Assembly: GCA_005879405.1 (NCBI GenBank)
Contig: VBKW01000189.1
Coordinates: 1-44,828, forward strand
Direction: 5' to 3'
DNA length: 44,828 nucleotides
DNA from: Deltaproteobacteria bacterium
GTDB lineage: Bacteria; Desulfobacterota; Binatia; UTPRO1
Below are positions 1 through 44,828 of this stretch, piece by piece. A model generated the notes under the pieces. The model had not been told where the DNA came from. It did no database searches and saw only the letters and a list, made by a program, of their open reading frames with translations. A program made the translations under genes and the position numbers. Position 1 is the first letter of the stretch. The number at the start of each line of letters is the position of its first letter.

Positions 1-137
1 AACGGATCCAAAAGGACGCGAAAGCCGCTTCCTGAGAGCCCGAAATCGCCGTCTAGGTGCTTGAGTGAGGAGAGGAAACCACCGCCCCGTCGAGGGCTGA
101 AAAAGCTGACGCCTGAGCAGAGACCGACGGTCGTCTA

Positions 138-153
138 TGGCATTGAACTTGCT
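138..153 (+). promoter_or_regulatory. candidate sigma-54 (-24/-12) promoter for the polysaccharide operon
   Basis: TGGCAT-TGAAC-TTGCT at 138-153 fits TGGCAC-N5-TTGCW with the correct GG..GC spacing. It lies on the coding strand in the ORF-poor leader (1-446) upstream of the first gene. Confidence 0.4.
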
Positions 154-446
154 CACGTCCCGTGGTGCCGATGACCACCTCTAGTGCCGAACAGAAGAAC
201 AGGTTCATCGCCTCCGCCAATCGCGACGGGCGCGGTCGCGCCGTTGCGAGTCGAGGTGTCGCCGCAATCATGCTCGATGGCGGTGCGATCGACGTTCCCA
301 TCGCGGCCGTCGGTTTGGTGTAGCGCTGCGGCCGTGCCCGGCATGCACCGATTTGGCGCATGCAGCAGGTCGGTTCGCGAGAGAATTCGAGAGCTTCAAG
401 AAAAATCATGGGCGGAGCTGAGCCGTCCGCCTGATGGAGACGCGCG

Positions 447-1181
447 ATGACACGGTACCCACGATTCTCGATCCGATGCAGCGTCGGCGCATTGGCCGCC
501 GCCATGGCGGTCATCGTCGGCACGGCCGGCTGCAGCGAGGTCGGCCACAAGCTGCCTCCTCCGGAGGAGACCTATGCGCTGACGCAGGGGCAGATTGCGC
601 GTACGGACTACCGGCTCCAGATCGGCGACAGGCTCGACATCAAATTCCCGTATCAAGGGCGTTTCAACCAGGATCTCCCCGTGCGCCCCGACGGAAAGAT
701 CACCCTCGAAGCGACGGGCGAGATCGTCGTCGAGGGTATGACGCCGCATGAGCTCGAGGAGGTCATCAAGGAGCGCTCGTTGCGGTTCTTGAAGAACCCG
801 GAAGTCGTCGTGGTCGTGACGCAGCTCGGCGATCGTCGCGCCTACGTCGGCGGCGAAGTCACCAAGCCCGGCTTCGTCTCGATCGGCGACGGCATAACCC
901 CGCTGCAGGCCGTTCTAGCCGCCGGCGGCTTCAAGGACAGCGCGCGGAAGGACAGCGTGCTCTACATCGCTCGCAGTACCGACGGCGCGTACCAGGCGAG
1001 CCGTGTCGATCTCGACGCGGTGGTGCGGAACGGAGTTCCGGAGACGGTCCGCCTCGCCGGTAACGATGTCGTCTACGTGCCGGCGACCCGCATCGCGAAC
1101 CTCGGCACGTTCGTCAAGCAATACATCCGCGACATCCTGCCCGTCGACTCGCGCGCCGGCATGACGGCTGCCCCCTTGTGA
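447..1181 (+). CDS. polysaccharide export outer-membrane lipoprotein (Wza/OPX family, Poly_export + SLBB)
   Basis: Lipoprotein signal peptide with lipobox (AVIVGTAGC). YRLQIGDRLDIKFPY...PVRPDGKITL..GEIVVEGMTPHELE is the typical Poly_export motif region. First gene of the cluster. Confidence 0.85.
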   Translation: MTRYPRFSIRCSVGALAAAMAVIVGTAGCSEVGHKLPPPEETYALTQGQIARTDYRLQIGDRLDIKFPYQGRFNQDLPVRPDGKITLEATGEIVVEGMTPHELEEVIKERSLRFLKNPEVVVVVTQLGDRRAYVGGEVTKPGFVSIGDGITPLQAVLAAGGFKDSARKDSVLYIARSTDGAYQASRVDLDAVVRNGVPETVRLAGNDVVYVPATRIANLGTFVKQYIRDILPVDSRAGMTAAPL

Positions 1182-1206
1182 TGCCCCGCCGGCGGAGGGA
1201 GAACCC

Positions 1207-2751
1207 GTGAATCCAGAGATCGTTCGCCCGGGCAACGGGAACGGCGCGTCCGTTCCGTATTACGTCGATCCCGGCCAGCAATCGGACGGTGCCATCAGCA
1301 CCAAGCTGATCGTGTACGCGATCTTCAAGCGGAAATGGCAGGTCTTGGGGCTCGTCGCCGTCGTCCTGCTGTCGATCCTCGTCTCCGGCATGCTGCGTGC
1401 GCCCGTCTACAAGAACGTCGCCAAGGTGATGCTGCGGCCGAGCCGAGCCGAAGTGCAGCTGAGCGCGGGCGATCAACGCGAGATCACGCTGCCGGTCGCC
1501 GCCGCCACGGAAGTGATCAACTCCGAGATGGAGATCCTGCGCAGCCAGGAGCTCATGCGCCAGGCGCTCGCGCGCATGCAGGCCGCAGGCACGCCGATCT
1601 TCGGCGCGGACACGACCCTCAGCGAGGCGGAGCAGATCGCCGCGCTGCAAGGTATGCTCGTGGTCGCTCCGACACCGCAATCGAACGTCATCGAGATCGA
1701 CCTCCTCGCGCGCAATCCGGAAAAGGGGCAGGTGATCCTCAAGGCCATCACCGACGCCTATCTGGACCGCCACGCGCAAGTGCACGGCACGAGCGGCGCC
1801 GCGGTTTTCTTCGAAACCCAGAAGCAGAACCTGCACGAGCGCGTTACCGACGCGGAAGCGCGGCTCGCCGCCTTCGTCGACCGCGAGGGGCTGGTTCTCC
1901 CCGAGGATCAGATCCGGGTGCTGTTGAAAGAGGCTACCCACGGCGACGACGCACTGGAACTGCAGCTATCCAAGATCAAGGGCACCGAGCGGCGTATCGC
2001 GACGTTGAAGGACCAGATGGCGAGCGCGCCGCTCACCATCGAGCGTGAGGTCGAGCACGTGAATCCGATGACGCAGGGTCTCGCGCTCGAGCTCGCCAAG
2101 AAAGAGGCGGAGCGCACCGCGCTCCTGCAGAACTACACCGAGGAGGACCGCTCGGTCGTCGGTCTCACGGCGGAGATCGCCGCGTTGAAGGCCCGCATCG
2201 CCGAGGCGCACGACAGCTCGATCGTCGGAACAACGCACATCGCGGTGAATCCCGTCCGGCAGGAGCTCGAGCGTCGGTTGCTGAACGCGGTAACGATCCT
2301 CAACGATTTACACGCCCGCACCGACGGCATGCAGGAGAAGGTCGAGGCCGCCATGGTCGACTCCACGAAGAAAGCGATCGACATGCGGCAGAAGACGATC
2401 GAGCTCACCCGGCTGCAGCAAGAGGTCACCTCGGCGCGCGACGCGTATCAGCTGTACGAGAAGAAGCAGGAGGAAGCACGGATTTCCGAGGCGCTCGACG
2501 TCGAGCGCTTCCTCAACGTGAGCGTGCTCGAGGGTGCGACGCTGCCGACCGACCCGTATAACAAGCTGAATCCGCTGGTCGTCCTCGCGGCGCTCATCGC
2601 CGGAACGGGCCTCGGCATCGGCACCGCCGTCGGCCTCGAGTTCCTCGGTAGCAACTTCAAGTTCGAGGAGCAGGTCGAGCAGCACCTCGAGCTGCCGGTG
2701 TTCGCCGTGATTCCAGACATGACCGCAATCGCGGAGACGCAGCGGGCCTGA
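1207..2751 (+). CDS. polysaccharide chain-length determinant / co-polymerase (Wzz/GumC, PCP family)
   Basis: N-terminal TM after KRKWQVLGLVAVVLLSIL. Long coiled-coil periplasmic region. C-terminal TM LNPLVVLAALIAGTGLGIGTAVGLEFL. Positioned between the OPX and the BY-kinase-like gene. Confidence 0.85.
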   Translation: MNPEIVRPGNGNGASVPYYVDPGQQSDGAISTKLIVYAIFKRKWQVLGLVAVVLLSILVSGMLRAPVYKNVAKVMLRPSRAEVQLSAGDQREITLPVAAATEVINSEMEILRSQELMRQALARMQAAGTPIFGADTTLSEAEQIAALQGMLVVAPTPQSNVIEIDLLARNPEKGQVILKAITDAYLDRHAQVHGTSGAAVFFETQKQNLHERVTDAEARLAAFVDREGLVLPEDQIRVLLKEATHGDDALELQLSKIKGTERRIATLKDQMASAPLTIEREVEHVNPMTQGLALELAKKEAERTALLQNYTEEDRSVVGLTAEIAALKARIAEAHDSSIVGTTHIAVNPVRQELERRLLNAVTILNDLHARTDGMQEKVEAAMVDSTKKAIDMRQKTIELTRLQQEVTSARDAYQLYEKKQEEARISEALDVERFLNVSVLEGATLPTDPYNKLNPLVVLAALIAGTGLGIGTAVGLEFLGSNFKFEEQVEQHLELPVFAVIPDMTAIAETQRA

Positions 2752-2778
2752 GCGGCCGTAATCGGGAGCGGGAGGACC

Positions 2779-3582
2779 ATGAGCAAGATCTACGAGGCGC
2801 TGCAACGGGCCCAGGAGGAGCGCGAGGGCGTTCCGCCGCTCGAAGCCGAGCGGACGCGACGTCGCTCGTGGTTGCGCTCGAGGCGCCCACGGTCGACGAA
2901 CGGCCACCGGTCGCATGCTCCGACGTCGCTGCGAATCGATTTCGATCTCGCTCCCGACGTCGAAGAGGCCTACCAGCGGCTCGGGACGAATCTCCTCACG
3001 CCCGCGAAAGACCCGGTCGTGCTACGCGATCTCATGGTGGTCGCGTCCCTCCACGGCGAGGGCACGACGACGACGGCGGCTCTCTACGCGTCGACGCTCG
3101 CGAAGCGCAAGAAGCTCGACGTCCTGCTGATCGAAGCCAATTTCCGAACGCCGGCGCTCGAGCAGGTCTTCCCGATCCGGCGCAATGGCGGGTTCGCGGA
3201 GCTGATCGCCGGCACGCAGGACGTCGATACCGTCATGCAAGCGACGCCGCAGCCGAATCTCTTCGTCATCACGAGCGGGCATTACGAGACGTCGCCCTCG
3301 CACATCCTCGAGGCGCCGCGGATGTCGGAGGTGCTGGCGCAGCTTCATGAACGCTTTCAGTTCATCGTGTTCGACTCGGCGCCCGTCAACGTCTACACCG
3401 ACGCGCAGATCCTCGGCGCCCGCGTCGATGCCACGGTCTTCGTGATCGAGGCCGACCGGACGCGCATCGAGGAAGTGCAACGGGCGAAGCGGCAGCTCGA
3501 GCGCGGCGGCGCGAAGATGCTCGGGGTCCTGCTGAATCGTCGCAAGAGCTACCTGCCGAGCTTCTTGGAAGGCATGATCTGA
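2779..3582 (+). CDS. BY-kinase-like (CpsD/EpsG-type, MinD-fold) ATPase with degenerate Walker A and A' motifs
   Basis: N-terminus is MSKIYEALQRAQEE. The Walker A position reads SLHGEGTTTTAA (no Lys). The Walker A' position reads VLLIEANFR instead of DxDxR. Walker B FIVFDSAP is retained. There is no C-terminal Tyr cluster. Confidence 0.8.
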   Translation: MSKIYEALQRAQEEREGVPPLEAERTRRRSWLRSRRPRSTNGHRSHAPTSLRIDFDLAPDVEEAYQRLGTNLLTPAKDPVVLRDLMVVASLHGEGTTTTAALYASTLAKRKKLDVLLIEANFRTPALEQVFPIRRNGGFAELIAGTQDVDTVMQATPQPNLFVITSGHYETSPSHILEAPRMSEVLAQLHERFQFIVFDSAPVNVYTDAQILGARVDATVFVIEADRTRIEEVQRAKRQLERGGAKMLGVLLNRRKSYLPSFLEGMI

Positions 3583-3590
3583 GCGACTCG

Positions 3591-5042
3591 GTGAGCGTCG
3601 CGGTTCCGCAGGCACTCGGCGGTCGTCCCGCCGTCCGAGGGGCGACGGGCGCCGGCGTGGCGTGGTGGGGCGTCGCGTTGGCGACCCTCGCCGCGCTCCT
3701 CGCCTTCGCGACCTTCTCGGGATGGGAAGCGCCGGCGCTCGGCATCATGGTCGTGGGCGCGGTGCTGGCGAGCGTGGTCGTGCAGCCTGCCGTTGGCATC
3801 TTGATGCTGATGGCCAACTTCTTGGTGGCGAGCTATCCGAGCCCGATCCGCGGCGACGGACTCCTCACCATCAACAACATGCTCGGCGTCATTCTCTCGG
3901 TGCTGCTGGTTGCGGAGCTCGCGCAGCGCCCGGACCCTTGGTACCTGCGCCTCCGCCAGGTGCACGTGTTCCTGCTGATCGGCGTCGTCTTCATCATCGG
4001 GACGATCGTCTCGAATCATAGCTTCCCGAACCTGCAAGTGACGGCGGGCAAATTTCGTCTGCTCGACAAGACCGCTGACATGACGCAGGACTTCATCACC
4101 CGTCTCGCGTTCTTCATCTTGGCGCTGCAATTCCTCTCGCGGAAACGTGATTTCAAGCGCGCGATCACCGTCATGTTGCTCTGCCTCGTGATGATCGTGC
4201 CGTCGGCGCTGTTGGGCTACGCGAGCGGCGACGCCGCGGGCGGCTACCGCGCCGCCGCCGACTTCTCCTCCGCGACGAACTCCAACCGCCTCGCGTTTCT
4301 CTGCGAGATCCAGATCGCGTTCTGGTGGTATTTCATGCGCGCCGATCCGTCGCCGCGACGGAAGCTGCTCGCCATCGGCGTGATCGCCAGCCTGATTTTC
4401 ACGGTGTTCCTCAGCGCGTCGCGCAGCGGCGTGCTCGGCCTTGGCGTTCTCTTCTACATGCTGACGAAGACCCGCGGCGGCGTCCGCGGCGGCCGGCTGC
4501 AGGTGATCGCGGTCGCGGTCATCGCCGTCGGAGCGCTGCTCACGGTCATTCCCCAGGAGAACCTCGAGCGCATAGAGAACCTGAACCCGTTCGTGACGGG
4601 CACGCACGACCTCGGCAGCCATTCGACCGAGCGCCGGGTCGACACCGTCGAGCTCGGCTGGCAGGTCTTCAAAGATTACCCGCTGTTCGGCGTCGGCCTC
4701 GGTAACTTCCGCGAGGTCGCCCGACAGATATACATGGACCAATACTTCCGGCCGCCGCACAACTCCTACCTATGGGCGCTCTCCGAAGGCGGCATCTTCT
4801 GCATGCTGCTCTACCTGCTGCTGTTCTACGTCACCTGGCGCGATCTCCAGTGGCTGCAGAAATCGCCGGCCGTACCGGCGGACCTGCGCTGGATCGTGGC
4901 GGCGCTCGGTCCGTGTTTCGGGCTCCTCATGTTCTTCAGCGCCTTCGCCGACATCTGGCTGAGCCCGATCACCTACATCATCGTGGTTCTGATCGTCGCG
5001 CTGCGTCGCTACGTGAGTCGCCGCCGTGTCGTCCTCGTCTGA
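3591..5042 (+). CDS. O-antigen ligase/polymerase-like polytopic membrane protein (Wzy_C domain)
   Basis: More than 10 predicted TM segments. SASRSGVLGLGVLFYML and PPHNSYLWALSEGGIFCMLLYLLLF match Wzy_C family signatures. Confidence 0.75.
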   Translation: MSVAVPQALGGRPAVRGATGAGVAWWGVALATLAALLAFATFSGWEAPALGIMVVGAVLASVVVQPAVGILMLMANFLVASYPSPIRGDGLLTINNMLGVILSVLLVAELAQRPDPWYLRLRQVHVFLLIGVVFIIGTIVSNHSFPNLQVTAGKFRLLDKTADMTQDFITRLAFFILALQFLSRKRDFKRAITVMLLCLVMIVPSALLGYASGDAAGGYRAAADFSSATNSNRLAFLCEIQIAFWWYFMRADPSPRRKLLAIGVIASLIFTVFLSASRSGVLGLGVLFYMLTKTRGGVRGGRLQVIAVAVIAVGALLTVIPQENLERIENLNPFVTGTHDLGSHSTERRVDTVELGWQVFKDYPLFGVGLGNFREVARQIYMDQYFRPPHNSYLWALSEGGIFCMLLYLLLFYVTWRDLQWLQKSPAVPADLRWIVAALGPCFGLLMFFSAFADIWLSPITYIIVVLIVALRRYVSRRRVVLV

Positions 5043-6228
5043 GGCGGCGCCGCGGACGATCGCGTTCTTTCCACCGCGGCTCGTCACCGGAGGGACGCAG
5101 CGTCACCTCCTCGAGGTCCTGAAGTTTCTCGACCGCACGCGCTTTCGGCCGCTCGTCATCAGCGCCAAGCGCGGCGGCGACCTCGGGCGCGAGATCGTCG
5201 CGCAGGGCGTCGAGCTCGTGCAGCTCGATCTCGGCGAGCGCGTGGTGAGCGCGGATTTCGTCCGCTGTGTGCGCGCGACGGCGGCGATCTTCCGTGCCCG
5301 CCGGGTCGACGTCGTGCAGTGCTTTCAGTGGCGGCCGGCGCTGATCGGGATTCTCGCGGCGCGGCTCGCGCGGCGCGGGCGCATCGTCGCGGGGCGGCGT
5401 AGCGCGCCCGTCGAGCGCGGCGCGCGCGGTCTGCTCGAGGACATCGTGGTACGGCTCGCCGATCGCGTCATCGTGAATGCCGAGGCGTTGCGGCCGGGCG
5501 GAGCGGCGGGCGCGCGCACCGACGTCGTTCCGAGCGGCGTCGACACCGACCGCTTTCGGCCGCGCCCGGAGGAGCGTGGCGCCGCGCGCCGCGCGCTCGC
5601 GCTGCCGGCGACGGCGCCGATCATCGGCACCGTCGGGCGTCTCGAGGCACGCAAAGGCACCGCGGTGCTCCTCGAGGCGGGCGCCAAGCTGGTGAAAAAA
5701 GGACTTTCCGAGCTGCACGTCGTGGTGGTAGGTGATGGGCCGCTTCGCGACGAGATCTTCGCGCTCGCCGCTCGACTCGGCATCGCCGAGCGCGTGCACA
5801 TGCTCGGTGATCGATCAGACATTCCGGAGATCCTGGCAGCGCTCGACGTCTTCGTGTTGCCCTCGCGGACCGAGGGCATGTCGAACGCATTATTGGAGGC
5901 GATGGCGACGGCCCTTCCAGTCGTCGCGACGGCGGTGGGGGGAAATCCCGAGGTCGTTTCCGCGGAGACCGTAGGCGTGCTCGTACCCCCTGATGATCCG
6001 ACGACCATCGCCGATGCAGTGGCGCGCCTCGTCGCGAACCCGACGCACGCGGCAGAGCTCGGGGCGGCCGCGCGCCGATCGGTCGCGGCGCGCTACGGCG
6101 CGGCGGCGATGGTGCGGCGGCTGGAAGCGATCTACGACGCGGTCGCGGGCGCGACGCCGCGCCCGGTCGTGTCTGCCGTTGCCCGCGGCGAGCGGGGCGA
6201 CGTGACGCGTCCGGAGGTGTGTCGCTGA
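5026..6228 (+). CDS. glycosyltransferase family 4 (GT-B)
   Basis: SRTEGMSNALLEAMATALPVVATAVGGNPEVV (E-x7-E region). N-terminus is IAFFPPRLVTGGTQRHLLE. The start is uncertain; the GTG at 5026 overlaps the upstream gene. Confidence 0.85.
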   Translation: MSSSSEAAPRTIAFFPPRLVTGGTQRHLLEVLKFLDRTRFRPLVISAKRGGDLGREIVAQGVELVQLDLGERVVSADFVRCVRATAAIFRARRVDVVQCFQWRPALIGILAARLARRGRIVAGRRSAPVERGARGLLEDIVVRLADRVIVNAEALRPGGAAGARTDVVPSGVDTDRFRPRPEERGAARRALALPATAPIIGTVGRLEARKGTAVLLEAGAKLVKKGLSELHVVVVGDGPLRDEIFALAARLGIAERVHMLGDRSDIPEILAALDVFVLPSRTEGMSNALLEAMATALPVVATAVGGNPEVVSAETVGVLVPPDDPTTIADAVARLVANPTHAAELGAAARRSVAARYGAAAMVRRLEAIYDAVAGATPRPVVSAVARGERGDVTRPEVCR

Positions 6229-7898
6229 TGGCGTCCGTCTCCCGCATGGTCGTCGTCGGTCTCGACGGCGCGACCTTCGACCTCATCAAGCCGTGGGCGG
6301 CAGAGGGCAAGCTGCCGACGTTCGCCCGCCTGCTCGCGGAGGGCGCGCACGCCGAGCTGCGCAGCACGCTGCCGGCGCTGACGCCGCCGGCGTGGACATC
6401 TGCGGCGACCGGCAAGAATCCCGGCAAGCACAACGTCTACAACTTCTACAAGGTCAGCGGTGGCGGCACCGGCAAGCTGCCGCTGACGCCCGCGGACCTG
6501 CGCAGCCGCCGTGTCTGGGACATCGCCAACGTGTACGGGAAGCGCGCCGGCGTCGTGCATCTCCCGCTGACGTATCCGCCCGAGCACCTCGACGGCTTCG
6601 TCGTCTCGGGCATCATGACGCCGAAGGGCGTGGAGGACTATACGTTCCCGCCGGAGCTGCGCGACGAGCTCCAGGCGCACGTCGACGGCTATCGGTTCGA
6701 CGTCGACGCCGACGCGCTGAAGGTCGGCGATCTGCGCGCCTTCGCCGAGGACGCCTTCGAGCTGCAGCGGATCCAAACTGCAGAGATGCTCTACCTCTTC
6801 GAGCACAAGCGGTGGGATCTCCTGTGGGTGATGTTCCACACGCTGGACAAGCTGCAGCACTTCTTCTGGCATCTCATGGATCCCACGCATCCCGCGCATC
6901 CCGGTGCGACGGAGTTCGCCGACGTCGTGCTGCGCTTCCACCAGCTCCTCGACGAGGCGCTCGCCGGCGTGCTCGCGCGGCTCGACGACGACACCGGTCT
7001 CCTGGTGATGTCGGATCACGGCTCATGCCGGCTCGAGTCGTACTTCCTGATCATGAACTGGCTCGAGGACACGGGGTTCTTGCGCATGAAGAACGCGGCG
7101 CGCTCACCGCTCAAGCGCGCGCTCGGCGGCATGGGCATCGAGGCGCGCGGCATCGTGCAGAGCCTCCGCCGCGCCGGACTCGGGTGGGTGCCGCGCCTCG
7201 TGCCGGGGCGGCTGAAGGCGCAGGTGCCACAGGCGCGGGCGTCGTTCGCCCGCATCGCGCCGCACGTCGACTGGTCGGGTACACGGGTCTATTGCCCGTC
7301 GGCGCCCGGCAGCGGGCTGCGCGTGAATCTGCGCGGGCGCGAGGCCGAGGGAATCGTCGCCCCGGAGGACTACGATCGTGTCTGCGAGGAGGTGCGGGCG
7401 CGGCTTCTCACGATCGTCGATCCGAAGACCGGCCGCCACGTCGTTCACGCCGTGCACCGACGCGAAGAGATCTACGCCGGTCCGTACGTCGACAACGGTG
7501 CCGACCTTCTCGTCGAGACGACGGATTCGTACTGTCTGATCGAAGGCATGGGCCCGGCGGCGATCGTGCCTGCGGGCCAAAACGATGGTGAGCGCACAGG
7601 CAACCATCGACGCGAGGGGATTTTTCTGCTCGCGGGCGCCGGGGCGCGTCGCGGCGTCGCGCTCCCGACGCTCGACATCTGCGACGTCGCGCCGACCTTG
7701 CTCTACCTGTTGGACGTGCCGGTGCAGCAGGACATGGACGGCGCCGTCGCTCAGGGGGCGATCGCGCCGGAGCTCCTCGCCGCGCGCGACGTGCGCACGG
7801 ATCAGCTCGCCGCGCCCGCCGAAGTCGCGGCGACGGAGATGAGCGACCAAGACCGGCGTGCCATCGAAGGCATGCTCGAGGGGCTCGGATACCTGTGA
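6228..7898 (+). CDS. alkaline-phosphatase-superfamily phosphohydrolase/phosphotransferase (COG3379-like, type I phosphodiesterase fold), paralog 1
   Basis: VVVGLDGATFD, STLPALTPPAWTSAATGKNPGKHNVYNF, VMSDHGS and GNHRREGIF are the metal/nucleophile motifs. No signal peptide. Ends ...DQDRRAIEGMLEGLGYL. ATG 6228 overlaps the upstream TGA (TGATG) and has GGAGG 10 nt upstream; the track ORF starts at GTG 6219. Confidence 0.8.
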   Translation: MASVSRMVVVGLDGATFDLIKPWAAEGKLPTFARLLAEGAHAELRSTLPALTPPAWTSAATGKNPGKHNVYNFYKVSGGGTGKLPLTPADLRSRRVWDIANVYGKRAGVVHLPLTYPPEHLDGFVVSGIMTPKGVEDYTFPPELRDELQAHVDGYRFDVDADALKVGDLRAFAEDAFELQRIQTAEMLYLFEHKRWDLLWVMFHTLDKLQHFFWHLMDPTHPAHPGATEFADVVLRFHQLLDEALAGVLARLDDDTGLLVMSDHGSCRLESYFLIMNWLEDTGFLRMKNAARSPLKRALGGMGIEARGIVQSLRRAGLGWVPRLVPGRLKAQVPQARASFARIAPHVDWSGTRVYCPSAPGSGLRVNLRGREAEGIVAPEDYDRVCEEVRARLLTIVDPKTGRHVVHAVHRREEIYAGPYVDNGADLLVETTDSYCLIEGMGPAAIVPAGQNDGERTGNHRREGIFLLAGAGARRGVALPTLDICDVAPTLLYLLDVPVQQDMDGAVAQGAIAPELLAARDVRTDQLAAPAEVAATEMSDQDRRAIEGMLEGLGYL

Positions 7899-10339
7899 TC
7901 GGAGCGCCGATCTTCGTGTACCACGACGTCGTCGCTGGTCCCGAGGCGCTCGCCGGGGTCGCGCCGGCGCATCGGCCGTACGTGCTGACGCGCGCCCAAC
8001 TCTCCGCGCACCTGGAGGCGCTCGCTTCGGCCGACCTGGGCGATGCGCGGCCGACGGCGAGCACCATCACCGAGCTGCTCGACGACCCGATCGACGGCCG
8101 ATTCGTGCTGTCGTTCGACGACGGTCACGAGAGCGCGTACTCGCGAATCTTGCCGCTGCTCGCCGAGCGTCGCTGGCGCGCGACGTTCTTCGTCGTCGCC
8201 GGCTGGATCGGCGGGCGCGAGGCGCTCAGCTGGGCGCAGCTGCGTGCGTTGGCAGATGCGGGCATGGAGATCGGCAGCCATTCGCTCACGCATCCGTTCG
8301 TGCACGAGCTCTCCGCGGCGGACATTCGCCGCGAGTTCGGCGAGTCCAAGCGCATGCTCGAGGATGGAATCGGGCGCGCCGTCACGGTGGCGTCGCTACC
8401 GCGCGGCAGCAACGCGCCCGGAACCGATCGGATCGTCGCCGAGCTCGGCTACCGCGCGTTCTGCACCAGCGAGCCCGGCCTCGTCGGCCGCGGCACGGAC
8501 CCGTTCGACGCATCGCCTCACGCTCGCCAGGCTGCGCTCCTCGTATGTCGTGAAGCGCTTCGCGAAGGGCCTGATCGGAGTCGAGCGCTGGCGTCGCGTC
8601 CGTGGCGCGGTGATCGCGAGAACCGGCGCCGGCGGCGCGATCGTGAACGCGGCGCAGGTGAACGGTCGGTGGGAGAGCAGGCGATGAAGGTCCTCTTGAT
8701 CGGTCTCGACGGCATGACCTTCGACGTCGCGCGCCCGCTCATGGACGCCGGCAAGATGCCGACCCTCGCCGCGCTCGAGCGCCGCGGCGTGTGCGCGACG
8801 CTGCTGTCGACGTATCCGCCGATCTCCGCTCCGGCGTGGGTGACGTTCCTGACGGGCAACAATCCGGGACGTCACGGAATCTTCAATTTTCAGAACCTCG
8901 ATCTGTCACGCTACTCGAGTTTCAGCGAGACGCTGGTGAACTCGAGCTATTTCCGCGGCAAGACCCTGCTCGATCACGCCGGGGCGGAGGGAAAACGCAT
9001 CCTCGCGTATCGGATTCCGCTCACGTATCCGGCATGGTCGATCAACGGGCTGCTCGTCTCCGGGCCGCCGACGCCGGATCGCAAGCGCGCCTACGCGATG
9101 CCGGCCGAGCGCGCCGCCGAGCTGCCGGAGATGACGTTGCTGTCGCACGACGAGCTCGCCCGCGCCAAGAAGGCGGGCGACATTGCCGCGATCGACGCCT
9201 GCAACGCCTACGAGTTGAAGGTGATGGACGAGGTCACGCGCCGCGCGATCGACGACGGCACCGACGTGATCGTCACCTTCACCGGCATTCCCGATGGCCT
9301 GCATCATTCCTTCTGGCACCTGCACGATTCGAGCTCACCGCTGCACGATGTGTCGGCATCGGCGCACGACAAGGACGTCATCCGGCGTTGGTACTGCGAG
9401 ATCGATCGCATGATCGGCGGCTGGCTCGCCGGGCTCGGCGACGAGTGGGCGGTGATCGTGCTCTCCGATCATGGCGGTGGTCCGGCGCCGACGCGCTACC
9501 TGAACGTCAACCACGTGCTCGCGCAGCACGGGTATCTGAAGCCGACGAGCGCCGCGCGCGCGCGAGTCGCGAGGCTGGTCAGCCGGCAGATGAACGCGCT
9601 GCGCCGCCGCGTGCCCGGCAAGGTGTGGCTGAAGAACCATCTCCCCGCCGCCCTGAAGTCGCAGGTGCGCCAGCTGCGCAACGGCACCGGCCGGATCGAC
9701 TGGAGCGCGACACGCGCCTACGCCGTGCCGATCTTCTTCCCGGTGACCGGCATCAACCTCAACGTCCGGGGACGGCAGCCGCAGGGCACCGTCGCGCCGG
9801 GTGCGGAGTACGAGCGCGTCCGGGCGGAGATCATGAGGCTCGCGGCCGAACTTCGGGATTCGGCGAGCGGCGCGCCGCTCTGTCGGCAGGTGCTGCGCAA
9901 GGAGGACGTCCTCGCCGGACCGCACCTCGACAACGTGCCGGACATCCTCCTCGTCACCGCCGACGGAATCGACGGCGGACACGACGTCGATCGGCTGCTC
10001 GCGGACGTGCCGCTCGACGCGCTTCGCAACGTCAGCGGCTCGCACGCGATGGAAGGCATTTTCTTCGCCGTCGGAACCCCGTTCCGCGCCGGCGTCCGCC
10101 TCGCGCCGGTCGGTCTCGACGACATGCTCCCGACGGCGCTCCACCTCGCGGGCGTCGCCATTCCGGAGGGGATCGACGGCGCCGTGCTTGCCGAGGCGCT
10201 CGCGCCCGAGTACGCGGCGGTGCACCCCGTGCAGACGACGGGTATGCGCGCGGGCGGCGGCGAAGACGGCGACGCGCTCTCCGCCGGTGAAGAGCACGAG
10301 ATGCGGAAGTTCCTCCAAGACCTCGGGTACATCGAGTGA
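7895..10339 (+). CDS. as encoded, one ORF joining a NodB polysaccharide deacetylase domain (N-terminal) to AlkP/COG3379 paralog 2 (C-terminal); probably two genes joined by a 1-nt frameshift near 8510
   Basis: N-terminal part: FDDGHESAYSRILPLLAERRWRATFFVVAGW...MEIGSHSLTHP. C-terminal part, from ATG 8684: MKVLLIGLDGMTFD, STYPPISAPAWVTFLTGNNPGRHGIFNF, LSDHGGG, GSHAMEGIF, ending ...EEHEMRKFLQDLGYIE. The linker is Arg-rich junk-like sequence (RGDRENRRRRRDRERGAGER). Confidence 0.75.
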   Translation: MIGAPIFVYHDVVAGPEALAGVAPAHRPYVLTRAQLSAHLEALASADLGDARPTASTITELLDDPIDGRFVLSFDDGHESAYSRILPLLAERRWRATFFVVAGWIGGREALSWAQLRALADAGMEIGSHSLTHPFVHELSAADIRREFGESKRMLEDGIGRAVTVASLPRGSNAPGTDRIVAELGYRAFCTSEPGLVGRGTDPFDASPHARQAALLVCREALREGPDRSRALASRPWRGDRENRRRRRDRERGAGERSVGEQAMKVLLIGLDGMTFDVARPLMDAGKMPTLAALERRGVCATLLSTYPPISAPAWVTFLTGNNPGRHGIFNFQNLDLSRYSSFSETLVNSSYFRGKTLLDHAGAEGKRILAYRIPLTYPAWSINGLLVSGPPTPDRKRAYAMPAERAAELPEMTLLSHDELARAKKAGDIAAIDACNAYELKVMDEVTRRAIDDGTDVIVTFTGIPDGLHHSFWHLHDSSSPLHDVSASAHDKDVIRRWYCEIDRMIGGWLAGLGDEWAVIVLSDHGGGPAPTRYLNVNHVLAQHGYLKPTSAARARVARLVSRQMNALRRRVPGKVWLKNHLPAALKSQVRQLRNGTGRIDWSATRAYAVPIFFPVTGINLNVRGRQPQGTVAPGAEYERVRAEIMRLAAELRDSASGAPLCRQVLRKEDVLAGPHLDNVPDILLVTADGIDGGHDVDRLLADVPLDALRNVSGSHAMEGIFFAVGTPFRAGVRLAPVGLDDMLPTALHLAGVAIPEGIDGAVLAEALAPEYAAVHPVQTTGMRAGGGEDGDALSAGEEHEMRKFLQDLGYIE

Positions 10340-10343
10340 GCCG

Positions 10344-11393
10344 ATGGCGTCCAGCGCCTTGAACGGACTGCGTGTCGCCAGCAAGCTCGCGGCGCACCAT
10401 CTCGGCGTCCTCGCCGTCCTGCGCCGGCTGCGGCGTCGCGAGCGCAGCCTGATTCTTCGCTACCACGCGGTGGCACCCGACGAGGCGCCGTTTCCGGCGT
10501 ATGCGGGTCCGGACATCACGATTCCGCGCGGGTTGTTCGCCGCCCAGATGCGTTTCTTGCGACGCGCGTACGTCCCGGTGCCGCTGGCCGAGATCGTCGA
10601 TGCGCTCGATCGCGGCGCGGCGCCGCCGGCGGGAACGGTCGCGATCACGCTCGACGACGGGTATGCCGACAACTATCACCAGGCGTTCCCGGTGCTGCGC
10701 GCGCTGGGTCTCCCCGCGACGGTGTACGTCGTGACCGAGACGCTCGACGACGGGCCGGCGTTGTGGACGGCCGAGCTGCGTGCCGCGATCATGGCCACGC
10801 GGGCGCGGACGCTGCGTGTGGAGATCGCCGGCCGCTATGAGTTTCCGCTCGGCGCCGCGCGCGAGCGCCAGGAGACGATCAAAGAGCTCACGAACGTCCT
10901 CGTCCCGGTCGAGGCGGCGCTCAGGCGTCGCATTCTCGCGACGATTTGCCACGAGCTCGCCGTGAACGGCGACGGCGATCTCGCGCACACGATGCTCACC
11001 TCGTCGCAGATCCGGGAGATGCACGCGGGCGGCATCACGATCGGCGCCCATACGGAGACCCACAGCAACATGACGCTCATCTCGCCCGAGCAGGCGCGAA
11101 GCGAGATCGCCGGATCGCGCGACCGCCTCGAAGCGCTACTCGGAACGCCGGTCCGGGACTTCGCGTACCCGAACACGGGCGGCCGGTATCCGCACTGCAA
11201 CGAGAGCGTCGCGGACATCATCCGTCAGCTCGGCTTCCGCTCGGCGGTGACGTCGCAGCCTGGGATCATCGCGGCGGCGACGAATCCGTTCTTGCTGCCA
11301 CGCATCGGGATCGCGCCGCGACTCTATCGCGAGGCGGCGCTCGCGGTGACGCTCGAGCGCTACCGGCTGTTCGCCGAGGCGCGCGCATCATGA
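10344..11393 (+). CDS. polysaccharide deacetylase (NodB homology domain)
   Basis: LILRYHAV, ITLDDGYADNYHQAFPVLRALGLPATVYVVT, GITIGAHTETHSNMT. ATG at 10344 lies just after the upstream stop; the track ORF from 10188 is an off-frame extension. Confidence 0.85.
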   Translation: MASSALNGLRVASKLAAHHLGVLAVLRRLRRRERSLILRYHAVAPDEAPFPAYAGPDITIPRGLFAAQMRFLRRAYVPVPLAEIVDALDRGAAPPAGTVAITLDDGYADNYHQAFPVLRALGLPATVYVVTETLDDGPALWTAELRAAIMATRARTLRVEIAGRYEFPLGAARERQETIKELTNVLVPVEAALRRRILATICHELAVNGDGDLAHTMLTSSQIREMHAGGITIGAHTETHSNMTLISPEQARSEIAGSRDRLEALLGTPVRDFAYPNTGGRYPHCNESVADIIRQLGFRSAVTSQPGIIAAATNPFLLPRIGIAPRLYREAALAVTLERYRLFAEARAS

Positions 11394-11418
11394 TCGACCG
11401 GTACGGGAGCGTCCGCTG

Positions 11419-13380
11419 ATGTGCGGGATCGTCGGCGTGTGGCGCGGCGCCAGCGGCGCACCGGTCGCGGAGGAGACGGTCCGCCGGATGTGCGATGCGA
11501 TCGTGCACCGCGGGCCCGATGACGAGGGTCTCTTCGTCGACGGTACGTTCGGCATGGGGATGCGCCGGCTCAGCATCAACGATCTCGCGGGCGGTCACCA
11601 GCCGCTCGCGAACGAGGACGGCTCGGTGCTCGTCGTCTGCAACGGCGAGATCTACAACTCGCCCGAGCTCCGTCGCGATCTCGAGGCGCGCGGCCATCGC
11701 GTGCCGTCGCACTCGGACGTCGCCGTGATTCCGCACCTCTACGAAGAGCACGGCGAGAGCTTCGTCGCGTCGCTCGACGGCATGTTCGCACTCGCATTGT
11801 GGGATCGCCGCCGGCGGCGCCTCGTGCTCGCGCGCGACCGCCTCGGGATCAAGCCGCTGTACGTCGCCGCGCACCGCGGCGCGCTCGCCTTCGCCTCCGA
11901 GCTGAGCGCGCTCGCCGCCGACGGTTGGTGCGAGGCGCTCGATTTCACGAGCGTCCATCACTACCTCGGCCTGGGGTACGTGCCGGGTCCCGGCAGCATC
12001 TTCGCCGGCGTCCGCAAGCTCGAGCCCGCGACACAGCTGACGGTCGACGAGGGTCGGGATCCGGTCGCGCGCCGTTACTGGAATCTCCGCTTCGATCCGG
12101 CGCCGCGCACGCGCAGCGACGACGAGTACGCCGACGACGTCTTGACGGCGCTGCGCGCCGCCGTGAAGAGCCACCTGCTCTCGGACGTGCCGGTCGGCGT
12201 ATTCCTCTCGGGCGGCGTCGACTCGAGCGGCCTGGTCGCGCTGATGAGCGAGATCGCCGGGCAACGGATCCAGACGTTCTCGATCGGCTTCGAGGAGAAG
12301 ACGTTCGACGAGCTCGAGCTCGCGCGCGCGGTCGCGCGTCGCTACGGGACCGATCACCACGAGCTGGTGGTCCGTCCGGACGCGGTGCAGGTGCTGCCGG
12401 CGCTGGTGCGTCATTTCGGCGAGCCGTTCGCCGACTCCTCGGCCGTGCCGGTCTACTACGTCTCGGAGCTCGCCAGCCGCAACGTCAAGGTCGTGCTCTC
12501 GGGCGAGGGCAGCGACGAGGTGTTCGCCGGCTACGAGACGTATCTCGCCGGCAAGTACGCGGCGCTGTACCGCCGTCTCCCCGACGTGATCGGCCGCACG
12601 CTCGTGCCGGCGCTGGTCGACCGCTTGCCGGTCTCGCATGCGCGCGTCAGCTTCGATTACAAGGCGAAGCGTTTCGTTCGCGGCGCGTACCTGCCGCTCC
12701 CGGACGGCCATTTCTGGTGGAAGGTCGTGCTGTCAGAAGCCGTGCAGGCCGAGCTCTGCTGCGGCCCGGCGCGCAACGGCGCCCTCGACACCGCGACGCT
12801 CTTCCGCGAGGCCGCCGCCCGCGCCGGCAGCGACGACTGGCTCGCCCGGCTGCAGGCGATCGACGCGCACGTCTACTTGCCGGACGACATCCTCACCAAG
12901 GCCGATCGGATGAGCATGGCGCACTCGCTCGAGGCGCGCGTGCCGTACCTCGACCGCGCCGTCGTCGAGCTGGCGGCGCGGTTGCCGAGCGGCGTGAAGC
13001 TGCGGCGGTTCAACAAGAAATACGTCTTGAAGCACGCGCTCCGGCGGCACGTGCCGGCCGAGATCCTGCGGGCGAAGAAGCGCGGCTTCAACGTGCCCGT
13101 AGCGTCCTGGCTGCGCGGCGAGCTCTGCGAGATGCTCCACGACATGCTCGCGCCGGCGGCCCTGCGGCGCGTCGGACTGTTCGAGCCCGCGTACGTCGAA
13201 CGATTGATTCGCGAGCACGTCGGCATGCGGTTCGATCACAGCCGACCGCTCTGGACCTTGCTGATATTCATGATTTGGCACGAGCAATGGGAGCAGGCGC
13301 GCACGAACGCGCGGCCCACGACGCCCGCGCTCGGGCCCTCGCCCGTCGCGATCGGCGAGGATGCGCACCGTTTGAGCTGA
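11419..13380 (+). CDS. asnB: asparagine synthase (glutamine-hydrolysing) family amidotransferase, EPS-locus type
   Basis: N-terminus is MCGIVGV (Ntn Cys nucleophile). The PP-loop is FLSGGVDSS. The length of 653 aa fits the family. Confidence 0.9.
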   Translation: MCGIVGVWRGASGAPVAEETVRRMCDAIVHRGPDDEGLFVDGTFGMGMRRLSINDLAGGHQPLANEDGSVLVVCNGEIYNSPELRRDLEARGHRVPSHSDVAVIPHLYEEHGESFVASLDGMFALALWDRRRRRLVLARDRLGIKPLYVAAHRGALAFASELSALAADGWCEALDFTSVHHYLGLGYVPGPGSIFAGVRKLEPATQLTVDEGRDPVARRYWNLRFDPAPRTRSDDEYADDVLTALRAAVKSHLLSDVPVGVFLSGGVDSSGLVALMSEIAGQRIQTFSIGFEEKTFDELELARAVARRYGTDHHELVVRPDAVQVLPALVRHFGEPFADSSAVPVYYVSELASRNVKVVLSGEGSDEVFAGYETYLAGKYAALYRRLPDVIGRTLVPALVDRLPVSHARVSFDYKAKRFVRGAYLPLPDGHFWWKVVLSEAVQAELCCGPARNGALDTATLFREAAARAGSDDWLARLQAIDAHVYLPDDILTKADRMSMAHSLEARVPYLDRAVVELAARLPSGVKLRRFNKKYVLKHALRRHVPAEILRAKKRGFNVPVASWLRGELCEMLHDMLAPAALRRVGLFEPAYVERLIREHVGMRFDHSRPLWTLLIFMIWHEQWEQARTNARPTTPALGPSPVAIGEDAHRLS

Positions 13381-13386
13381 GGAGCC

Positions 13387-15279
13387 ATGAGCTTGCAGAG
13401 CCACGTCGGCGTTCCCGTGAACGCGCGCCCACTCGCAACGGCCAGCCCGCCCGCCGCGGCAAAGGTCGAATGGGAGCTCGTCACGGTCGGGGGCGCCACC
13501 CCGATCTGGCAGCGCGTGCTCTCGGTCATCGGGCTCGTGCTGCTATCGCCGCTGATTCTGCTCATCGGGCTCGCGACGAAATCGACGAGCCCGGGGCCGA
13601 TTCTCTACCGCGGTCGGCGCGTCGGTCGCGGTGGCAAGAACTTCACGATCTACAAGTTTCGCACGCTCGAAGTCGGCGCCGAGCAGAAGATCGGCGCGCG
13701 CCTGCTCGAGCACGGTGACGGACTGTACACGCGCATCGGCCGCTACTTGAAACGCGCCAAGCTGGACGAGATCCCGCAGCTGTTCAACGTCATTCGCGGC
13801 GAGATGAACCTCACGGGGCCGCGGCCGGTTCGACCGATTTTCCTCGAGACGTTCTGCCGCGAGATCCCCGGCTACATGCGCCGCTTCGCGGTCAACCCGG
13901 GCATGACGGGGCTCGCGCAGGTGCGCGGCGGCTACTTCACCCACCCGCGGGACAAGCTCCGCTACGATCTCCTCTACATCCGCAACCGCTCGTGGTGGCT
14001 GGACGTCCGTCTGGTGACCTTGACCTTCATCAAGGTGCTGAACCGGTGGGCGACGCTCGGGCTCGTGCTGACGTTGCTGTTCCTGTCCGCTGCGTTGCTT
14101 CCCGGAGTTTTCCACTATCCTTTCCAGCTCGACCTCGGCAGTTTCAAGCTGAGCCCGTTCGAGATGCTGGTCGCGGTGATGGCTGCATGGCTCGTGGTGC
14201 AGCGCTCGCCGCGTGACGAGCTCTGCGTCTACGACACCGCGGTCAACCGGCCGATGGGTGTCTTCGTCGGCTTCGCGGGCTTGGCGGCGCTCTTCTCTCC
14301 CGAGCCGACGGCGGCGCTGCAGGGCGTCTCGTACTACGTCGCGACCGGCTTCTCGCTGACGTTCCTGATCGTCAACGCGCGGCTCACGCAGCGCGAGGCG
14401 AATCTGGTCGCGAACGTCGTCGGGCTATCGGCGGTCTCGGTATGCCTGATCGGTCTCCTCCAGATCGGTCTCGACAACCAGCTCGGGGTGCACGACGCGC
14501 CGCGAATGTCGTCGACGCTCGGCAATCCCGTGCTGCTGGCGACGTACCTCGTCCTCGGACTGCCCTTCCTGCTGACGCAGCTGCTCCACAGCCGCTCGCG
14601 CGAGCAGCGCGACATCTGGGTGGGGTGCGCGACGATCGCGCTGATCGGCGTGTTCCTCACCCACACCCGCATGGGGCTCGTCGCCTTGGTCGTCACGTTG
14701 AGCGTATTCCTCTGGAAGACCTCGCATCGCTACATCGGCATCTGCGCGGTGGCGTTGATGATGGTGATGGGGGTCATGCTCGCGGGCCGGCAGATGCGCC
14801 TCTCGGTTCCCGAGGTGGCCGTGGAAGCCGCGCGGCGCGGGGAGATCGCGGAGCACGTGCTGTCGGCACCGCCCACCCAGCTGCTGCTCGGCGTCGGCAG
14901 CACGCGCCGGCTCGCGATGTCGCCGATTCCGGAGCAGGACGCGCGCTGGATCTCGACCAGCATGCACCTGACGCTCATCCGCCAGAACGGCATCGTCGGC
15001 TGGGCGCTGATGCTGTGGATCTTCACGGCGGCGCTGATCGCGCTCTACCGCGGGTACGGGCGCATCCACGATCCGCACATGCGCCGCATCGTGTGGGCGA
15101 TCTTCAGCTCGCTCGTCGGATTTCTCATCTCGATGACGGACGCCAACGTCTTCTTCAACGTCACGATCCAAATCTACGTCTGGGGTATGATCGGCGTCGG
15201 GATCGGGATCATCACCCACTTGAGCGGCCGCCGGCCGACGTTTCACGTCGTCTGGCGTTTCGGGGAGCACGGGGATTGA
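13387..15279 (+). CDS. fusion protein: bacterial sugar transferase (initiating polyprenyl-phosphate glycosyl-1-phosphate transferase) + Wzy_C/O-antigen-ligase-like polytopic domain
   Basis: N-terminal ~215 aa: SPGPILYRGRRVGRGGKNFTIYKFRTL, DEIPQLFNVIRGEMNLTGPRP, GMTGLAQV, DLLYIRNRSWWLDVRL. The C-terminal ~400 aa has about 10 TM segments, including FLTHTRMGLVALVVTLSVFLW. Confidence 0.8.
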   Translation: MSLQSHVGVPVNARPLATASPPAAAKVEWELVTVGGATPIWQRVLSVIGLVLLSPLILLIGLATKSTSPGPILYRGRRVGRGGKNFTIYKFRTLEVGAEQKIGARLLEHGDGLYTRIGRYLKRAKLDEIPQLFNVIRGEMNLTGPRPVRPIFLETFCREIPGYMRRFAVNPGMTGLAQVRGGYFTHPRDKLRYDLLYIRNRSWWLDVRLVTLTFIKVLNRWATLGLVLTLLFLSAALLPGVFHYPFQLDLGSFKLSPFEMLVAVMAAWLVVQRSPRDELCVYDTAVNRPMGVFVGFAGLAALFSPEPTAALQGVSYYVATGFSLTFLIVNARLTQREANLVANVVGLSAVSVCLIGLLQIGLDNQLGVHDAPRMSSTLGNPVLLATYLVLGLPFLLTQLLHSRSREQRDIWVGCATIALIGVFLTHTRMGLVALVVTLSVFLWKTSHRYIGICAVALMMVMGVMLAGRQMRLSVPEVAVEAARRGEIAEHVLSAPPTQLLLGVGSTRRLAMSPIPEQDARWISTSMHLTLIRQNGIVGWALMLWIFTAALIALYRGYGRIHDPHMRRIVWAIFSSLVGFLISMTDANVFFNVTIQIYVWGMIGVGIGIITHLSGRRPTFHVVWRFGEHGD

Positions 15280-17324
15280 GCGTTTCCAGAACCGGGCAGG
15301 GGCTCCTACGTAACGCCCTCGTCGGTCTCGTCGCGGGAGTCGCGGCGGGTGCCGCGTGGTGGCTCGTCGAGTCGACGGCGAACTGGGCATTCGGCGGCGT
15401 CGTGACGGGCGCGGTCGCGCGCATGATCCTCGGCCTCGATCTCCTCGTCGCGGGCAGCGCCGGTCTCGCGCTCGGCGTCGCGTTGACGTTCGTCCCGGGC
15501 GGCGCGAGCGCGCCGGCGCTCGCGCTCGGCCTCGCGATGGTCTACGGGCTGATCCGCATCTTCGAGCCTCCCGGGATGGGGGCCGAAGCGCTGTTCGTCG
15601 TCTGCGCCATCGCGAGCGCCGCGCTCGGCGTCCGGCTCGTCGGCCAGGACCGGCGTGGCCCACTCGCATTCGTGCACGTGACGCTGCTCGCGACCGCGTT
15701 CACGGCCCTCGGCAAGACGGTCATCGGGGAGGCGCAGAGCGACTATTTCAGCAAGACGGAGCCGAGCGCTGCGGCGCTCACGCTTCTCCTGGTAGCGCTG
15801 CCACTCGCCGCGATCGTCGTCGATCGTGTCGTCGCGTTCGCGCTCCGACGGCACGTCTGGCGCTTCGGTGCCGAGCTCGCGCTCGGCGCGGCGGCGGCGG
15901 TGCTGTGGAACCACTCGAGCCCGCCGCTGTGGACGGCACCGATCGACAATCCCCGTCTCACCGCGCCGCCGCCGGCGGTGGGGGTGCCGGACGTGCTCTT
16001 GGTCGTGCTCGACACCACGCGCGCCGACCACATGTCGACGTACGGCTACGCGCGCGAGACCTCGCCGAACCTGACGGCGCTCGCGAGCGACGCGCTCAAC
16101 TTCACGCAAGCACGCTCGCCGGCGCAATGGACCGTGCCGGGACACGCCTCGATCTTCACGGGCATGTATCCCACGCGTCACGGCGCCCACTACGCCGGCG
16201 AATGGGCGGCGGGACCGAAGATCTACGGACGCAAGCGCGTGCTGCCGCTGTCGGACGAGCGGACGACGCTCGCCGAGGTGCTGCGCGACCGCGGCTATGT
16301 CACCGGCGGTTTCGCCGCGAATTTCGCGAACCTGGATCGTGGCTTCGGCATGGCGCAAGGCTTCGGGCACTACGAGGATCATCCGGGGCTGCTCTTCCGG
16401 CCGGTGCCGCACGTGGTGCGCTTCGTCCAGCGGTTCCGACCCGCGTTCTGTAAGAAGCCGTTTCGCAGCGCAGAGGAGATCAACACCGCTGCGCTCGATT
16501 GGCTCGACGGGGCGCCCGCCGGTCGTCCCTTCTTCGTGTTCCTCAATTACCTCGAGCCTCATCATTGGCTCGCCGCTCCGCCGTACGACCTGTGGAGCCG
16601 TGACCTGCCGCATGCGCGCCAGCTCGCGCTGAAGGGGCTGTTCACCCACAAGGTGCCGGTGCATCTCACCGACGAGGAGCGGACGTTCGTCGCCGCGAAC
16701 TACGACGGCCAGATCCTCGCCATGGACGCGGCGCTCGGCGAGCTGATCGCGGCGCTGAAGGCCCGGGGCCGCTACGAGAATACGTTGATCATCGTCACCG
16801 CCGACCATGGCGAGCTCCTCGGTGAGCACGAGATCGTGGGTCACGGCGGTCGAATGATGTACGAGGGCCTGCTCCACATTCCGATGGTCGTGAAGCTGCC
16901 AGGCGCCGACCACCCGAAAGGCACGATCGACGCGCGCGTGCAGCTCGTCGACGTCCTTCCGACCGTGCTCACGACGGTCGGCGCGCCGTTGCCCGACGGC
17001 GTGCAGGGCGAGCCCGTGCAGCACGTCACGCACGAGACGATCGCGGAGGAGCACATCAATCCCGAGTTCGTCGCCCAGTTCGGCGCAGTCTACGATCGCG
17101 CGCTCCGCGTCTACTACGATGGTGCGTACAAGCTGATCAGCACCTCGCGCGGCGAGCGCCTGCTCTTCGACCTCGGACAGGACCCGGGCGAGGCCGAGAA
17201 CCTGGCGAGCCGCGAGCCGGAGCGGGTCGCGGACATGGAGCGGCGGCTCGACACCGTGATGAGCCACATGGACCTGCCGACCGGCGGCGGCACCAAGATC
17301 GCCGCGTCATCGGAGCCGCGATGA
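15276..17324 (+). CDS. membrane-anchored sulfatase-fold hydrolase/transferase (LtaS/OpgB/EptA-like architecture)
   Basis: About 5 N-terminal TM helices, then PDVLLVVLDTTRADHMS and ARSPAQWTVPGHASIFTGMYPTRHG, where Thr/His occupy the usual C/S-x-P-x-R positions, then TADHGELLGEH. The start is uncertain: TTG 15276 overlaps the upstream TGA, and ATG 15421 is the alternative. Confidence 0.75.
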   Translation: MSVSRTGQGLLRNALVGLVAGVAAGAAWWLVESTANWAFGGVVTGAVARMILGLDLLVAGSAGLALGVALTFVPGGASAPALALGLAMVYGLIRIFEPPGMGAEALFVVCAIASAALGVRLVGQDRRGPLAFVHVTLLATAFTALGKTVIGEAQSDYFSKTEPSAAALTLLLVALPLAAIVVDRVVAFALRRHVWRFGAELALGAAAAVLWNHSSPPLWTAPIDNPRLTAPPPAVGVPDVLLVVLDTTRADHMSTYGYARETSPNLTALASDALNFTQARSPAQWTVPGHASIFTGMYPTRHGAHYAGEWAAGPKIYGRKRVLPLSDERTTLAEVLRDRGYVTGGFAANFANLDRGFGMAQGFGHYEDHPGLLFRPVPHVVRFVQRFRPAFCKKPFRSAEEINTAALDWLDGAPAGRPFFVFLNYLEPHHWLAAPPYDLWSRDLPHARQLALKGLFTHKVPVHLTDEERTFVAANYDGQILAMDAALGELIAALKARGRYENTLIIVTADHGELLGEHEIVGHGGRMMYEGLLHIPMVVKLPGADHPKGTIDARVQLVDVLPTVLTTVGAPLPDGVQGEPVQHVTHETIAEEHINPEFVAQFGAVYDRALRVYYDGAYKLISTSRGERLLFDLGQDPGEAENLASREPERVADMERRLDTVMSHMDLPTGGGTKIAASSEPR

Positions 17325-18361
17325 GCATGCCCGAACGCCTGGGTGCCGCGCCGCGCGCGCAGCACGCGCCGCGCGTCTCGGTGATCGTCCCCGTCTACAA
17401 TGCCGAGCGGCTCCTCGGGGAGTGCCTCGACGCCTTGCGGGCGAGCGACGGCGCGGATTACGAGATCATCGTCGTCGACGATTCGTCGACGGATCGCTCG
17501 TGCGAGATCGCGGCGGCGGCTGAGTGCACGGTCGTACCGAGCGGCGGCCGTTTGGGGCCGGCCGGTGCGCGCAATCGCGGTGCCGAGCACGCGCGCGGGG
17601 ACATTCTCCTCTTTATCGACTCCGACGTGATCGTCCGTCCGGAGACGGTGGCGCAGGTGGCGGCGGCCTTCACCGCCGATCCGACGCTCACCGGCCTCAT
17701 TGCGGTGCAAGCGCCGGCAATGCGCTTTCGAAACGCCTGCAGCCGCTACAAGAACCTCTGGATGTACTACACCTACGTGCGTCGGGCGGGAGAGGACGTC
17801 TCGCTCTTTTACACCACCGCCGCCGCGATCCGCCGCGAATCGTTCCTCGCGTCCGGCGGGTTCGACCTCAACTACACGAACCCGAACATCGAGGACACCG
17901 ACTTCGGGCAGAAGCTCGCGCGCCTCGGGTATCGCGTGCGCGTCGCGGCCGATCTCGAGGTCGAGCACGTGAAAGGGTACGACCTGCGCGGGCTCCTCCG
18001 GACCGACTTCTTGCGGGCGATGTCGCTCGCCCGCCTCAAGCTGCGCAAGCGCGGCGACACGATGGGGAGGAACGATACCTCGGTGCCGACGGGCTACATC
18101 GTCAGCATGCCGCTTGCCATGCTGGCCGCTGTGCTGCTCGGGGTTGCGCTCCTCACCAGGAGCGGACCCACGCTCCTCGCATCTTTTCTCGCACTCGCGA
18201 CGATTTTCGTGCTAAATCTGCCGTTCCTACGTGTCGTACGAACGCACGGCGGCCCCGCCGGGTTCGTGGTCGGAACGGCAATTCTGTTCATCGAGCTGCT
18301 CACCGCCGGGGCCGGCGGGCTCTACGGCATCGCGACGTTCATCGCCGGGAAGAAGTACTAG
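17321..18361 (+). CDS. glycosyltransferase family 2 with C-terminal TM segments
   Basis: VSVIVPVYNAERLL, YEIIVVDDSSTDRS, GPAGARNRGAEHARGDILLFIDSDV. ATGA overlap with the upstream gene. Confidence 0.85.
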   Translation: MSMPERLGAAPRAQHAPRVSVIVPVYNAERLLGECLDALRASDGADYEIIVVDDSSTDRSCEIAAAAECTVVPSGGRLGPAGARNRGAEHARGDILLFIDSDVIVRPETVAQVAAAFTADPTLTGLIAVQAPAMRFRNACSRYKNLWMYYTYVRRAGEDVSLFYTTAAAIRRESFLASGGFDLNYTNPNIEDTDFGQKLARLGYRVRVAADLEVEHVKGYDLRGLLRTDFLRAMSLARLKLRKRGDTMGRNDTSVPTGYIVSMPLAMLAAVLLGVALLTRSGPTLLASFLALATIFVLNLPFLRVVRTHGGPAGFVVGTAILFIELLTAGAGGLYGIATFIAGKKY

Positions 18362-18383
18362 AAGCGCGAGGAGGATCTCCCTG

Positions 18384-19685
18384 ATGGGCTACCTGGATTA
18401 CCTGCGTCACGGGAAGAACGTGGTGTGGAAGAAGAACGCCATGCCCGTGTACATGGTGTACTTCATCACCGATGCCTGCAACGCGAAGTGCAAGCATTGT
18501 CTCCTCGCCGACGGCGCGCATCCCGGATGGGAGACGCCGACGATGGAGTTCAAGCGCAAGGAGCTCTCGCTCGAGGAGATCGATAAGATCACCGCGAGCA
18601 TGGGGAAGAGCCTCATGTTTCTCCTCCCCACCGGCGGCGAGCCGTTCCTGCGCAAGGACATCGGCGAGATCGTCAAGATCTTCTACAAGAACACTGGCGT
18701 GCGGAACGTCGGCATCCCGACGAACGGCAGCACGCCGGCGCGCACGCTGAAGATCGTCGAGGACGTGCTGAAGTCGTGCCCCGATCTCGATTTCGGCATC
18801 GACGTCTCGCTCGACGGCATCGGAGCGCTCCACGACGAGATCCGCGTCTTCCCGGGTCTGTTCGAGCGCTCGATCGCGACGTACCGGGAGCTGAAGAAGC
18901 TCTCGAAGCACTATCCGAAGCTCAACGTCAACGTCGAGACGACGGTGTCGTCGCACAACGACAAGCACCTCCTCGAGAATTACGAGTACTTCCGCCGCGA
19001 GCTGCAGGTCGACAACGTCTTCACGCTGCTGACGCGCGGGTCGCCGAAGGAGTCGATCGCGAAGTTCTTCGACGTGAAGCGCTACGAGCAGTACGCCGAG
19101 GTCATCGAGAAGGACATGAAGAGCGGCGCGCTCTCGGGGTACGACACGTTTCCGTTCGCCGACTTCATCAACGCGAAGCGCATCGTCCGGCACCGCCTCA
19201 TCGCCGAGATCGCGAAGACCAACACGTACCAGATCCCGTGCTACGCTGGGAGCCTCGGCGCCTGCATGTTCGCGAACGGCGACATCTATCCGTGCGAGCT
19301 CCTGATCGACCGCAAGCTCGGGAACGTCCGCGAGAACGGCTACGACTTCAAGAAGATCTGGTACGGCAAGAAGGCCGACGAAGCGCGCAAGTTCATCCGC
19401 GACACGAAGTGCTTCTGCACCTACGAGTGCTTCCTGACCGTCAACATCCTCTTCAACCCGCGCATGATGCCGAAGATCCTGAAGGAGTGGGGCAGCTTGA
19501 AGGTGCGGAAGATGATGCGAAAGCTCGGCGGCGCGCGGCCCGTGGAGTCGGCGGTGACGGCATACGCCGCGAACGGCGACGGACATGCGTGCATGAACGG
19601 CGCGATCCAGGCACACAATGCGCAGCTCCTGAACGGCGGCGAGGCCAACGGCTCGGCGAAGCCGGCCGACGAAGCTCACGTCTGA
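18384..19685 (+). CDS. radical SAM enzyme with SPASM/twitch-type auxiliary Cys domain
   Basis: FITDACNAKCKHC (CxxxCxxC), PTGGEPFLRKDI, IPTNGS, and C-terminal IPCYAGSLGACMFANGDIYPCE...TKCFCTYEC. GAGGAGGA lies upstream of ATG 18384. The protein is Lys-rich and the gene is visibly less GC-rich than its neighbours. Confidence 0.85.
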   Translation: MGYLDYLRHGKNVVWKKNAMPVYMVYFITDACNAKCKHCLLADGAHPGWETPTMEFKRKELSLEEIDKITASMGKSLMFLLPTGGEPFLRKDIGEIVKIFYKNTGVRNVGIPTNGSTPARTLKIVEDVLKSCPDLDFGIDVSLDGIGALHDEIRVFPGLFERSIATYRELKKLSKHYPKLNVNVETTVSSHNDKHLLENYEYFRRELQVDNVFTLLTRGSPKESIAKFFDVKRYEQYAEVIEKDMKSGALSGYDTFPFADFINAKRIVRHRLIAEIAKTNTYQIPCYAGSLGACMFANGDIYPCELLIDRKLGNVRENGYDFKKIWYGKKADEARKFIRDTKCFCTYECFLTVNILFNPRMMPKILKEWGSLKVRKMMRKLGGARPVESAVTAYAANGDGHACMNGAIQAHNAQLLNGGEANGSAKPADEAHV

Positions 19686-19711
19686 CCACACCACCAACGG
19701 AACGCTAGATC

Positions 19712-19729
19712 GGCGGCGCTGACGCCGCC
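19712..19729 (+). terminator. GC hairpin after the radical SAM gene (possible attenuator or weak terminator, no U-tract)
   Basis: GGCGGCG-CTGA-CGCCGCC forms a perfect 7-bp stem with a 4-nt loop, 27 nt after the stop. No T-run follows. Confidence 0.2.
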
Positions 19730-19779
19730 CGTGCACTCACCCCCGCGGCCGAGCACGACCGGCCCCACTTGGAGGCTCC

Positions 19780-20541
19780 ATGTACCGAGGCAAGCGCATC
19801 TCCGTCGTCATCCCGTGCCACAACGAGGAGGAGGGGATCGTCGCCGTCCTGAGGCAGATGCCCGCGATCGTCGACGAGGTGGTCGTCGTAGACAATTGCT
19901 CGACCGACGACACGGCCAAGGTCGCGGCCGAGCACGGCGCGCGCGTCGTGCCGGAGAGTCGGAAGGGGTACGGCTACGCGCACAAGTCGGGCTACGCCGC
20001 TGCGGAGGGCGACATCATCATCACCATGGACGGCGACGGCACGTACCCGCCCGACTCGGTGCCCCTCCTCCTCTACGTGATGATGGAGGAGAAGGTCGAC
20101 TTCATCACCGCCCGCCGCTGGTACTCGAAGCAAGGCGGCACCAAGAGCCCGATCCGCCTGCTCGGGAACGCGGTCCTCTCCGGGACGATGATGGCGCTCT
20201 ACTTCAAGTTCATCGTCGATTCGCAGTCGGGCATGTGGATGTTCAAGAAGGAGATCCTTTCCGACCTCGACCTCACCAGCAACGGTATGGCGCTCTCGGA
20301 GGAGATCAAGATCGAGGCCTTCACGCATCCGTCGGTCCGCGCGATCGAGATCCCGATCTACTACGGCGAGCGCATCGGCGAATCGAAGCTCAACATCTGG
20401 CGCGACGGCTTCTATAATCTGTTCTTCCTGGTGAAGAAGCGCCTGATGCTCCGCAAGAAGCAGCCGCGGAAGTGGAACGTCGAGCCGCTGCGCGCGGCGA
20501 ACGACGAGGTGCGCGAGCGCCGCGCCGGAGGCGTCGGCTGA
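19780..20541 (+). CDS. GT2 polyprenyl-phosphate sugar synthase-like glycosyltransferase (DPM1/GtrB/ArnC-like)
   Basis: ISVVIPCHNEEEGI, VVVVDNCSTDDT, GYGYAHKSGYAAAEGDIIITMDGDGTYP. GGAGG lies upstream of the ATG. Confidence 0.85.
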   Translation: MYRGKRISVVIPCHNEEEGIVAVLRQMPAIVDEVVVVDNCSTDDTAKVAAEHGARVVPESRKGYGYAHKSGYAAAEGDIIITMDGDGTYPPDSVPLLLYVMMEEKVDFITARRWYSKQGGTKSPIRLLGNAVLSGTMMALYFKFIVDSQSGMWMFKKEILSDLDLTSNGMALSEEIKIEAFTHPSVRAIEIPIYYGERIGESKLNIWRDGFYNLFFLVKKRLMLRKKQPRKWNVEPLRAANDEVRERRAGGVG

Positions 20542-20577
20542 GCGCGTCCCTCCTCGGAGCGCGCGGGCGGGGCTGAG

Positions 20578-21201
20578 ATGGCGCTGCCGATCGCGCATGC
20601 CACGGCGGGGTACCTAGCGCACCGTCTCGACCCGCGCCGCGAGCAGCGCGAGTCGTGGCGACGCGCCGTCGCGTTCCTGCTGATCGGCAACCTTCCCGAC
20701 GTCGACTTCCTCTTCGGCTTCGTGACCGGCGAGCCGGGGGCGTTCCACCGCGGCGTGACGCACACCGTGCTCGCGGCGCTCGTCTTCGCGGTCGCCGCCG
20801 GGACGGTCGCGTGGTGGCGGCGCCTCGATGCGTGGTGGCCGGCCGCGGCGCTCTGTGGCGCGGCGTACGGCTCGCACCTCCTCGTCGATGCGTTCACCAT
20901 CGACCAGCGCGGTCCCGCGGGCGCACGGTTCTTCTGGCCGCTCTCCGACGCGTACTACATCTCGCCGGTGACGATTTTCGGCGAGATCCTCATCGACGGC
21001 GGCTCGCGCGCCGGGTTCGTCCGCAGCATCCTCCAGTGGCCGACGGTGTGGGTGCTGCTCCGCGAGGTCGCGATCGCGAGCGTCGCGCTGGGGGCGCTGC
21101 GCCTGTTCGAGACGGCGCGCCGTACGCGCGAGGATCTCGATGCGACGTCCGACGACGCGCGGATCGTCGCCGACGTTGCCGGCGAGGAGGACCTCGCGTG
21201 A
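20578..21201 (+). CDS. membrane-bound metal-dependent hydrolase (YdjM/DUF457 family)
   Basis: IAHATAGY, GNLPDVDFL, HRGVTHT and GSHLLVDAFT motifs, with 4-5 TM segments. Confidence 0.7.
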   Translation: MALPIAHATAGYLAHRLDPRREQRESWRRAVAFLLIGNLPDVDFLFGFVTGEPGAFHRGVTHTVLAALVFAVAAGTVAWWRRLDAWWPAAALCGAAYGSHLLVDAFTIDQRGPAGARFFWPLSDAYYISPVTIFGEILIDGGSRAGFVRSILQWPTVWVLLREVAIASVALGALRLFETARRTREDLDATSDDARIVADVAGEEDLA

Positions 21202-21758
21202 CCGGTCTCTGGCCGCTCGCGGCATACGTGATCTGCGTCGGCGCGTTGTTCGTGCGCGTCGCCGATCCGGGACGCGCCGCGCGCAGGACGGAGCTCGTGG
21301 CGACAGCGGACGACGTTCGCCTCGTGCGGCGGCAGCATCGCATCTTCTACGCGCTGCTCGTCGCGGCGCCGCTCGAATGGTGGTGGCGCGGGCGGCCGGC
21401 GACCGTCGGGCAGCTGCCGGGGGCGGCGCTCCTCGCGGCGGGCGTCCTGGGCTACCGCGTCGCCGGCGGTGCGCTCGGCGATCAGCTCTCGCCGCTGCTC
21501 GCGCCCCCCGAGCCGGCGCGGCTCGTCGACGCCGGACCGTACGCGCGGCTCCGCCACCCGATGTATCTCGCCGAGCTCGCGATCGCCGCCGGCGTCGTCT
21601 GGACGTTGGCGGCGCCGATCGCCGTCGTCGTCGCGGGCACGTTCGCCGCGGTCCTCCTCCATCGCCTGACGCGCGAGGAGCGCGCGCTCCGGGCGCGCCT
21701 CCCGGCGTACGCCGCCTACGCCGCCCGCACGTATCGATTGATCCCCTATGTCTACTGA
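21198..21758 (+). CDS. isoprenylcysteine carboxyl / phospholipid methyltransferase-like membrane methyltransferase (ICMT/PEMT family)
   Basis: GPYARLRHPMYLAELAIAAG and LTREERALRARLPAYAAYAARTYRLIPYVY. GTGA overlap with the upstream stop. The track ORF from 20655 is an off-frame extension. Confidence 0.7.
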   Translation: MTGLWPLAAYVICVGALFVRVADPGRAARRTELVATADDVRLVRRQHRIFYALLVAAPLEWWWRGRPATVGQLPGAALLAAGVLGYRVAGGALGDQLSPLLAPPEPARLVDAGPYARLRHPMYLAELAIAAGVVWTLAAPIAVVVAGTFAAVLLHRLTREERALRARLPAYAAYAARTYRLIPYVY

Positions 21759-21795
21759 GCCGCGTCCGGTCGCGACGCGTGACGACGAGGAGGAG

Positions 21796-21888
21796 ATGCG
21801 CGGTACGCCACCCCGTCTCTTCGTTGTCGTATTGCTGGCATGGGCGGCCGTCGTCTACGGCCGCTACCTGCTCGGATACCTGCGCTGA
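21796..21888 (+). CDS. unannotated 30-codon single-TM micro-ORF coupled to the GT-C gene
   Basis: GAGGAGGAG ends 1 nt before ATG 21796. Encodes MRGTPPRLFVVVLLAWAAVVYGRYLLGYLR. Its TGA shares a base with ATG 21888 (TGATG). Third codon positions are G/C-rich. Too short for the ORF track. Confidence 0.4.
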   Translation: MRGTPPRLFVVVLLAWAAVVYGRYLLGYLR

Positions 21889-23807
21889 TGCTCGATCTCG
21901 CGGTGCTCGCGCTGCTGCTCCTCGTGGCGCTCGGCGTCGGACGCCGGCTGCTCGCGGCGGTGCCGTTCGAATGGGCGCTCGAGGAGGCGATCTTCGCGAT
22001 CGCGCTCGGCCTCGGACTGCTCGCGTACGTGACGCTCGCGCTCGCCGAGGCGTCGCTGCTCGGACGTCCGGCGCTGCTCGCGGCGCTCGCGCTCGCCGCG
22101 GCGTGGAGCCGGCGGGAGCTCGTCGCGGGTGTCGCGCTCGGCGTGCGCGGCGCGCGGCGCTGGCTCGACGGGTCGCCGACGCGGAGCGAGCGCGCGGCGC
22201 TCGCGCTCGGCGTCGTCATCGTCGCCGCCGAGCTGGTGATGTCCTTCGCGCCGCCGGTCGGCGGCGATCAGACGAAGTATCAGCTGGTCTACCCGCGCCT
22301 CTGGGCCGAGGCGCATCGCGTCGTGGCGACGCCGTGGAGCTTCTGGGGCTACCTCCAGTACCTCATGAACCTGCTCTTCGCCGCCGCGTTCGCGCTTCGC
22401 GGCGACGTGCTGGCGCGGCTCCTGAACGCCGCGTACGGCGTACTCCTCGCGTTCGCGATCTTCGCGCTCGGGCGGCGCGCCTTCGGGCGGCAGACCGGCG
22501 TCTGGGCGGCGATCCTCTTTCTCACGATGCCGTTCACCGCGAGCCTGATGAGCCGCGCGTGGGTCGAGTTCGCGCTCAGCCTCTACGTCATCCTCGCGGT
22601 GCTCGCGGTGCTCGCGTGGCGGCGGTCGCGGTCGGGCGCATGGCTCGGGCTCGCCGCGGTGATGGCCGGGCTCGCGGCCGGAACGAAGCTCATCGGCCTG
22701 CTGGCGCCGGCGCTCCTCGCCGTCGTCGTCGCGCTCGACGTGCTGCGCGCCGGCGGCCGGCGTGCCGCGCCGGCGGCGGCGCGTGCGATCGCGACGTTCG
22801 GCCTCGTGGCCGCGCTCGTCGGCGCGCCGTGCTATGCGCGGAACGCGGTCGAGACGGGCAATCCGATCTATCCGTTCGGCTACGGCGTGTTCGGCGGACG
22901 GAACTGGAGCGCCGACGCGGCGCGCGGGCTCGACGCGTACTACGATGCCTATCGCGAGACGCAGGCGGCGCGCCGGGGCGGTCACGCGTACCACGGCGTC
23001 GAGGCGCTGCGCTTCCCGTGGGACGCGACGATGGCGCCGCAATCGTTCGAGGAGGCCGGCCGCTCGGCGTACGATGTCGGGCCGTTCCTCCTCGCGTTCG
23101 CTCCCGCGCTCGTGCTGCTGCGGGGACGGCGGGACGCCGGCCTGCTGCTCGGCGTCGCCTCCGCCTACGCCACGGTCGTCGTCTTCGGCATGTGGGCGCA
23201 TCCCCGCTACATCCATCCCGCGCTCGTGCTGCTGCTGATCGCAACCGTCGAGGCGACGGCGCGCCTCCGCGCTCTCGGCCCCGCTGCGGCGCGCGGCGTG
23301 ACCGCGGTCCTCGTGGCGACCGTCCTCGTGCAGACGGCGCTCACCGCGCGTGTCCTCGCGCCGCTCTGGCCGGACAGCGCGCGGGTGGCGCTCGGGCGCA
23401 TGACGCCGGACGCGTTCCTCCGCAAGAACGAGCGTCATTACGCGCTCGCGTCGCTGGTGCGCGCGCACGTGCCACCGAACGGTAACGTGCTCCTGCTCGG
23501 CATGATCCCGCATCCGTACTATTACGTCGGACGGCCCTTCACCCTGGCGAGTCCCCTCGAGCAGGGTGCGATCGATTATCGGAGCATCGCAAACGTGGAC
23601 GATTTCGTGAACGCGATCCGCCGCTATGGCGTCACCTACGTCGTGCGGGAGGACGAGCCCGACAAGCGCGCGGCGAACCCCGTCGGCGAGCGCGTGCTGC
23701 GTCTCTGGGACGACCTCCTGGCGCGTGCGGAGAAGATCGGCGACACGCCGGACGGCGCGCTCTATCGCTTGACGCCGGCGATGGCGCGCGCGGACGGCGC
23801 GGCATGA
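21888..23807 (+). CDS. GT-C fold polytopic glycosyltransferase (ArnT/PMT, GT39/GT83-like) with C-terminal soluble domain
   Basis: More than 10 TM segments. GGDQTKYQLVYPRLW loop, then RLLNAAYGVLLAFAIFALGRRAFG. Follows a polyprenyl-P-sugar synthase-like GT2. ATG 21840 is an alternative start. Confidence 0.65.
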   Translation: MLDLAVLALLLLVALGVGRRLLAAVPFEWALEEAIFAIALGLGLLAYVTLALAEASLLGRPALLAALALAAAWSRRELVAGVALGVRGARRWLDGSPTRSERAALALGVVIVAAELVMSFAPPVGGDQTKYQLVYPRLWAEAHRVVATPWSFWGYLQYLMNLLFAAAFALRGDVLARLLNAAYGVLLAFAIFALGRRAFGRQTGVWAAILFLTMPFTASLMSRAWVEFALSLYVILAVLAVLAWRRSRSGAWLGLAAVMAGLAAGTKLIGLLAPALLAVVVALDVLRAGGRRAAPAAARAIATFGLVAALVGAPCYARNAVETGNPIYPFGYGVFGGRNWSADAARGLDAYYDAYRETQAARRGGHAYHGVEALRFPWDATMAPQSFEEAGRSAYDVGPFLLAFAPALVLLRGRRDAGLLLGVASAYATVVVFGMWAHPRYIHPALVLLLIATVEATARLRALGPAAARGVTAVLVATVLVQTALTARVLAPLWPDSARVALGRMTPDAFLRKNERHYALASLVRAHVPPNGNVLLLGMIPHPYYYVGRPFTLASPLEQGAIDYRSIANVDDFVNAIRRYGVTYVVREDEPDKRAANPVGERVLRLWDDLLARAEKIGDTPDGALYRLTPAMARADGAA

Positions 23808-25138
23808 AGGCACGCGGCAGCGGCAAGTTCGCGCTCGACTCGATTCAGATCTTCGGGGGCCAGATCGCGATGGTGGCGGTCGGCATCGTGAACGGCGTCA
23901 TCATGGCGCGGTGGCTCGGCGCGAGCGGGCGGGGGACCTTGCAGATCCTCATGCTCATGCCGCTCGTGCTGGCCAACTTCGTGAAGCTCGGCATCCCGCA
24001 GGCGAGCGTCTACTACATGCGGCGGCGCGGCGCGTCCGCGGCGGACGTCGCGTCGAACTCGATCTGGATCGCCTGCGTGACCGGCGGGCTCGCGGTCGGC
24101 GTGTGCTGGATGTGGCGCGACTGGCTTCTCGCCCGCTTCCTCAAGCAGGCGCCGCCGGAGCTGCTTCTCCCGTCGCTCTGTCTGATCCCGTTCATGCTGC
24201 TGCAGTTCTACCTGCTCGGCGTCGCGCAGGCGCAGCAACGGTTTCGCGAGTACAACCTCCGGCAGATCGCGCCGAACGTCCTCAGCCTCTTCGGGTTGAT
24301 CGTCACGCTGGTCGTGCTCCACATGGGCGTCGCGGGCGCGGTATGGGTCCAAGTCGCGATTCAGGTGCTGATGACCGTGTGGATGGTCGTGCGCGTGCAC
24401 CGCGAGGCGCATCTGCACCTCCGCTGGACGGGGGCGCTCGCGCGCGGAATGCTCGCGTTCGGCCGCAAGTCGTACGTGCAGACGCTCGCCGCGACCCTGC
24501 ATCTGCGCATCGACCAGTTCATGTGCGCCTACTTCCTCATGCCCGCGGACGTCGGGTTGTACGCGGTCGCGGTCAATCTCGGCGGCCTCCTCGACAAGAT
24601 CGCGGACGCGGTCGGAACCGTGATGTTCCCGCGGCTCGCCGGCCTTGGCGATAGCGAAGCGCACGCCGCGACGACCCGGGTATGCCGCCACACCCTCTTC
24701 GTCCTCGCACTCGGCGCCGCGGGGCTCGCGCTCATCGCACCCCAGCTGCCGCGGATCTACGGCCGTGACTACCCGGGCATGGTCGTCCCGCTCCTCGTCC
24801 TCCTTCCTGGGATGCTTCCATCCGGTTTGTATCAGCTGCTGACGCGATACTTCACGAGCCGCGCGCGACAGGAGGTCAACATCGCGGCGGCGGGCATCGC
24901 GGTCGTGCTCAACGTGGCGCTCAACTGGGTGCTGATCCCGCGCTACGGGATCCTCGGCGCGGCGCTCGCGAACGGCGTCTCCTACGGCACGGCGGCCGTC
25001 GTGCTGCTGGTCGCGTTCGTGCGCGAGTCGGGGCTCTCGGTGTCCGAGACGCTCGTGCCGCGAGCGACGGAGATCAGCGACATGGTGCACAGGGCCCGGG
25101 GCGTCGTCGCGAAGCTCACGGGCGGCCGCGCGGCATAG
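23804..25138 (+). CDS. Wzx-type oligosaccharide flippase (MOP superfamily polysaccharide biosynthesis protein)
   Basis: About 12-14 TM segments. C-terminal part reads NVALNWVLIPRYGILGAALANGVSY. ATGA overlap with the upstream gene. Confidence 0.8.
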   Translation: MKARGSGKFALDSIQIFGGQIAMVAVGIVNGVIMARWLGASGRGTLQILMLMPLVLANFVKLGIPQASVYYMRRRGASAADVASNSIWIACVTGGLAVGVCWMWRDWLLARFLKQAPPELLLPSLCLIPFMLLQFYLLGVAQAQQRFREYNLRQIAPNVLSLFGLIVTLVVLHMGVAGAVWVQVAIQVLMTVWMVVRVHREAHLHLRWTGALARGMLAFGRKSYVQTLAATLHLRIDQFMCAYFLMPADVGLYAVAVNLGGLLDKIADAVGTVMFPRLAGLGDSEAHAATTRVCRHTLFVLALGAAGLALIAPQLPRIYGRDYPGMVVPLLVLLPGMLPSGLYQLLTRYFTSRARQEVNIAAAGIAVVLNVALNWVLIPRYGILGAALANGVSYGTAAVVLLVAFVRESGLSVSETLVPRATEISDMVHRARGVVAKLTGGRAA

Positions 25139-25258
25139 CGCGGCGAAATCCGACGTTGCGGCGGTGGACGAAACCATTTATCGTCGCGATAGCTCCGCAG
25201 AAACCGCATCGGGTGACGCGACGGGAATCCTCTTCCGTCGAATCCATCAATCGGAGGA

Positions 25259-26659
25259 TTGTTTCCGTTGACGCAGAAGGTCCTGGTCGTCGGCCTCGAC
25301 TCGGCGCCGCCGCGATTGCTGTTCGACGTCTATCGACGCGAGATGCCGACGTTGACGCGGCTCATCGACCGCGGCGCGCACGGCCGCCTGCAGAGCACGA
25401 ACCCGCCGATCACGGTGCCGGCGTGGACGTCGATGATGTCGAGCAAGGATCCGGGCCAGCTCGGGTTCTACGGCTTCCGCAATCGGAAAGACCACTCGTA
25501 CGACGGCTACGCGTTCGCGAACTCCGCGCTCGTCCGCGAACGGCGCCTGTGGGACCTCCTCGGCGAGGCCGGCAAGCGCTCGATCGTGCTCGGCGTGCCG
25601 CAGACGTATCCGCCGCGGCCGCTGAACGGCGAGATGGTGACCTGCTTCCTCACGCCGTCGACGAAGGCGCAGTACACGTATCCGGAGACGTTGAAGGCCG
25701 AGGTCGAGCGCGTCGCTGACGGCTACGTCCTCGACGTCGACGACTTCCGCACGCCGCACAAGAAGGAGTTGCTCGAGCGCGTCTACGCGAAGACGCGCAA
25801 GCACTGGGCGGTCGCGAAGCACATGATGGCGAGCCGCGAGTGGGATTACTTCATGCTGGTCGAGATGGGCCTCGACCGCATCCACCACGGGTTCTGGAGC
25901 TACATGGACCCCGAGCACCGGAAGTACGAGCGCGGCAACGAGTTCGAGCAGGCGATCCGCGACTACTATCGCTACCTCGACGGCGAGCTGGCGAGCTTGC
26001 TCGCGCTGGCGCCGCAGGACGCGCTGGTTCTCGTCGTCTCCGACCACGGCTCGAAGCGAATGGAGGGCGGCATCTGCTTCAACGAGTGGCTGATCCGCGA
26101 AGGCTATCTGACGCTCAAAGATCCGCCGCGGACGCCGACGCCGATCGGCAAGGTCGCGATCGACTGGTCGCGCACGAAGGCGTGGGGCGACGGCGGCTAC
26201 TACGGGCGCTGCTTCATGAACGTGAAGGGCCGCGAGCCCGAAGGTATCGTGGACCCGAAGGACTACGAGCGGGTGCGCAACGAGTTGATCGCCGGGATCG
26301 AGGCGATCGTCGACGACCGCGGCCGCTCGATCGGCTCGAAAGCCTATCGCCCCGAGGACATTTATCGGTCGGTGAACGGCGTCGCGCCCGATCTCATCGT
26401 CTATTTCGGTGATCTCGATTGGCGCTCGGTCGGCGCCGTCGGCATGGACTCGATCTACACGTTCGAGAACGACACCGGGCCCGACGAGGCGAACCACGAC
26501 TGGTACGGCATCTTCGTGATGTCGTCGCCGAATGGCTCGGTGCCGCTCCAAGGGAACCTCGGCGACGTCTCGATCTACGACGTCGCGCCGACGCTGCTCA
26601 CGTACTTCGGCTTGCCGGTCCCGGCGGACATGATCGGCCGCTCGCTCGTGAGGAACTGA
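25259..26659 (+). CDS. AlkP-superfamily (COG3379-like) paralog 3, tail-less
   Basis: VLVVGLDSAPP, STNPPITVPAWTSMMSSKDPGQLGFYGF, VVSDHGSKRM, ANHDWYGIF. Ends ...PVPADMIGRSLVRN with no linker/LGY tail. TTG 25268 is better spaced from GGAGGA than TTG 25259. Confidence 0.8.
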   Translation: MFPLTQKVLVVGLDSAPPRLLFDVYRREMPTLTRLIDRGAHGRLQSTNPPITVPAWTSMMSSKDPGQLGFYGFRNRKDHSYDGYAFANSALVRERRLWDLLGEAGKRSIVLGVPQTYPPRPLNGEMVTCFLTPSTKAQYTYPETLKAEVERVADGYVLDVDDFRTPHKKELLERVYAKTRKHWAVAKHMMASREWDYFMLVEMGLDRIHHGFWSYMDPEHRKYERGNEFEQAIRDYYRYLDGELASLLALAPQDALVLVVSDHGSKRMEGGICFNEWLIREGYLTLKDPPRTPTPIGKVAIDWSRTKAWGDGGYYGRCFMNVKGREPEGIVDPKDYERVRNELIAGIEAIVDDRGRSIGSKAYRPEDIYRSVNGVAPDLIVYFGDLDWRSVGAVGMDSIYTFENDTGPDEANHDWYGIFVMSSPNGSVPLQGNLGDVSIYDVAPTLLTYFGLPVPADMIGRSLVRN

Positions 26660-26669
26660 GGAGGCTCGC

Positions 26670-27629
26670 GTGCGGCACGTTGCGGTCGACATCGTCACCG
26701 GCTTCCTCGGCAGCGGCAAGACGACGCTGCTCAGCCACGTGCTCGCGCACGGCCTGAAGGGCAAACCCGTCGCGGTCGTGATGAACGAGATCGGCGAGGT
26801 CGGAATCGACGGCCAGGTCGTGACCGGCCTCAACTACGTCGAGAAGATGGTCGAGCTCTCGAGCGGCTGCATCTGCTGCTCGATCGACGAGTACCGCTTC
26901 GACCTCGCGATCCAGGAGCTGATCGAGACCGTCCACCCGCACCTCATCATCATCGAGTCGACGGGGCTCGCCGATCCGGAGCCCCTCACGTACCGCGTGA
27001 AGGCCGCAGGTCTGAAACTCGATGCGGTGATCACGGTCGTCGACGCCGCCAACGTCGAGCGCTTCGTCAAGGAGACCGAGGTCGCGACGGCGCAGATCGA
27101 GGCGGCGGACTTCCTGGTCGTCAACAAGATCGACCTCGTCGCGACGGGCGACGTCGCGCGCGTCGAACGCCGGCTGCGCAAGCTGAACCCGCGTGCGCTG
27201 CAGTTCCGCAGCGTCCGCGGCGCCATCGACTCCGAGGTGCTGTTCGCGACCGGCGTCGCGACGTACCGCGAGCGCGCCCGCGAGGCGCGCGCGACGTCCG
27301 ATCACCTGCACCAGGACGCCTTCGGCTCGTTCCTCTACCGCAGCGACGTCGAGCTCGATCAGCCGGCGTTCGAGCACGTGCTCGAGCGTCTGCCCGACGA
27401 CGTGATTCGCGCCAAGGGCATTGTGCGTCTCGTCGGACGCGATTGGCATTGTCTCTTCAACGTCACCTGCGGTCGCGTGGAGCTCGGTTGGCTGAAGCTC
27501 CCGGAGGATCGCACGGAAAACCAGGCCGTCTTCATCGGCCGCAATCTCGACCGGCATCGCGCCGGCATCCTCGATGCGCTCCGCGGCTCCGAGCGCGCGC
27601 AGGCACAACGACAGGGAGAAGTTCGATGA
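26670..27629 (+). CDS. COG0523 (CobW/YjiA/ZigA-type) G3E-family GTPase metallochaperone
   Basis: GFLGSGKTTLL (P-loop), SSGCICCS (CxCC metal motif), ESTGLADP, VNKIDL, plus a C-terminal CobW_C-like domain. Confidence 0.9.
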   Translation: MRHVAVDIVTGFLGSGKTTLLSHVLAHGLKGKPVAVVMNEIGEVGIDGQVVTGLNYVEKMVELSSGCICCSIDEYRFDLAIQELIETVHPHLIIIESTGLADPEPLTYRVKAAGLKLDAVITVVDAANVERFVKETEVATAQIEAADFLVVNKIDLVATGDVARVERRLRKLNPRALQFRSVRGAIDSEVLFATGVATYRERAREARATSDHLHQDAFGSFLYRSDVELDQPAFEHVLERLPDDVIRAKGIVRLVGRDWHCLFNVTCGRVELGWLKLPEDRTENQAVFIGRNLDRHRAGILDALRGSERAQAQRQGEVR

Positions 27630-27754
27630 CGGCGACCCCCAAACGGCCGGAAGATCCGGCCGAGCCACCGCCCAACCCCGACGCGACCGAGGGCTACTCG
27701 CCCGAGGAAGAAGAGGAAGTCCAGAAGCGCCTCGAGGATTTGGGCTACATCTGA
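27626..27754 (+). CDS. unannotated 42-codon ORF encoding a free Pro/acidic linker plus LGYI tail
   Basis: ATG 27626 overlaps the CobW stop (ATGA) and GGGAGAA lies upstream. Encodes MTATPKRPEDPAEPPPNPDATEGYSPEEEEEVQKRLEDLGYI. It is the in-frame 3' part of track ORF 27443..27754. Confidence 0.55.
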   Translation: MTATPKRPEDPAEPPPNPDATEGYSPEEEEEVQKRLEDLGYI

Positions 27755-27880
27755 GCACCACGCTCGCGTATCCTCCCCGGAGAACGCGCGCGGATCACAT
27801 CAGGCGCGGGCTTCGTCCCGCTCCCCACTCGCAGCCCGTCCCCACGGCGGGCGTCACCTTCCCACTCTCGGAGGACGTCC

Positions 27881-29176
27881 ATGGAGATCCTGGACAAGAT
27901 TCGTGAACGCAAGGCCCGGACGGGCGTGATCGGACTCGGCTATGTCGGGCTGCCGCTCGCCATCGAGTTCGCGCACGCCGGCTTCCACGCCGTCGGCATC
28001 GACGTCGACACGCGCAAGGTGGACGCCATCAACGCCGGCCAGTCGTACATCGTCGACACGAGCAACGAGGAGGTCGCGTCGCTGGTTGCGGCAGGACGCC
28101 TGCATGCGACGACCGATTTCGCGGCGATCGAGGATCTCGACACGATCAACATTTGCGTGCCGACGCCGCTCCGCAAGACCAAAGACCCCGACATGACCTA
28201 CGTCGTGGCGGCGGTGAGCGAGATCAAGAAGCACCTCCGCGCCGGCCAGCTGATCATCCTCGAGTCGACGACGTACCCCGGTACGACCGAGGAGCTGGTC
28301 CTGCCGCAGCTCGAGGAATCGGGGCTGAAGGTCGGCCGCGACTTCTTCCTCGCGTTCTCCCCGGAGCGCATCGATCCCGGCAACAAGCAGTTCAACACCC
28401 GGAACATCCCGAAGGTCGTCGGCGGTGTGACGGCGCGCTGCACGCAGGTCGCGAAGACGCTCTACGAGCAGAGCATCGAGACCGTCGTGCCGGTGTCGTC
28501 GACGCGCGTCGCCGAGATGGTGAAGCTCCTCGAGAACACGTTCCGCAGCGTCAACATCGGGTTGGTGAACGAGCTCGCGCTCATGTCGGCGAAGCTCAAC
28601 ATCAACGTGTGGGAGGTGATCGACGCCGCGGCGACGAAGCCCTTCGGCTTCATGCCGTTCTACCCGGGACCGGGCCTCGGCGGGCACTGCATCCCGATCG
28701 ACCCGTTCTACCTCGGGTGGAAAGCGCGCATGAACGGGTTCGAGCCGCGCTTCATCGAGCTCGCCGGGCAAGTGAACGAGTCGATGCCGAAGTTCGTCGT
28801 CGACAAGGTCACGGACGCGCTGAACGACGACGGCAAGGCGGTGCGCAACTCGCGCATCCACGTCCTCGGCGTCGCCTACAAGCGCGACGTCAACGACATC
28901 CGCGAGAGCCCGTCGCTGCACGTCATCAAGATGCTGATCGACCGCGGCGCGAGGATCAGCTACAGCGACCCGTTCGTGCCGGAGATTCGCGAGGACGGGA
29001 TAGAGCTCACGTCCGTCCCGGTTCGCGAGACCCTCGAAGCCGGTACCGATTGCGTGGTATTGCTGACTGACCACAGCGGCTTCAACTATTCCGAGATCGT
29101 GCACCTGGCACCGCTGATCGTCGATACGCGGAACGCGCTCCGCGACTTCATCGGCGGCAACATCGTCCGGCTGTAG
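27881..29176 (+). CDS. nucleotide-sugar 6-dehydrogenase (UDP-GlcNAc/UDP-ManNAc dehydrogenase type, WbpA/TviB/WecC-like)
   Basis: GVIGLGYVGLPLAIEFA (Rossmann fold), GPGLGGHCIPIDP (catalytic Cys), VLGVAYKRDVNDIRESP. Confidence 0.9.
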   Translation: MEILDKIRERKARTGVIGLGYVGLPLAIEFAHAGFHAVGIDVDTRKVDAINAGQSYIVDTSNEEVASLVAAGRLHATTDFAAIEDLDTINICVPTPLRKTKDPDMTYVVAAVSEIKKHLRAGQLIILESTTYPGTTEELVLPQLEESGLKVGRDFFLAFSPERIDPGNKQFNTRNIPKVVGGVTARCTQVAKTLYEQSIETVVPVSSTRVAEMVKLLENTFRSVNIGLVNELALMSAKLNINVWEVIDAAATKPFGFMPFYPGPGLGGHCIPIDPFYLGWKARMNGFEPRFIELAGQVNESMPKFVVDKVTDALNDDGKAVRNSRIHVLGVAYKRDVNDIRESPSLHVIKMLIDRGARISYSDPFVPEIREDGIELTSVPVRETLEAGTDCVVLLTDHSGFNYSEIVHLAPLIVDTRNALRDFIGGNIVRL

Positions 29177-29188
29177 GCAGGGGGGAGC

Positions 29189-29455
29189 ATGGGCGCGGAC
29201 AATACGTTGCGACGGCGGATCCTCGGCGAGTTTCGCAAGGCGCACGAGGCGAACAAGGAAGCGCCGTTCCTGCACACCCGGCAGCATCTGACGGAGCGGC
29301 TCGGCGAGACCTACGAAGTGCTCGCGCCGCAGATGCAGTTCCTCGAGCAGAACCGCTATCTGCATTGGAAGGCGTCGGACGTCTTCAAGATCTCGCCCAA
29401 AGGTTTGCGCGCGACCCACACCCCGGAGGACCTCGCGCGCGAGTTCCCCGACTGA
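29189..29455 (+). CDS. small hypothetical protein, winged-helix-like
   Basis: GGGGGAG lies upstream of the ATG. 88 aa. The helix-helix-helix-wing pattern is LHTRQHLTERLGETYEVLAPQMQFLEQNRYLHWKASDVFKISPKGL. I recognise no family. Confidence 0.45.
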   Translation: MGADNTLRRRILGEFRKAHEANKEAPFLHTRQHLTERLGETYEVLAPQMQFLEQNRYLHWKASDVFKISPKGLRATHTPEDLAREFPD

Positions 29456-29496
29456 CGTGCCGCGCGCGCTCGGCTACGTGAACTAATCGGCGCTGC

Positions 29497-31203
29497 GTGA
29501 TCGCGATCGTCGGCCTCGATGGAGCGACGTGGGATCTCGCCCGCCCGCTCATGGACGCCGGCGAGATGCCGACGCTGCGGCGCCTCGTCGACGCCGGCGC
29601 GTCCGGGGTCCTGCGGTCGACGACGCCGCCCGTGACGTTTCCCGCGTGGTCGTCGTTCATGACCGGCGCCAACCCCGGCAAGCACGGCATCTTCGACTTC
29701 ACACGCCGGGTGCCCGGCACGTACGAGCTGGCGTTCGTCACGAGCCGCGACCGCCGCCTGCCGACGATGTGGCGGCTGCTATCCGACGCCGGACGGCGCG
29801 TCGCCGTCCTCGGCGTGCCGACCACGTACCCGCCGGAGCCGGTGAACGGCATCATGGTCGGCGGCTTCGACAGCCCGGTCACGACCGGGATCGACGGCTC
29901 GTTCGTCCACCCGCGCGCGCTCTACGACGAGATGCGGGCGGCGGTCGGGCCGTACACGATCACCGACTTCCAGGAGCTGCGCATCGGACCTGGCTGGCAC
30001 GACGCGGCGCTGCCGAAGATCCTCGCCGCGGTCGATCGTAAGCGCGACCTGGGGCGCTGGGTCCTCGCCCGCGAGGCGTGGGACGTCTTCATGGTGCTCT
30101 TCGGCGAGGCCGACACCGCGAGCCACCACTTCTGGATGTTCGCGGATCCGCGCTCGCCGCGCTTCGACGGCGCGCGCGCTTCCCGTCACCGCAATGCGCT
30201 CCGCGACGTCTACCGCCGCCTGGATGCGGCGTTGGCGGCGATCGTCGGCGCGCTGCCAGGCGACGCGACCGTGCTCGTCGCCTCCGATCACGGGTTCGGC
30301 GGCGCCGGCACGACCGTCGTCCACTTGAACCGCTGGCTCGCCGAGCGCGGCCTGCTGCGCTTTCACGCGGGGGCGCGCGCGGTTCCGGCGCGCATCGTTC
30401 GCGGCGCACGCGGCCTGGCGCTGCGCGCGCTGCCGCGCCGCGCCCAGGAGCGCGCCGTCCGGCGGCGCGGCCGCGGCCTCGCGCGCCGGCTCGAAGCGTG
30501 GTCACGGTTCGGCGCGATCGATCTGGCACGGACGGCCGTCTTCTCCGAGGAGCTCAACTACGCGCCGAGCATCTGGCTGAACGTGCGCGGCCGCGATCCG
30601 CTCGGCACCGTCGCGCCCGGGCGCGATTACGAGGCGCTGATCGAACGCCTGCGCGCCGATCTCCTCGCGTGGCGGCATCCGGTGAGCGGCGCGCGCATTG
30701 TCGCCGCCGTCCATCGCCGCGACGAGATCTACACCGGCGGCTGCGTGGACGGCGCCCCCGACCTCCTCCTCGAGCCCGCGCTCGAGAACGGCTACTCGTA
30801 CGTGTGGCTGCCGAGCACCGGCGACGAGCGCGCGAGCCTGCGCCCGCTCGCACCGGTGGAGTACGTCGCCGGGAAAGGCGGTGGCATGAACGGCAGCCAT
30901 CGCGCGGACGGGCTCTGGGCGCTTGCGGGCCCGGCGGTGCCGCGAGGGATGCGCGCCGCGGCCTCGATCACCGACGTCGCGCCGACCGTGCTGCATCTCG
31001 CCGGCCTTCCGGTGCCGTCGTGGATGGACGGGCGGGTGATTCCCGGCGTGGCCGGCGAGATCGTCACTGCGGCTGCCGAGAGCGGCAACACACCGACGCT
31101 CGCGACTTTCACCGGCGAGCCGTCTGCACGCACTGCCGGCGAGGAGGACGAGCTCTGGCGGCGGCTCGTCGCGCTCGGCTACCTCGAGGGAGCGGAGCGG
31201 TGA
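29497..31203 (+). CDS. AlkP-superfamily (COG3379-like) paralog 4
   Basis: IAIVGLDGATWD, STTPPVTFPAWSSFMTGANPGKHGIFDF, VASDHGFGG, GSHRADGLW. Ends ...GEEDELWRRLVALGYLEGAER. Confidence 0.8.
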   Translation: MIAIVGLDGATWDLARPLMDAGEMPTLRRLVDAGASGVLRSTTPPVTFPAWSSFMTGANPGKHGIFDFTRRVPGTYELAFVTSRDRRLPTMWRLLSDAGRRVAVLGVPTTYPPEPVNGIMVGGFDSPVTTGIDGSFVHPRALYDEMRAAVGPYTITDFQELRIGPGWHDAALPKILAAVDRKRDLGRWVLAREAWDVFMVLFGEADTASHHFWMFADPRSPRFDGARASRHRNALRDVYRRLDAALAAIVGALPGDATVLVASDHGFGGAGTTVVHLNRWLAERGLLRFHAGARAVPARIVRGARGLALRALPRRAQERAVRRRGRGLARRLEAWSRFGAIDLARTAVFSEELNYAPSIWLNVRGRDPLGTVAPGRDYEALIERLRADLLAWRHPVSGARIVAAVHRRDEIYTGGCVDGAPDLLLEPALENGYSYVWLPSTGDERASLRPLAPVEYVAGKGGGMNGSHRADGLWALAGPAVPRGMRAAASITDVAPTVLHLAGLPVPSWMDGRVIPGVAGEIVTAAAESGNTPTLATFTGEPSARTAGEEDELWRRLVALGYLEGAER

Positions 31204-32432
31204 CGTCGCGGATCGCGATCGTCGCCGCATGCCCATTCCCGACGCTGCAGGGATCGCAGCTGCTGATCCGCCGGCTGGCGGAGGGGCTGCAGGCGCGCGG
31301 CCACGCGGTCGTGGTCGTGGCCTACGCGGAAGGGCTGGAAGACGCGCTCACCGGCGTCCCCGTGCGCCGGATTCCGGCGATTCCCGGGTGTCGCGCACGC
31401 GGCTCCGGGCCGCGTGCGGCGAAGCTGCTGCTCGACGCCGCGCTCCTCGCGAAGGTGTGGCGTGTCGTGCGCGACGAGCGGATCGAGATCATTCACGCGC
31501 ACAATTACGAGGCGGCGCTGGTCGGCCTCGCAGCCGGGCGGCTCGCGCGCGTGCCGGTCGTGTATCACAGCCACAACGCGCTCGCGGAGGAGCTGCCGAC
31601 GTATTTCCGCGGCGCGCTGGCGCGGCGTGCCGCGCGCGCTCTCGGCGCGCTCGCCGACCGCGAGGTGCCGCGACGTGCCGATCACTGCATCGCCATCTGC
31701 CACGAGCTCGTCGACTTTTTGCGCGCGCGCGGCGTCGGAGCAGTCGATCTCGTCGCCCCTGGGGGCTCGGTCGAGGAGTTCCCCGCGCGCTCGTCGGGCG
31801 ACGTCGCGGCAATCCGTGCCCGCTTCGCGTTCGGGAGCCGCCCCCTGTTGCTGTACGCCGGGAATCTCGACGGCTATCAAAACGTCGAGCTCTTGCTGGG
31901 GAGCATCGGGCGCATACGCCACGTCGTGCCCGATGCGCTCCTCGTGCTCGCGACGCACGCCGCACCACGATCCGTGCGGCGCGTGCTCGCCGCTCGGACC
32001 GACGGCGTGCGCATCGTGACCGCCGCCGACTTCGCGACGGTGCGCGACCTGCTGCACGCCGCCGACGTGGCGCTCTGTCCGCGTCGTGAGTGGTCGGGAT
32101 TTCCGATGAAGCTGCTCAACTACATGGCTGCGGGAAAGGCGGTCGTCGTCTCGGCGGGATCGGCCAAGGCGGTGCGCCACGGCGTGAACGGCTGGGTGGT
32201 CGCCGACGGCAGCGCGCGCGGCTATGCCGCTGCGATCCTGCACCTGCTGCGCTCGCCGGGACTGCGCGCCGCGCTCGGCGCCGCGGCGCGGCGTACCGTC
32301 GAGGACGAGTACGGCTGGGACCGCGTGCTCGATCAGGTCGAGGCGATCTACGCGAGCGTCCTCGCCGCACGTGCGCGCGCCGCCGTGACGCACGCGCCGC
32401 CGCTGCCGCTCCGTGCCGCAGGTTACGAATGA
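31200..32432 (+). CDS. glycosyltransferase family 4 (GT-B)
   Basis: IAIVAACPFPTLQGSQLLIRRLAEGLQARGHAV and REWSGFPMKLLNYMAAGKAVVVS. GTGA overlap with the upstream stop. The track ORF from 30078 is an off-frame extension. Confidence 0.8.
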   Translation: MTSRIAIVAACPFPTLQGSQLLIRRLAEGLQARGHAVVVVAYAEGLEDALTGVPVRRIPAIPGCRARGSGPRAAKLLLDAALLAKVWRVVRDERIEIIHAHNYEAALVGLAAGRLARVPVVYHSHNALAEELPTYFRGALARRAARALGALADREVPRRADHCIAICHELVDFLRARGVGAVDLVAPGGSVEEFPARSSGDVAAIRARFAFGSRPLLLYAGNLDGYQNVELLLGSIGRIRHVVPDALLVLATHAAPRSVRRVLAARTDGVRIVTAADFATVRDLLHAADVALCPRREWSGFPMKLLNYMAAGKAVVVSAGSAKAVRHGVNGWVVADGSARGYAAAILHLLRSPGLRAALGAAARRTVEDEYGWDRVLDQVEAIYASVLAARARAAVTHAPPLPLRAAGYE

Positions 32433-32457
32433 TATCGTTCATCATGAGGAGGTGGTG

Positions 32458-33468
32458 ATGCAGAAGCCGACGATCGCGATCACGATGGGCGACGCCGCGG
32501 GCATCGGCCCGGAGATCGTCGTCAAGTCGCTCGCGGACCCGCGGGTGCACGACTGGTGCGAACCCGTCGTCCTCGGCGATGTCGGCGTGCTGCGCGCCGC
32601 CGCGGAGCAGGCGCGGGTACCGCTGCGTCTGGACACCGTCGAACACGCCGCGAACGCGCACGGCGGCCCCGGCAGCGCGGCGGTCCTCGACTACGGCAAC
32701 GTCGACCGCGCGCGTGTGCGCATGGGCGTCATGGACCCGGCGCTCGGTGACGCGGCGGTGCACTACACGCGCGAGGCGGCGCGCCTCGCACTCGCCGGCG
32801 AGGTGCAAGGCATCGTGTCGGCGCCGCTCAACAAGGAGGCGATGCGGGCGGCGGGCCATCACTATGAAGGCGCGACGGAGATCTTCGGCGAGATGGCGGG
32901 TACGAAGCGCTACGCGATGGTGAACCTCCTCGGCGACATGCGCGTGATGCTGCTGACGAACCACATGTCGCTGCGCGAGGCGATCGACAAGGTCACGCAG
33001 GCGCGCGTCTACGAGAAGGTGATGCTCGGCCACGAGGCGCTCGTCGATCAAGGGATGACCGCGCCGCGTATCGCCGTCTCGTCGTTGAACCCGCATGCAG
33101 GGGAGGGCGGTCTCTTCGGGCGCGAGGAGATCGACGAGATCATCCCGGCGCTCGAGCGCGCGCGCGCGGAGGGCGTGAACGCGATCGGTCCCATACCCGC
33201 GGACACGGTCTTCTTCAAGGCAAAGCAGGGACTGTACGATATGACGATCGCGCTCTACCACGATCAGGGCCTGGGTGCCGTCAAGCTCCTCGGCTTCGGT
33301 ACGGTCGTGACGTTGCTCGTCGGCTTGCCGTTCATCCGCACCTCGACGGGCCATGGGACCGCGTTCGACATCGCCGGCACCGGCACGGCGGATCACCGGA
33401 ATCTTCTCGAGGCGATCCGCGTCGCCGCCGAGCTCGGTGCCCGGCGGGCCCGGGAGCACGCCGCGTGA
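32458..33468 (+). CDS. pdxA: PdxA-family NAD-dependent 4-phospho-hydroxyacid dehydrogenase (PdxA2-like)
   Basis: IAITMGDAAGIGPEIVVK, NPHAGEGGLFGREE, HDQGL, IRTSTGHGTAFDIAGTGTAD. GAGGAGG lies upstream of ATG 32458. Confidence 0.85.
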   Translation: MQKPTIAITMGDAAGIGPEIVVKSLADPRVHDWCEPVVLGDVGVLRAAAEQARVPLRLDTVEHAANAHGGPGSAAVLDYGNVDRARVRMGVMDPALGDAAVHYTREAARLALAGEVQGIVSAPLNKEAMRAAGHHYEGATEIFGEMAGTKRYAMVNLLGDMRVMLLTNHMSLREAIDKVTQARVYEKVMLGHEALVDQGMTAPRIAVSSLNPHAGEGGLFGREEIDEIIPALERARAEGVNAIGPIPADTVFFKAKQGLYDMTIALYHDQGLGAVKLLGFGTVVTLLVGLPFIRTSTGHGTAFDIAGTGTADHRNLLEAIRVAAELGARRAREHAA

Positions 33469-33502
33469 TGCCGTCATCGCTTCGACGACGCGGAACCGCA
33501 TC

Positions 33503-34135
33503 ATGACGGTGTCCGAGCTCTGGGACATCTCGGTGAAGGACGAGCCGGGCATGCACATCTACCCGGGTGATCCGGCGATCGAGGTGCGGCGCGTGCGCGC
33601 GATCGCGTCCGGTGACGCGGCGAACCTCACGCACCTCGCGTGCGGTGCGCACACGGGCACGCACGTCGACGCGCCGGCGCATTTCCTCGACGGCGGCACG
33701 ACCCTGGAGCAGATCCCGCTCGATCGGTTCGTCGGTCCCGCGACCGTGCTCGATCTGCGCGATCGCGCGGCGATCGACGCGGCGGCGCTCGGCGAGCACG
33801 ATATTCCCCGCGACGGCATCGTGCTCTGCAAGACCGACAACTCCGCGCTGTGGCGGCGGTCGGGATTTCAGCGAGGATTCACCTACGTCACCCTCGACGC
33901 CGCCGAGCATTTGCTCGCGTGCGGCGTGAAGACGCTCGGCATGGACTATCTCTCCATCGAACAATTCGGCAGCAAAGACTTCCCGGTACACAAGCGCCTG
34001 CTCGGACGCGGCGTCCTCATCATCGAGGGCCTTGATCTCAGCACGGTGAGCGCGGGGACGTATACGCTCGTGTGTCTGCCGCTCAACCTCCAAGGCGTCG
34101 ACGGTGCGCCGGCGAGGGCGATCTTGATGCGATGA
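33503..34135 (+). CDS. cyclase-family metal hydrolase (kynurenine formamidase-like)
   Basis: CGAHTGTHVDAPAHF matches HxGTHxDxPxH. About 210 aa. The stop overlaps the next start (ATGA). Confidence 0.75.
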   Translation: MTVSELWDISVKDEPGMHIYPGDPAIEVRRVRAIASGDAANLTHLACGAHTGTHVDAPAHFLDGGTTLEQIPLDRFVGPATVLDLRDRAAIDAAALGEHDIPRDGIVLCKTDNSALWRRSGFQRGFTYVTLDAAEHLLACGVKTLGMDYLSIEQFGSKDFPVHKRLLGRGVLIIEGLDLSTVSAGTYTLVCLPLNLQGVDGAPARAILMR

Positions 34136-35427
34136 CGTCGCTCGAGGTCATCGCCGACGATGTGACCGGGGCGTGTGACGTCGGTGCGGAGCTCGCGGAG
34201 GCGGGCGCCACCGTGCGTGTCGCGGTCGATGGCAGGCCCGCCGCCGACCACGACGACGCCGTCTGCGTGGTCAACACGCAAAGCCGCGCGGTGCGCGCCG
34301 CGGAGGCGTACGAGCGCGTGCTGCGACTCACGCGCCGGCGGCCGATCGACGTTCTCTTGAAGAAGATCGACACCGCGCTCCGCGGCCATCTCGGCGCCGA
34401 GCTCGATGGCGCGATCGACGGCCTCGGCGCGTCGGCGGCGTTCGTTGCACCCGCCGTCCCCGCGGCGGGGCGGGTGACGCGCGGCGGCTGCCAGTGGTTC
34501 GGCGGCCGGCGGCTCGGCGAGACGGAGTTCGCGGCCGATCCCGAGGGTCCGGGCGCGGAGTCGTCCGTCGTGGCGGTGATCGCCCGCGAAAGCCGGCGAC
34601 GCACCGAAATGATCAGCCTGGAGACGATCCGGGCGGGCGGGCTCCACCATCGCACGCGCACGCTGATGGGCGCCGGCGTCGACGTGTTCGTCGTCGACGC
34701 CGAGTGCGACGACGATCTCGCGCGCGCGGCGCAGGACATGCTCGAGCTGCCGCGGCCGCTCTGCATCGCAGGATCGATCGGCGTCGCCGCCGTGGTCGCT
34801 GCGCGGATGTGCGGCGGCAACCGGGTTGGCGCACCCGGCGCCGTCATCGGCACGCCGTCGACGACCGGGCCGGCGATGCCGCCGACGTGGTCCGGGCAAC
34901 GCACGCGGTTGCCGGCGCCGGCGCTCATCATCTGCGGCAGCTTGCATTCCATGGCGCGGGCGCAGGTCGACGCGCTCTGTCGGGCCGACCTGGCCGAGCG
35001 CATCCCGCTCCGCGACGGCGCCGCCGCCGCCAACCATGCCGCCGCCGTCGCCCGCGCGCACGCGGCGCTGTGCGCCGGACGGAGCGCCGTGGTGTCGGCG
35101 GCGCGGCTCGTGAAGATGGCCGATCCCGTCGCGCGCCGTCGCGTCGAGCGCGCCCTCGGCCAGGTTGCGAGCGAAGTGCTGCGCGGCGGCGCGGCGGGGG
35201 CACTCGTCCTGATCGGCGGCGAGACCAGCTATGCGGTCTTGCGCGAAGTTGGCGCGACCGAGCTCGTCGTACACGGACGAGTCGCGCCGCTCGTTGCCGC
35301 GACGACGATCGCGTGCGGCGACGCCGTCGGCCTGCCGCTCGTCCTGAAGGGTGGATCGGGCGGCGATCGCGACACATTGCGGTCGCTCCTCGGCCCCCTC
35401 GCGGCGACGCGGCAGGCGGCCGGATGA
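34132..35427 (+). CDS. four-carbon acid sugar kinase family protein (DUF1537; OtnK/DtnK-like)
   Basis: N-terminal VIADDVTGACDVGAEL, then LLKKIDTALRGHLGAEL and APAVPAAGRVT..G...FAADP. The classic partner is a PdxA2 homolog. Confidence 0.8.
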   Translation: MTSLEVIADDVTGACDVGAELAEAGATVRVAVDGRPAADHDDAVCVVNTQSRAVRAAEAYERVLRLTRRRPIDVLLKKIDTALRGHLGAELDGAIDGLGASAAFVAPAVPAAGRVTRGGCQWFGGRRLGETEFAADPEGPGAESSVVAVIARESRRRTEMISLETIRAGGLHHRTRTLMGAGVDVFVVDAECDDDLARAAQDMLELPRPLCIAGSIGVAAVVAARMCGGNRVGAPGAVIGTPSTTGPAMPPTWSGQRTRLPAPALIICGSLHSMARAQVDALCRADLAERIPLRDGAAAANHAAAVARAHAALCAGRSAVVSAARLVKMADPVARRRVERALGQVASEVLRGGAAGALVLIGGETSYAVLREVGATELVVHGRVAPLVAATTIACGDAVGLPLVLKGGSGGDRDTLRSLLGPLAATRQAAG

Positions 35428-35900
35428 GCGCCCCGATGCGGGCGCAGGCGGATGCGGTCGTGACGCTGGAGTACGAAGCGCGTCTCGAGGACGGCACCGT
35501 CGTCGACTCCACGGAGCGCTGCGGCCCCGTCAGCTACTTGCACGGGAACGAGCAGCTCTTTCCCACGCTCGAGCGGCTCGTCGAAGGTCTCGCCGCAGGG
35601 GATGAGCGCGCGATCGAGATCGCGCCCGAGGACGCATACGGCGCCCGTCGCGACGGGCTCGTCCGCCGGCTGCCGCGCGCCCAGCTGCCGCCGGCGATCG
35701 CGCTCGTTCCCGGCGAGCGGTACGAGGTGCGCGCCGCGAACGGTGCGCGCCTCGTGTTCACGTTGATCGGTGTCGAAGGCGACGACGTGATTGCCGACTT
35801 CAACACCCGCGGCGCAGGGCAGCGCTTACGCATCTGCGCACGCGTGCTCGCCGTGCGCGCCGCGACGCCGGACGAGCTGCGCCGCGGCACGTTGCGCTAG
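35424..35900 (+). CDS. FKBP-type peptidyl-prolyl isomerase (SlyD/FkpB-like)
   Basis: VVTLEYEARLEDGTVVDST...YLHGNEQLFPTLERLVEGLAAGDERAIEIAPEDAYG and DFNTRGAGQRL (diverged NHPLAGK region). ATGA overlap with the upstream gene. Confidence 0.7.
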   Translation: MSAPMRAQADAVVTLEYEARLEDGTVVDSTERCGPVSYLHGNEQLFPTLERLVEGLAAGDERAIEIAPEDAYGARRDGLVRRLPRAQLPPAIALVPGERYEVRAANGARLVFTLIGVEGDDVIADFNTRGAGQRLRICARVLAVRAATPDELRRGTLR

Positions 35901-35988
35901 CACCACCGACCCATCCCCCGTCACACCACGCATGCCGCCGCCGGATGCTGCGGCCGAACGTCACGTACAAACAAAGGAGCAACACGTC

Positions 35989-36249
35989 ATGAGAAAGCGC
36001 GAGAAGCTCACGCCCGAGGAGCGGTTTGCCCTGGCGCTGGCGCTCATCAAGCGCGAGCAGTCGTTGGGCGAGATTTGCCTCCATTACCAAGTGAGTCACA
36101 CGACCGCCTACAAACTCCGCAACGCGTTCCTCGACGGAGCGCGAAAGGCGCTCTCCGTCGTCGGACGGTCCGTCGACACCCAAGACGAGGACGGCGAGCC
36201 GCTCGTCACCCCGACGAGCGTGCCCGGCGGCAAGCACGCGATCGGATGA
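35989..36249 (+). CDS. small HTH protein resembling the N-terminus of IS3-family OrfA transposase proteins (solitary)
   Basis: AAAGGAG lies upstream of ATG 35989. KLTPEERFALALALIKREQSLGEICLHYQVSHTTAYKLRNAFLDGARKAL. No catalytic transposase ORF follows. Confidence 0.45.
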   Translation: MRKREKLTPEERFALALALIKREQSLGEICLHYQVSHTTAYKLRNAFLDGARKALSVVGRSVDTQDEDGEPLVTPTSVPGGKHAIG

Positions 36250-36315
36250 TTCGTGCGTTGCCGGCGCATCGGAGGGCGGTTATTGTCGTGATGTACCGCT
36301 CTCGAAGGAGGCGCA

Positions 36316-37269
36316 ATGTACCTGGTAACCGGAGGCGCAGGATTCATCGGCTCGAACCTCGCTGAGGCGCTCGTACGCGCGGGCGAGCGGGTGCGGATCT
36401 TCGACGATTTCTCGAGCGGGAAGCGCGAGAACCTGAAATCCTTCGCTGCCGACGTCGAGGTGATCGAGGGCGATCTGCGCAACATGGATGCCGTTCGCCG
36501 CGCTGTCGACGGGGTCACGGGCATCTACCATCAAGCGGCGCTACGCTCGGTGCCGCGGTCGGTCGACAATCCGCTCGCGACCAACGACGTGAACATCACC
36601 GGCACGTTGCAGCTCCTGATGGCGGCGCGCGACGCGGGCGTGAAGCGCGTCGTGGCGGCGTCGTCATCGTCAGTCTACGGCGCCAATGAGGCGCTGCCGA
36701 AGCGTGAAGATCAGGAGCTGCTGCCCGTCTCGCCGTACGCCGCGTCGAAGCTCGCCGGCGAGCACTATTGCCGGATCTTCACGCGGCTCTACAACCTCGA
36801 AACGGTGAGCCTGCGGTACTTCAACGTCTTCGGGGCGCGCCAGGATCCGGATTCGCAGTACGCCGCCGTCGTGCCGCTCTTCATTCAATCCGGCCTCGAC
36901 GGCGTGCCCCTGACGGTGCACGGCGACGGCATGCAGTCGCGCGACTTCACGTACATCGACAACGTCGTCCAGGCGAATCTGCGCGCCATGGAAGCGCCCG
37001 CAGCCGCCGGCGAGGCGTTCAACATCGCGTGCGGCTCGCGCTACACCTTGATGGACATCGTGCACGCGATCGAGCGCGAGCTCGGGCACCCGCTGACGTG
37101 TCGCCACACGCCGCCGCGCGCTGGCGACGTGCGCCACACGCTCGCCGACATCGGCAAGGCGGAGCGTGTCCTCGGGTTCAAGCCGACCGTCGATTTCGAC
37201 GAGGGCATGGCGCGTACCGTCGCGTACATCAAGTCGCAGGATTTCGGGCGGCGCGCCGCGTCCGCCTGA
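36316..37269 (+). CDS. NAD-dependent nucleotide-sugar 4-epimerase (extended SDR; WbpP/TviC-like)
   Basis: LVTGGAGFIGSNL, YAASKLAGEHY (YxxxK), RYFNVFGARQDPDSQYAAVVPLF, GDGMQSRDFTYIDNVV. AAGGAGG lies upstream. Confidence 0.9.
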   Translation: MYLVTGGAGFIGSNLAEALVRAGERVRIFDDFSSGKRENLKSFAADVEVIEGDLRNMDAVRRAVDGVTGIYHQAALRSVPRSVDNPLATNDVNITGTLQLLMAARDAGVKRVVAASSSSVYGANEALPKREDQELLPVSPYAASKLAGEHYCRIFTRLYNLETVSLRYFNVFGARQDPDSQYAAVVPLFIQSGLDGVPLTVHGDGMQSRDFTYIDNVVQANLRAMEAPAAAGEAFNIACGSRYTLMDIVHAIERELGHPLTCRHTPPRAGDVRHTLADIGKAERVLGFKPTVDFDEGMARTVAYIKSQDFGRRAASA

Positions 37270-37281
37270 GGCCCGTCGCGA

Positions 37282-38493
37282 TCAGGCGGGAAGCGGCAGG
37301 TCGACGGTGAAGCAGGTGCCCTGGCCTGGGGTGCTGCGGACGTCGACGCGGCCACCGAGGCTCTCCGCGTATCGCTTCACGAGGTAGAGCCCACACCCCG
37401 TGCCGGCGCCGCGCGTCGTGCCGCCGCCTGGGCGGAAGACCTCGAACAGGTGGGGGAGATCCGCGGGATCGATGCCGCGCCCGCTGTCCGTCACCGACAA
37501 GCGCACGCCCTCACCGGCGCGCTCGGCCGTCACGCGCACGCTGCCCTGCTCGGTGAAGCGGAGCGCGTTGTCGACGAGATTTTGCAGGATCTGCCTGATG
37601 CGGAAGCGATCGGTGCGCAGCGGGGGGAGGGCGGGATCGACCCGCCACGCCAGCTCGACGCCGTCGGCGGAGCGGCTGCCGAGCGATCCCGAGGCGAGCT
37701 CGTCGAAGAGCTCTGCGAGCGAGAACTCCTCGCGCCGCGGCTCGCGGCCGGCGTCCACGCGCGCGAGATCGAGGACGCCGCTCAGGAGCGACAGGAGCTC
37801 CAGCGCGTAGCGCTCGATGCTCCCGAGCACCTCGCGCTGCTCGGGTGAGCACGGCCCGAAGGCTTCCTCGCCGAGGAGACGCGTGTAGCCGAGCACGACG
37901 TTCAACGGTGAGCGCAAGTCGTGCGACATCGCGATCAAGATCTCCGACTTGCTCGCGCTCGCATGCTCCAAGCGTTCGCGCTGCGCCGCCTGCCGCAGCG
38001 CGATCGCGGCGAGGGCGCCGACGTAGCGCGCGAGCGCCACGTGCTCGGGACCAACGGGCTGCTCTGTTTCCTCGACGATCTGCAGCACGACCGCGACGTT
38101 GCCGCCCTGGAGTGGGATCGTCAGCGTGCGCCGTCCCTCGGCGGTGGTGGCGATCGCCGGCCGCCGGTCGGCGATCGCCTGGCGGAGCTCCGCCACGTCG
38201 ATGGACGAACGGTCGGGTGCGCCGTAGGTGGCGACGACGTCCAGGCGCTCATCCTCGAGCAGTGCGAGCCGAACGGTCGCCGCCCGCAGCAGAATGGCGA
38301 CGCCCTGGCAGATCCGCGCCGCGATGCTGGACGGCGCGACGTCGCCGAGCAGCAGCGCGTCGTGCAGACGCAGCACCTGTTCGAGCCGCCCGGCGTCGGG
38401 GACGCTCTCGTACTCGCCAGGAAGGATCGCGCGGGAGGCGGTGGTCGTCACTGATCGTCCGTCGCCGGTCGTCGACCGCGACTTCTCGCGCAA
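37282..38493 (-). CDS. cytoplasmic sensor histidine kinase (GAF-like input, HisKA, HATPase_c)
   Basis: H-box MSHDLRSPLNVVLGY, N-box ILQNLVDNALRF, G-boxes DSGRGI and GTGCGLYLVKRY. No TM segments. The start is uncertain (TTG 38493 or GTG 38451). Confidence 0.85.
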   Translation of the reverse strand: MREKSRSTTGDGRSVTTTASRAILPGEYESVPDAGRLEQVLRLHDALLLGDVAPSSIAARICQGVAILLRAATVRLALLEDERLDVVATYGAPDRSSIDVAELRQAIADRRPAIATTAEGRRTLTIPLQGGNVAVVLQIVEETEQPVGPEHVALARYVGALAAIALRQAAQRERLEHASASKSEILIAMSHDLRSPLNVVLGYTRLLGEEAFGPCSPEQREVLGSIERYALELLSLLSGVLDLARVDAGREPRREEFSLAELFDELASGSLGSRSADGVELAWRVDPALPPLRTDRFRIRQILQNLVDNALRFTEQGSVRVTAERAGEGVRLSVTDSGRGIDPADLPHLFEVFRPGGGTTRGAGTGCGLYLVKRYAESLGGRVDVRSTPGQGTCFTVDLPLPA

Positions 38494-38524
38494 CGTACAA
38501 GTCGGCTCCCCCGCAGGTCAAGCT

Positions 38525-38654
38525 GCGGTACTGGGCCGATTTGCGTCGCCATACTTCGTTGCTCGGTCGCTCCGCTGTTCGGCGTAGCGCTGCTACGCCT
38601 GCGCTGCTCGCTTCCCTCGCGCCTCGTCTGGCTCGCAACTCGACCCAGTACCGC
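38525..38654. repeat. nested inverted repeats in a 420-nt intergenic region (possible structured RNA or operator)
   Basis: GCGGTACTGGG (38525-38535) is the exact reverse complement of CCCAGTACCGC (38644-38654). This pair encloses the hairpin GGCGTAGC-GCT-GCTACGCC (38581-38599). Confidence 0.3.
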
Positions 38655-38911
38655 CCCGCGTGTCGGCAGACTCGGAGCTCGAGCACGTGCGCCGCGTGCG
38701 TCTGGTTCACAACTCGCTCAGTGTTCGCAGCAAAGCACTCGCGCTACTTTCCTCGGCTTAACCCACGTTATGCCCACCTCTCGACGCCCGCCTCGGCTCC
38801 TCGTCGCAACCCTCCCGTAGCTCCCTCGTCGTTCCCCATTTCGTCGCGTTTCGGTCGTCGCGTGTTTCGTCGGCGTGTGCGCGGGCGCTTGCTGGCCCGC
38901 CTTCGGCGTGT

Positions 38912-39316
38912 GTGGCAGGATGCGGCCACGCCGTCCGCATGGACACACGCCACATCATTGCCATCCTCCGGCGCGGGCTCCGTCTGCGGTGCCCGCGGTG
39001 CGGCCGCGGCGCGCTCTTTCGCGGTCCGTTCACGATGCACGAGCGCTGTCCCGCGTGCGGGCTCGTGCTCGAGCGCGAGCAGGGCTACTTCGTGCGCGCG
39101 ATCTACGTGAACTACGCGGCGACGGTCGGCATCACGGTCGCGGGGTTTCTCCTCCTCGACAGTTACAGCGATCTCTCGATCGGCACGCAGATCGTCCTCT
39201 GGAGCGTGTTCGGCATCATGTTCCCGCTCTTTTTCTTCCGCTATTCCCGCAGCCTCTGGCTCAGCATCGACTACGTCTTCAATCCCGAGGCCCCGGAGCT
39301 GCGCGAGGTCCGATGA
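38912..39316 (+). CDS. DUF983 family membrane protein (zinc-ribbon + 2 TM)
   Basis: LRCPRCGRGALFRGPFTMHERCPACGLVLEREQGYF, followed by two TM helices. ATG 38939 is an alternative start. Confidence 0.7.
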   Translation: MAGCGHAVRMDTRHIIAILRRGLRLRCPRCGRGALFRGPFTMHERCPACGLVLEREQGYFVRAIYVNYAATVGITVAGFLLLDSYSDLSIGTQIVLWSVFGIMFPLFFFRYSRSLWLSIDYVFNPEAPELREVR

Positions 39317-40287
39317 TCGCCGCGCGCCCGAGCGCCGACGACGCCGTTCCGGCCGCGGTCGTCATTCGCGGCCTGTCGCATCGCTACGGCGAGCGTCGGG
39401 CGCTCGCGAGCGTCGACCTCGACGTGCACCGTGGCGAGATCTTCGGTCTCCTCGGTCCGAACGGCGGCGGCAAGACGACGCTCTTCAAGGTACTCGCGAC
39501 GCTCACGCCGGCGCAAGAAGGACGCGTCGAGATCTTCGGCGAGGATGTCGCGCGCGCACCGCTCGCGGTCCGCCGCCGCTTGGGCGTGGTCTTCCAGCAT
39601 CCGGGGCTCGACCCGAAGCTGACGGTCGAGGAGAACCTGCGCTGCCACGCGGCGCTCTACGGCCTCGCGCGCAGCACGTTTCGCACGCGCAGCGCGACGC
39701 TGCTCGAGCGTCTCGGGGTCGCCGACCGCGCCCGTGACCGTGTCGAGACGCTCTCCGGCGGCCTGGCGCGCCGGGTGGAGCTCGCGAAAGGTCTGCTGCA
39801 CGGCCCGGAGCTTCTCCTGCTCGACGAGCCGAGTACGGGCCTCGATCCCGGCGCGCGTCGCGACTTCATCGACTATCTCGTCCGCCTGCGCGACGCCGAG
39901 GGGATGACCGTCGTGCTCACCACGCACGGCATGGAGGAAGCGGAACGCTGCGACCGCGTCGGCTTCGTGAATCGCGGCACACTCGTCGCCGTCGGTACTC
40001 CGCACGCGCTGAAGAGCGAGATCGGCGGCGACGTCGTCGTCGTGCAGACGAGCGACCCCGACCGTCTCCGCGAGCGTATTCGCGAGCGGTTCGGCTGCGA
40101 GGCGCGGCTCGTCGACGGCGCGCTCCGCGTCGAGTTGCCGCGCGGGCACGAGTTCGTGCGCGCGGTCGTCGACGCCTTTCCGGGCGAGATCACCGCGGCG
40201 ACGTTCGGGAAGCCGACGCTCGAGGACGTGTTCGTGCATCTGACCGGCCACCAGTTCTGGGCGGCGGAGGGGAGGGAGTCGCCGTGA
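39313..40287 (+). CDS. ABC transporter ATP-binding protein (ABC-2/DrrA-NodI type)
   Basis: GLLGPNGGGKTT (Walker A), LSGGLARRVELA (signature), LLLLDEPSTGLD (Walker B). ATGA overlap with the DUF983 gene. Confidence 0.9.
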   Translation: MIAARPSADDAVPAAVVIRGLSHRYGERRALASVDLDVHRGEIFGLLGPNGGGKTTLFKVLATLTPAQEGRVEIFGEDVARAPLAVRRRLGVVFQHPGLDPKLTVEENLRCHAALYGLARSTFRTRSATLLERLGVADRARDRVETLSGGLARRVELAKGLLHGPELLLLDEPSTGLDPGARRDFIDYLVRLRDAEGMTVVLTTHGMEEAERCDRVGFVNRGTLVAVGTPHALKSEIGGDVVVVQTSDPDRLRERIRERFGCEARLVDGALRVELPRGHEFVRAVVDAFPGEITAATFGKPTLEDVFVHLTGHQFWAAEGRESP

Positions 40288-40315
40288 CGCGCGCCGCGCA
40301 ATCCAGGGCGTTGGC

Positions 40316-41098
40316 ATGACGCGCGCCGCCGTCAGCTCCGTCGCCGCGCTCTGGTGGCGCGAGATCGTGCGTTTCGTCCGCCAGCCCAGCCGGCTCGTGG
40401 GCGCGTTCGCGCAGCCGCTACTCTTTTGGGTGCTGCTCGGCGGCGGGTTTAGCGCCTCGTTTCGCGCGCCCGGTACGCCGGCGGACGTCGGGGCCCTACA
40501 GTACTTCTATCCCGGGATCATCGCGCTCGTGCTGCTCTTCACCGCGATCTTCGCCACGATCGCCGTCGTCGAGGATCGGAAGGCGGGCTTCCTGCAAGGC
40601 GTGCTGGTCGCGCCGATTCCGCGCGCCAGCATCGTGCTCGGACAGGCGCTCGGTGGAACGACGCTCGCGCTTGTGCAGGGTATCCTCTTTCTCATCCTGG
40701 CGCCGCTCGCCGGCATCCCGCTGACGCTCACGTCTGTCGCGATGGTGACCGTCGTTCTCGTCGGCGTCGCGTTCGCGCTCACGAGCCTCGGACTCGTGAT
40801 CGCGTGGCGCATGGAATCGACGCAGGGATTCCACGCGATCATGAACCTCATCTTGATGCCGATCTGGTTGCTGTCGGGCGCGTTCTTTCCGGTCGCCGGC
40901 GCGCCGGGGTGGCTCGGATGGGTGATGCGGCTGAACCCGCTCACGTACGGCATGGCGGCCCTGCGACGGGCGCTGTACGTTGCGGCGCCGACACGTATCG
41001 GCGCCGTTCCGCCCTTGGGGATCTCGCTCTTGGCGACGCTCGCATTCGCGCTGGCGACGTTCGCCGCGGCGACCGCCGTCGCTCGCCGCACCAGCTGA
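40316..41098 (+). CDS. ABC-2 type transporter permease
   Basis: Six TM segments. N-terminus is WWREIVRFVRQPSRLVGAFAQPLLFWVLLG, typical of ABC-2 permeases. Follows the ATPase. Confidence 0.8.
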   Translation: MTRAAVSSVAALWWREIVRFVRQPSRLVGAFAQPLLFWVLLGGGFSASFRAPGTPADVGALQYFYPGIIALVLLFTAIFATIAVVEDRKAGFLQGVLVAPIPRASIVLGQALGGTTLALVQGILFLILAPLAGIPLTLTSVAMVTVVLVGVAFALTSLGLVIAWRMESTQGFHAIMNLILMPIWLLSGAFFPVAGAPGWLGWVMRLNPLTYGMAALRRALYVAAPTRIGAVPPLGISLLATLAFALATFAAATAVARRTS

Positions 41099-41319
41099 TC
41101 GCGTCACGAGCGGCGCGAGCGCCCGGCCCTCACGCGACTACGATGCCGGAGGTGTATCCGAGGCGCGACGCCGTAAGCCGAAACCGGGCCGGGCGTGCTC
41201 CGCGCCGTGGCGAGCGGTGTCCGCGTGCGCATCTGTCAGCTTCGCGTCACGCGACACGCCGGCGCTCGCCATTCGCCAGAGGATCTCGGAGGGGCACAGC
41301 TCGATGCGCCGATGGGCTG

Positions 41320-41736
41320 CTACGAGTGATACAGCATGACGTAGACGACGACGCCGGAAGCCGACACGTACAGCCAGAGCGGAAGCGTGTATCTCGCCAA
41401 CCCGGCGTGACGACGATAGCGGCGACGGCACGCGAGACGGAACGTCGCCAACGCCAACGGCACGATTGCTGCCGCGAGTATGACGTGCGGAATCAGAACC
41501 GCGAAGTACACTCCGCGTATCCACCCGGTTCCCGGGAACGGCACGGAGCCGACGGCGACGTGATATCGAACGTATGATGCGAGGAAGACGACCGACACGA
41601 CGAACGCCGCCACCATGAACCGACGGTGCGCGTGGACGTCACGACGGCGGATCGCGGCGTAGCCGAGAACGAGCAGCACGGCACTCGTGGCGTTGAGAAT
41701 CGCGTTCAACGACGGCAGCGCGCGAATCGGAATCAC
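41320..41736 (-). CDS. DUF420 (CtaM-like) membrane protein of cytochrome oxidase clusters
   Basis: LPSLNAILNATSAVLLVLGYAAIRRRDVHAHRRFM, 4 TM segments. The start overlaps the SCO1 stop by 4 nt. Confidence 0.7.
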   Translation of the reverse strand: MIPIRALPSLNAILNATSAVLLVLGYAAIRRRDVHAHRRFMVAAFVVSVVFLASYVRYHVAVGSVPFPGTGWIRGVYFAVLIPHVILAAAIVPLALATFRLACRRRYRRHAGLARYTLPLWLYVSASGVVVYVMLYHS

Positions 41737-42359
41737 GTGCCGCTCCCGCTGAGTAGGGCGACGTCGCGCTCGAGGCGCGCGACGTCGTCGGGATCGGTGC
41801 CGTGGTAGTAGCCGCGAATGCGTCGCTGCGGATCGACGAGCGCGAAACGATCGCTGTGCGTGATCGGCTCGGGCGAGTGCTCACGCTCCCCGGGCGGCAG
41901 CTCGGCGATGCTCAAGTGGAAGCCGTCGCGGACGAGCCGCTCGACGTCGCCGCGGTCGCCGGTGACGAAGAGCCAGCGCGCGCGATCGGCGCCGAAGCCC
42001 TCGGCGTAGCGGCGCAGCGTCGCGGGATCGTCATGCTCCGGGTCGACGGTGAAGGTGACGGCACGGAGGCGCTCGGCGGACGACGGCGGTAACCGCCGCA
42101 AGAAGGCGGCGAGTGTCGTCGTGAGCGCCGGACACATGCCACCGCAGCGCGTGAAGATGAAATCCGCGACCCAGATGCCGCCGGCGAGATCGTCGGCCGT
42201 GAGCGGCCGTCCGCTACGCTCGACGAGCGCGAAGGACGGCACCCGGCCGTAGACGGGGAGCTCCGCGGGACGGCCGGAGCCGCGATGCACGCGCCAGGCG
42301 CTGACGATCGTCAGCGCCGCGAGCGCCAGCGCGAACGCCGTCCAGACGACCCGGCGCAA
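41733..42359 (-). CDS. SCO1/SenC copper chaperone (thioredoxin fold)
   Basis: N-terminal TM anchor, FIFTRCGGMCP (CxxxC), and downstream ITHSDRFALVD with the His ligand. Confidence 0.85.
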   Translation of the reverse strand: MRRVVWTAFALALAALTIVSAWRVHRGSGRPAELPVYGRVPSFALVERSGRPLTADDLAGGIWVADFIFTRCGGMCPALTTTLAAFLRRLPPSSAERLRAVTFTVDPEHDDPATLRRYAEGFGADRARWLFVTGDRGDVERLVRDGFHLSIAELPPGEREHSPEPITHSDRFALVDPQRRIRGYYHGTDPDDVARLERDVALLSGSGT

Positions 42360-42393
42360 CCGTACGTCGCGCGCCGCATCGGCGCGCGTCAGA

Positions 42394-42729
42394 TCAATGC
42401 TCGCCGTGCACGCCCTCGGCTGCCGCCTCGGCCTTCGGCGACTGATGGATGACCGCGCCGAGATCGGGGGTGAGCGCGAAGATCAGAAACACACAGAGGA
42501 CGAGCGGCGTCAGCGCGATGATCCCGAGCGTCCGCTTCTCCAACGCGAGGTGCATGTAAAACATCGCGACCAGCGACGCCTTCGTGAGCGCCATGACAAT
42601 CAGCAAGAGCACGATCGCCAGGTGCGCCATCGGCGCGTAGATGACGCAGATCTCGAGGATCGTGAGCACCAGGAGCCACCAGAACACGCCCATGTAGTTG
42701 GGCTCTTCGTGAGCGACGGTCATGGTCAC
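42394..42729 (-). CDS. ctaF: cytochrome c oxidase subunit IV (bacterial CtaF/CoxIV family)
   Basis: 111 aa, 3 TM segments. HEEPNYMGVFWWLLVLTILEI. Lies directly downstream of subunit III. Confidence 0.7.
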   Translation of the reverse strand: MTMTVAHEEPNYMGVFWWLLVLTILEICVIYAPMAHLAIVLLLIVMALTKASLVAMFYMHLALEKRTLGIIALTPLVLCVFLIFALTPDLGAVIHQSPKAEAAAEGVHGEH

Positions 42730-42735
42730 CTTCTC

Positions 42736-43356
42736 CTACACCAAATACACGAACGTGAAGACCAGGATCCAGACGAGATCGACGAAGTGCCAGTAGAGGG
42801 CGGCGATCTCGACCGGGTTGTTGTCCGTCACCGAATAGCGACCGCGGAGCGCCTGGACGAGGATGCAGCTCAAGTACACGACGCCGCCGAAGACGTGGCA
42901 GCCGTGGAAGCCCGTGAGACAGAAGAACGTCGTCGAGAAGAGCGACGCGCCGAACGGGTTGCCGGAGAGACGCATCCCATGCTCGATGAGGTGCGTCCAC
43001 TCGTACGCTTGCATGCTGAGAAACGCGACGCCGCCGAGGATCGTCAGCCCAACGAAGCGCCGCAAGCCGGCTTGGTCGCCGTGCTGGATCGCCGACAGTC
43101 CCTTCACCATCGTGACGCTGCTGCAGATGAGGAGGAACGTCATGAACGCGGTGAGCTGGATGCCGAGGACGTGCGACGGCGTCGGCCAATCGCCGCTGCT
43201 GTAGCGGAGCGCGCCGTAGCCGGCGAGCAGCGCGCCGAACGACATCGCGTCGCCGGCGAGGAAGATCCACATCCCGAGCTTGCCCCAGCTCTCTGGGGTG
43301 AGGGGCGACTCGGCGGGCTCTACGCCTGGGTGTTCGAGTACGGCGGCTTGGCTCAC
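42736..43356 (-). CDS. ctaE: heme-copper oxidase subunit III
   Basis: GKLGMWIFLAGDAMSFGALLAGY, TGFHGCHVFGGVVYL, LYWHFVDLVWILVFTFVYL. Confidence 0.9.
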   Translation of the reverse strand: MSQAAVLEHPGVEPAESPLTPESWGKLGMWIFLAGDAMSFGALLAGYGALRYSSGDWPTPSHVLGIQLTAFMTFLLICSSVTMVKGLSAIQHGDQAGLRRFVGLTILGGVAFLSMQAYEWTHLIEHGMRLSGNPFGASLFSTTFFCLTGFHGCHVFGGVVYLSCILVQALRGRYSVTDNNPVEIAALYWHFVDLVWILVFTFVYLV

Positions 43357-43384
43357 GATCGCGTCTCCTTGTCAGTGATGCGTG

Positions 43385-43657
43385 TCATTGCACCTCGGGT
43401 GTGGCGTCGTCGTGATCGACCTGACGCGGGCGCCGGCGCGAGGCGATGTAGAGCCAGGCGCCGATCGTGCCGACGACCGTGTATGGGGTCGCCATGAGAA
43501 ACAGCGAGCTCACGTTGAACGCTTCGGTGAGCGGATCGACTGGGCCGTCGAGCGCCGTCTTGCACATCGCGCACCCTTGCGCGAGTACGGCGGACGGAAC
43601 GAAGGCCGCCGCGGCGAGGATCGCGACGGCGAGAGCGATGAGCGTGCCGATGCGCAT
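43385..43657 (-). CDS. small exported/membrane protein with a CxxC motif, between the two subunit-III-like genes
   Basis: MRIGTLIALAVAILAAAAFVPSAVLAQGCAMCK... (signal-like N-terminus then CAMC) plus a C-terminal TM (ATPYTVVGTIGAWLYIA). AAAGGACGG lies upstream of the ATG. It is the in-frame 3' part of track ORF 43385..44068. Confidence 0.5.
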   Translation of the reverse strand: MRIGTLIALAVAILAAAAFVPSAVLAQGCAMCKTALDGPVDPLTEAFNVSSLFLMATPYTVVGTIGAWLYIASRRRPRQVDHDDATPEVQ

Positions 43658-43668
43658 GGTCCGTCCTT

Positions 43669-44256
43669 TCACAGCAGATACACCAAGGGGAAGAGCACGG
43701 CCCACAGCCCGACGACGTAGAACCAGTACATCGAGCAGAGCTCGAGCGGGACGCGGACGGGCGCGGCGAAGCGATGGCGTTGTGCGCGCGTGAGCACGAC
43801 GAGCAGCCACGCGACCGCCGCGGCGACGTGCAAGCCGTGGCAGCCGATCAACGTGTAGAACGTCGCGCCGTACATGCCCGTTGAGAGCGTGAGCCCGTGG
43901 CCGACGAGCCGGATCCATTCGGAGCCTTGCACGGCGAGGAAGACCGTGCCGAGGAGCCCGGTCGCGAGCAGGGTCCGCGCGAGCTCGTCGCGGCGGCCGG
44001 CGCGGTGCGCGGCGCGGGCAAGACGCATGGTGAACACGCTCGCGAAGAGCACCCCGGTGTTCATCCACGTCACGGCGAGCGGAAGCTGCGGCAGGTCGCT
44101 CGGCGGCCAGATCGTCGTCCGCACGCGGAAGACGAGGTACGCGGCGATCAGGGCGGCGAAGAACATCGACTCGAACGCGAGAAAGATGACCATCCCCAGC
44201 CGCGCGTTGCTGATCGGCGACGTGACGGGGGGGCCGCCCTGCGGGACGCGCAGCAC
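43669..44256 (-). CDS. second heme-copper oxidase subunit-III-like protein (CoxO/CoxP-like paralog)
   Basis: LGMVIFLAFESMFFAALIAAY, GSEWIRLVGHG, TLIGCHGLHVAAAVAWL, MYWFYVVGLWAVLFPLVYLL. The start is uncertain (GTG 44256 or GTG 44286). Confidence 0.8.
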   Translation of the reverse strand: MLRVPQGGPPVTSPISNARLGMVIFLAFESMFFAALIAAYLVFRVRTTIWPPSDLPQLPLAVTWMNTGVLFASVFTMRLARAAHRAGRRDELARTLLATGLLGTVFLAVQGSEWIRLVGHGLTLSTGMYGATFYTLIGCHGLHVAAAVAWLLVVLTRAQRHRFAAPVRVPLELCSMYWFYVVGLWAVLFPLVYLL

Positions 44257-44294
44257 GGAGCCCGTGCGGGTGAGACGGCGAGCCACCGCAGTGC

Positions 44295-44387
44295 TCAATG
44301 GAGCACCACGATGTAGATCACAGCGCCGACGAACATGATCGAGAAAAAGCCGAAGAGTGCGAGCCCGAGCTGTCGATTCGTGCTCAC
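44295..44387 (-). CDS. possible 30-codon single-TM micro-ORF overlapping the ctaB stop
   Basis: The GTG at 44387-44385 overlaps the ctaB TGA (GTGA). Encodes (M)STNRQLGLALFGFFSIMFVGAVIYIVVLH. No clear SD. Confidence 0.3.
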   Translation of the reverse strand: MSTNRQLGLALFGFFSIMFVGAVIYIVVLH

Positions 44388-44828
44388 CACGGCGACACCG
44401 GGAGCTTGTCCGCCGCCATCGCGACGAGGAGGAGCGGCAGGTAGACGAGCGTCGCAAGGAGCAGGCGTCGCGCATCGGCGGGCGACGCCGAGCGTGCGAG
44501 CCGTGCGGATGCGAGCACGAGGAGGAGCCCGAGCGCGAGCGCGACCACGAAATACGTCGACCCGGCGAGACCGATCATCGTCGGCATGAGCGCGACCATG
44601 AGGAGCGCGAAGGAGTTGCTGAGCACGTGCCGGCCGGTGCTGGAGCCATCCGGCTCGATGACGGGCAGCAACCGGATGCCGGCGCGGGCGTAGTCGTCGC
44701 GGTAGAGACTGGCGATCGCGAGCGAGTGCGGAATCTGCCACAGGAACATGATCGCGAACAGCACGCCCGCCTCGATGCCGAGCGACCCGCGCGCGGCGGC
44801 CCAGCCGGTGAGCGGCGGCAACGCGCCG
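44384..44828 (-). CDS. ctaB: protoheme IX farnesyltransferase (heme O synthase), 3' part only; the gene runs off the window
   Basis: LFAIMFLWQIPHSLAIASLYRDDYARAGIRLLPV is a UbiA-family CtaB/CyoE signature. The ORF is open to the window edge. Confidence 0.85.
   Translation of the reverse strand, partial: GALPPLTGWAAARGSLGIEAGVLFAIMFLWQIPHSLAIASLYRDDYARAGIRLLPVIEPDGSSTGRHVLSNSFALLMVALMPTMIGLAGSTYFVVALALGLLLVLASARLARSASPADARRLLLATLVYLPLLLVAMAADKLPVSPW

Follow-up and report, generated by a model that had tools for sequence, protein, structure and literature searches.

Paralogous AlkP-fold enzymes of a polysaccharide operon, a portable C-terminal tail and a possible link to sulfate activation

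The described proteins closest to the enzymes reported here are Xanthomonas NPP and ENPP1-7 (PF01663), which are secreted and conserve an Asn in the pocket. Other known systems resemble single parts of the locus. EptA/MCR, LtaS and OpgB combine a TM bundle with a sulfatase-fold domain that has Thr in place of formylglycine, while NodPQ-NodH, CysDNC-Stf0 and RaxPQ-RaxST join an ATP sulfurylase and an APS kinase to a PAPS consumer. Short conserved C-terminal peptides carried by several proteins of one pathway are seen in the SoxY GGCGG arm, LysW, Hsp70 EEVD and HbYX. We know of no PAPS-dependent sulfotransferase in the AlkP superfamily, and sulfuryl transfer by NPP-type sites is known to us solely as weak promiscuity. 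In the literature we found no described function for COG3379 proteins, and nothing relevant on AlkP-superfamily sulfotransfer with PAPS. In the low-salt N-glycan cluster of Hfx. volcanii, a gene annotated as 'AlkP-core domain protein' adjoins agl7 (PMC3892788; supplement of PMC10869688). Here agl7 is required for glycan sulfation, and deletion of HVO_2047 (annotated AlkP-core) left the sulfated glycan unchanged (PMC3892788).

The window, that is the whole stretch of 44,828 nucleotides analysed, carries a polysaccharide operon, delimited by gene-by-gene family calls as a single-strand run at 447-32432. All features given below lie on the forward strand. The run places all four AlkP paralogues (P1 to P4) within one polysaccharide operon, as a preliminary description had stated. 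Its gene order is Wza, Wzz, ATPase, Wzy_C, GT4, P1, deacetylase, P2, deacetylase, AsnB-like, PGT, TM-sulfatase, GT2, radical SAM, GT2, YdjM, PMT_2-like, Wzx, P3, CobW, microprotein, NDP-sugar dehydrogenase, orf92, P4 and GT4. The last gene, a GT4 glycosyltransferase (31212-32432), was identified by codon-position GC content, its translation and an NCBIfam stp3-like match. The frame of the first polysaccharide deacetylase (PF01522, 7895-8690) is disturbed and continues into P2, so that both read as one ORF at 7895-10339. Since about 62 nt are absent from this junction relative to locus L004 (76-85% identical by blastn), the joint ORF is probably a frame artefact, and we rejected a true deacetylase-P2 fusion. 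Markers of XrtA/PEP-CTERM EPS loci scored below cut-off (AsnB-like 592 versus 817, EpsB_2 185 versus 393 and stp3 87 versus 442 bits), and no exosortase was found in the window. The window ORFs scanned gave no Pfam match to PAPS-dependent sulfotransferases (Sulfotransfer_1/2/3, Stf0), and the microprotein and orf92 had no Pfam match. The AlkP family had been described as unusual for such loci, which did not hold up: across many phyla it recurs beside genes for GT4, GT2, Wzx, Wzy_C and Wzz, and polysaccharide loci repeatedly include COG3379 members as accessories.

P1 (556 aa, 6228-7898), P2 (551 aa, 8684-10339), P3 (463 aa, 25268-26659) and P4 (568 aa, 29497-31203) matched PF01663 (Phosphodiest) with 131, 118, 150 and 141 bits, respectively, against a gathering cut-off of 23 bits. 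All four fall in the COG3379 branch and none in a different fold; AF2 and Foldseek agree with the AlkP/NPP fold first proposed from motifs. The AF2 model of P1 had a pLDDT of 89.5 and a second AlkP model 84.8. Xac NPP was the best Foldseek match (E 5e-18, TM 0.65 normalised on the target), with Xac NPP and ENPPs at E ~1e-17, and a single-sequence search of P3 against the PDB gave no match. We recovered the core motifs quoted earlier, namely GLDG (which reads GLDS in P3), S-T-x-P-x-[TS]-x-P-A-W, SDHG and N/S-H..G. Catalytic residues are conserved in all four proteins on alignment: the metal ligands D13, D207/H211, D263/H264 and H460 are invariant (alignments A1 and A2), as are their equivalents in the short form, to which P3 belongs (alignments A3 and A5). 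T52 (Ser in P2), which we take to be the nucleophile, lines up with Thr in the segment P-S-F-T-N-P of PhnA (phosphonoacetate hydrolase). PhnA was the best sequence-profile match in the PDB (E 4e-12), with the nucleophile segment and DHG aligned; the match, however, covers about 100 N-terminal residues plus DHG, NCBIfam scores reach 24-28 bits versus a cut-off of 408, and there are no phosphonate genes nearby.

P1-P4 thus share fold, six metal ligands and Thr nucleophile with Xanthomonas NPP and the ENPPs, but identity is only 12-16% and P1-P4 have about 170 extra residues. The position of the pocket Asn, which contacts a phosphoryl oxygen, holds N in P1 and P2, G in P3 and D in P4. Unlike the secreted enzymes, the family is found in polysaccharide or sulfate-activation operons, P1, P2 and P4 bear a C-terminal tail, and P1-P4 are cytoplasmic. 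In-frame stops lie 0-15 codons before the first beta-strand and make an N-terminal extension impossible, which leaves no space for a signal peptide, in agreement with the original prediction. Judged by sequence identity (27-34% among P1-P4 versus 70-90% to their own orthologues elsewhere, 69-71% for P4), the four are ancient paralogues. Orthologues of P1 (86% identical) and P2 (85%) occur in L004, another of P2 in L001 (75%), and those of P4 in L083 and L088, where the GT4 gene is always next. The P1 start ATG overlaps the stop codon of the preceding GT4 gene by one base. P1, P2 and P4, the long forms, each contain a basic insertion of about 60 residues, which P3 does not have.

Some further details of the first reading required correction. 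The ORF at 25259-26659 is real, but P3 starts better at TTG 25268, 10 nt after GGAGG, which gives the 463 aa of its homologues. An LGY tail had been attributed to all four proteins; it is present in P1 (...DRRAIEGMLEGLGYL, ~7836-7895), P2 (...EMRKFLQDLGYIE) and P4 (...ELWRRLVALGYLEGAER), whereas P3 ends in ...GRSLVRN and its tail is a separate ORF. This ORF (27626-27754) encodes a microprotein of 42 aa, MTATPKRPEDPAEPPPNPDATEGYSPEEEEEVQKRLEDLGYI; it overlaps the stop codon of CobW (ATGA) and has a Shine-Dalgarno site, gggaga. Twelve orthologues share the invariant pattern Y..EE.E..KRLE.LGY; gene callers annotated it in L086 and L087, and eight representatives were present in the 1.84e9 proteins searched. 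Natural fusions of P3 with the tail also exist (P0229, P0238). Between P3 and the microprotein lies a COG0523 (CobW/ZigA/YjiA-like) GTPase (26670-27629; PF02492, PF07683 and NCBIfam matches), which is likely a metal chaperone for P3 and is retained between short AlkP and microprotein in window-type loci. P3 is 55-90% identical across phyla and differs in the loop after the nucleophile, as first noticed; the earlier suggestion of a functionally distinct subfamily is supported.

The tail consists of an acidic run, I/V, R-L-x-x-L-G-Y and one to two residues before the C-terminus. We scored it as an acidic stretch followed by I/V-x-x-R-L-x-x-L-G-Y-hydrophobic, at most two residues from the end; P1 and P2 have this form, and P4 carries the motif but has eight residues past the Tyr (LGYLEGAER), beyond that distance. 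In a logo of 192 unique tails, G-Y is invariant near the end, the flanks are acidic and another Tyr is conserved at -17. In 80 genome loci, 115 of the 142 AlkP ORFs bear the tail, as do all of the 120 best long-form matches listed and 118 of 120 haloarchaeal sulfatase-family proteins among the best matches listed. In bacteria and archaea the tail is carried by long AlkPs, by "sulfatase" proteins of the Thr type, by APS kinases and by small RHH-like proteins, and it also stands free as a microprotein. The tail is not a chance pattern: among 3055 non-AlkP ORFs of the 80 related loci it occurs at the C-terminus almost solely in APS kinases and sulfatase-family proteins. It is a modular element found in split and fused forms. 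It is an N-capped amphipathic helix ending in L-G-Y-hydrophobic, which we infer to dock on an AlkP-fold domain, its own or a partner's; AF2 monomers give the tail helix a pLDDT of only 64-80, consistent with docking or not. Tail sequences are orthogroup-specific, which suggests that each co-evolves with its own domain.

Neither Pfam, NCBIfam nor the literature yielded a family model or a paper describing the tail, and none of the NCBIfam models for the four AlkP ORFs covers it. It has no sequence relation to the SoxY, LysW, Hsp70 or HbYX peptides. A role as secretion or sorting signal was set aside because carriers include cytoplasmic APS kinase and RHH-like proteins, as was HbYX-type proteasome docking because the Tyr position is not fixed (one to two residues from the end) and because lineages that lack proteasomes have the tail too. 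A role as BY-kinase substrate leaves the sat/cysC linkage unaccounted for and was likewise set aside. Phmmer likeness to PG_binding_1 and to 'GYSPEQQELI..L..G' repeats is confined to one N-capped helix and so is probably convergent, and we set aside a peptidoglycan-binding domain.

Genes around P3 orthologues were identified by labelled-seed tblastn, as longest-ORF calling is unfit for high-GC loci (antisense ORFs). ATP sulfurylase and/or APS kinase genes adjoin P3 orthologues in 24 of 61 non-window-type loci. Of 53 loci, 15 have an APS kinase as the gene downstream of P3, and 13 of these kinases are tailed. The sulfurylases and kinases near P3 pass NCBIfam cut-offs, P3 orthologues are operonic with ATP sulfurylase and with tail-bearing APS kinases, and L081 carries a sulfate ABC transporter. 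In this, P3 loci resemble NodPQ-NodH, CysDNC-Stf0 and RaxPQ-RaxST, with P3 in third position, but neither P3 nor any long form has the sulfotransferase fold. No sulfotransferase or PAPS-reductase family was found among the families present in at least two of 28 sat/cysC-linked loci. No ATP sulfurylase or APS kinase was found in the window or near the P3 orthologues of the 16 window-type loci, and around most single-copy long forms (Chloroflexota, Planctomycetota) neither a short form nor sulfate genes lie within 10 kb.

The membrane-anchored sulfatase-fold protein of the first description (15276-17324) proved real, with a PF00884 domain and an N-terminal TM bundle. It bears no tail and has W-T-V-P-G-H where the formylglycine motif C/S-x-P-x-R would stand; tail-bearing relatives have W-T-x-P-x-[HF] or N-T-L-S-S-H instead. 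In architecture it resembles EptA/MCR, LtaS and OpgB, but EptA, LtaS and OpgB-type NCBIfam scores (20-48 bits) are far below the cut-offs of 500-1250, and its predicted topology is ambiguous. The gene also occurs in window-type loci L083, L089 and L099, and relatives in L066 carry the cytoplasm-associated tail. The radical SAM gene (18231-19685) was rejected as a sulfatase maturase: its score is 38 bits where 349 would be needed, and a Cys/Ser target motif is missing from the sulfatase-fold protein. In Halorubrum and Halobacteriaceae, glycosylation clusters carry COG3379 and tail-bearing sulfatase genes, similar to the agl7/HVO_2047 cluster, whose product contains a sulfated hexose and where an AlkP-core gene (by annotation only) stands beside a sulfation gene and HVO_2047 deletion had no visible effect. 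No match named Agl7 was among the best 120 of the tail-bearing sulfatase family with a Halorubrum query.

We tentatively favour, at somewhat below even odds, the view that P1-P4 work in the cytoplasm as tail-docked modifiers of the AlkP fold, for which a connection to APS/PAPS (sulfation) is likelier than one to phospho-substituents. Since the tail links APS kinase to the AlkP enzyme set, the transferred group would most likely be derived from APS/PAPS. These cytoplasmic two-metal enzymes with a Thr/Ser nucleophile would form a two-tier system. P3 would be the conserved short core enzyme, served by the COG0523 metal chaperone, given its tail in trans by the microprotein and handling the common nucleotide donor. 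P1, P2 and P4, divergent long enzymes with their own tails, would act as position-specific sulfation modifiers of the nascent repeat unit, their basic insertion being a candidate contact for a membrane or lipid-linked substrate. In other genomes the enzyme set may have APS kinase, sulfatase-family enzymes of the Thr type and RHH-like regulators tethered to it by this tail. Any AlkP sulfation role is a matter of working like a sulfotransferase, not of membership in that family. The two-zinc Thr-nucleophile NPP centre, fully kept here, is suited to phosphoryl or nucleotidyl transfer, which speaks against sulfation. Also against it are the lack of ATP sulfurylase and APS kinase in window-type loci, the unchanged glycan of the HVO_2047 deletion, the modest pLDDT of the tail helix and the single-copy long forms with no sulfate genes close by. 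The AlkPs and the membrane sulfatase-fold enzyme might instead perform the phosphoester chemistry first proposed, on polymer or carrier (installing or trimming phosphoglycerol, phosphoethanolamine or similar substituents, or hydrolysing NDP-sugars or polyprenyl-PP intermediates); the tail would then be a helix for structure or oligomerisation, with no relation to sulfate. We regard this as doubtful. In its favour, nucleotide pyrophosphatases/phosphodiesterases and phosphonoacetate hydrolase are nearest among solved structures, a Thr nucleophile motif is found in the membrane PF00884 protein together with weak matches to EptA, MCR and LtaS models, and window-type loci lie apart from sulfate-activation genes. 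But phosphoester chemistry leaves unaccounted for both the same tail on APS kinase and the ATP sulfurylase, APS kinase and sulfate transporter beside P3 orthologues, and the known AlkP-superfamily phospho-substituent transferases are extracytoplasmic with lipid donors, unlike P1-P4.

P3 could also act on small molecules. Just as often as sulfate-activation genes, an HddA-like heptose kinase and a GmhA-like isomerase follow P3 orthologues, which points to sugar-phosphate metabolism and against sulfation: the HddA-like GHMP kinase occurs in 15 loci, in 10 of 53 as the downstream gene, and the SIS isomerase is present in seven. A sugar-phosphate phosphatase or phosphomutase for a precursor, for example a GmhB-like heptose-1,7-bisphosphate phosphatase, with separate and unrelated roles for the long forms, would fit the very high conservation of P3, the COG3379 annotation as 'phosphohydrolase/phosphomutase' and the lack of a nucleotidyltransferase or HAD phosphatase among recurrent families of P3 loci. 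This is nevertheless unlikely: neither HddA nor GmhA is encoded in the window, ATP sulfurylase and APS kinase genes stand in the same operons, and the tail link to APS kinase is not accounted for. NPP enzymes cleave nucleotide pyrophosphate bonds, and P3, highly conserved, is operonic and translationally coupled with sat and cysC; it might therefore hydrolyse nucleotide by-products of sulfation or assimilation by other proteins, as a pAp, PAPS or APS phosphatase/pyrophosphatase, a CysQ analogue or a pull on the sulfurylase reaction. We find this quite unlikely, given a separate pAp-phosphatase-like PHP-type gene beside P3 in three loci and three long paralogues, a tail system and a microprotein that it does not explain. 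Very unlikely, finally, is that the tail is a covalent carrier arm, whose C-terminal Tyr the short AlkP would load from APS/PAPS (sulfo-, phospho- or adenylyl-), with long AlkPs and Thr-type 'sulfatases' delivering from their own tail or the microprotein to sugar hydroxyls. AlkP-superfamily enzymes do accept aryl esters of phosphate and of sulfate, the invariant G-Y one to two residues from the end has acidic flanks and a conserved Tyr at -17, the free acidic microprotein of 40-50 aa resembles carrier proteins, and the conservation of P3 would match two conserved substrates, nucleotide and tail. Tail-bearing RHH-like regulators and APS kinase fit docking better, however, and the orthogroup-specific tails suggest co-evolution of each with its own domain. 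If a carrier arm did operate, these would be the first AlkP-superfamily sulfotransferases and a carrier-peptide glycan sulfation common to bacteria and archaea.

To our knowledge, few of the enzymes that sulfate microbial exopolysaccharides or archaeal N-glycans, or otherwise add charge to them, have been identified. Thousands of COG3379 proteins are encoded in soil, sediment, anammox, Chloroflexota, Acidobacteriota, Binatia and haloarchaeal genomes. For these, the vague annotation "AlkP family protein" gives way to a system with distinct parts: the conserved core enzyme, paralogues that would be acceptor-specific, the portable docking-like tail, the microprotein as a subunit and a likely metal chaperone. 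A concrete link to sulfate activation comes in addition. If the link to sulfation is true, it would provide candidate polymer-sulfation genes for granular sludge, biofilms and haloarchaeal S-layers, and a split or fused short linear motif would organise a prokaryotic metabolic complex.

The four AlkP-fold paralogues (COG3379) of the window, P1 (6228-7898), P2 (8684-10339), P3 (25268-26659) and P4 (29497-31203), all matched PF01663 at 118-150 bits (cut-off 23), and the core motifs quoted for them in the preliminary description were present. An AlphaFold2 model of P1 (mean pLDDT 89.5, pTM 0.90) matched Xanthomonas NPP and ENPPs in Foldseek with E ~1e-17 at 12-16% identity, and the AlkP/NPP-type assignment was upheld by both profile and structure. 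Aligning the four paralogues, and separately 32 sequences of the family, revealed that the metal ligands D13, D207, H211, D263, H264 and H460 are invariant and that the Thr/Ser at position 52 is retained (Ser in P2, Thr otherwise). In a PDB profile search, T52 aligned with the Thr of P-S-F-T-N-P that we take to be the nucleophile of phosphonoacetate hydrolase, and S-D-H-G aligned with A-D-H-G of that enzyme. The NPP Asn that contacts a phosphoryl oxygen is N in P1 and P2; at this position P4 has D and P3 has G. None of the four ORFs leaves room for a signal peptide, as had been claimed. All four proteins are cytoplasmic and combine an NPP fold with a two-metal/Thr centre.

Codon-position G+C content (the window has ~68% G+C) and Pfam scans placed these genes in a single long plus-strand polysaccharide operon, 447 to ~32432. 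It begins with genes for a Wza-like exporter, a Wzz/GNVR protein, a P-loop ATPase, a Wzy_C protein and a GT4, followed by P1, a deacetylase, P2 and another deacetylase. An AsnB-like amidotransferase, an initiating phosphoglycosyltransferase and a membrane-anchored sulfatase-fold protein come next, then a GT2, a radical-SAM/SPASM protein, a second GT2, YdjM, a PMT_2-like protein and a Wzx flippase. The operon ends with P3, a COG0523 GTPase, a 42-aa ORF, an NDP-sugar dehydrogenase, a 92-aa ORF (orf92), P4 and a GT4. P2 shares a reading frame with the polysaccharide deacetylase before it (7895-8690, +), the frame running through an Arg-rich stretch into P2, solely because ~62 nt that L004, a close relative of this locus, possesses are absent here; the deacetylase may represent a pseudogene, a recent fusion or an error in the assembly.

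Several other features were recorded. The last GT4 (31212-32432, +) is hidden within a long ORF (30078-32432) that overlaps P4 out of frame, and the pair of long AlkP then GT4 is conserved in other loci. orf92 (29177-29455, +) has no family match; its place in window-type loci is conserved, after the NDP-sugar dehydrogenase and ahead of the AlkP or sulfatase gene that comes next. The radical-SAM/SPASM protein (18231-19685, +) is conserved beside the membrane sulfatase-fold gene and a GT2; as an anaerobic sulfatase maturase it scored far under the cut-off, and its neighbour carries no Cys/Ser target motif. Downstream, genes for a PdxA-like dehydrogenase, a cyclase-family protein and a four-carbon acid sugar kinase (SBD_N/NBD_C) at 32413-35427 (+) probably form an acid-sugar catabolic module with no relation to the operon. 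The region 37282-44475 holds a GAF-histidine kinase (-), an ABC-2 exporter pair (+) and SCO1 with cytochrome oxidase subunit III/IV genes (-).

P1-P4 share 27-34% identity among themselves, and for each of them separate orthologues with 70-91% identity occur in other assemblies (P1 and P2 in L004 and L001, P3 in L083, L088, L089 and L102, P4 in L083 and L088). Of the two origins that had been left to be separated, recent duplication and recruitment, these identities speak against the former: the four are ancient, separately maintained paralogues. They fall into two architectural classes. The long forms P1, P2 and P4 are set apart from the short P3 by a ~60-residue insertion (288-348 in P1), which is basic, of low pLDDT and nearly invariant at W320, P326, K330 and P334, and by a C-terminal tail, an acidic run followed by RLxxLGY. 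The most likely start of P3 is TTG 25268, giving 463 aa, the length of its homologues, and P3 lacks the LGY tail that had been ascribed to all four. P3-type proteins are far more conserved, with 55-90% identity over Binatia, NC10, 'Deltaproteobacteria' and Blastocatellia.

A free copy of this tail is encoded shortly downstream of P3. The 42-aa ORF (27626-27754, +) is a microprotein whose ATG overlaps the stop of the COG0523 gene (ATGA), with a gggaga Shine-Dalgarno site 7 nt upstream. It recurs in at least 12 related loci, with Y..EE.E..KRLE.LGY invariant; across 12 orthologues, two of them already called by independent gene callers, Y24, E28, E29, E31, K34, R35, L36, E37, L39, G40 and Y41 are invariant while the N-terminal halves drift. 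In window-type loci the COG0523 (CobW/ZigA/YjiA-like) GTPase gene (26670-27629, +) always separates the short AlkP from the microprotein; its product probably serves the two-metal site as a metallochaperone.

The tail is portable. It ends all 120 best database matches of P1 and 115/142 AlkP ORFs in the best 80 loci of a family scan. A logo of 192 unique tails, counted from the Tyr (0), showed Y/L/F at -17, S/T at -16, acidic residues from -15 to -10, I/V/L at -9, R at -6 (78%), L at -5 and -2, G at -1 and L/I/V/M at +1, with just 1-2 residues after the Tyr in 178 tails. The same tail occurs on APS kinases that score above the NCBIfam cut-off, where it extends ~20 residues past the profile, and on PF00884 proteins in which Thr replaces the formylglycine Cys; 118 of the 120 best haloarchaeal 'sulfatases' carry it. 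It was also found on ~95-aa proteins (L126, L133, L166), as free microproteins of 40-51 aa, and on small RHH/CopG-like proteins (weak Pfam match, four homologous sequences) encoded immediately before operons of ATP sulfurylase and short AlkP (L131 203-430, L141 1-198, L145 1786-2004, L162 1847-2122), which may be regulators joined to the enzyme via the tail. In the natural fusions P0229 and P0238, a P3-type enzyme carries the tail itself (C-terminus ...GSRTYSAEDEEEVRRRLEDLGYI). So the tail missing from P3 is supplied in cis, by a microprotein, or by an adjacent APS kinase or sulfatase-family protein. This Rosetta-stone pattern of split and fused forms argues that the tail would work physically with the AlkP-fold domain. 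Outside the core motif, the conserved residues differ by orthogroup (AIEGMLEGLGYL for P1, EMRKFLQDLGYIE for P2, ELWRRLVALGYLE for P4), which suggests that each tail may co-evolve with its own partner surface. AlphaFold2 monomer models predicted a tail helix at a pLDDT of only 64-80.

Two further arrangements were noted. An APS kinase in L081 (6047-6787) carries a tail-like motif twice, as …RLEALGYM… and as …RLRDLGYLE, with an RHH-like segment between them, and proteins P0367-P0370 (690-780 aa) contain 3-5 internal repeats of an HTH-like unit then a tail-like 'GYSPEQQELIRQxLExxGLF'.

We scanned one genome per species and obtained at least 591 loci, of which the best 80 were analysed. These come from Chloroflexota, Planctomycetota (including Brocadia), Acidobacteriota, Omnitrophota and Thermodesulfobacteriota, and among archaea from Halobacteria and Geothermarchaeales; 35 of them, like the window itself, have 2-5 AlkP ORFs within 10 kb. 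The commonest neighbours were GT4 (28/80 loci), Wzx flippase (18/80), two GT2 clusters (17/80 and 13/80), LPG_synthase_TM (11/80), sulfatase-family and DegT (7/80 each), epimerase and APS kinase (6/80 each), and Wzz/tyrosine-kinase and Wzy_C (5/80 each), making the family a recurrent accessory of polysaccharide/glycosylation loci. A glycosyltransferase cluster on one Halorubrum contig includes a long AlkP right beside a sulfatase-family gene, both of them tail-bearing, and on a Halobacteriaceae contig a COG3379 gene is flanked by rhamnose-synthesis genes and a flippase. In Hfx. volcanii, HVO_2047, annotated as an 'AlkP-core domain protein', directly adjoins agl7, a gene required for glycan sulfation (PMC3892788; supplement of PMC10869688); its deletion had no visible effect (PMC3892788).

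The short form is linked to sulfate activation. Among 80 P3-type loci from a metagenome scan, 16 resembled the window, with flippase, P3, COG0523, microprotein, NDP-sugar dehydrogenase, orf92, in some a tail-bearing sulfatase, and a tail-bearing long AlkP. Elsewhere, ATP sulfurylase and/or APS kinase lay beside P3 in 24/61 loci; APS kinase was the downstream gene in 15/53 (13 with tail) and ATP sulfurylase the upstream gene in 9/52. The L081 operon begins with a tail-bearing APS kinase, ATP sulfurylase (both above curated NCBIfam cut-offs) and an ATGA-coupled P3-type enzyme, and continues with thioredoxin, a member of the sulfatase family and the sulfate transporter CysTWA. In three loci there is also a PHP protein, which matched 3',5'-nucleoside bisphosphate (pAp) phosphatase best. 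No sulfotransferase/PAPS-reductase family recurred among 106 unlabelled neighbours in 28 loci of the sat/cysC type.

We propose, with moderate confidence, that the tail is a candidate docking helix for an AlkP-fold domain and would bring long enzymes, APS kinase, sulfatase-fold enzymes and regulators together with the core enzyme. More tentatively, APS/PAPS could be the source of a transferred group, P3, metallated by the COG0523 GTPase, might handle the common nucleotide, and the long paralogues might be position-specific modifiers of the lipid-linked repeat unit, acting at the membrane via their basic insertion. The main rival is the phosphoryl or nucleotidyl chemistry of the preliminary description, which is favoured by the type of active site and by the window-type loci, which have no sulfate genes. 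P3 could alternatively be a pAp/PAPS hydrolase, or a sugar-bisphosphate phosphatase or mutase. An HddA-like heptose-7-phosphate kinase is often encoded in the same operons (15 loci: L109, L111, L118, L122, L124, L125, L127, L129, L139, L142, L143, L155-L157, L160; downstream gene in 10/53), immediately 3' of the short AlkP or of its sat/cysC genes and often accompanied by a GmhA-like isomerase (7 loci); no nucleotidyltransferase was among the recurrent neighbour families. We cannot reconcile these heptose genes with a pure sulfation role. For the tail, the alternative to a docking helix is a covalent Tyr carrier arm.

The superfamily of these enzymes is already known, and the COG is named but uncharacterised: literature searches on the COG3379 AlkP family found no paper, and sources call its members only 'alkaline phosphatase family protein' or 'predicted AlkP superfamily phosphohydrolase/phosphomutase'. 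Neither Pfam/NCBIfam models nor the literature searched yielded an entry for a tail module common to APS kinases, Thr-type sulfatase-family and RHH-like proteins, for the microprotein subunit or the COG0523 pairing, or for the connection of the short form to sulfate activation.

Follow-up and report, generated by a model that had tools for sequence, protein, structure and literature searches.

The SSB C-terminal tip, the FtsZ C-terminal peptide and the EEVD tail of Hsp70/Hsp90 are tethered C-terminal interaction peptides. The tails described here, which we call LGY tails, resemble them in that a short conserved C-terminal motif, acidic and with hydrophobic end residues, follows a poorly conserved disordered linker, and in that the tail is not packed on its own domain in AlphaFold2 models (pLDDT 40-76). 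However, the LGY module is unrelated to them in sequence; it also exists as a gene in its own right and is carried by several protein families that are unrelated to one another. MicroProteins and split genes, which yield small proteins made up of nothing but an interaction motif from a larger protein, offer a second comparison. The micro-ORF of this locus shares with them terminal-segment homology (its 42-aa product corresponds to the linker and tail of larger homologues), fused orthologues that coexist with split ones, translation signals of its own (a Shine-Dalgarno sequence and an ATG) and purifying selection. In contrast to them, its setting is a bacterial operon, in which its translation is coupled to that of the gene before it. 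ACP and LysW are likewise small acidic modules, fused to several pathway enzymes and also standing alone, with recurrent fusion and fission; the LGY module differs in being a single helix rather than a folded domain, with no known prosthetic group or attachment chemistry.

The remaining precedents concern COG0523 GTPases, for which very few bacterial clients are known. As with CobW and CobN, or Nha3 and Fe-type nitrile hydratase, a CxCC GTPase here lies in tight, conserved synteny with a metalloenzyme, the paralog P3. Unlike in those pairs, the COG3379 AlkP-fold enzyme falls outside the described COG0523 clients, the GTPase matches no curated equivalog model, and metal transfer to P3 is something that we infer. 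The preliminary description of this DNA had cited ZNG1-METAP1 as a precedent for docking by a short peptide. Here too a COG0523 GTPase adjoins a binuclear metalloenzyme, with a short peptide proposed as the docking element. The precedent does not carry over, however, as its polarity is opposite: in ZNG1 it is the chaperone that bears the docking peptide, an N-terminal CPxLxP motif that bacterial homologues lack, and what this motif binds is a zinc-finger domain in the client. The GTPase of this locus begins MRHVAVDIVTGFLGSGKTT, directly at the G-domain and without an N-terminal extension, P3 has only a Phosphodiest domain and no zinc finger, and the peptide, which is related to the tails of clients, has a gene of its own.

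The P3 locus and its 42-residue gene

The window (the whole 44,828-nucleotide stretch that was analysed) encodes four enzymes, P1 to P4, which belong to the Phosphodiest/NPP-like alkaline phosphatase (AlkP) superfamily (PF01663; COG3379; Table 1). Columns D8, T42, D206, H210, D264, H265 and H468 (P4 numbering) are invariant across the four and represent putative metal ligands and nucleophile. The structure model of P4 best matched phosphonoacetate hydrolase and NPP structures. A sequence search returned no solved structure of a close P3 relative, and cluster names added nothing on function beyond 'AlkP superfamily' and 'Arc/MetJ RHH'. P3 is 466 aa long and ends in PVPADMIGRSLVRN; gene callers place its start 9 nt later, giving 463 aa. 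It is tail-less, as reported in the preliminary description, and the other three paralogs all end in LGY[IL].

Table 1. Positions of the paralogs, their tails and the genes that follow P3 in the window.
Feature	Positions	Strand	Basis
Paralog P1	6219-7898		Pfam Phosphodiest, E 1.3e-37
P1 tail, ..DQDRRAIEGMLEGLGYL, stop	7830-7898	+	tblastn of peptide against window
Paralog P2, deacetylase and AlkP fusion	7895-10339		Pfam Phosphodiest, E 9.7e-34
P2 tail, ..SAGEEHEMRKFLQDLGYIE, stop	10268-10339	+	Best in-window peptide match, tblastn E 0.001
P3, tail-less COG3379/Phosphodiest (alkaline-phosphatase-fold) enzyme	25259-26659	+	Pfam PF01663, E 1.4e-43
COG0523/G3E GTPase, cobW and CobW_C, CxCC motif	26670-27629	+	Pfam
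Shine-Dalgarno AGGGAGA of micro-ORF	27613-27619	+	Inside last GTPase codons (..RQGEVR, stop)
Micro-ORF, 42-aa free linker and tail peptide	27626-27754	+	Called on 22 contigs; free homologues; synteny
Conserved core of micro-ORF, YSPEEEEEVQKRLEDLGYI	27695-27751	+	S-x-x-E N-cap, amphipathic helix, L-G-Y C-cap
3' remnant (..RALGYVN, stop) of deleted tail-bearing membrane sulfatase-family gene	29456-29486	+	Alignment to L011/L012
Paralog P4	29497-31203		Pfam Phosphodiest, E 9e-41
P4 tail, ..EEDELWRRLVALGYLEGAER, stop	31120-31203	+	tblastn of peptide against window; RLxxLGY in P4-type homologues

The gene behind P3 starts 10 nt past the P3 stop, with GGAGG ahead of its start. Its Pfam scores (cobW 2e-46, CobW_C 3.1e-14) and motifs (GFLGSGKTT, GCICCS, ESTGLADP, NKIDL) identify it as a COG0523/G3E P-loop GTPase of the CobW/YjiA/ZigA family. 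It scored well below the cut-offs of the named subfamilies, with 134.5 bits against 361 for YjiA (PRK11537), 131.2 against 332 for CobW (TIGR02475) and 126 against an equivalog cut-off of 600 for ZigA (NF038288). The pairing with P3 is tightly kept: the distance from the P3 stop to the GTPase start is -1 to 22 nt in 43/46 loci, and in every P3 orthologue of at least 70% identity the GTPase is the next gene. The GTPase TGA overlaps the ATG of the micro-ORF in an ATGA (27626-27629), and the micro-ORF encodes MTATPKRPEDPAEPPPNPDATEGYSPEEEEEVQKRLEDLGYI. We reproduced all of the coordinates, sequences and GTPase motifs given previously for this region, as well as the ATGA overlap.

A search with the peptide recovered 47 free homologues of 39-51 aa. 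In an alignment of 48 free peptides the C-terminal core is invariant (Y24, E29, V32 and R35-Y41) and the N-terminal half is variable. The core pattern Y..E..V..RLEDLGY is constant behind the GTPase in about 30 distinct loci; its V and R are each encoded by four codons and its L and G by three each, with the amino acids unchanged. The dN/dS ratio is approximately 0.09 (NG86, 31 DNA versions), and a purine-rich Shine-Dalgarno sequence lies 7-10 nt 5' of the ATG in 28/28 distinct versions of the micro-ORF. The pattern of substitution thus shows the 42-aa ORF to be coding, under purifying selection and a genuine small gene, in line with its earlier interpretation as a translated free peptide. No Pfam-A or NCBIfam family matched the window peptide at E<=10, and no model in Pfam or NCBIfam covers the module, whether in peptides or in tails.

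Two other readings of the ORF were discarded. A programmed frameshift joining GTPase and peptide is unneeded, with the Shine-Dalgarno sequence and ATG being kept in all versions. A RiPP precursor was considered on account of an rSAM/SPASM gene at 18384-19685. This gene lies two genes downstream of a gene of the sulfatase family, as in an anSME-like pairing, and what is conserved in the peptide is a tail common to 500-aa enzymes; for these reasons a RiPP precursor is unlikely.

The LGY module and its carriers

When the peptide was searched against the window with tblastn, the tails of P2 (the top non-self match), P4 and P1 all fell within the ten best non-self matches. By this measure the resemblance is more than chance, and the alignments show the micro-ORF to be homologous to the linker and tail of the paralogs. 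The module has the consensus Y-[ST]-x-E-E-E-x-x-[VI]-x-[KR]-R-L-x-[DE]-L-G-Y-[ILVM] and reads as one amphipathic helix, capped and preceded by a disordered Pro/acidic linker. Many tails, including those of P1, P2, P4 and the sulfatase-family protein of locus L011, lack the first Tyr and the acidic run. Residues past LGY[ILVM] are variable, and therefore a free carboxylate is probably not the recognised feature.

The preliminary description had proposed testing whether such a tail is enriched at C-termini. An exhaustive HMM search gave 113 profile matches at E<=1e-3, of which 112 are at the extreme C-terminus, and RLxxLGY tails were present in 115/120 P4-type homologues. The carriers comprise COG3379 enzymes, APS kinases (CysC), RHH-like proteins, a 222-aa family and free peptides of 40-50 aa. 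A closer look at their surroundings revealed an AlkP-superfamily gene adjoining the module in 9/10 distinct arrangements inspected. Thus, an RHH-like protein with a tail lies right behind a 469-aa Phosphodiest gene (L132/L133), a 130-aa protein with a tail is downstream of a P3-type gene (L134), a 222-aa protein with a tail is downstream of two sulfatase genes (L130), and tailed CysC is found right behind P3-type genes at three loci (L098, L111, L116). A COG3379/sulfatase cluster contains a free peptide (L125/L126). In the window itself, the remnant ahead of P4 aligns with the 3' end of a 626-aa gene in L011 and L012. Counting against the association is one exception (L039/L040), in which a free peptide lies behind lipoyl synthase on a contig from which an AlkP gene is absent. 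Genomic context thus shows the module to be linked to AlkP-superfamily genes, and it appears to belong to enzymes of that superfamily, of both COG3379/Phosphodiest and sulfatase types, being either fused to them or encoded beside them.

Literature searches on COG3379, and on LGYL, LGYI and similar motif strings, returned nothing relevant. Peptidoglycan binding was considered as a function and rejected: the Pfam PG_binding matches, which some tails gave, are weak, below cut-off and restricted to helix 1, and the enzymes have no signal peptides. Other peptides gave sub-threshold matches to PG_binding_2 and further families.

Fused, split and tail-less P3-type genes

P3-type enzymes occur in four states: with the tail fused, as a body followed by a peptide gene, as a body followed by GTPase and peptide genes, and with no tail. 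Fused tails are carried by P0259/L041, P0271, L092 and L108. Bodies followed by a peptide without a GTPase were found in L076, L122/L123 and L124, with a gap of 4-7 nt or an ATGA overlap, and the three-gene order was found in the window and at about 30 loci. Since both fused and body-peptide genes exist, body and tail can be exchanged as one gene or two; comparison of gene structures therefore shows the fused and split forms to be interchangeable. Within the GTPase-linked clade, the peptide has been lost or has decayed at least five times independently with P3 and GTPase kept, and it is therefore dispensable.

According to the preliminary description, the locus arose by gene fission, with the GTPase gene coming to lie between the enzyme body and its tail. 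The split-gene relationship is upheld by the fused and body-peptide forms, but insertion of the GTPase is one among other histories that could account for it. Of the closest P3-type relatives without a GTPase (56-66% identity), nearly all are tail-less, and most GTPase-free P3-type enzymes have neither a tail nor a nearby peptide. Moreover, GTPase and peptide occur without P3 in L022 and L023, the latter from Limnocylindria, another phylum. Both the tail-less near outgroups and these P3-free loci weaken the insertion.

Because most close outgroups are tail-less, gain of a GTPase-peptide cassette and in-situ fission in the P3 lineage are equally possible. We consider it a serious contender, at somewhat under an even chance, that a tail-less P3 ancestor gained a ready-made cassette whose peptide derived from the tail of some other carrier. 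In a neighbour-joining tree of P3-type enzymes, which is based on distances, rough and lacking in support values, the GTPase-free tail-less relatives are the sister group of the GTPase-linked clade, as this history would have it; the P3-free cassettes point the same way, and the module is evidently mobile among protein families. Against it, P3-type genes in fused and in split form turn up in several lineages, the peptide is missing from L024 and L025, whose GTPases are more distant relatives, and the tree is a rough one.

Possible roles of the free peptide

Our confidence is evenly divided over the reading that we prefer, namely that the peptide of the P3 lineage is an in-trans copy of a widespread C-terminal helix module of the AlkP superfamily. 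P3, the GTPase and the peptide form one tightly coupled unit, and from the 10-nt gap and the ATGA overlap it follows that the output of peptide should scale with that of the two proteins encoded ahead of it. The peptide would supply P3, or the multi-enzyme polysaccharide/sulfation machinery of P3, with the helix that P1, P2 and P4 hold in cis. It may do so through a protein that it binds in trans, be it the enzyme oligomer or a shared partner, and would not be a GTPase-specific docking tag. The GTPase would most simply be the metal-insertion factor of P3, as suggested by synteny, and its link to the peptide would be one of co-expression. In AlphaFold2 models the tails of P4 (pLDDT 40-49) and of P0247, a canonical tail (pLDDT 60-76), are undocked on their own bodies, and these predictions argue against simple binding to the enzyme body. 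Two points tell against supply in trans: most GTPase-free P3-type enzymes function with no tail or peptide nearby, and the P3-free loci L022 and L023 link the peptide no less to the GTPase than to P3.

Alternatively, the free peptide might be a decoy in the manner of microProteins, competing with the tethered tails of P1, P2, P4 and other proteins for a shared partner and so tuning assembly or regulation without serving P3. We regard this as unlikely. The co-occurrence of free and tethered tails is what such competition would need: P1, P2 and P4 share the window with the peptide, the 626-aa sulfatase-family tail protein co-occurs with a free peptide in L011-L014, and tailed RHH-like proteins lie beside free peptides in L125, L126 and L135. 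A detached interaction motif would also be unable to recruit its source body, and the modelled tails are undocked in cis. However, tight translational coupling to the enzyme or GTPase ahead of the peptide recurs in split lineages that are independent of one another, which better suits a stoichiometric partner than a regulator, and a sequence scan of 25000-28000 found neither a regulated promoter nor a useful promoter-terminator signal.

The preliminary description had raised a role in metallochaperone docking, with the COG0523 GTPase recognising its AlkP-fold clients through the acidic LGY tail; during metalation the free peptide would then dock on the GTPase, whether as handle, regulator or competitor. 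Across about 30 distinct loci the translational coupling of the peptide to the GTPase is indeed without exception, and the two stay together where P3 is absent (L022, L023). AlkP-fold enzymes are binuclear metalloenzymes, their ligand columns are conserved here, and with so few bacterial clients known a new recognition mode is conceivable. The distribution of the tail nevertheless runs counter to this role, which we now hold to be quite improbable. The tail is far wider than the GTPase, being found on nearly all P4-type homologues, on CysC kinases and RHH-like proteins and as free peptides with no GTPase adjacent, and body-peptide pairs exist without any GTPase. At least five lineages hold P3 and GTPase with the peptide gone, and P3, the presumed client by synteny, is the sole paralog without a tail. 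Moreover, both docking elements of the ZNG1 system are absent, and the motif was found in 0/120 GTPase homologues. One protein, P0176, is a natural fusion of a GTPase G-domain with the peptide. In an alignment with it, MAFFT matched a helix of the GTPases themselves (DLVATGDVARVERRLRKLNP) to the tail, a likeness that is probably a generic helix-cap pattern.

We are also doubtful of a broader proposal, that the LGY tail is a dedicated and hitherto unrecognised AlkP accessory module, acting either as an in-trans subunit or handle that the enzymes need if the GTPase is to assist in their metalation and activation or, within a sulfation/polysaccharide pathway, as a swinging carrier arm. A carrier arm proper, in which the conserved Tyr (or a Ser/Thr) of the tail, fused or free, would carry a phosphoryl, sulfuryl or glycosyl group between pathway enzymes, seems very remote. 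The module does show the typical pattern of a carrier, with a flexible linker, a presence on more than one enzyme of the same pathway and repeated fusion to and separation from them, the Tyr of LGY is invariant, and the module is associated with APS kinases and with AlkP/sulfatase-fold transferase-type enzymes. This role is, however, purely inferential; many tails lack the first Tyr and acidic run, and most of the conserved residues are hydrophobic and lie on the helix face, as would be expected of a binding helix. Lastly, a non-functional leftover or chance open frame, which might be entertained as the window is 69% GC, where spurious ORFs are many, and as the peptide has decayed in some lineages, is already refuted by the conservation data, as far as sequence analysis reaches, with a core that is invariant under saturating synonymous change, a Shine-Dalgarno sequence and ATG that are kept, and free peptides in at least two phyla and 47 or more clusters.

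Taken together, these data define a new family of small proteins, 40-50 residues long, with unusually clean coding evidence, and a C-terminal module without a curated model that is carried by hundreds of AlkP-fold enzymes, APS kinases and small RHH-like proteins. The natural series of fused, split and GTPase-interrupted genes makes the function of the tail directly testable in trans. Module carriers sit in polysaccharide/sulfation clusters, and the repeated occurrence of APS-kinase genes next to them suggests that the COG3379 enzymes, which are uncharacterised, have a role related to sulfation. The tightly conserved pair of P3 and GTPase is a candidate for a new client relationship of bacterial COG0523 proteins. 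Should the tail prove to be a dedicated accessory module, P3, the COG0523 GTPase and the peptide would constitute a three-component system and a new class of bacterial COG0523 client.

The exopolysaccharide locus and the P3-GTPase-peptide trio

The window is one long exopolysaccharide locus (44.8 kb, 69% GC). It begins with a Wza-type export protein, a Wzz/GNVR chain-length protein, a Wzy_C polymerase and a GT4 glycosyltransferase, followed by the first of four COG3379/Phosphodiest paralogs of the alkaline-phosphatase (AlkP) fold, P1 to P4. After P2 come a second deacetylase, an AsnB-type amidotransferase and a Bac_transf priming transferase, then a sulfatase-family protein, a GT2, a radical-SAM/SPASM enzyme, another GT2, YdjM, ICMT, a PMT_2-like protein and a flippase. 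The micro-ORF is succeeded by UDP-glucose dehydrogenase, an 88-aa ORF, P4, a GT4 and PdxA. Contigs identical or near-identical to the window came from soil metagenomes, and among genomes the Candidatus Binatia MAGs come closest.

Features of the window and of related loci (L numbers)
Feature	Sequence	Position	Remark
267-aa ORF	window	2779-3582	directly 3′ of Wzz/GNVR gene
P1	window	6219-7898	after GT4
P2	window	7895-10339	fused to polysaccharide deacetylase
Sulfatase-family protein	window	15276-17324	
Radical-SAM/SPASM enzyme	window	18384-19685	two genes downstream of sulfatase-family protein
P3	window	25259-26659	after flippase
COG0523 GTPase	window	26670-27629	directly after P3
Helix after NKID motif	window	27095-27190	GTPase residues ~143-173
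AGGGAGA	window	27613-27619	ahead of micro-ORF
ATGA overlap	window	27626-27629	GTPase TGA, micro-ORF ATG
Micro-ORF (42 aa)	window	27626-27754	after GTPase
88-aa ORF	window	29189-29455	after UDP-glucose dehydrogenase
Sulfatase-family 3′ end	window	29456-29486	31 nt, 88-aa gene to P4
P4	window	29497-31203	
APS kinase (CysC) with tail	L098	5387-6028	
APS kinase (CysC) with tail	L111	5400-6017	
APS kinase (CysC) with tail	L116	2011-2679	
APS kinase (CysC) with tail	L091	1752-2504	
RHH/CopG-like with tail	L125	3694-4117	
RHH/CopG-like with tail	L126	486-931	
RHH/CopG-like with tail	L135	1527-1867	
RHH/CopG-like with tail	L132	2880-3092; 5401-5703	
GTPase and peptide	L022	5001-6063	no upstream P3
GTPase and peptide	L023	5001-6072	no upstream P3

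P3 is tail-less, as the preliminary description had stated: its translation ends ...PVPADMIGRSLVRN immediately past the last conserved AlkP block, and P1, P2 and P4 run 40-60 residues further, to ...LGYL, ...LGYIE and ...LGYLEGAER. The putative binuclear-site ligands and Thr nucleophile are invariant across all four. The next gene does encode a COG0523 GTPase (GSGKTT, GCICCS, ESTGLADP and NKIDL motifs; cobW and CobW_C domains), which fits none of the curated COG0523 subfamilies, and its stop codon overlaps the micro-ORF start behind a purine-rich stretch. These three genes form a tightly coupled trio. MAFFT aligned the GTPase helix DLVATGDVARVERRLRKLNP onto the tail, a superficial likeness to EVQKRLEDLGY that is probably a generic helix-plus-cap pattern.

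Other features of the locus were recorded alongside. The sulfatase-family and radical-SAM/SPASM pair recalls the pairing of a sulfatase and an anaerobic maturase. A tyrosine-kinase partner is expected after the Wzz/GNVR gene in such loci; the 267-aa ORF there had no Pfam match at E≤1e-3. The 88-aa ORF, which had no match in Pfam or NCBIfam, keeps its position in all related Binatia-type loci, with and without the micro-ORF. The 31 nt separating it from P4 are the 3′ end (..RALGYVN, stop) of a membrane sulfatase-family gene (~626 aa) whose product has an LGY tail; this gene is present at the matching site in L011-L014 and has been lost from the window through deletion.

The micro-ORF and its C-terminal module

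Gene callers reported the exact 42-aa product on 22 contigs, and a word-indexed search found 47 further free proteins of 39-51 aa. Among the free peptides Y24, E29, V32 and R35-L-E-D-L-G-Y41 are invariant and the N-terminal half is variable. Core residues in syntenic loci are unchanged despite the use of four codons each for Val and Arg and three each for Leu and Gly. For the 19-codon core, 31 distinct DNA versions gave a pS of 0.60 and a pN of 0.10, hence a dN/dS of ~0.09 (with an ascertainment caveat, the versions having been gathered by motif), as expected under purifying selection. In all 28 distinct versions (28/28) the frame opens with an ATG that is preceded at 7-10 nt by a purine-rich Shine-Dalgarno sequence; this ATG overlaps the preceding gene's 3′ end or lies ≤8 nt from it. 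Judged from its sequence, the micro-ORF is a selected small gene. An RNA element or promoter as the cause of nucleotide-level constraint was ruled out because synonymous sites are saturated.

A profile built from 48 peptides was run over 1.84 billion representative proteins (E≤1e-3). It returned 113 matches, 112 of which extend to the final residue of the carrier or the one before it; the remaining one is a repeat protein with eight internal matches. The carriers are free peptides (31-60 aa, from organisms of high and of low GC content), COG3379 enzymes, whole or fragmentary (database proteins P0183, P0230, P0241, P0247, P0256, P0259, P0261 and numerous C-terminal fragments), APS kinases and degenerate APS-kinase-like domains (100-185 aa), RHH/CopG-like proteins (65-107 aa) and a family of 212-259 aa with no Pfam match. 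When the four paralog bodies were used as queries without the tail, 115 of the 120 best homologues, nearly all P4-type, end ...Y[ST]x6[VI]xxRLxxLGYxx; the motif was found in none of 120 GTPase homologues. The pattern reads as a single helix with an S/T-x-x-E N-cap and an L-G-Y C-cap, in which conservation covers a hydrophobic face (V, L, L, Y) plus one Arg, and an acidic run is common, not universal. With the peptide as tblastn query against the whole window, the P2 tail was the top non-self match (E 0.001), and the P2, P4 and P1 tails all ranked within the ten best non-self matches. The earlier reading of the micro-ORF as linker plus tail holds; by homology, the peptide is a free-standing version of a C-terminal module that is widespread. 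The one paper retrieved that names COG3379 concerns an unrelated subject. One 263-aa metagenome protein (P0176) joins an orthologous GTPase G-domain in frame to the peptide, without CobW_C; seen on a single contig, it is probably a deletion variant or assembly artefact.

An AlkP-type neighbour was present in nine of the ten distinct arrangements examined, the window's own counted. In L076, L122 and L123 a P3-type body (66% identical to P3, ending ..ILPGG) is followed by a free peptide without the GTPase; the Shine-Dalgarno sequence lies within the body's last codons and the peptide starts 4-7 nt after the body. L124, from a different P3-type lineage, has the same order with an ATGA overlap. 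Tail-bearing proteins also lie 50 nt 3′ of a 469-aa Phosphodiest gene (RHH-like; L132/L133), between a P3-type and another COG3379 gene (130 aa; L134) and 3 nt after two sulfatase genes (222 aa; L130); a free peptide is paired with an RHH-like tailed gene inside a COG3379/sulfatase/PAPS_reduct cluster (L125, L126), and the 626-aa protein of L011-L014 carries the tail itself. Of the contexts retrieved, only L039/L040, with the peptide behind lipoyl synthase, lacked such a neighbour of AlkP type. The module is thus genomically linked to AlkP-superfamily enzymes, fused or adjoining.

In at least 12 metagenome loci (including L086, L087, L089, L099, L106, L110, L120 and L078) an APS kinase gene lies beside a P3-type gene that has no tail, and in four (L098, L111, L116, also L091) the kinase gene, directly after the P3-type gene, carries the same tail, which suggests a role for P3-type enzymes in a PAPS/sulfation pathway. 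The RHH/CopG-like tailed genes (65-100 aa) of L125, L126, L135 and L132 adjoin free peptides or directly follow tail-less COG3379 genes; a transcription-factor-like domain thus has the tail in common with the enzymes.

Fused, split and lost forms

About 100 loci were gathered by a genome scan (GTPase query) and a metagenome scan (P3-type alignment). The GTPase follows every P3-type gene at ≥70% identity with enough downstream sequence, at a stop-to-start distance of -1 to 22 nt in 43 of 46 loci. The synteny of body, GTPase and micro-ORF holds in most of these loci; the micro-ORF is absent or visibly decayed at no fewer than five separate places in the tree with P3-GTPase kept (the L019-L021/L026 group, L043, L048/L049, L059/L060 and L061/L062), and also absent from L017, which was not placed in the tree. 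L061/L062 (MAERRRDAPAPPAPEPADGAAYSDDWETLPEE, stop) and L048/L049 (MVERAP..., stop), with P3 and GTPase intact, are natural loss-of-peptide lineages. The GTPase and peptide occur without an upstream P3 in L022 and L023; the latter comes from a Limnocylindria (Chloroflexota) MAG whose locus is similar in other respects, suggesting that the locus was transferred between phyla.

P3-type genes at 56-66% identity are without the GTPase; ~38 are tail-less and two (L092, L108) have a canonical tail fused, as have P0259/L041 and P0271. On these sequences, fusion and fission of the module have been repeated events and the fused and split forms interchangeable. A neighbour-joining tree makes the GTPase-linked sequences one monophyletic clade in which the peptide is the ancestral state; L076 is nested in or beside this clade, and the sister group is tail-less. 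The preliminary description had proposed gene fission, with the GTPase between body and tail. The module is the same and fission does recur; given the tail-less sister group, gain of a GTPase-plus-peptide cassette is about as likely an origin in this lineage as splitting of P3's own tail.

Possible roles of the peptide

We propose that P1, P2 and P4 carry in cis an interaction helix which the peptide provides in trans. The helix would work without a covalent link, because several independent lineages have retained split forms with translational coupling; its putative target is the enzyme oligomer or a partner common to the pathway's tail-bearing proteins. The AlphaFold2 model of P4 (121-sequence alignment; body pLDDT ~95, pTM 0.91; nearest structures phosphonoacetate hydrolase and NPP) has a linker and tail at pLDDT 40-49 with an undocked helix predicted at 547-559, and the canonical acidic tail of P0247 forms a helix at pLDDT 60-76. 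The models therefore give no confident docking in cis, and weak contacts are possible. By synteny, the COG0523 protein would most simply be a metal-insertion factor for P3.

Alternatively, the peptide may be a decoy acting against the other tails, or the tail a carrier arm whose Tyr can be modified. Recognition of clients by the GTPase through the tail, as first suggested by analogy with the eukaryotic chaperone-client pair ZNG1-METAP1, is improbable: the tail is distributed much more widely than the GTPase, body/peptide pairs occur without it, the peptide has been lost repeatedly with P3-GTPase retained, and the precedent has the opposite docking polarity and different elements.

As an interaction helix, the tail module would be a variant of tethered C-terminal interaction peptides, and the micro-ORF one of split genes and microProteins. 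Without a Pfam or NCBIfam model, the module is new in curated-family terms. The phenomenon is broader than the preliminary description held, and its mechanism less specific to the GTPase.
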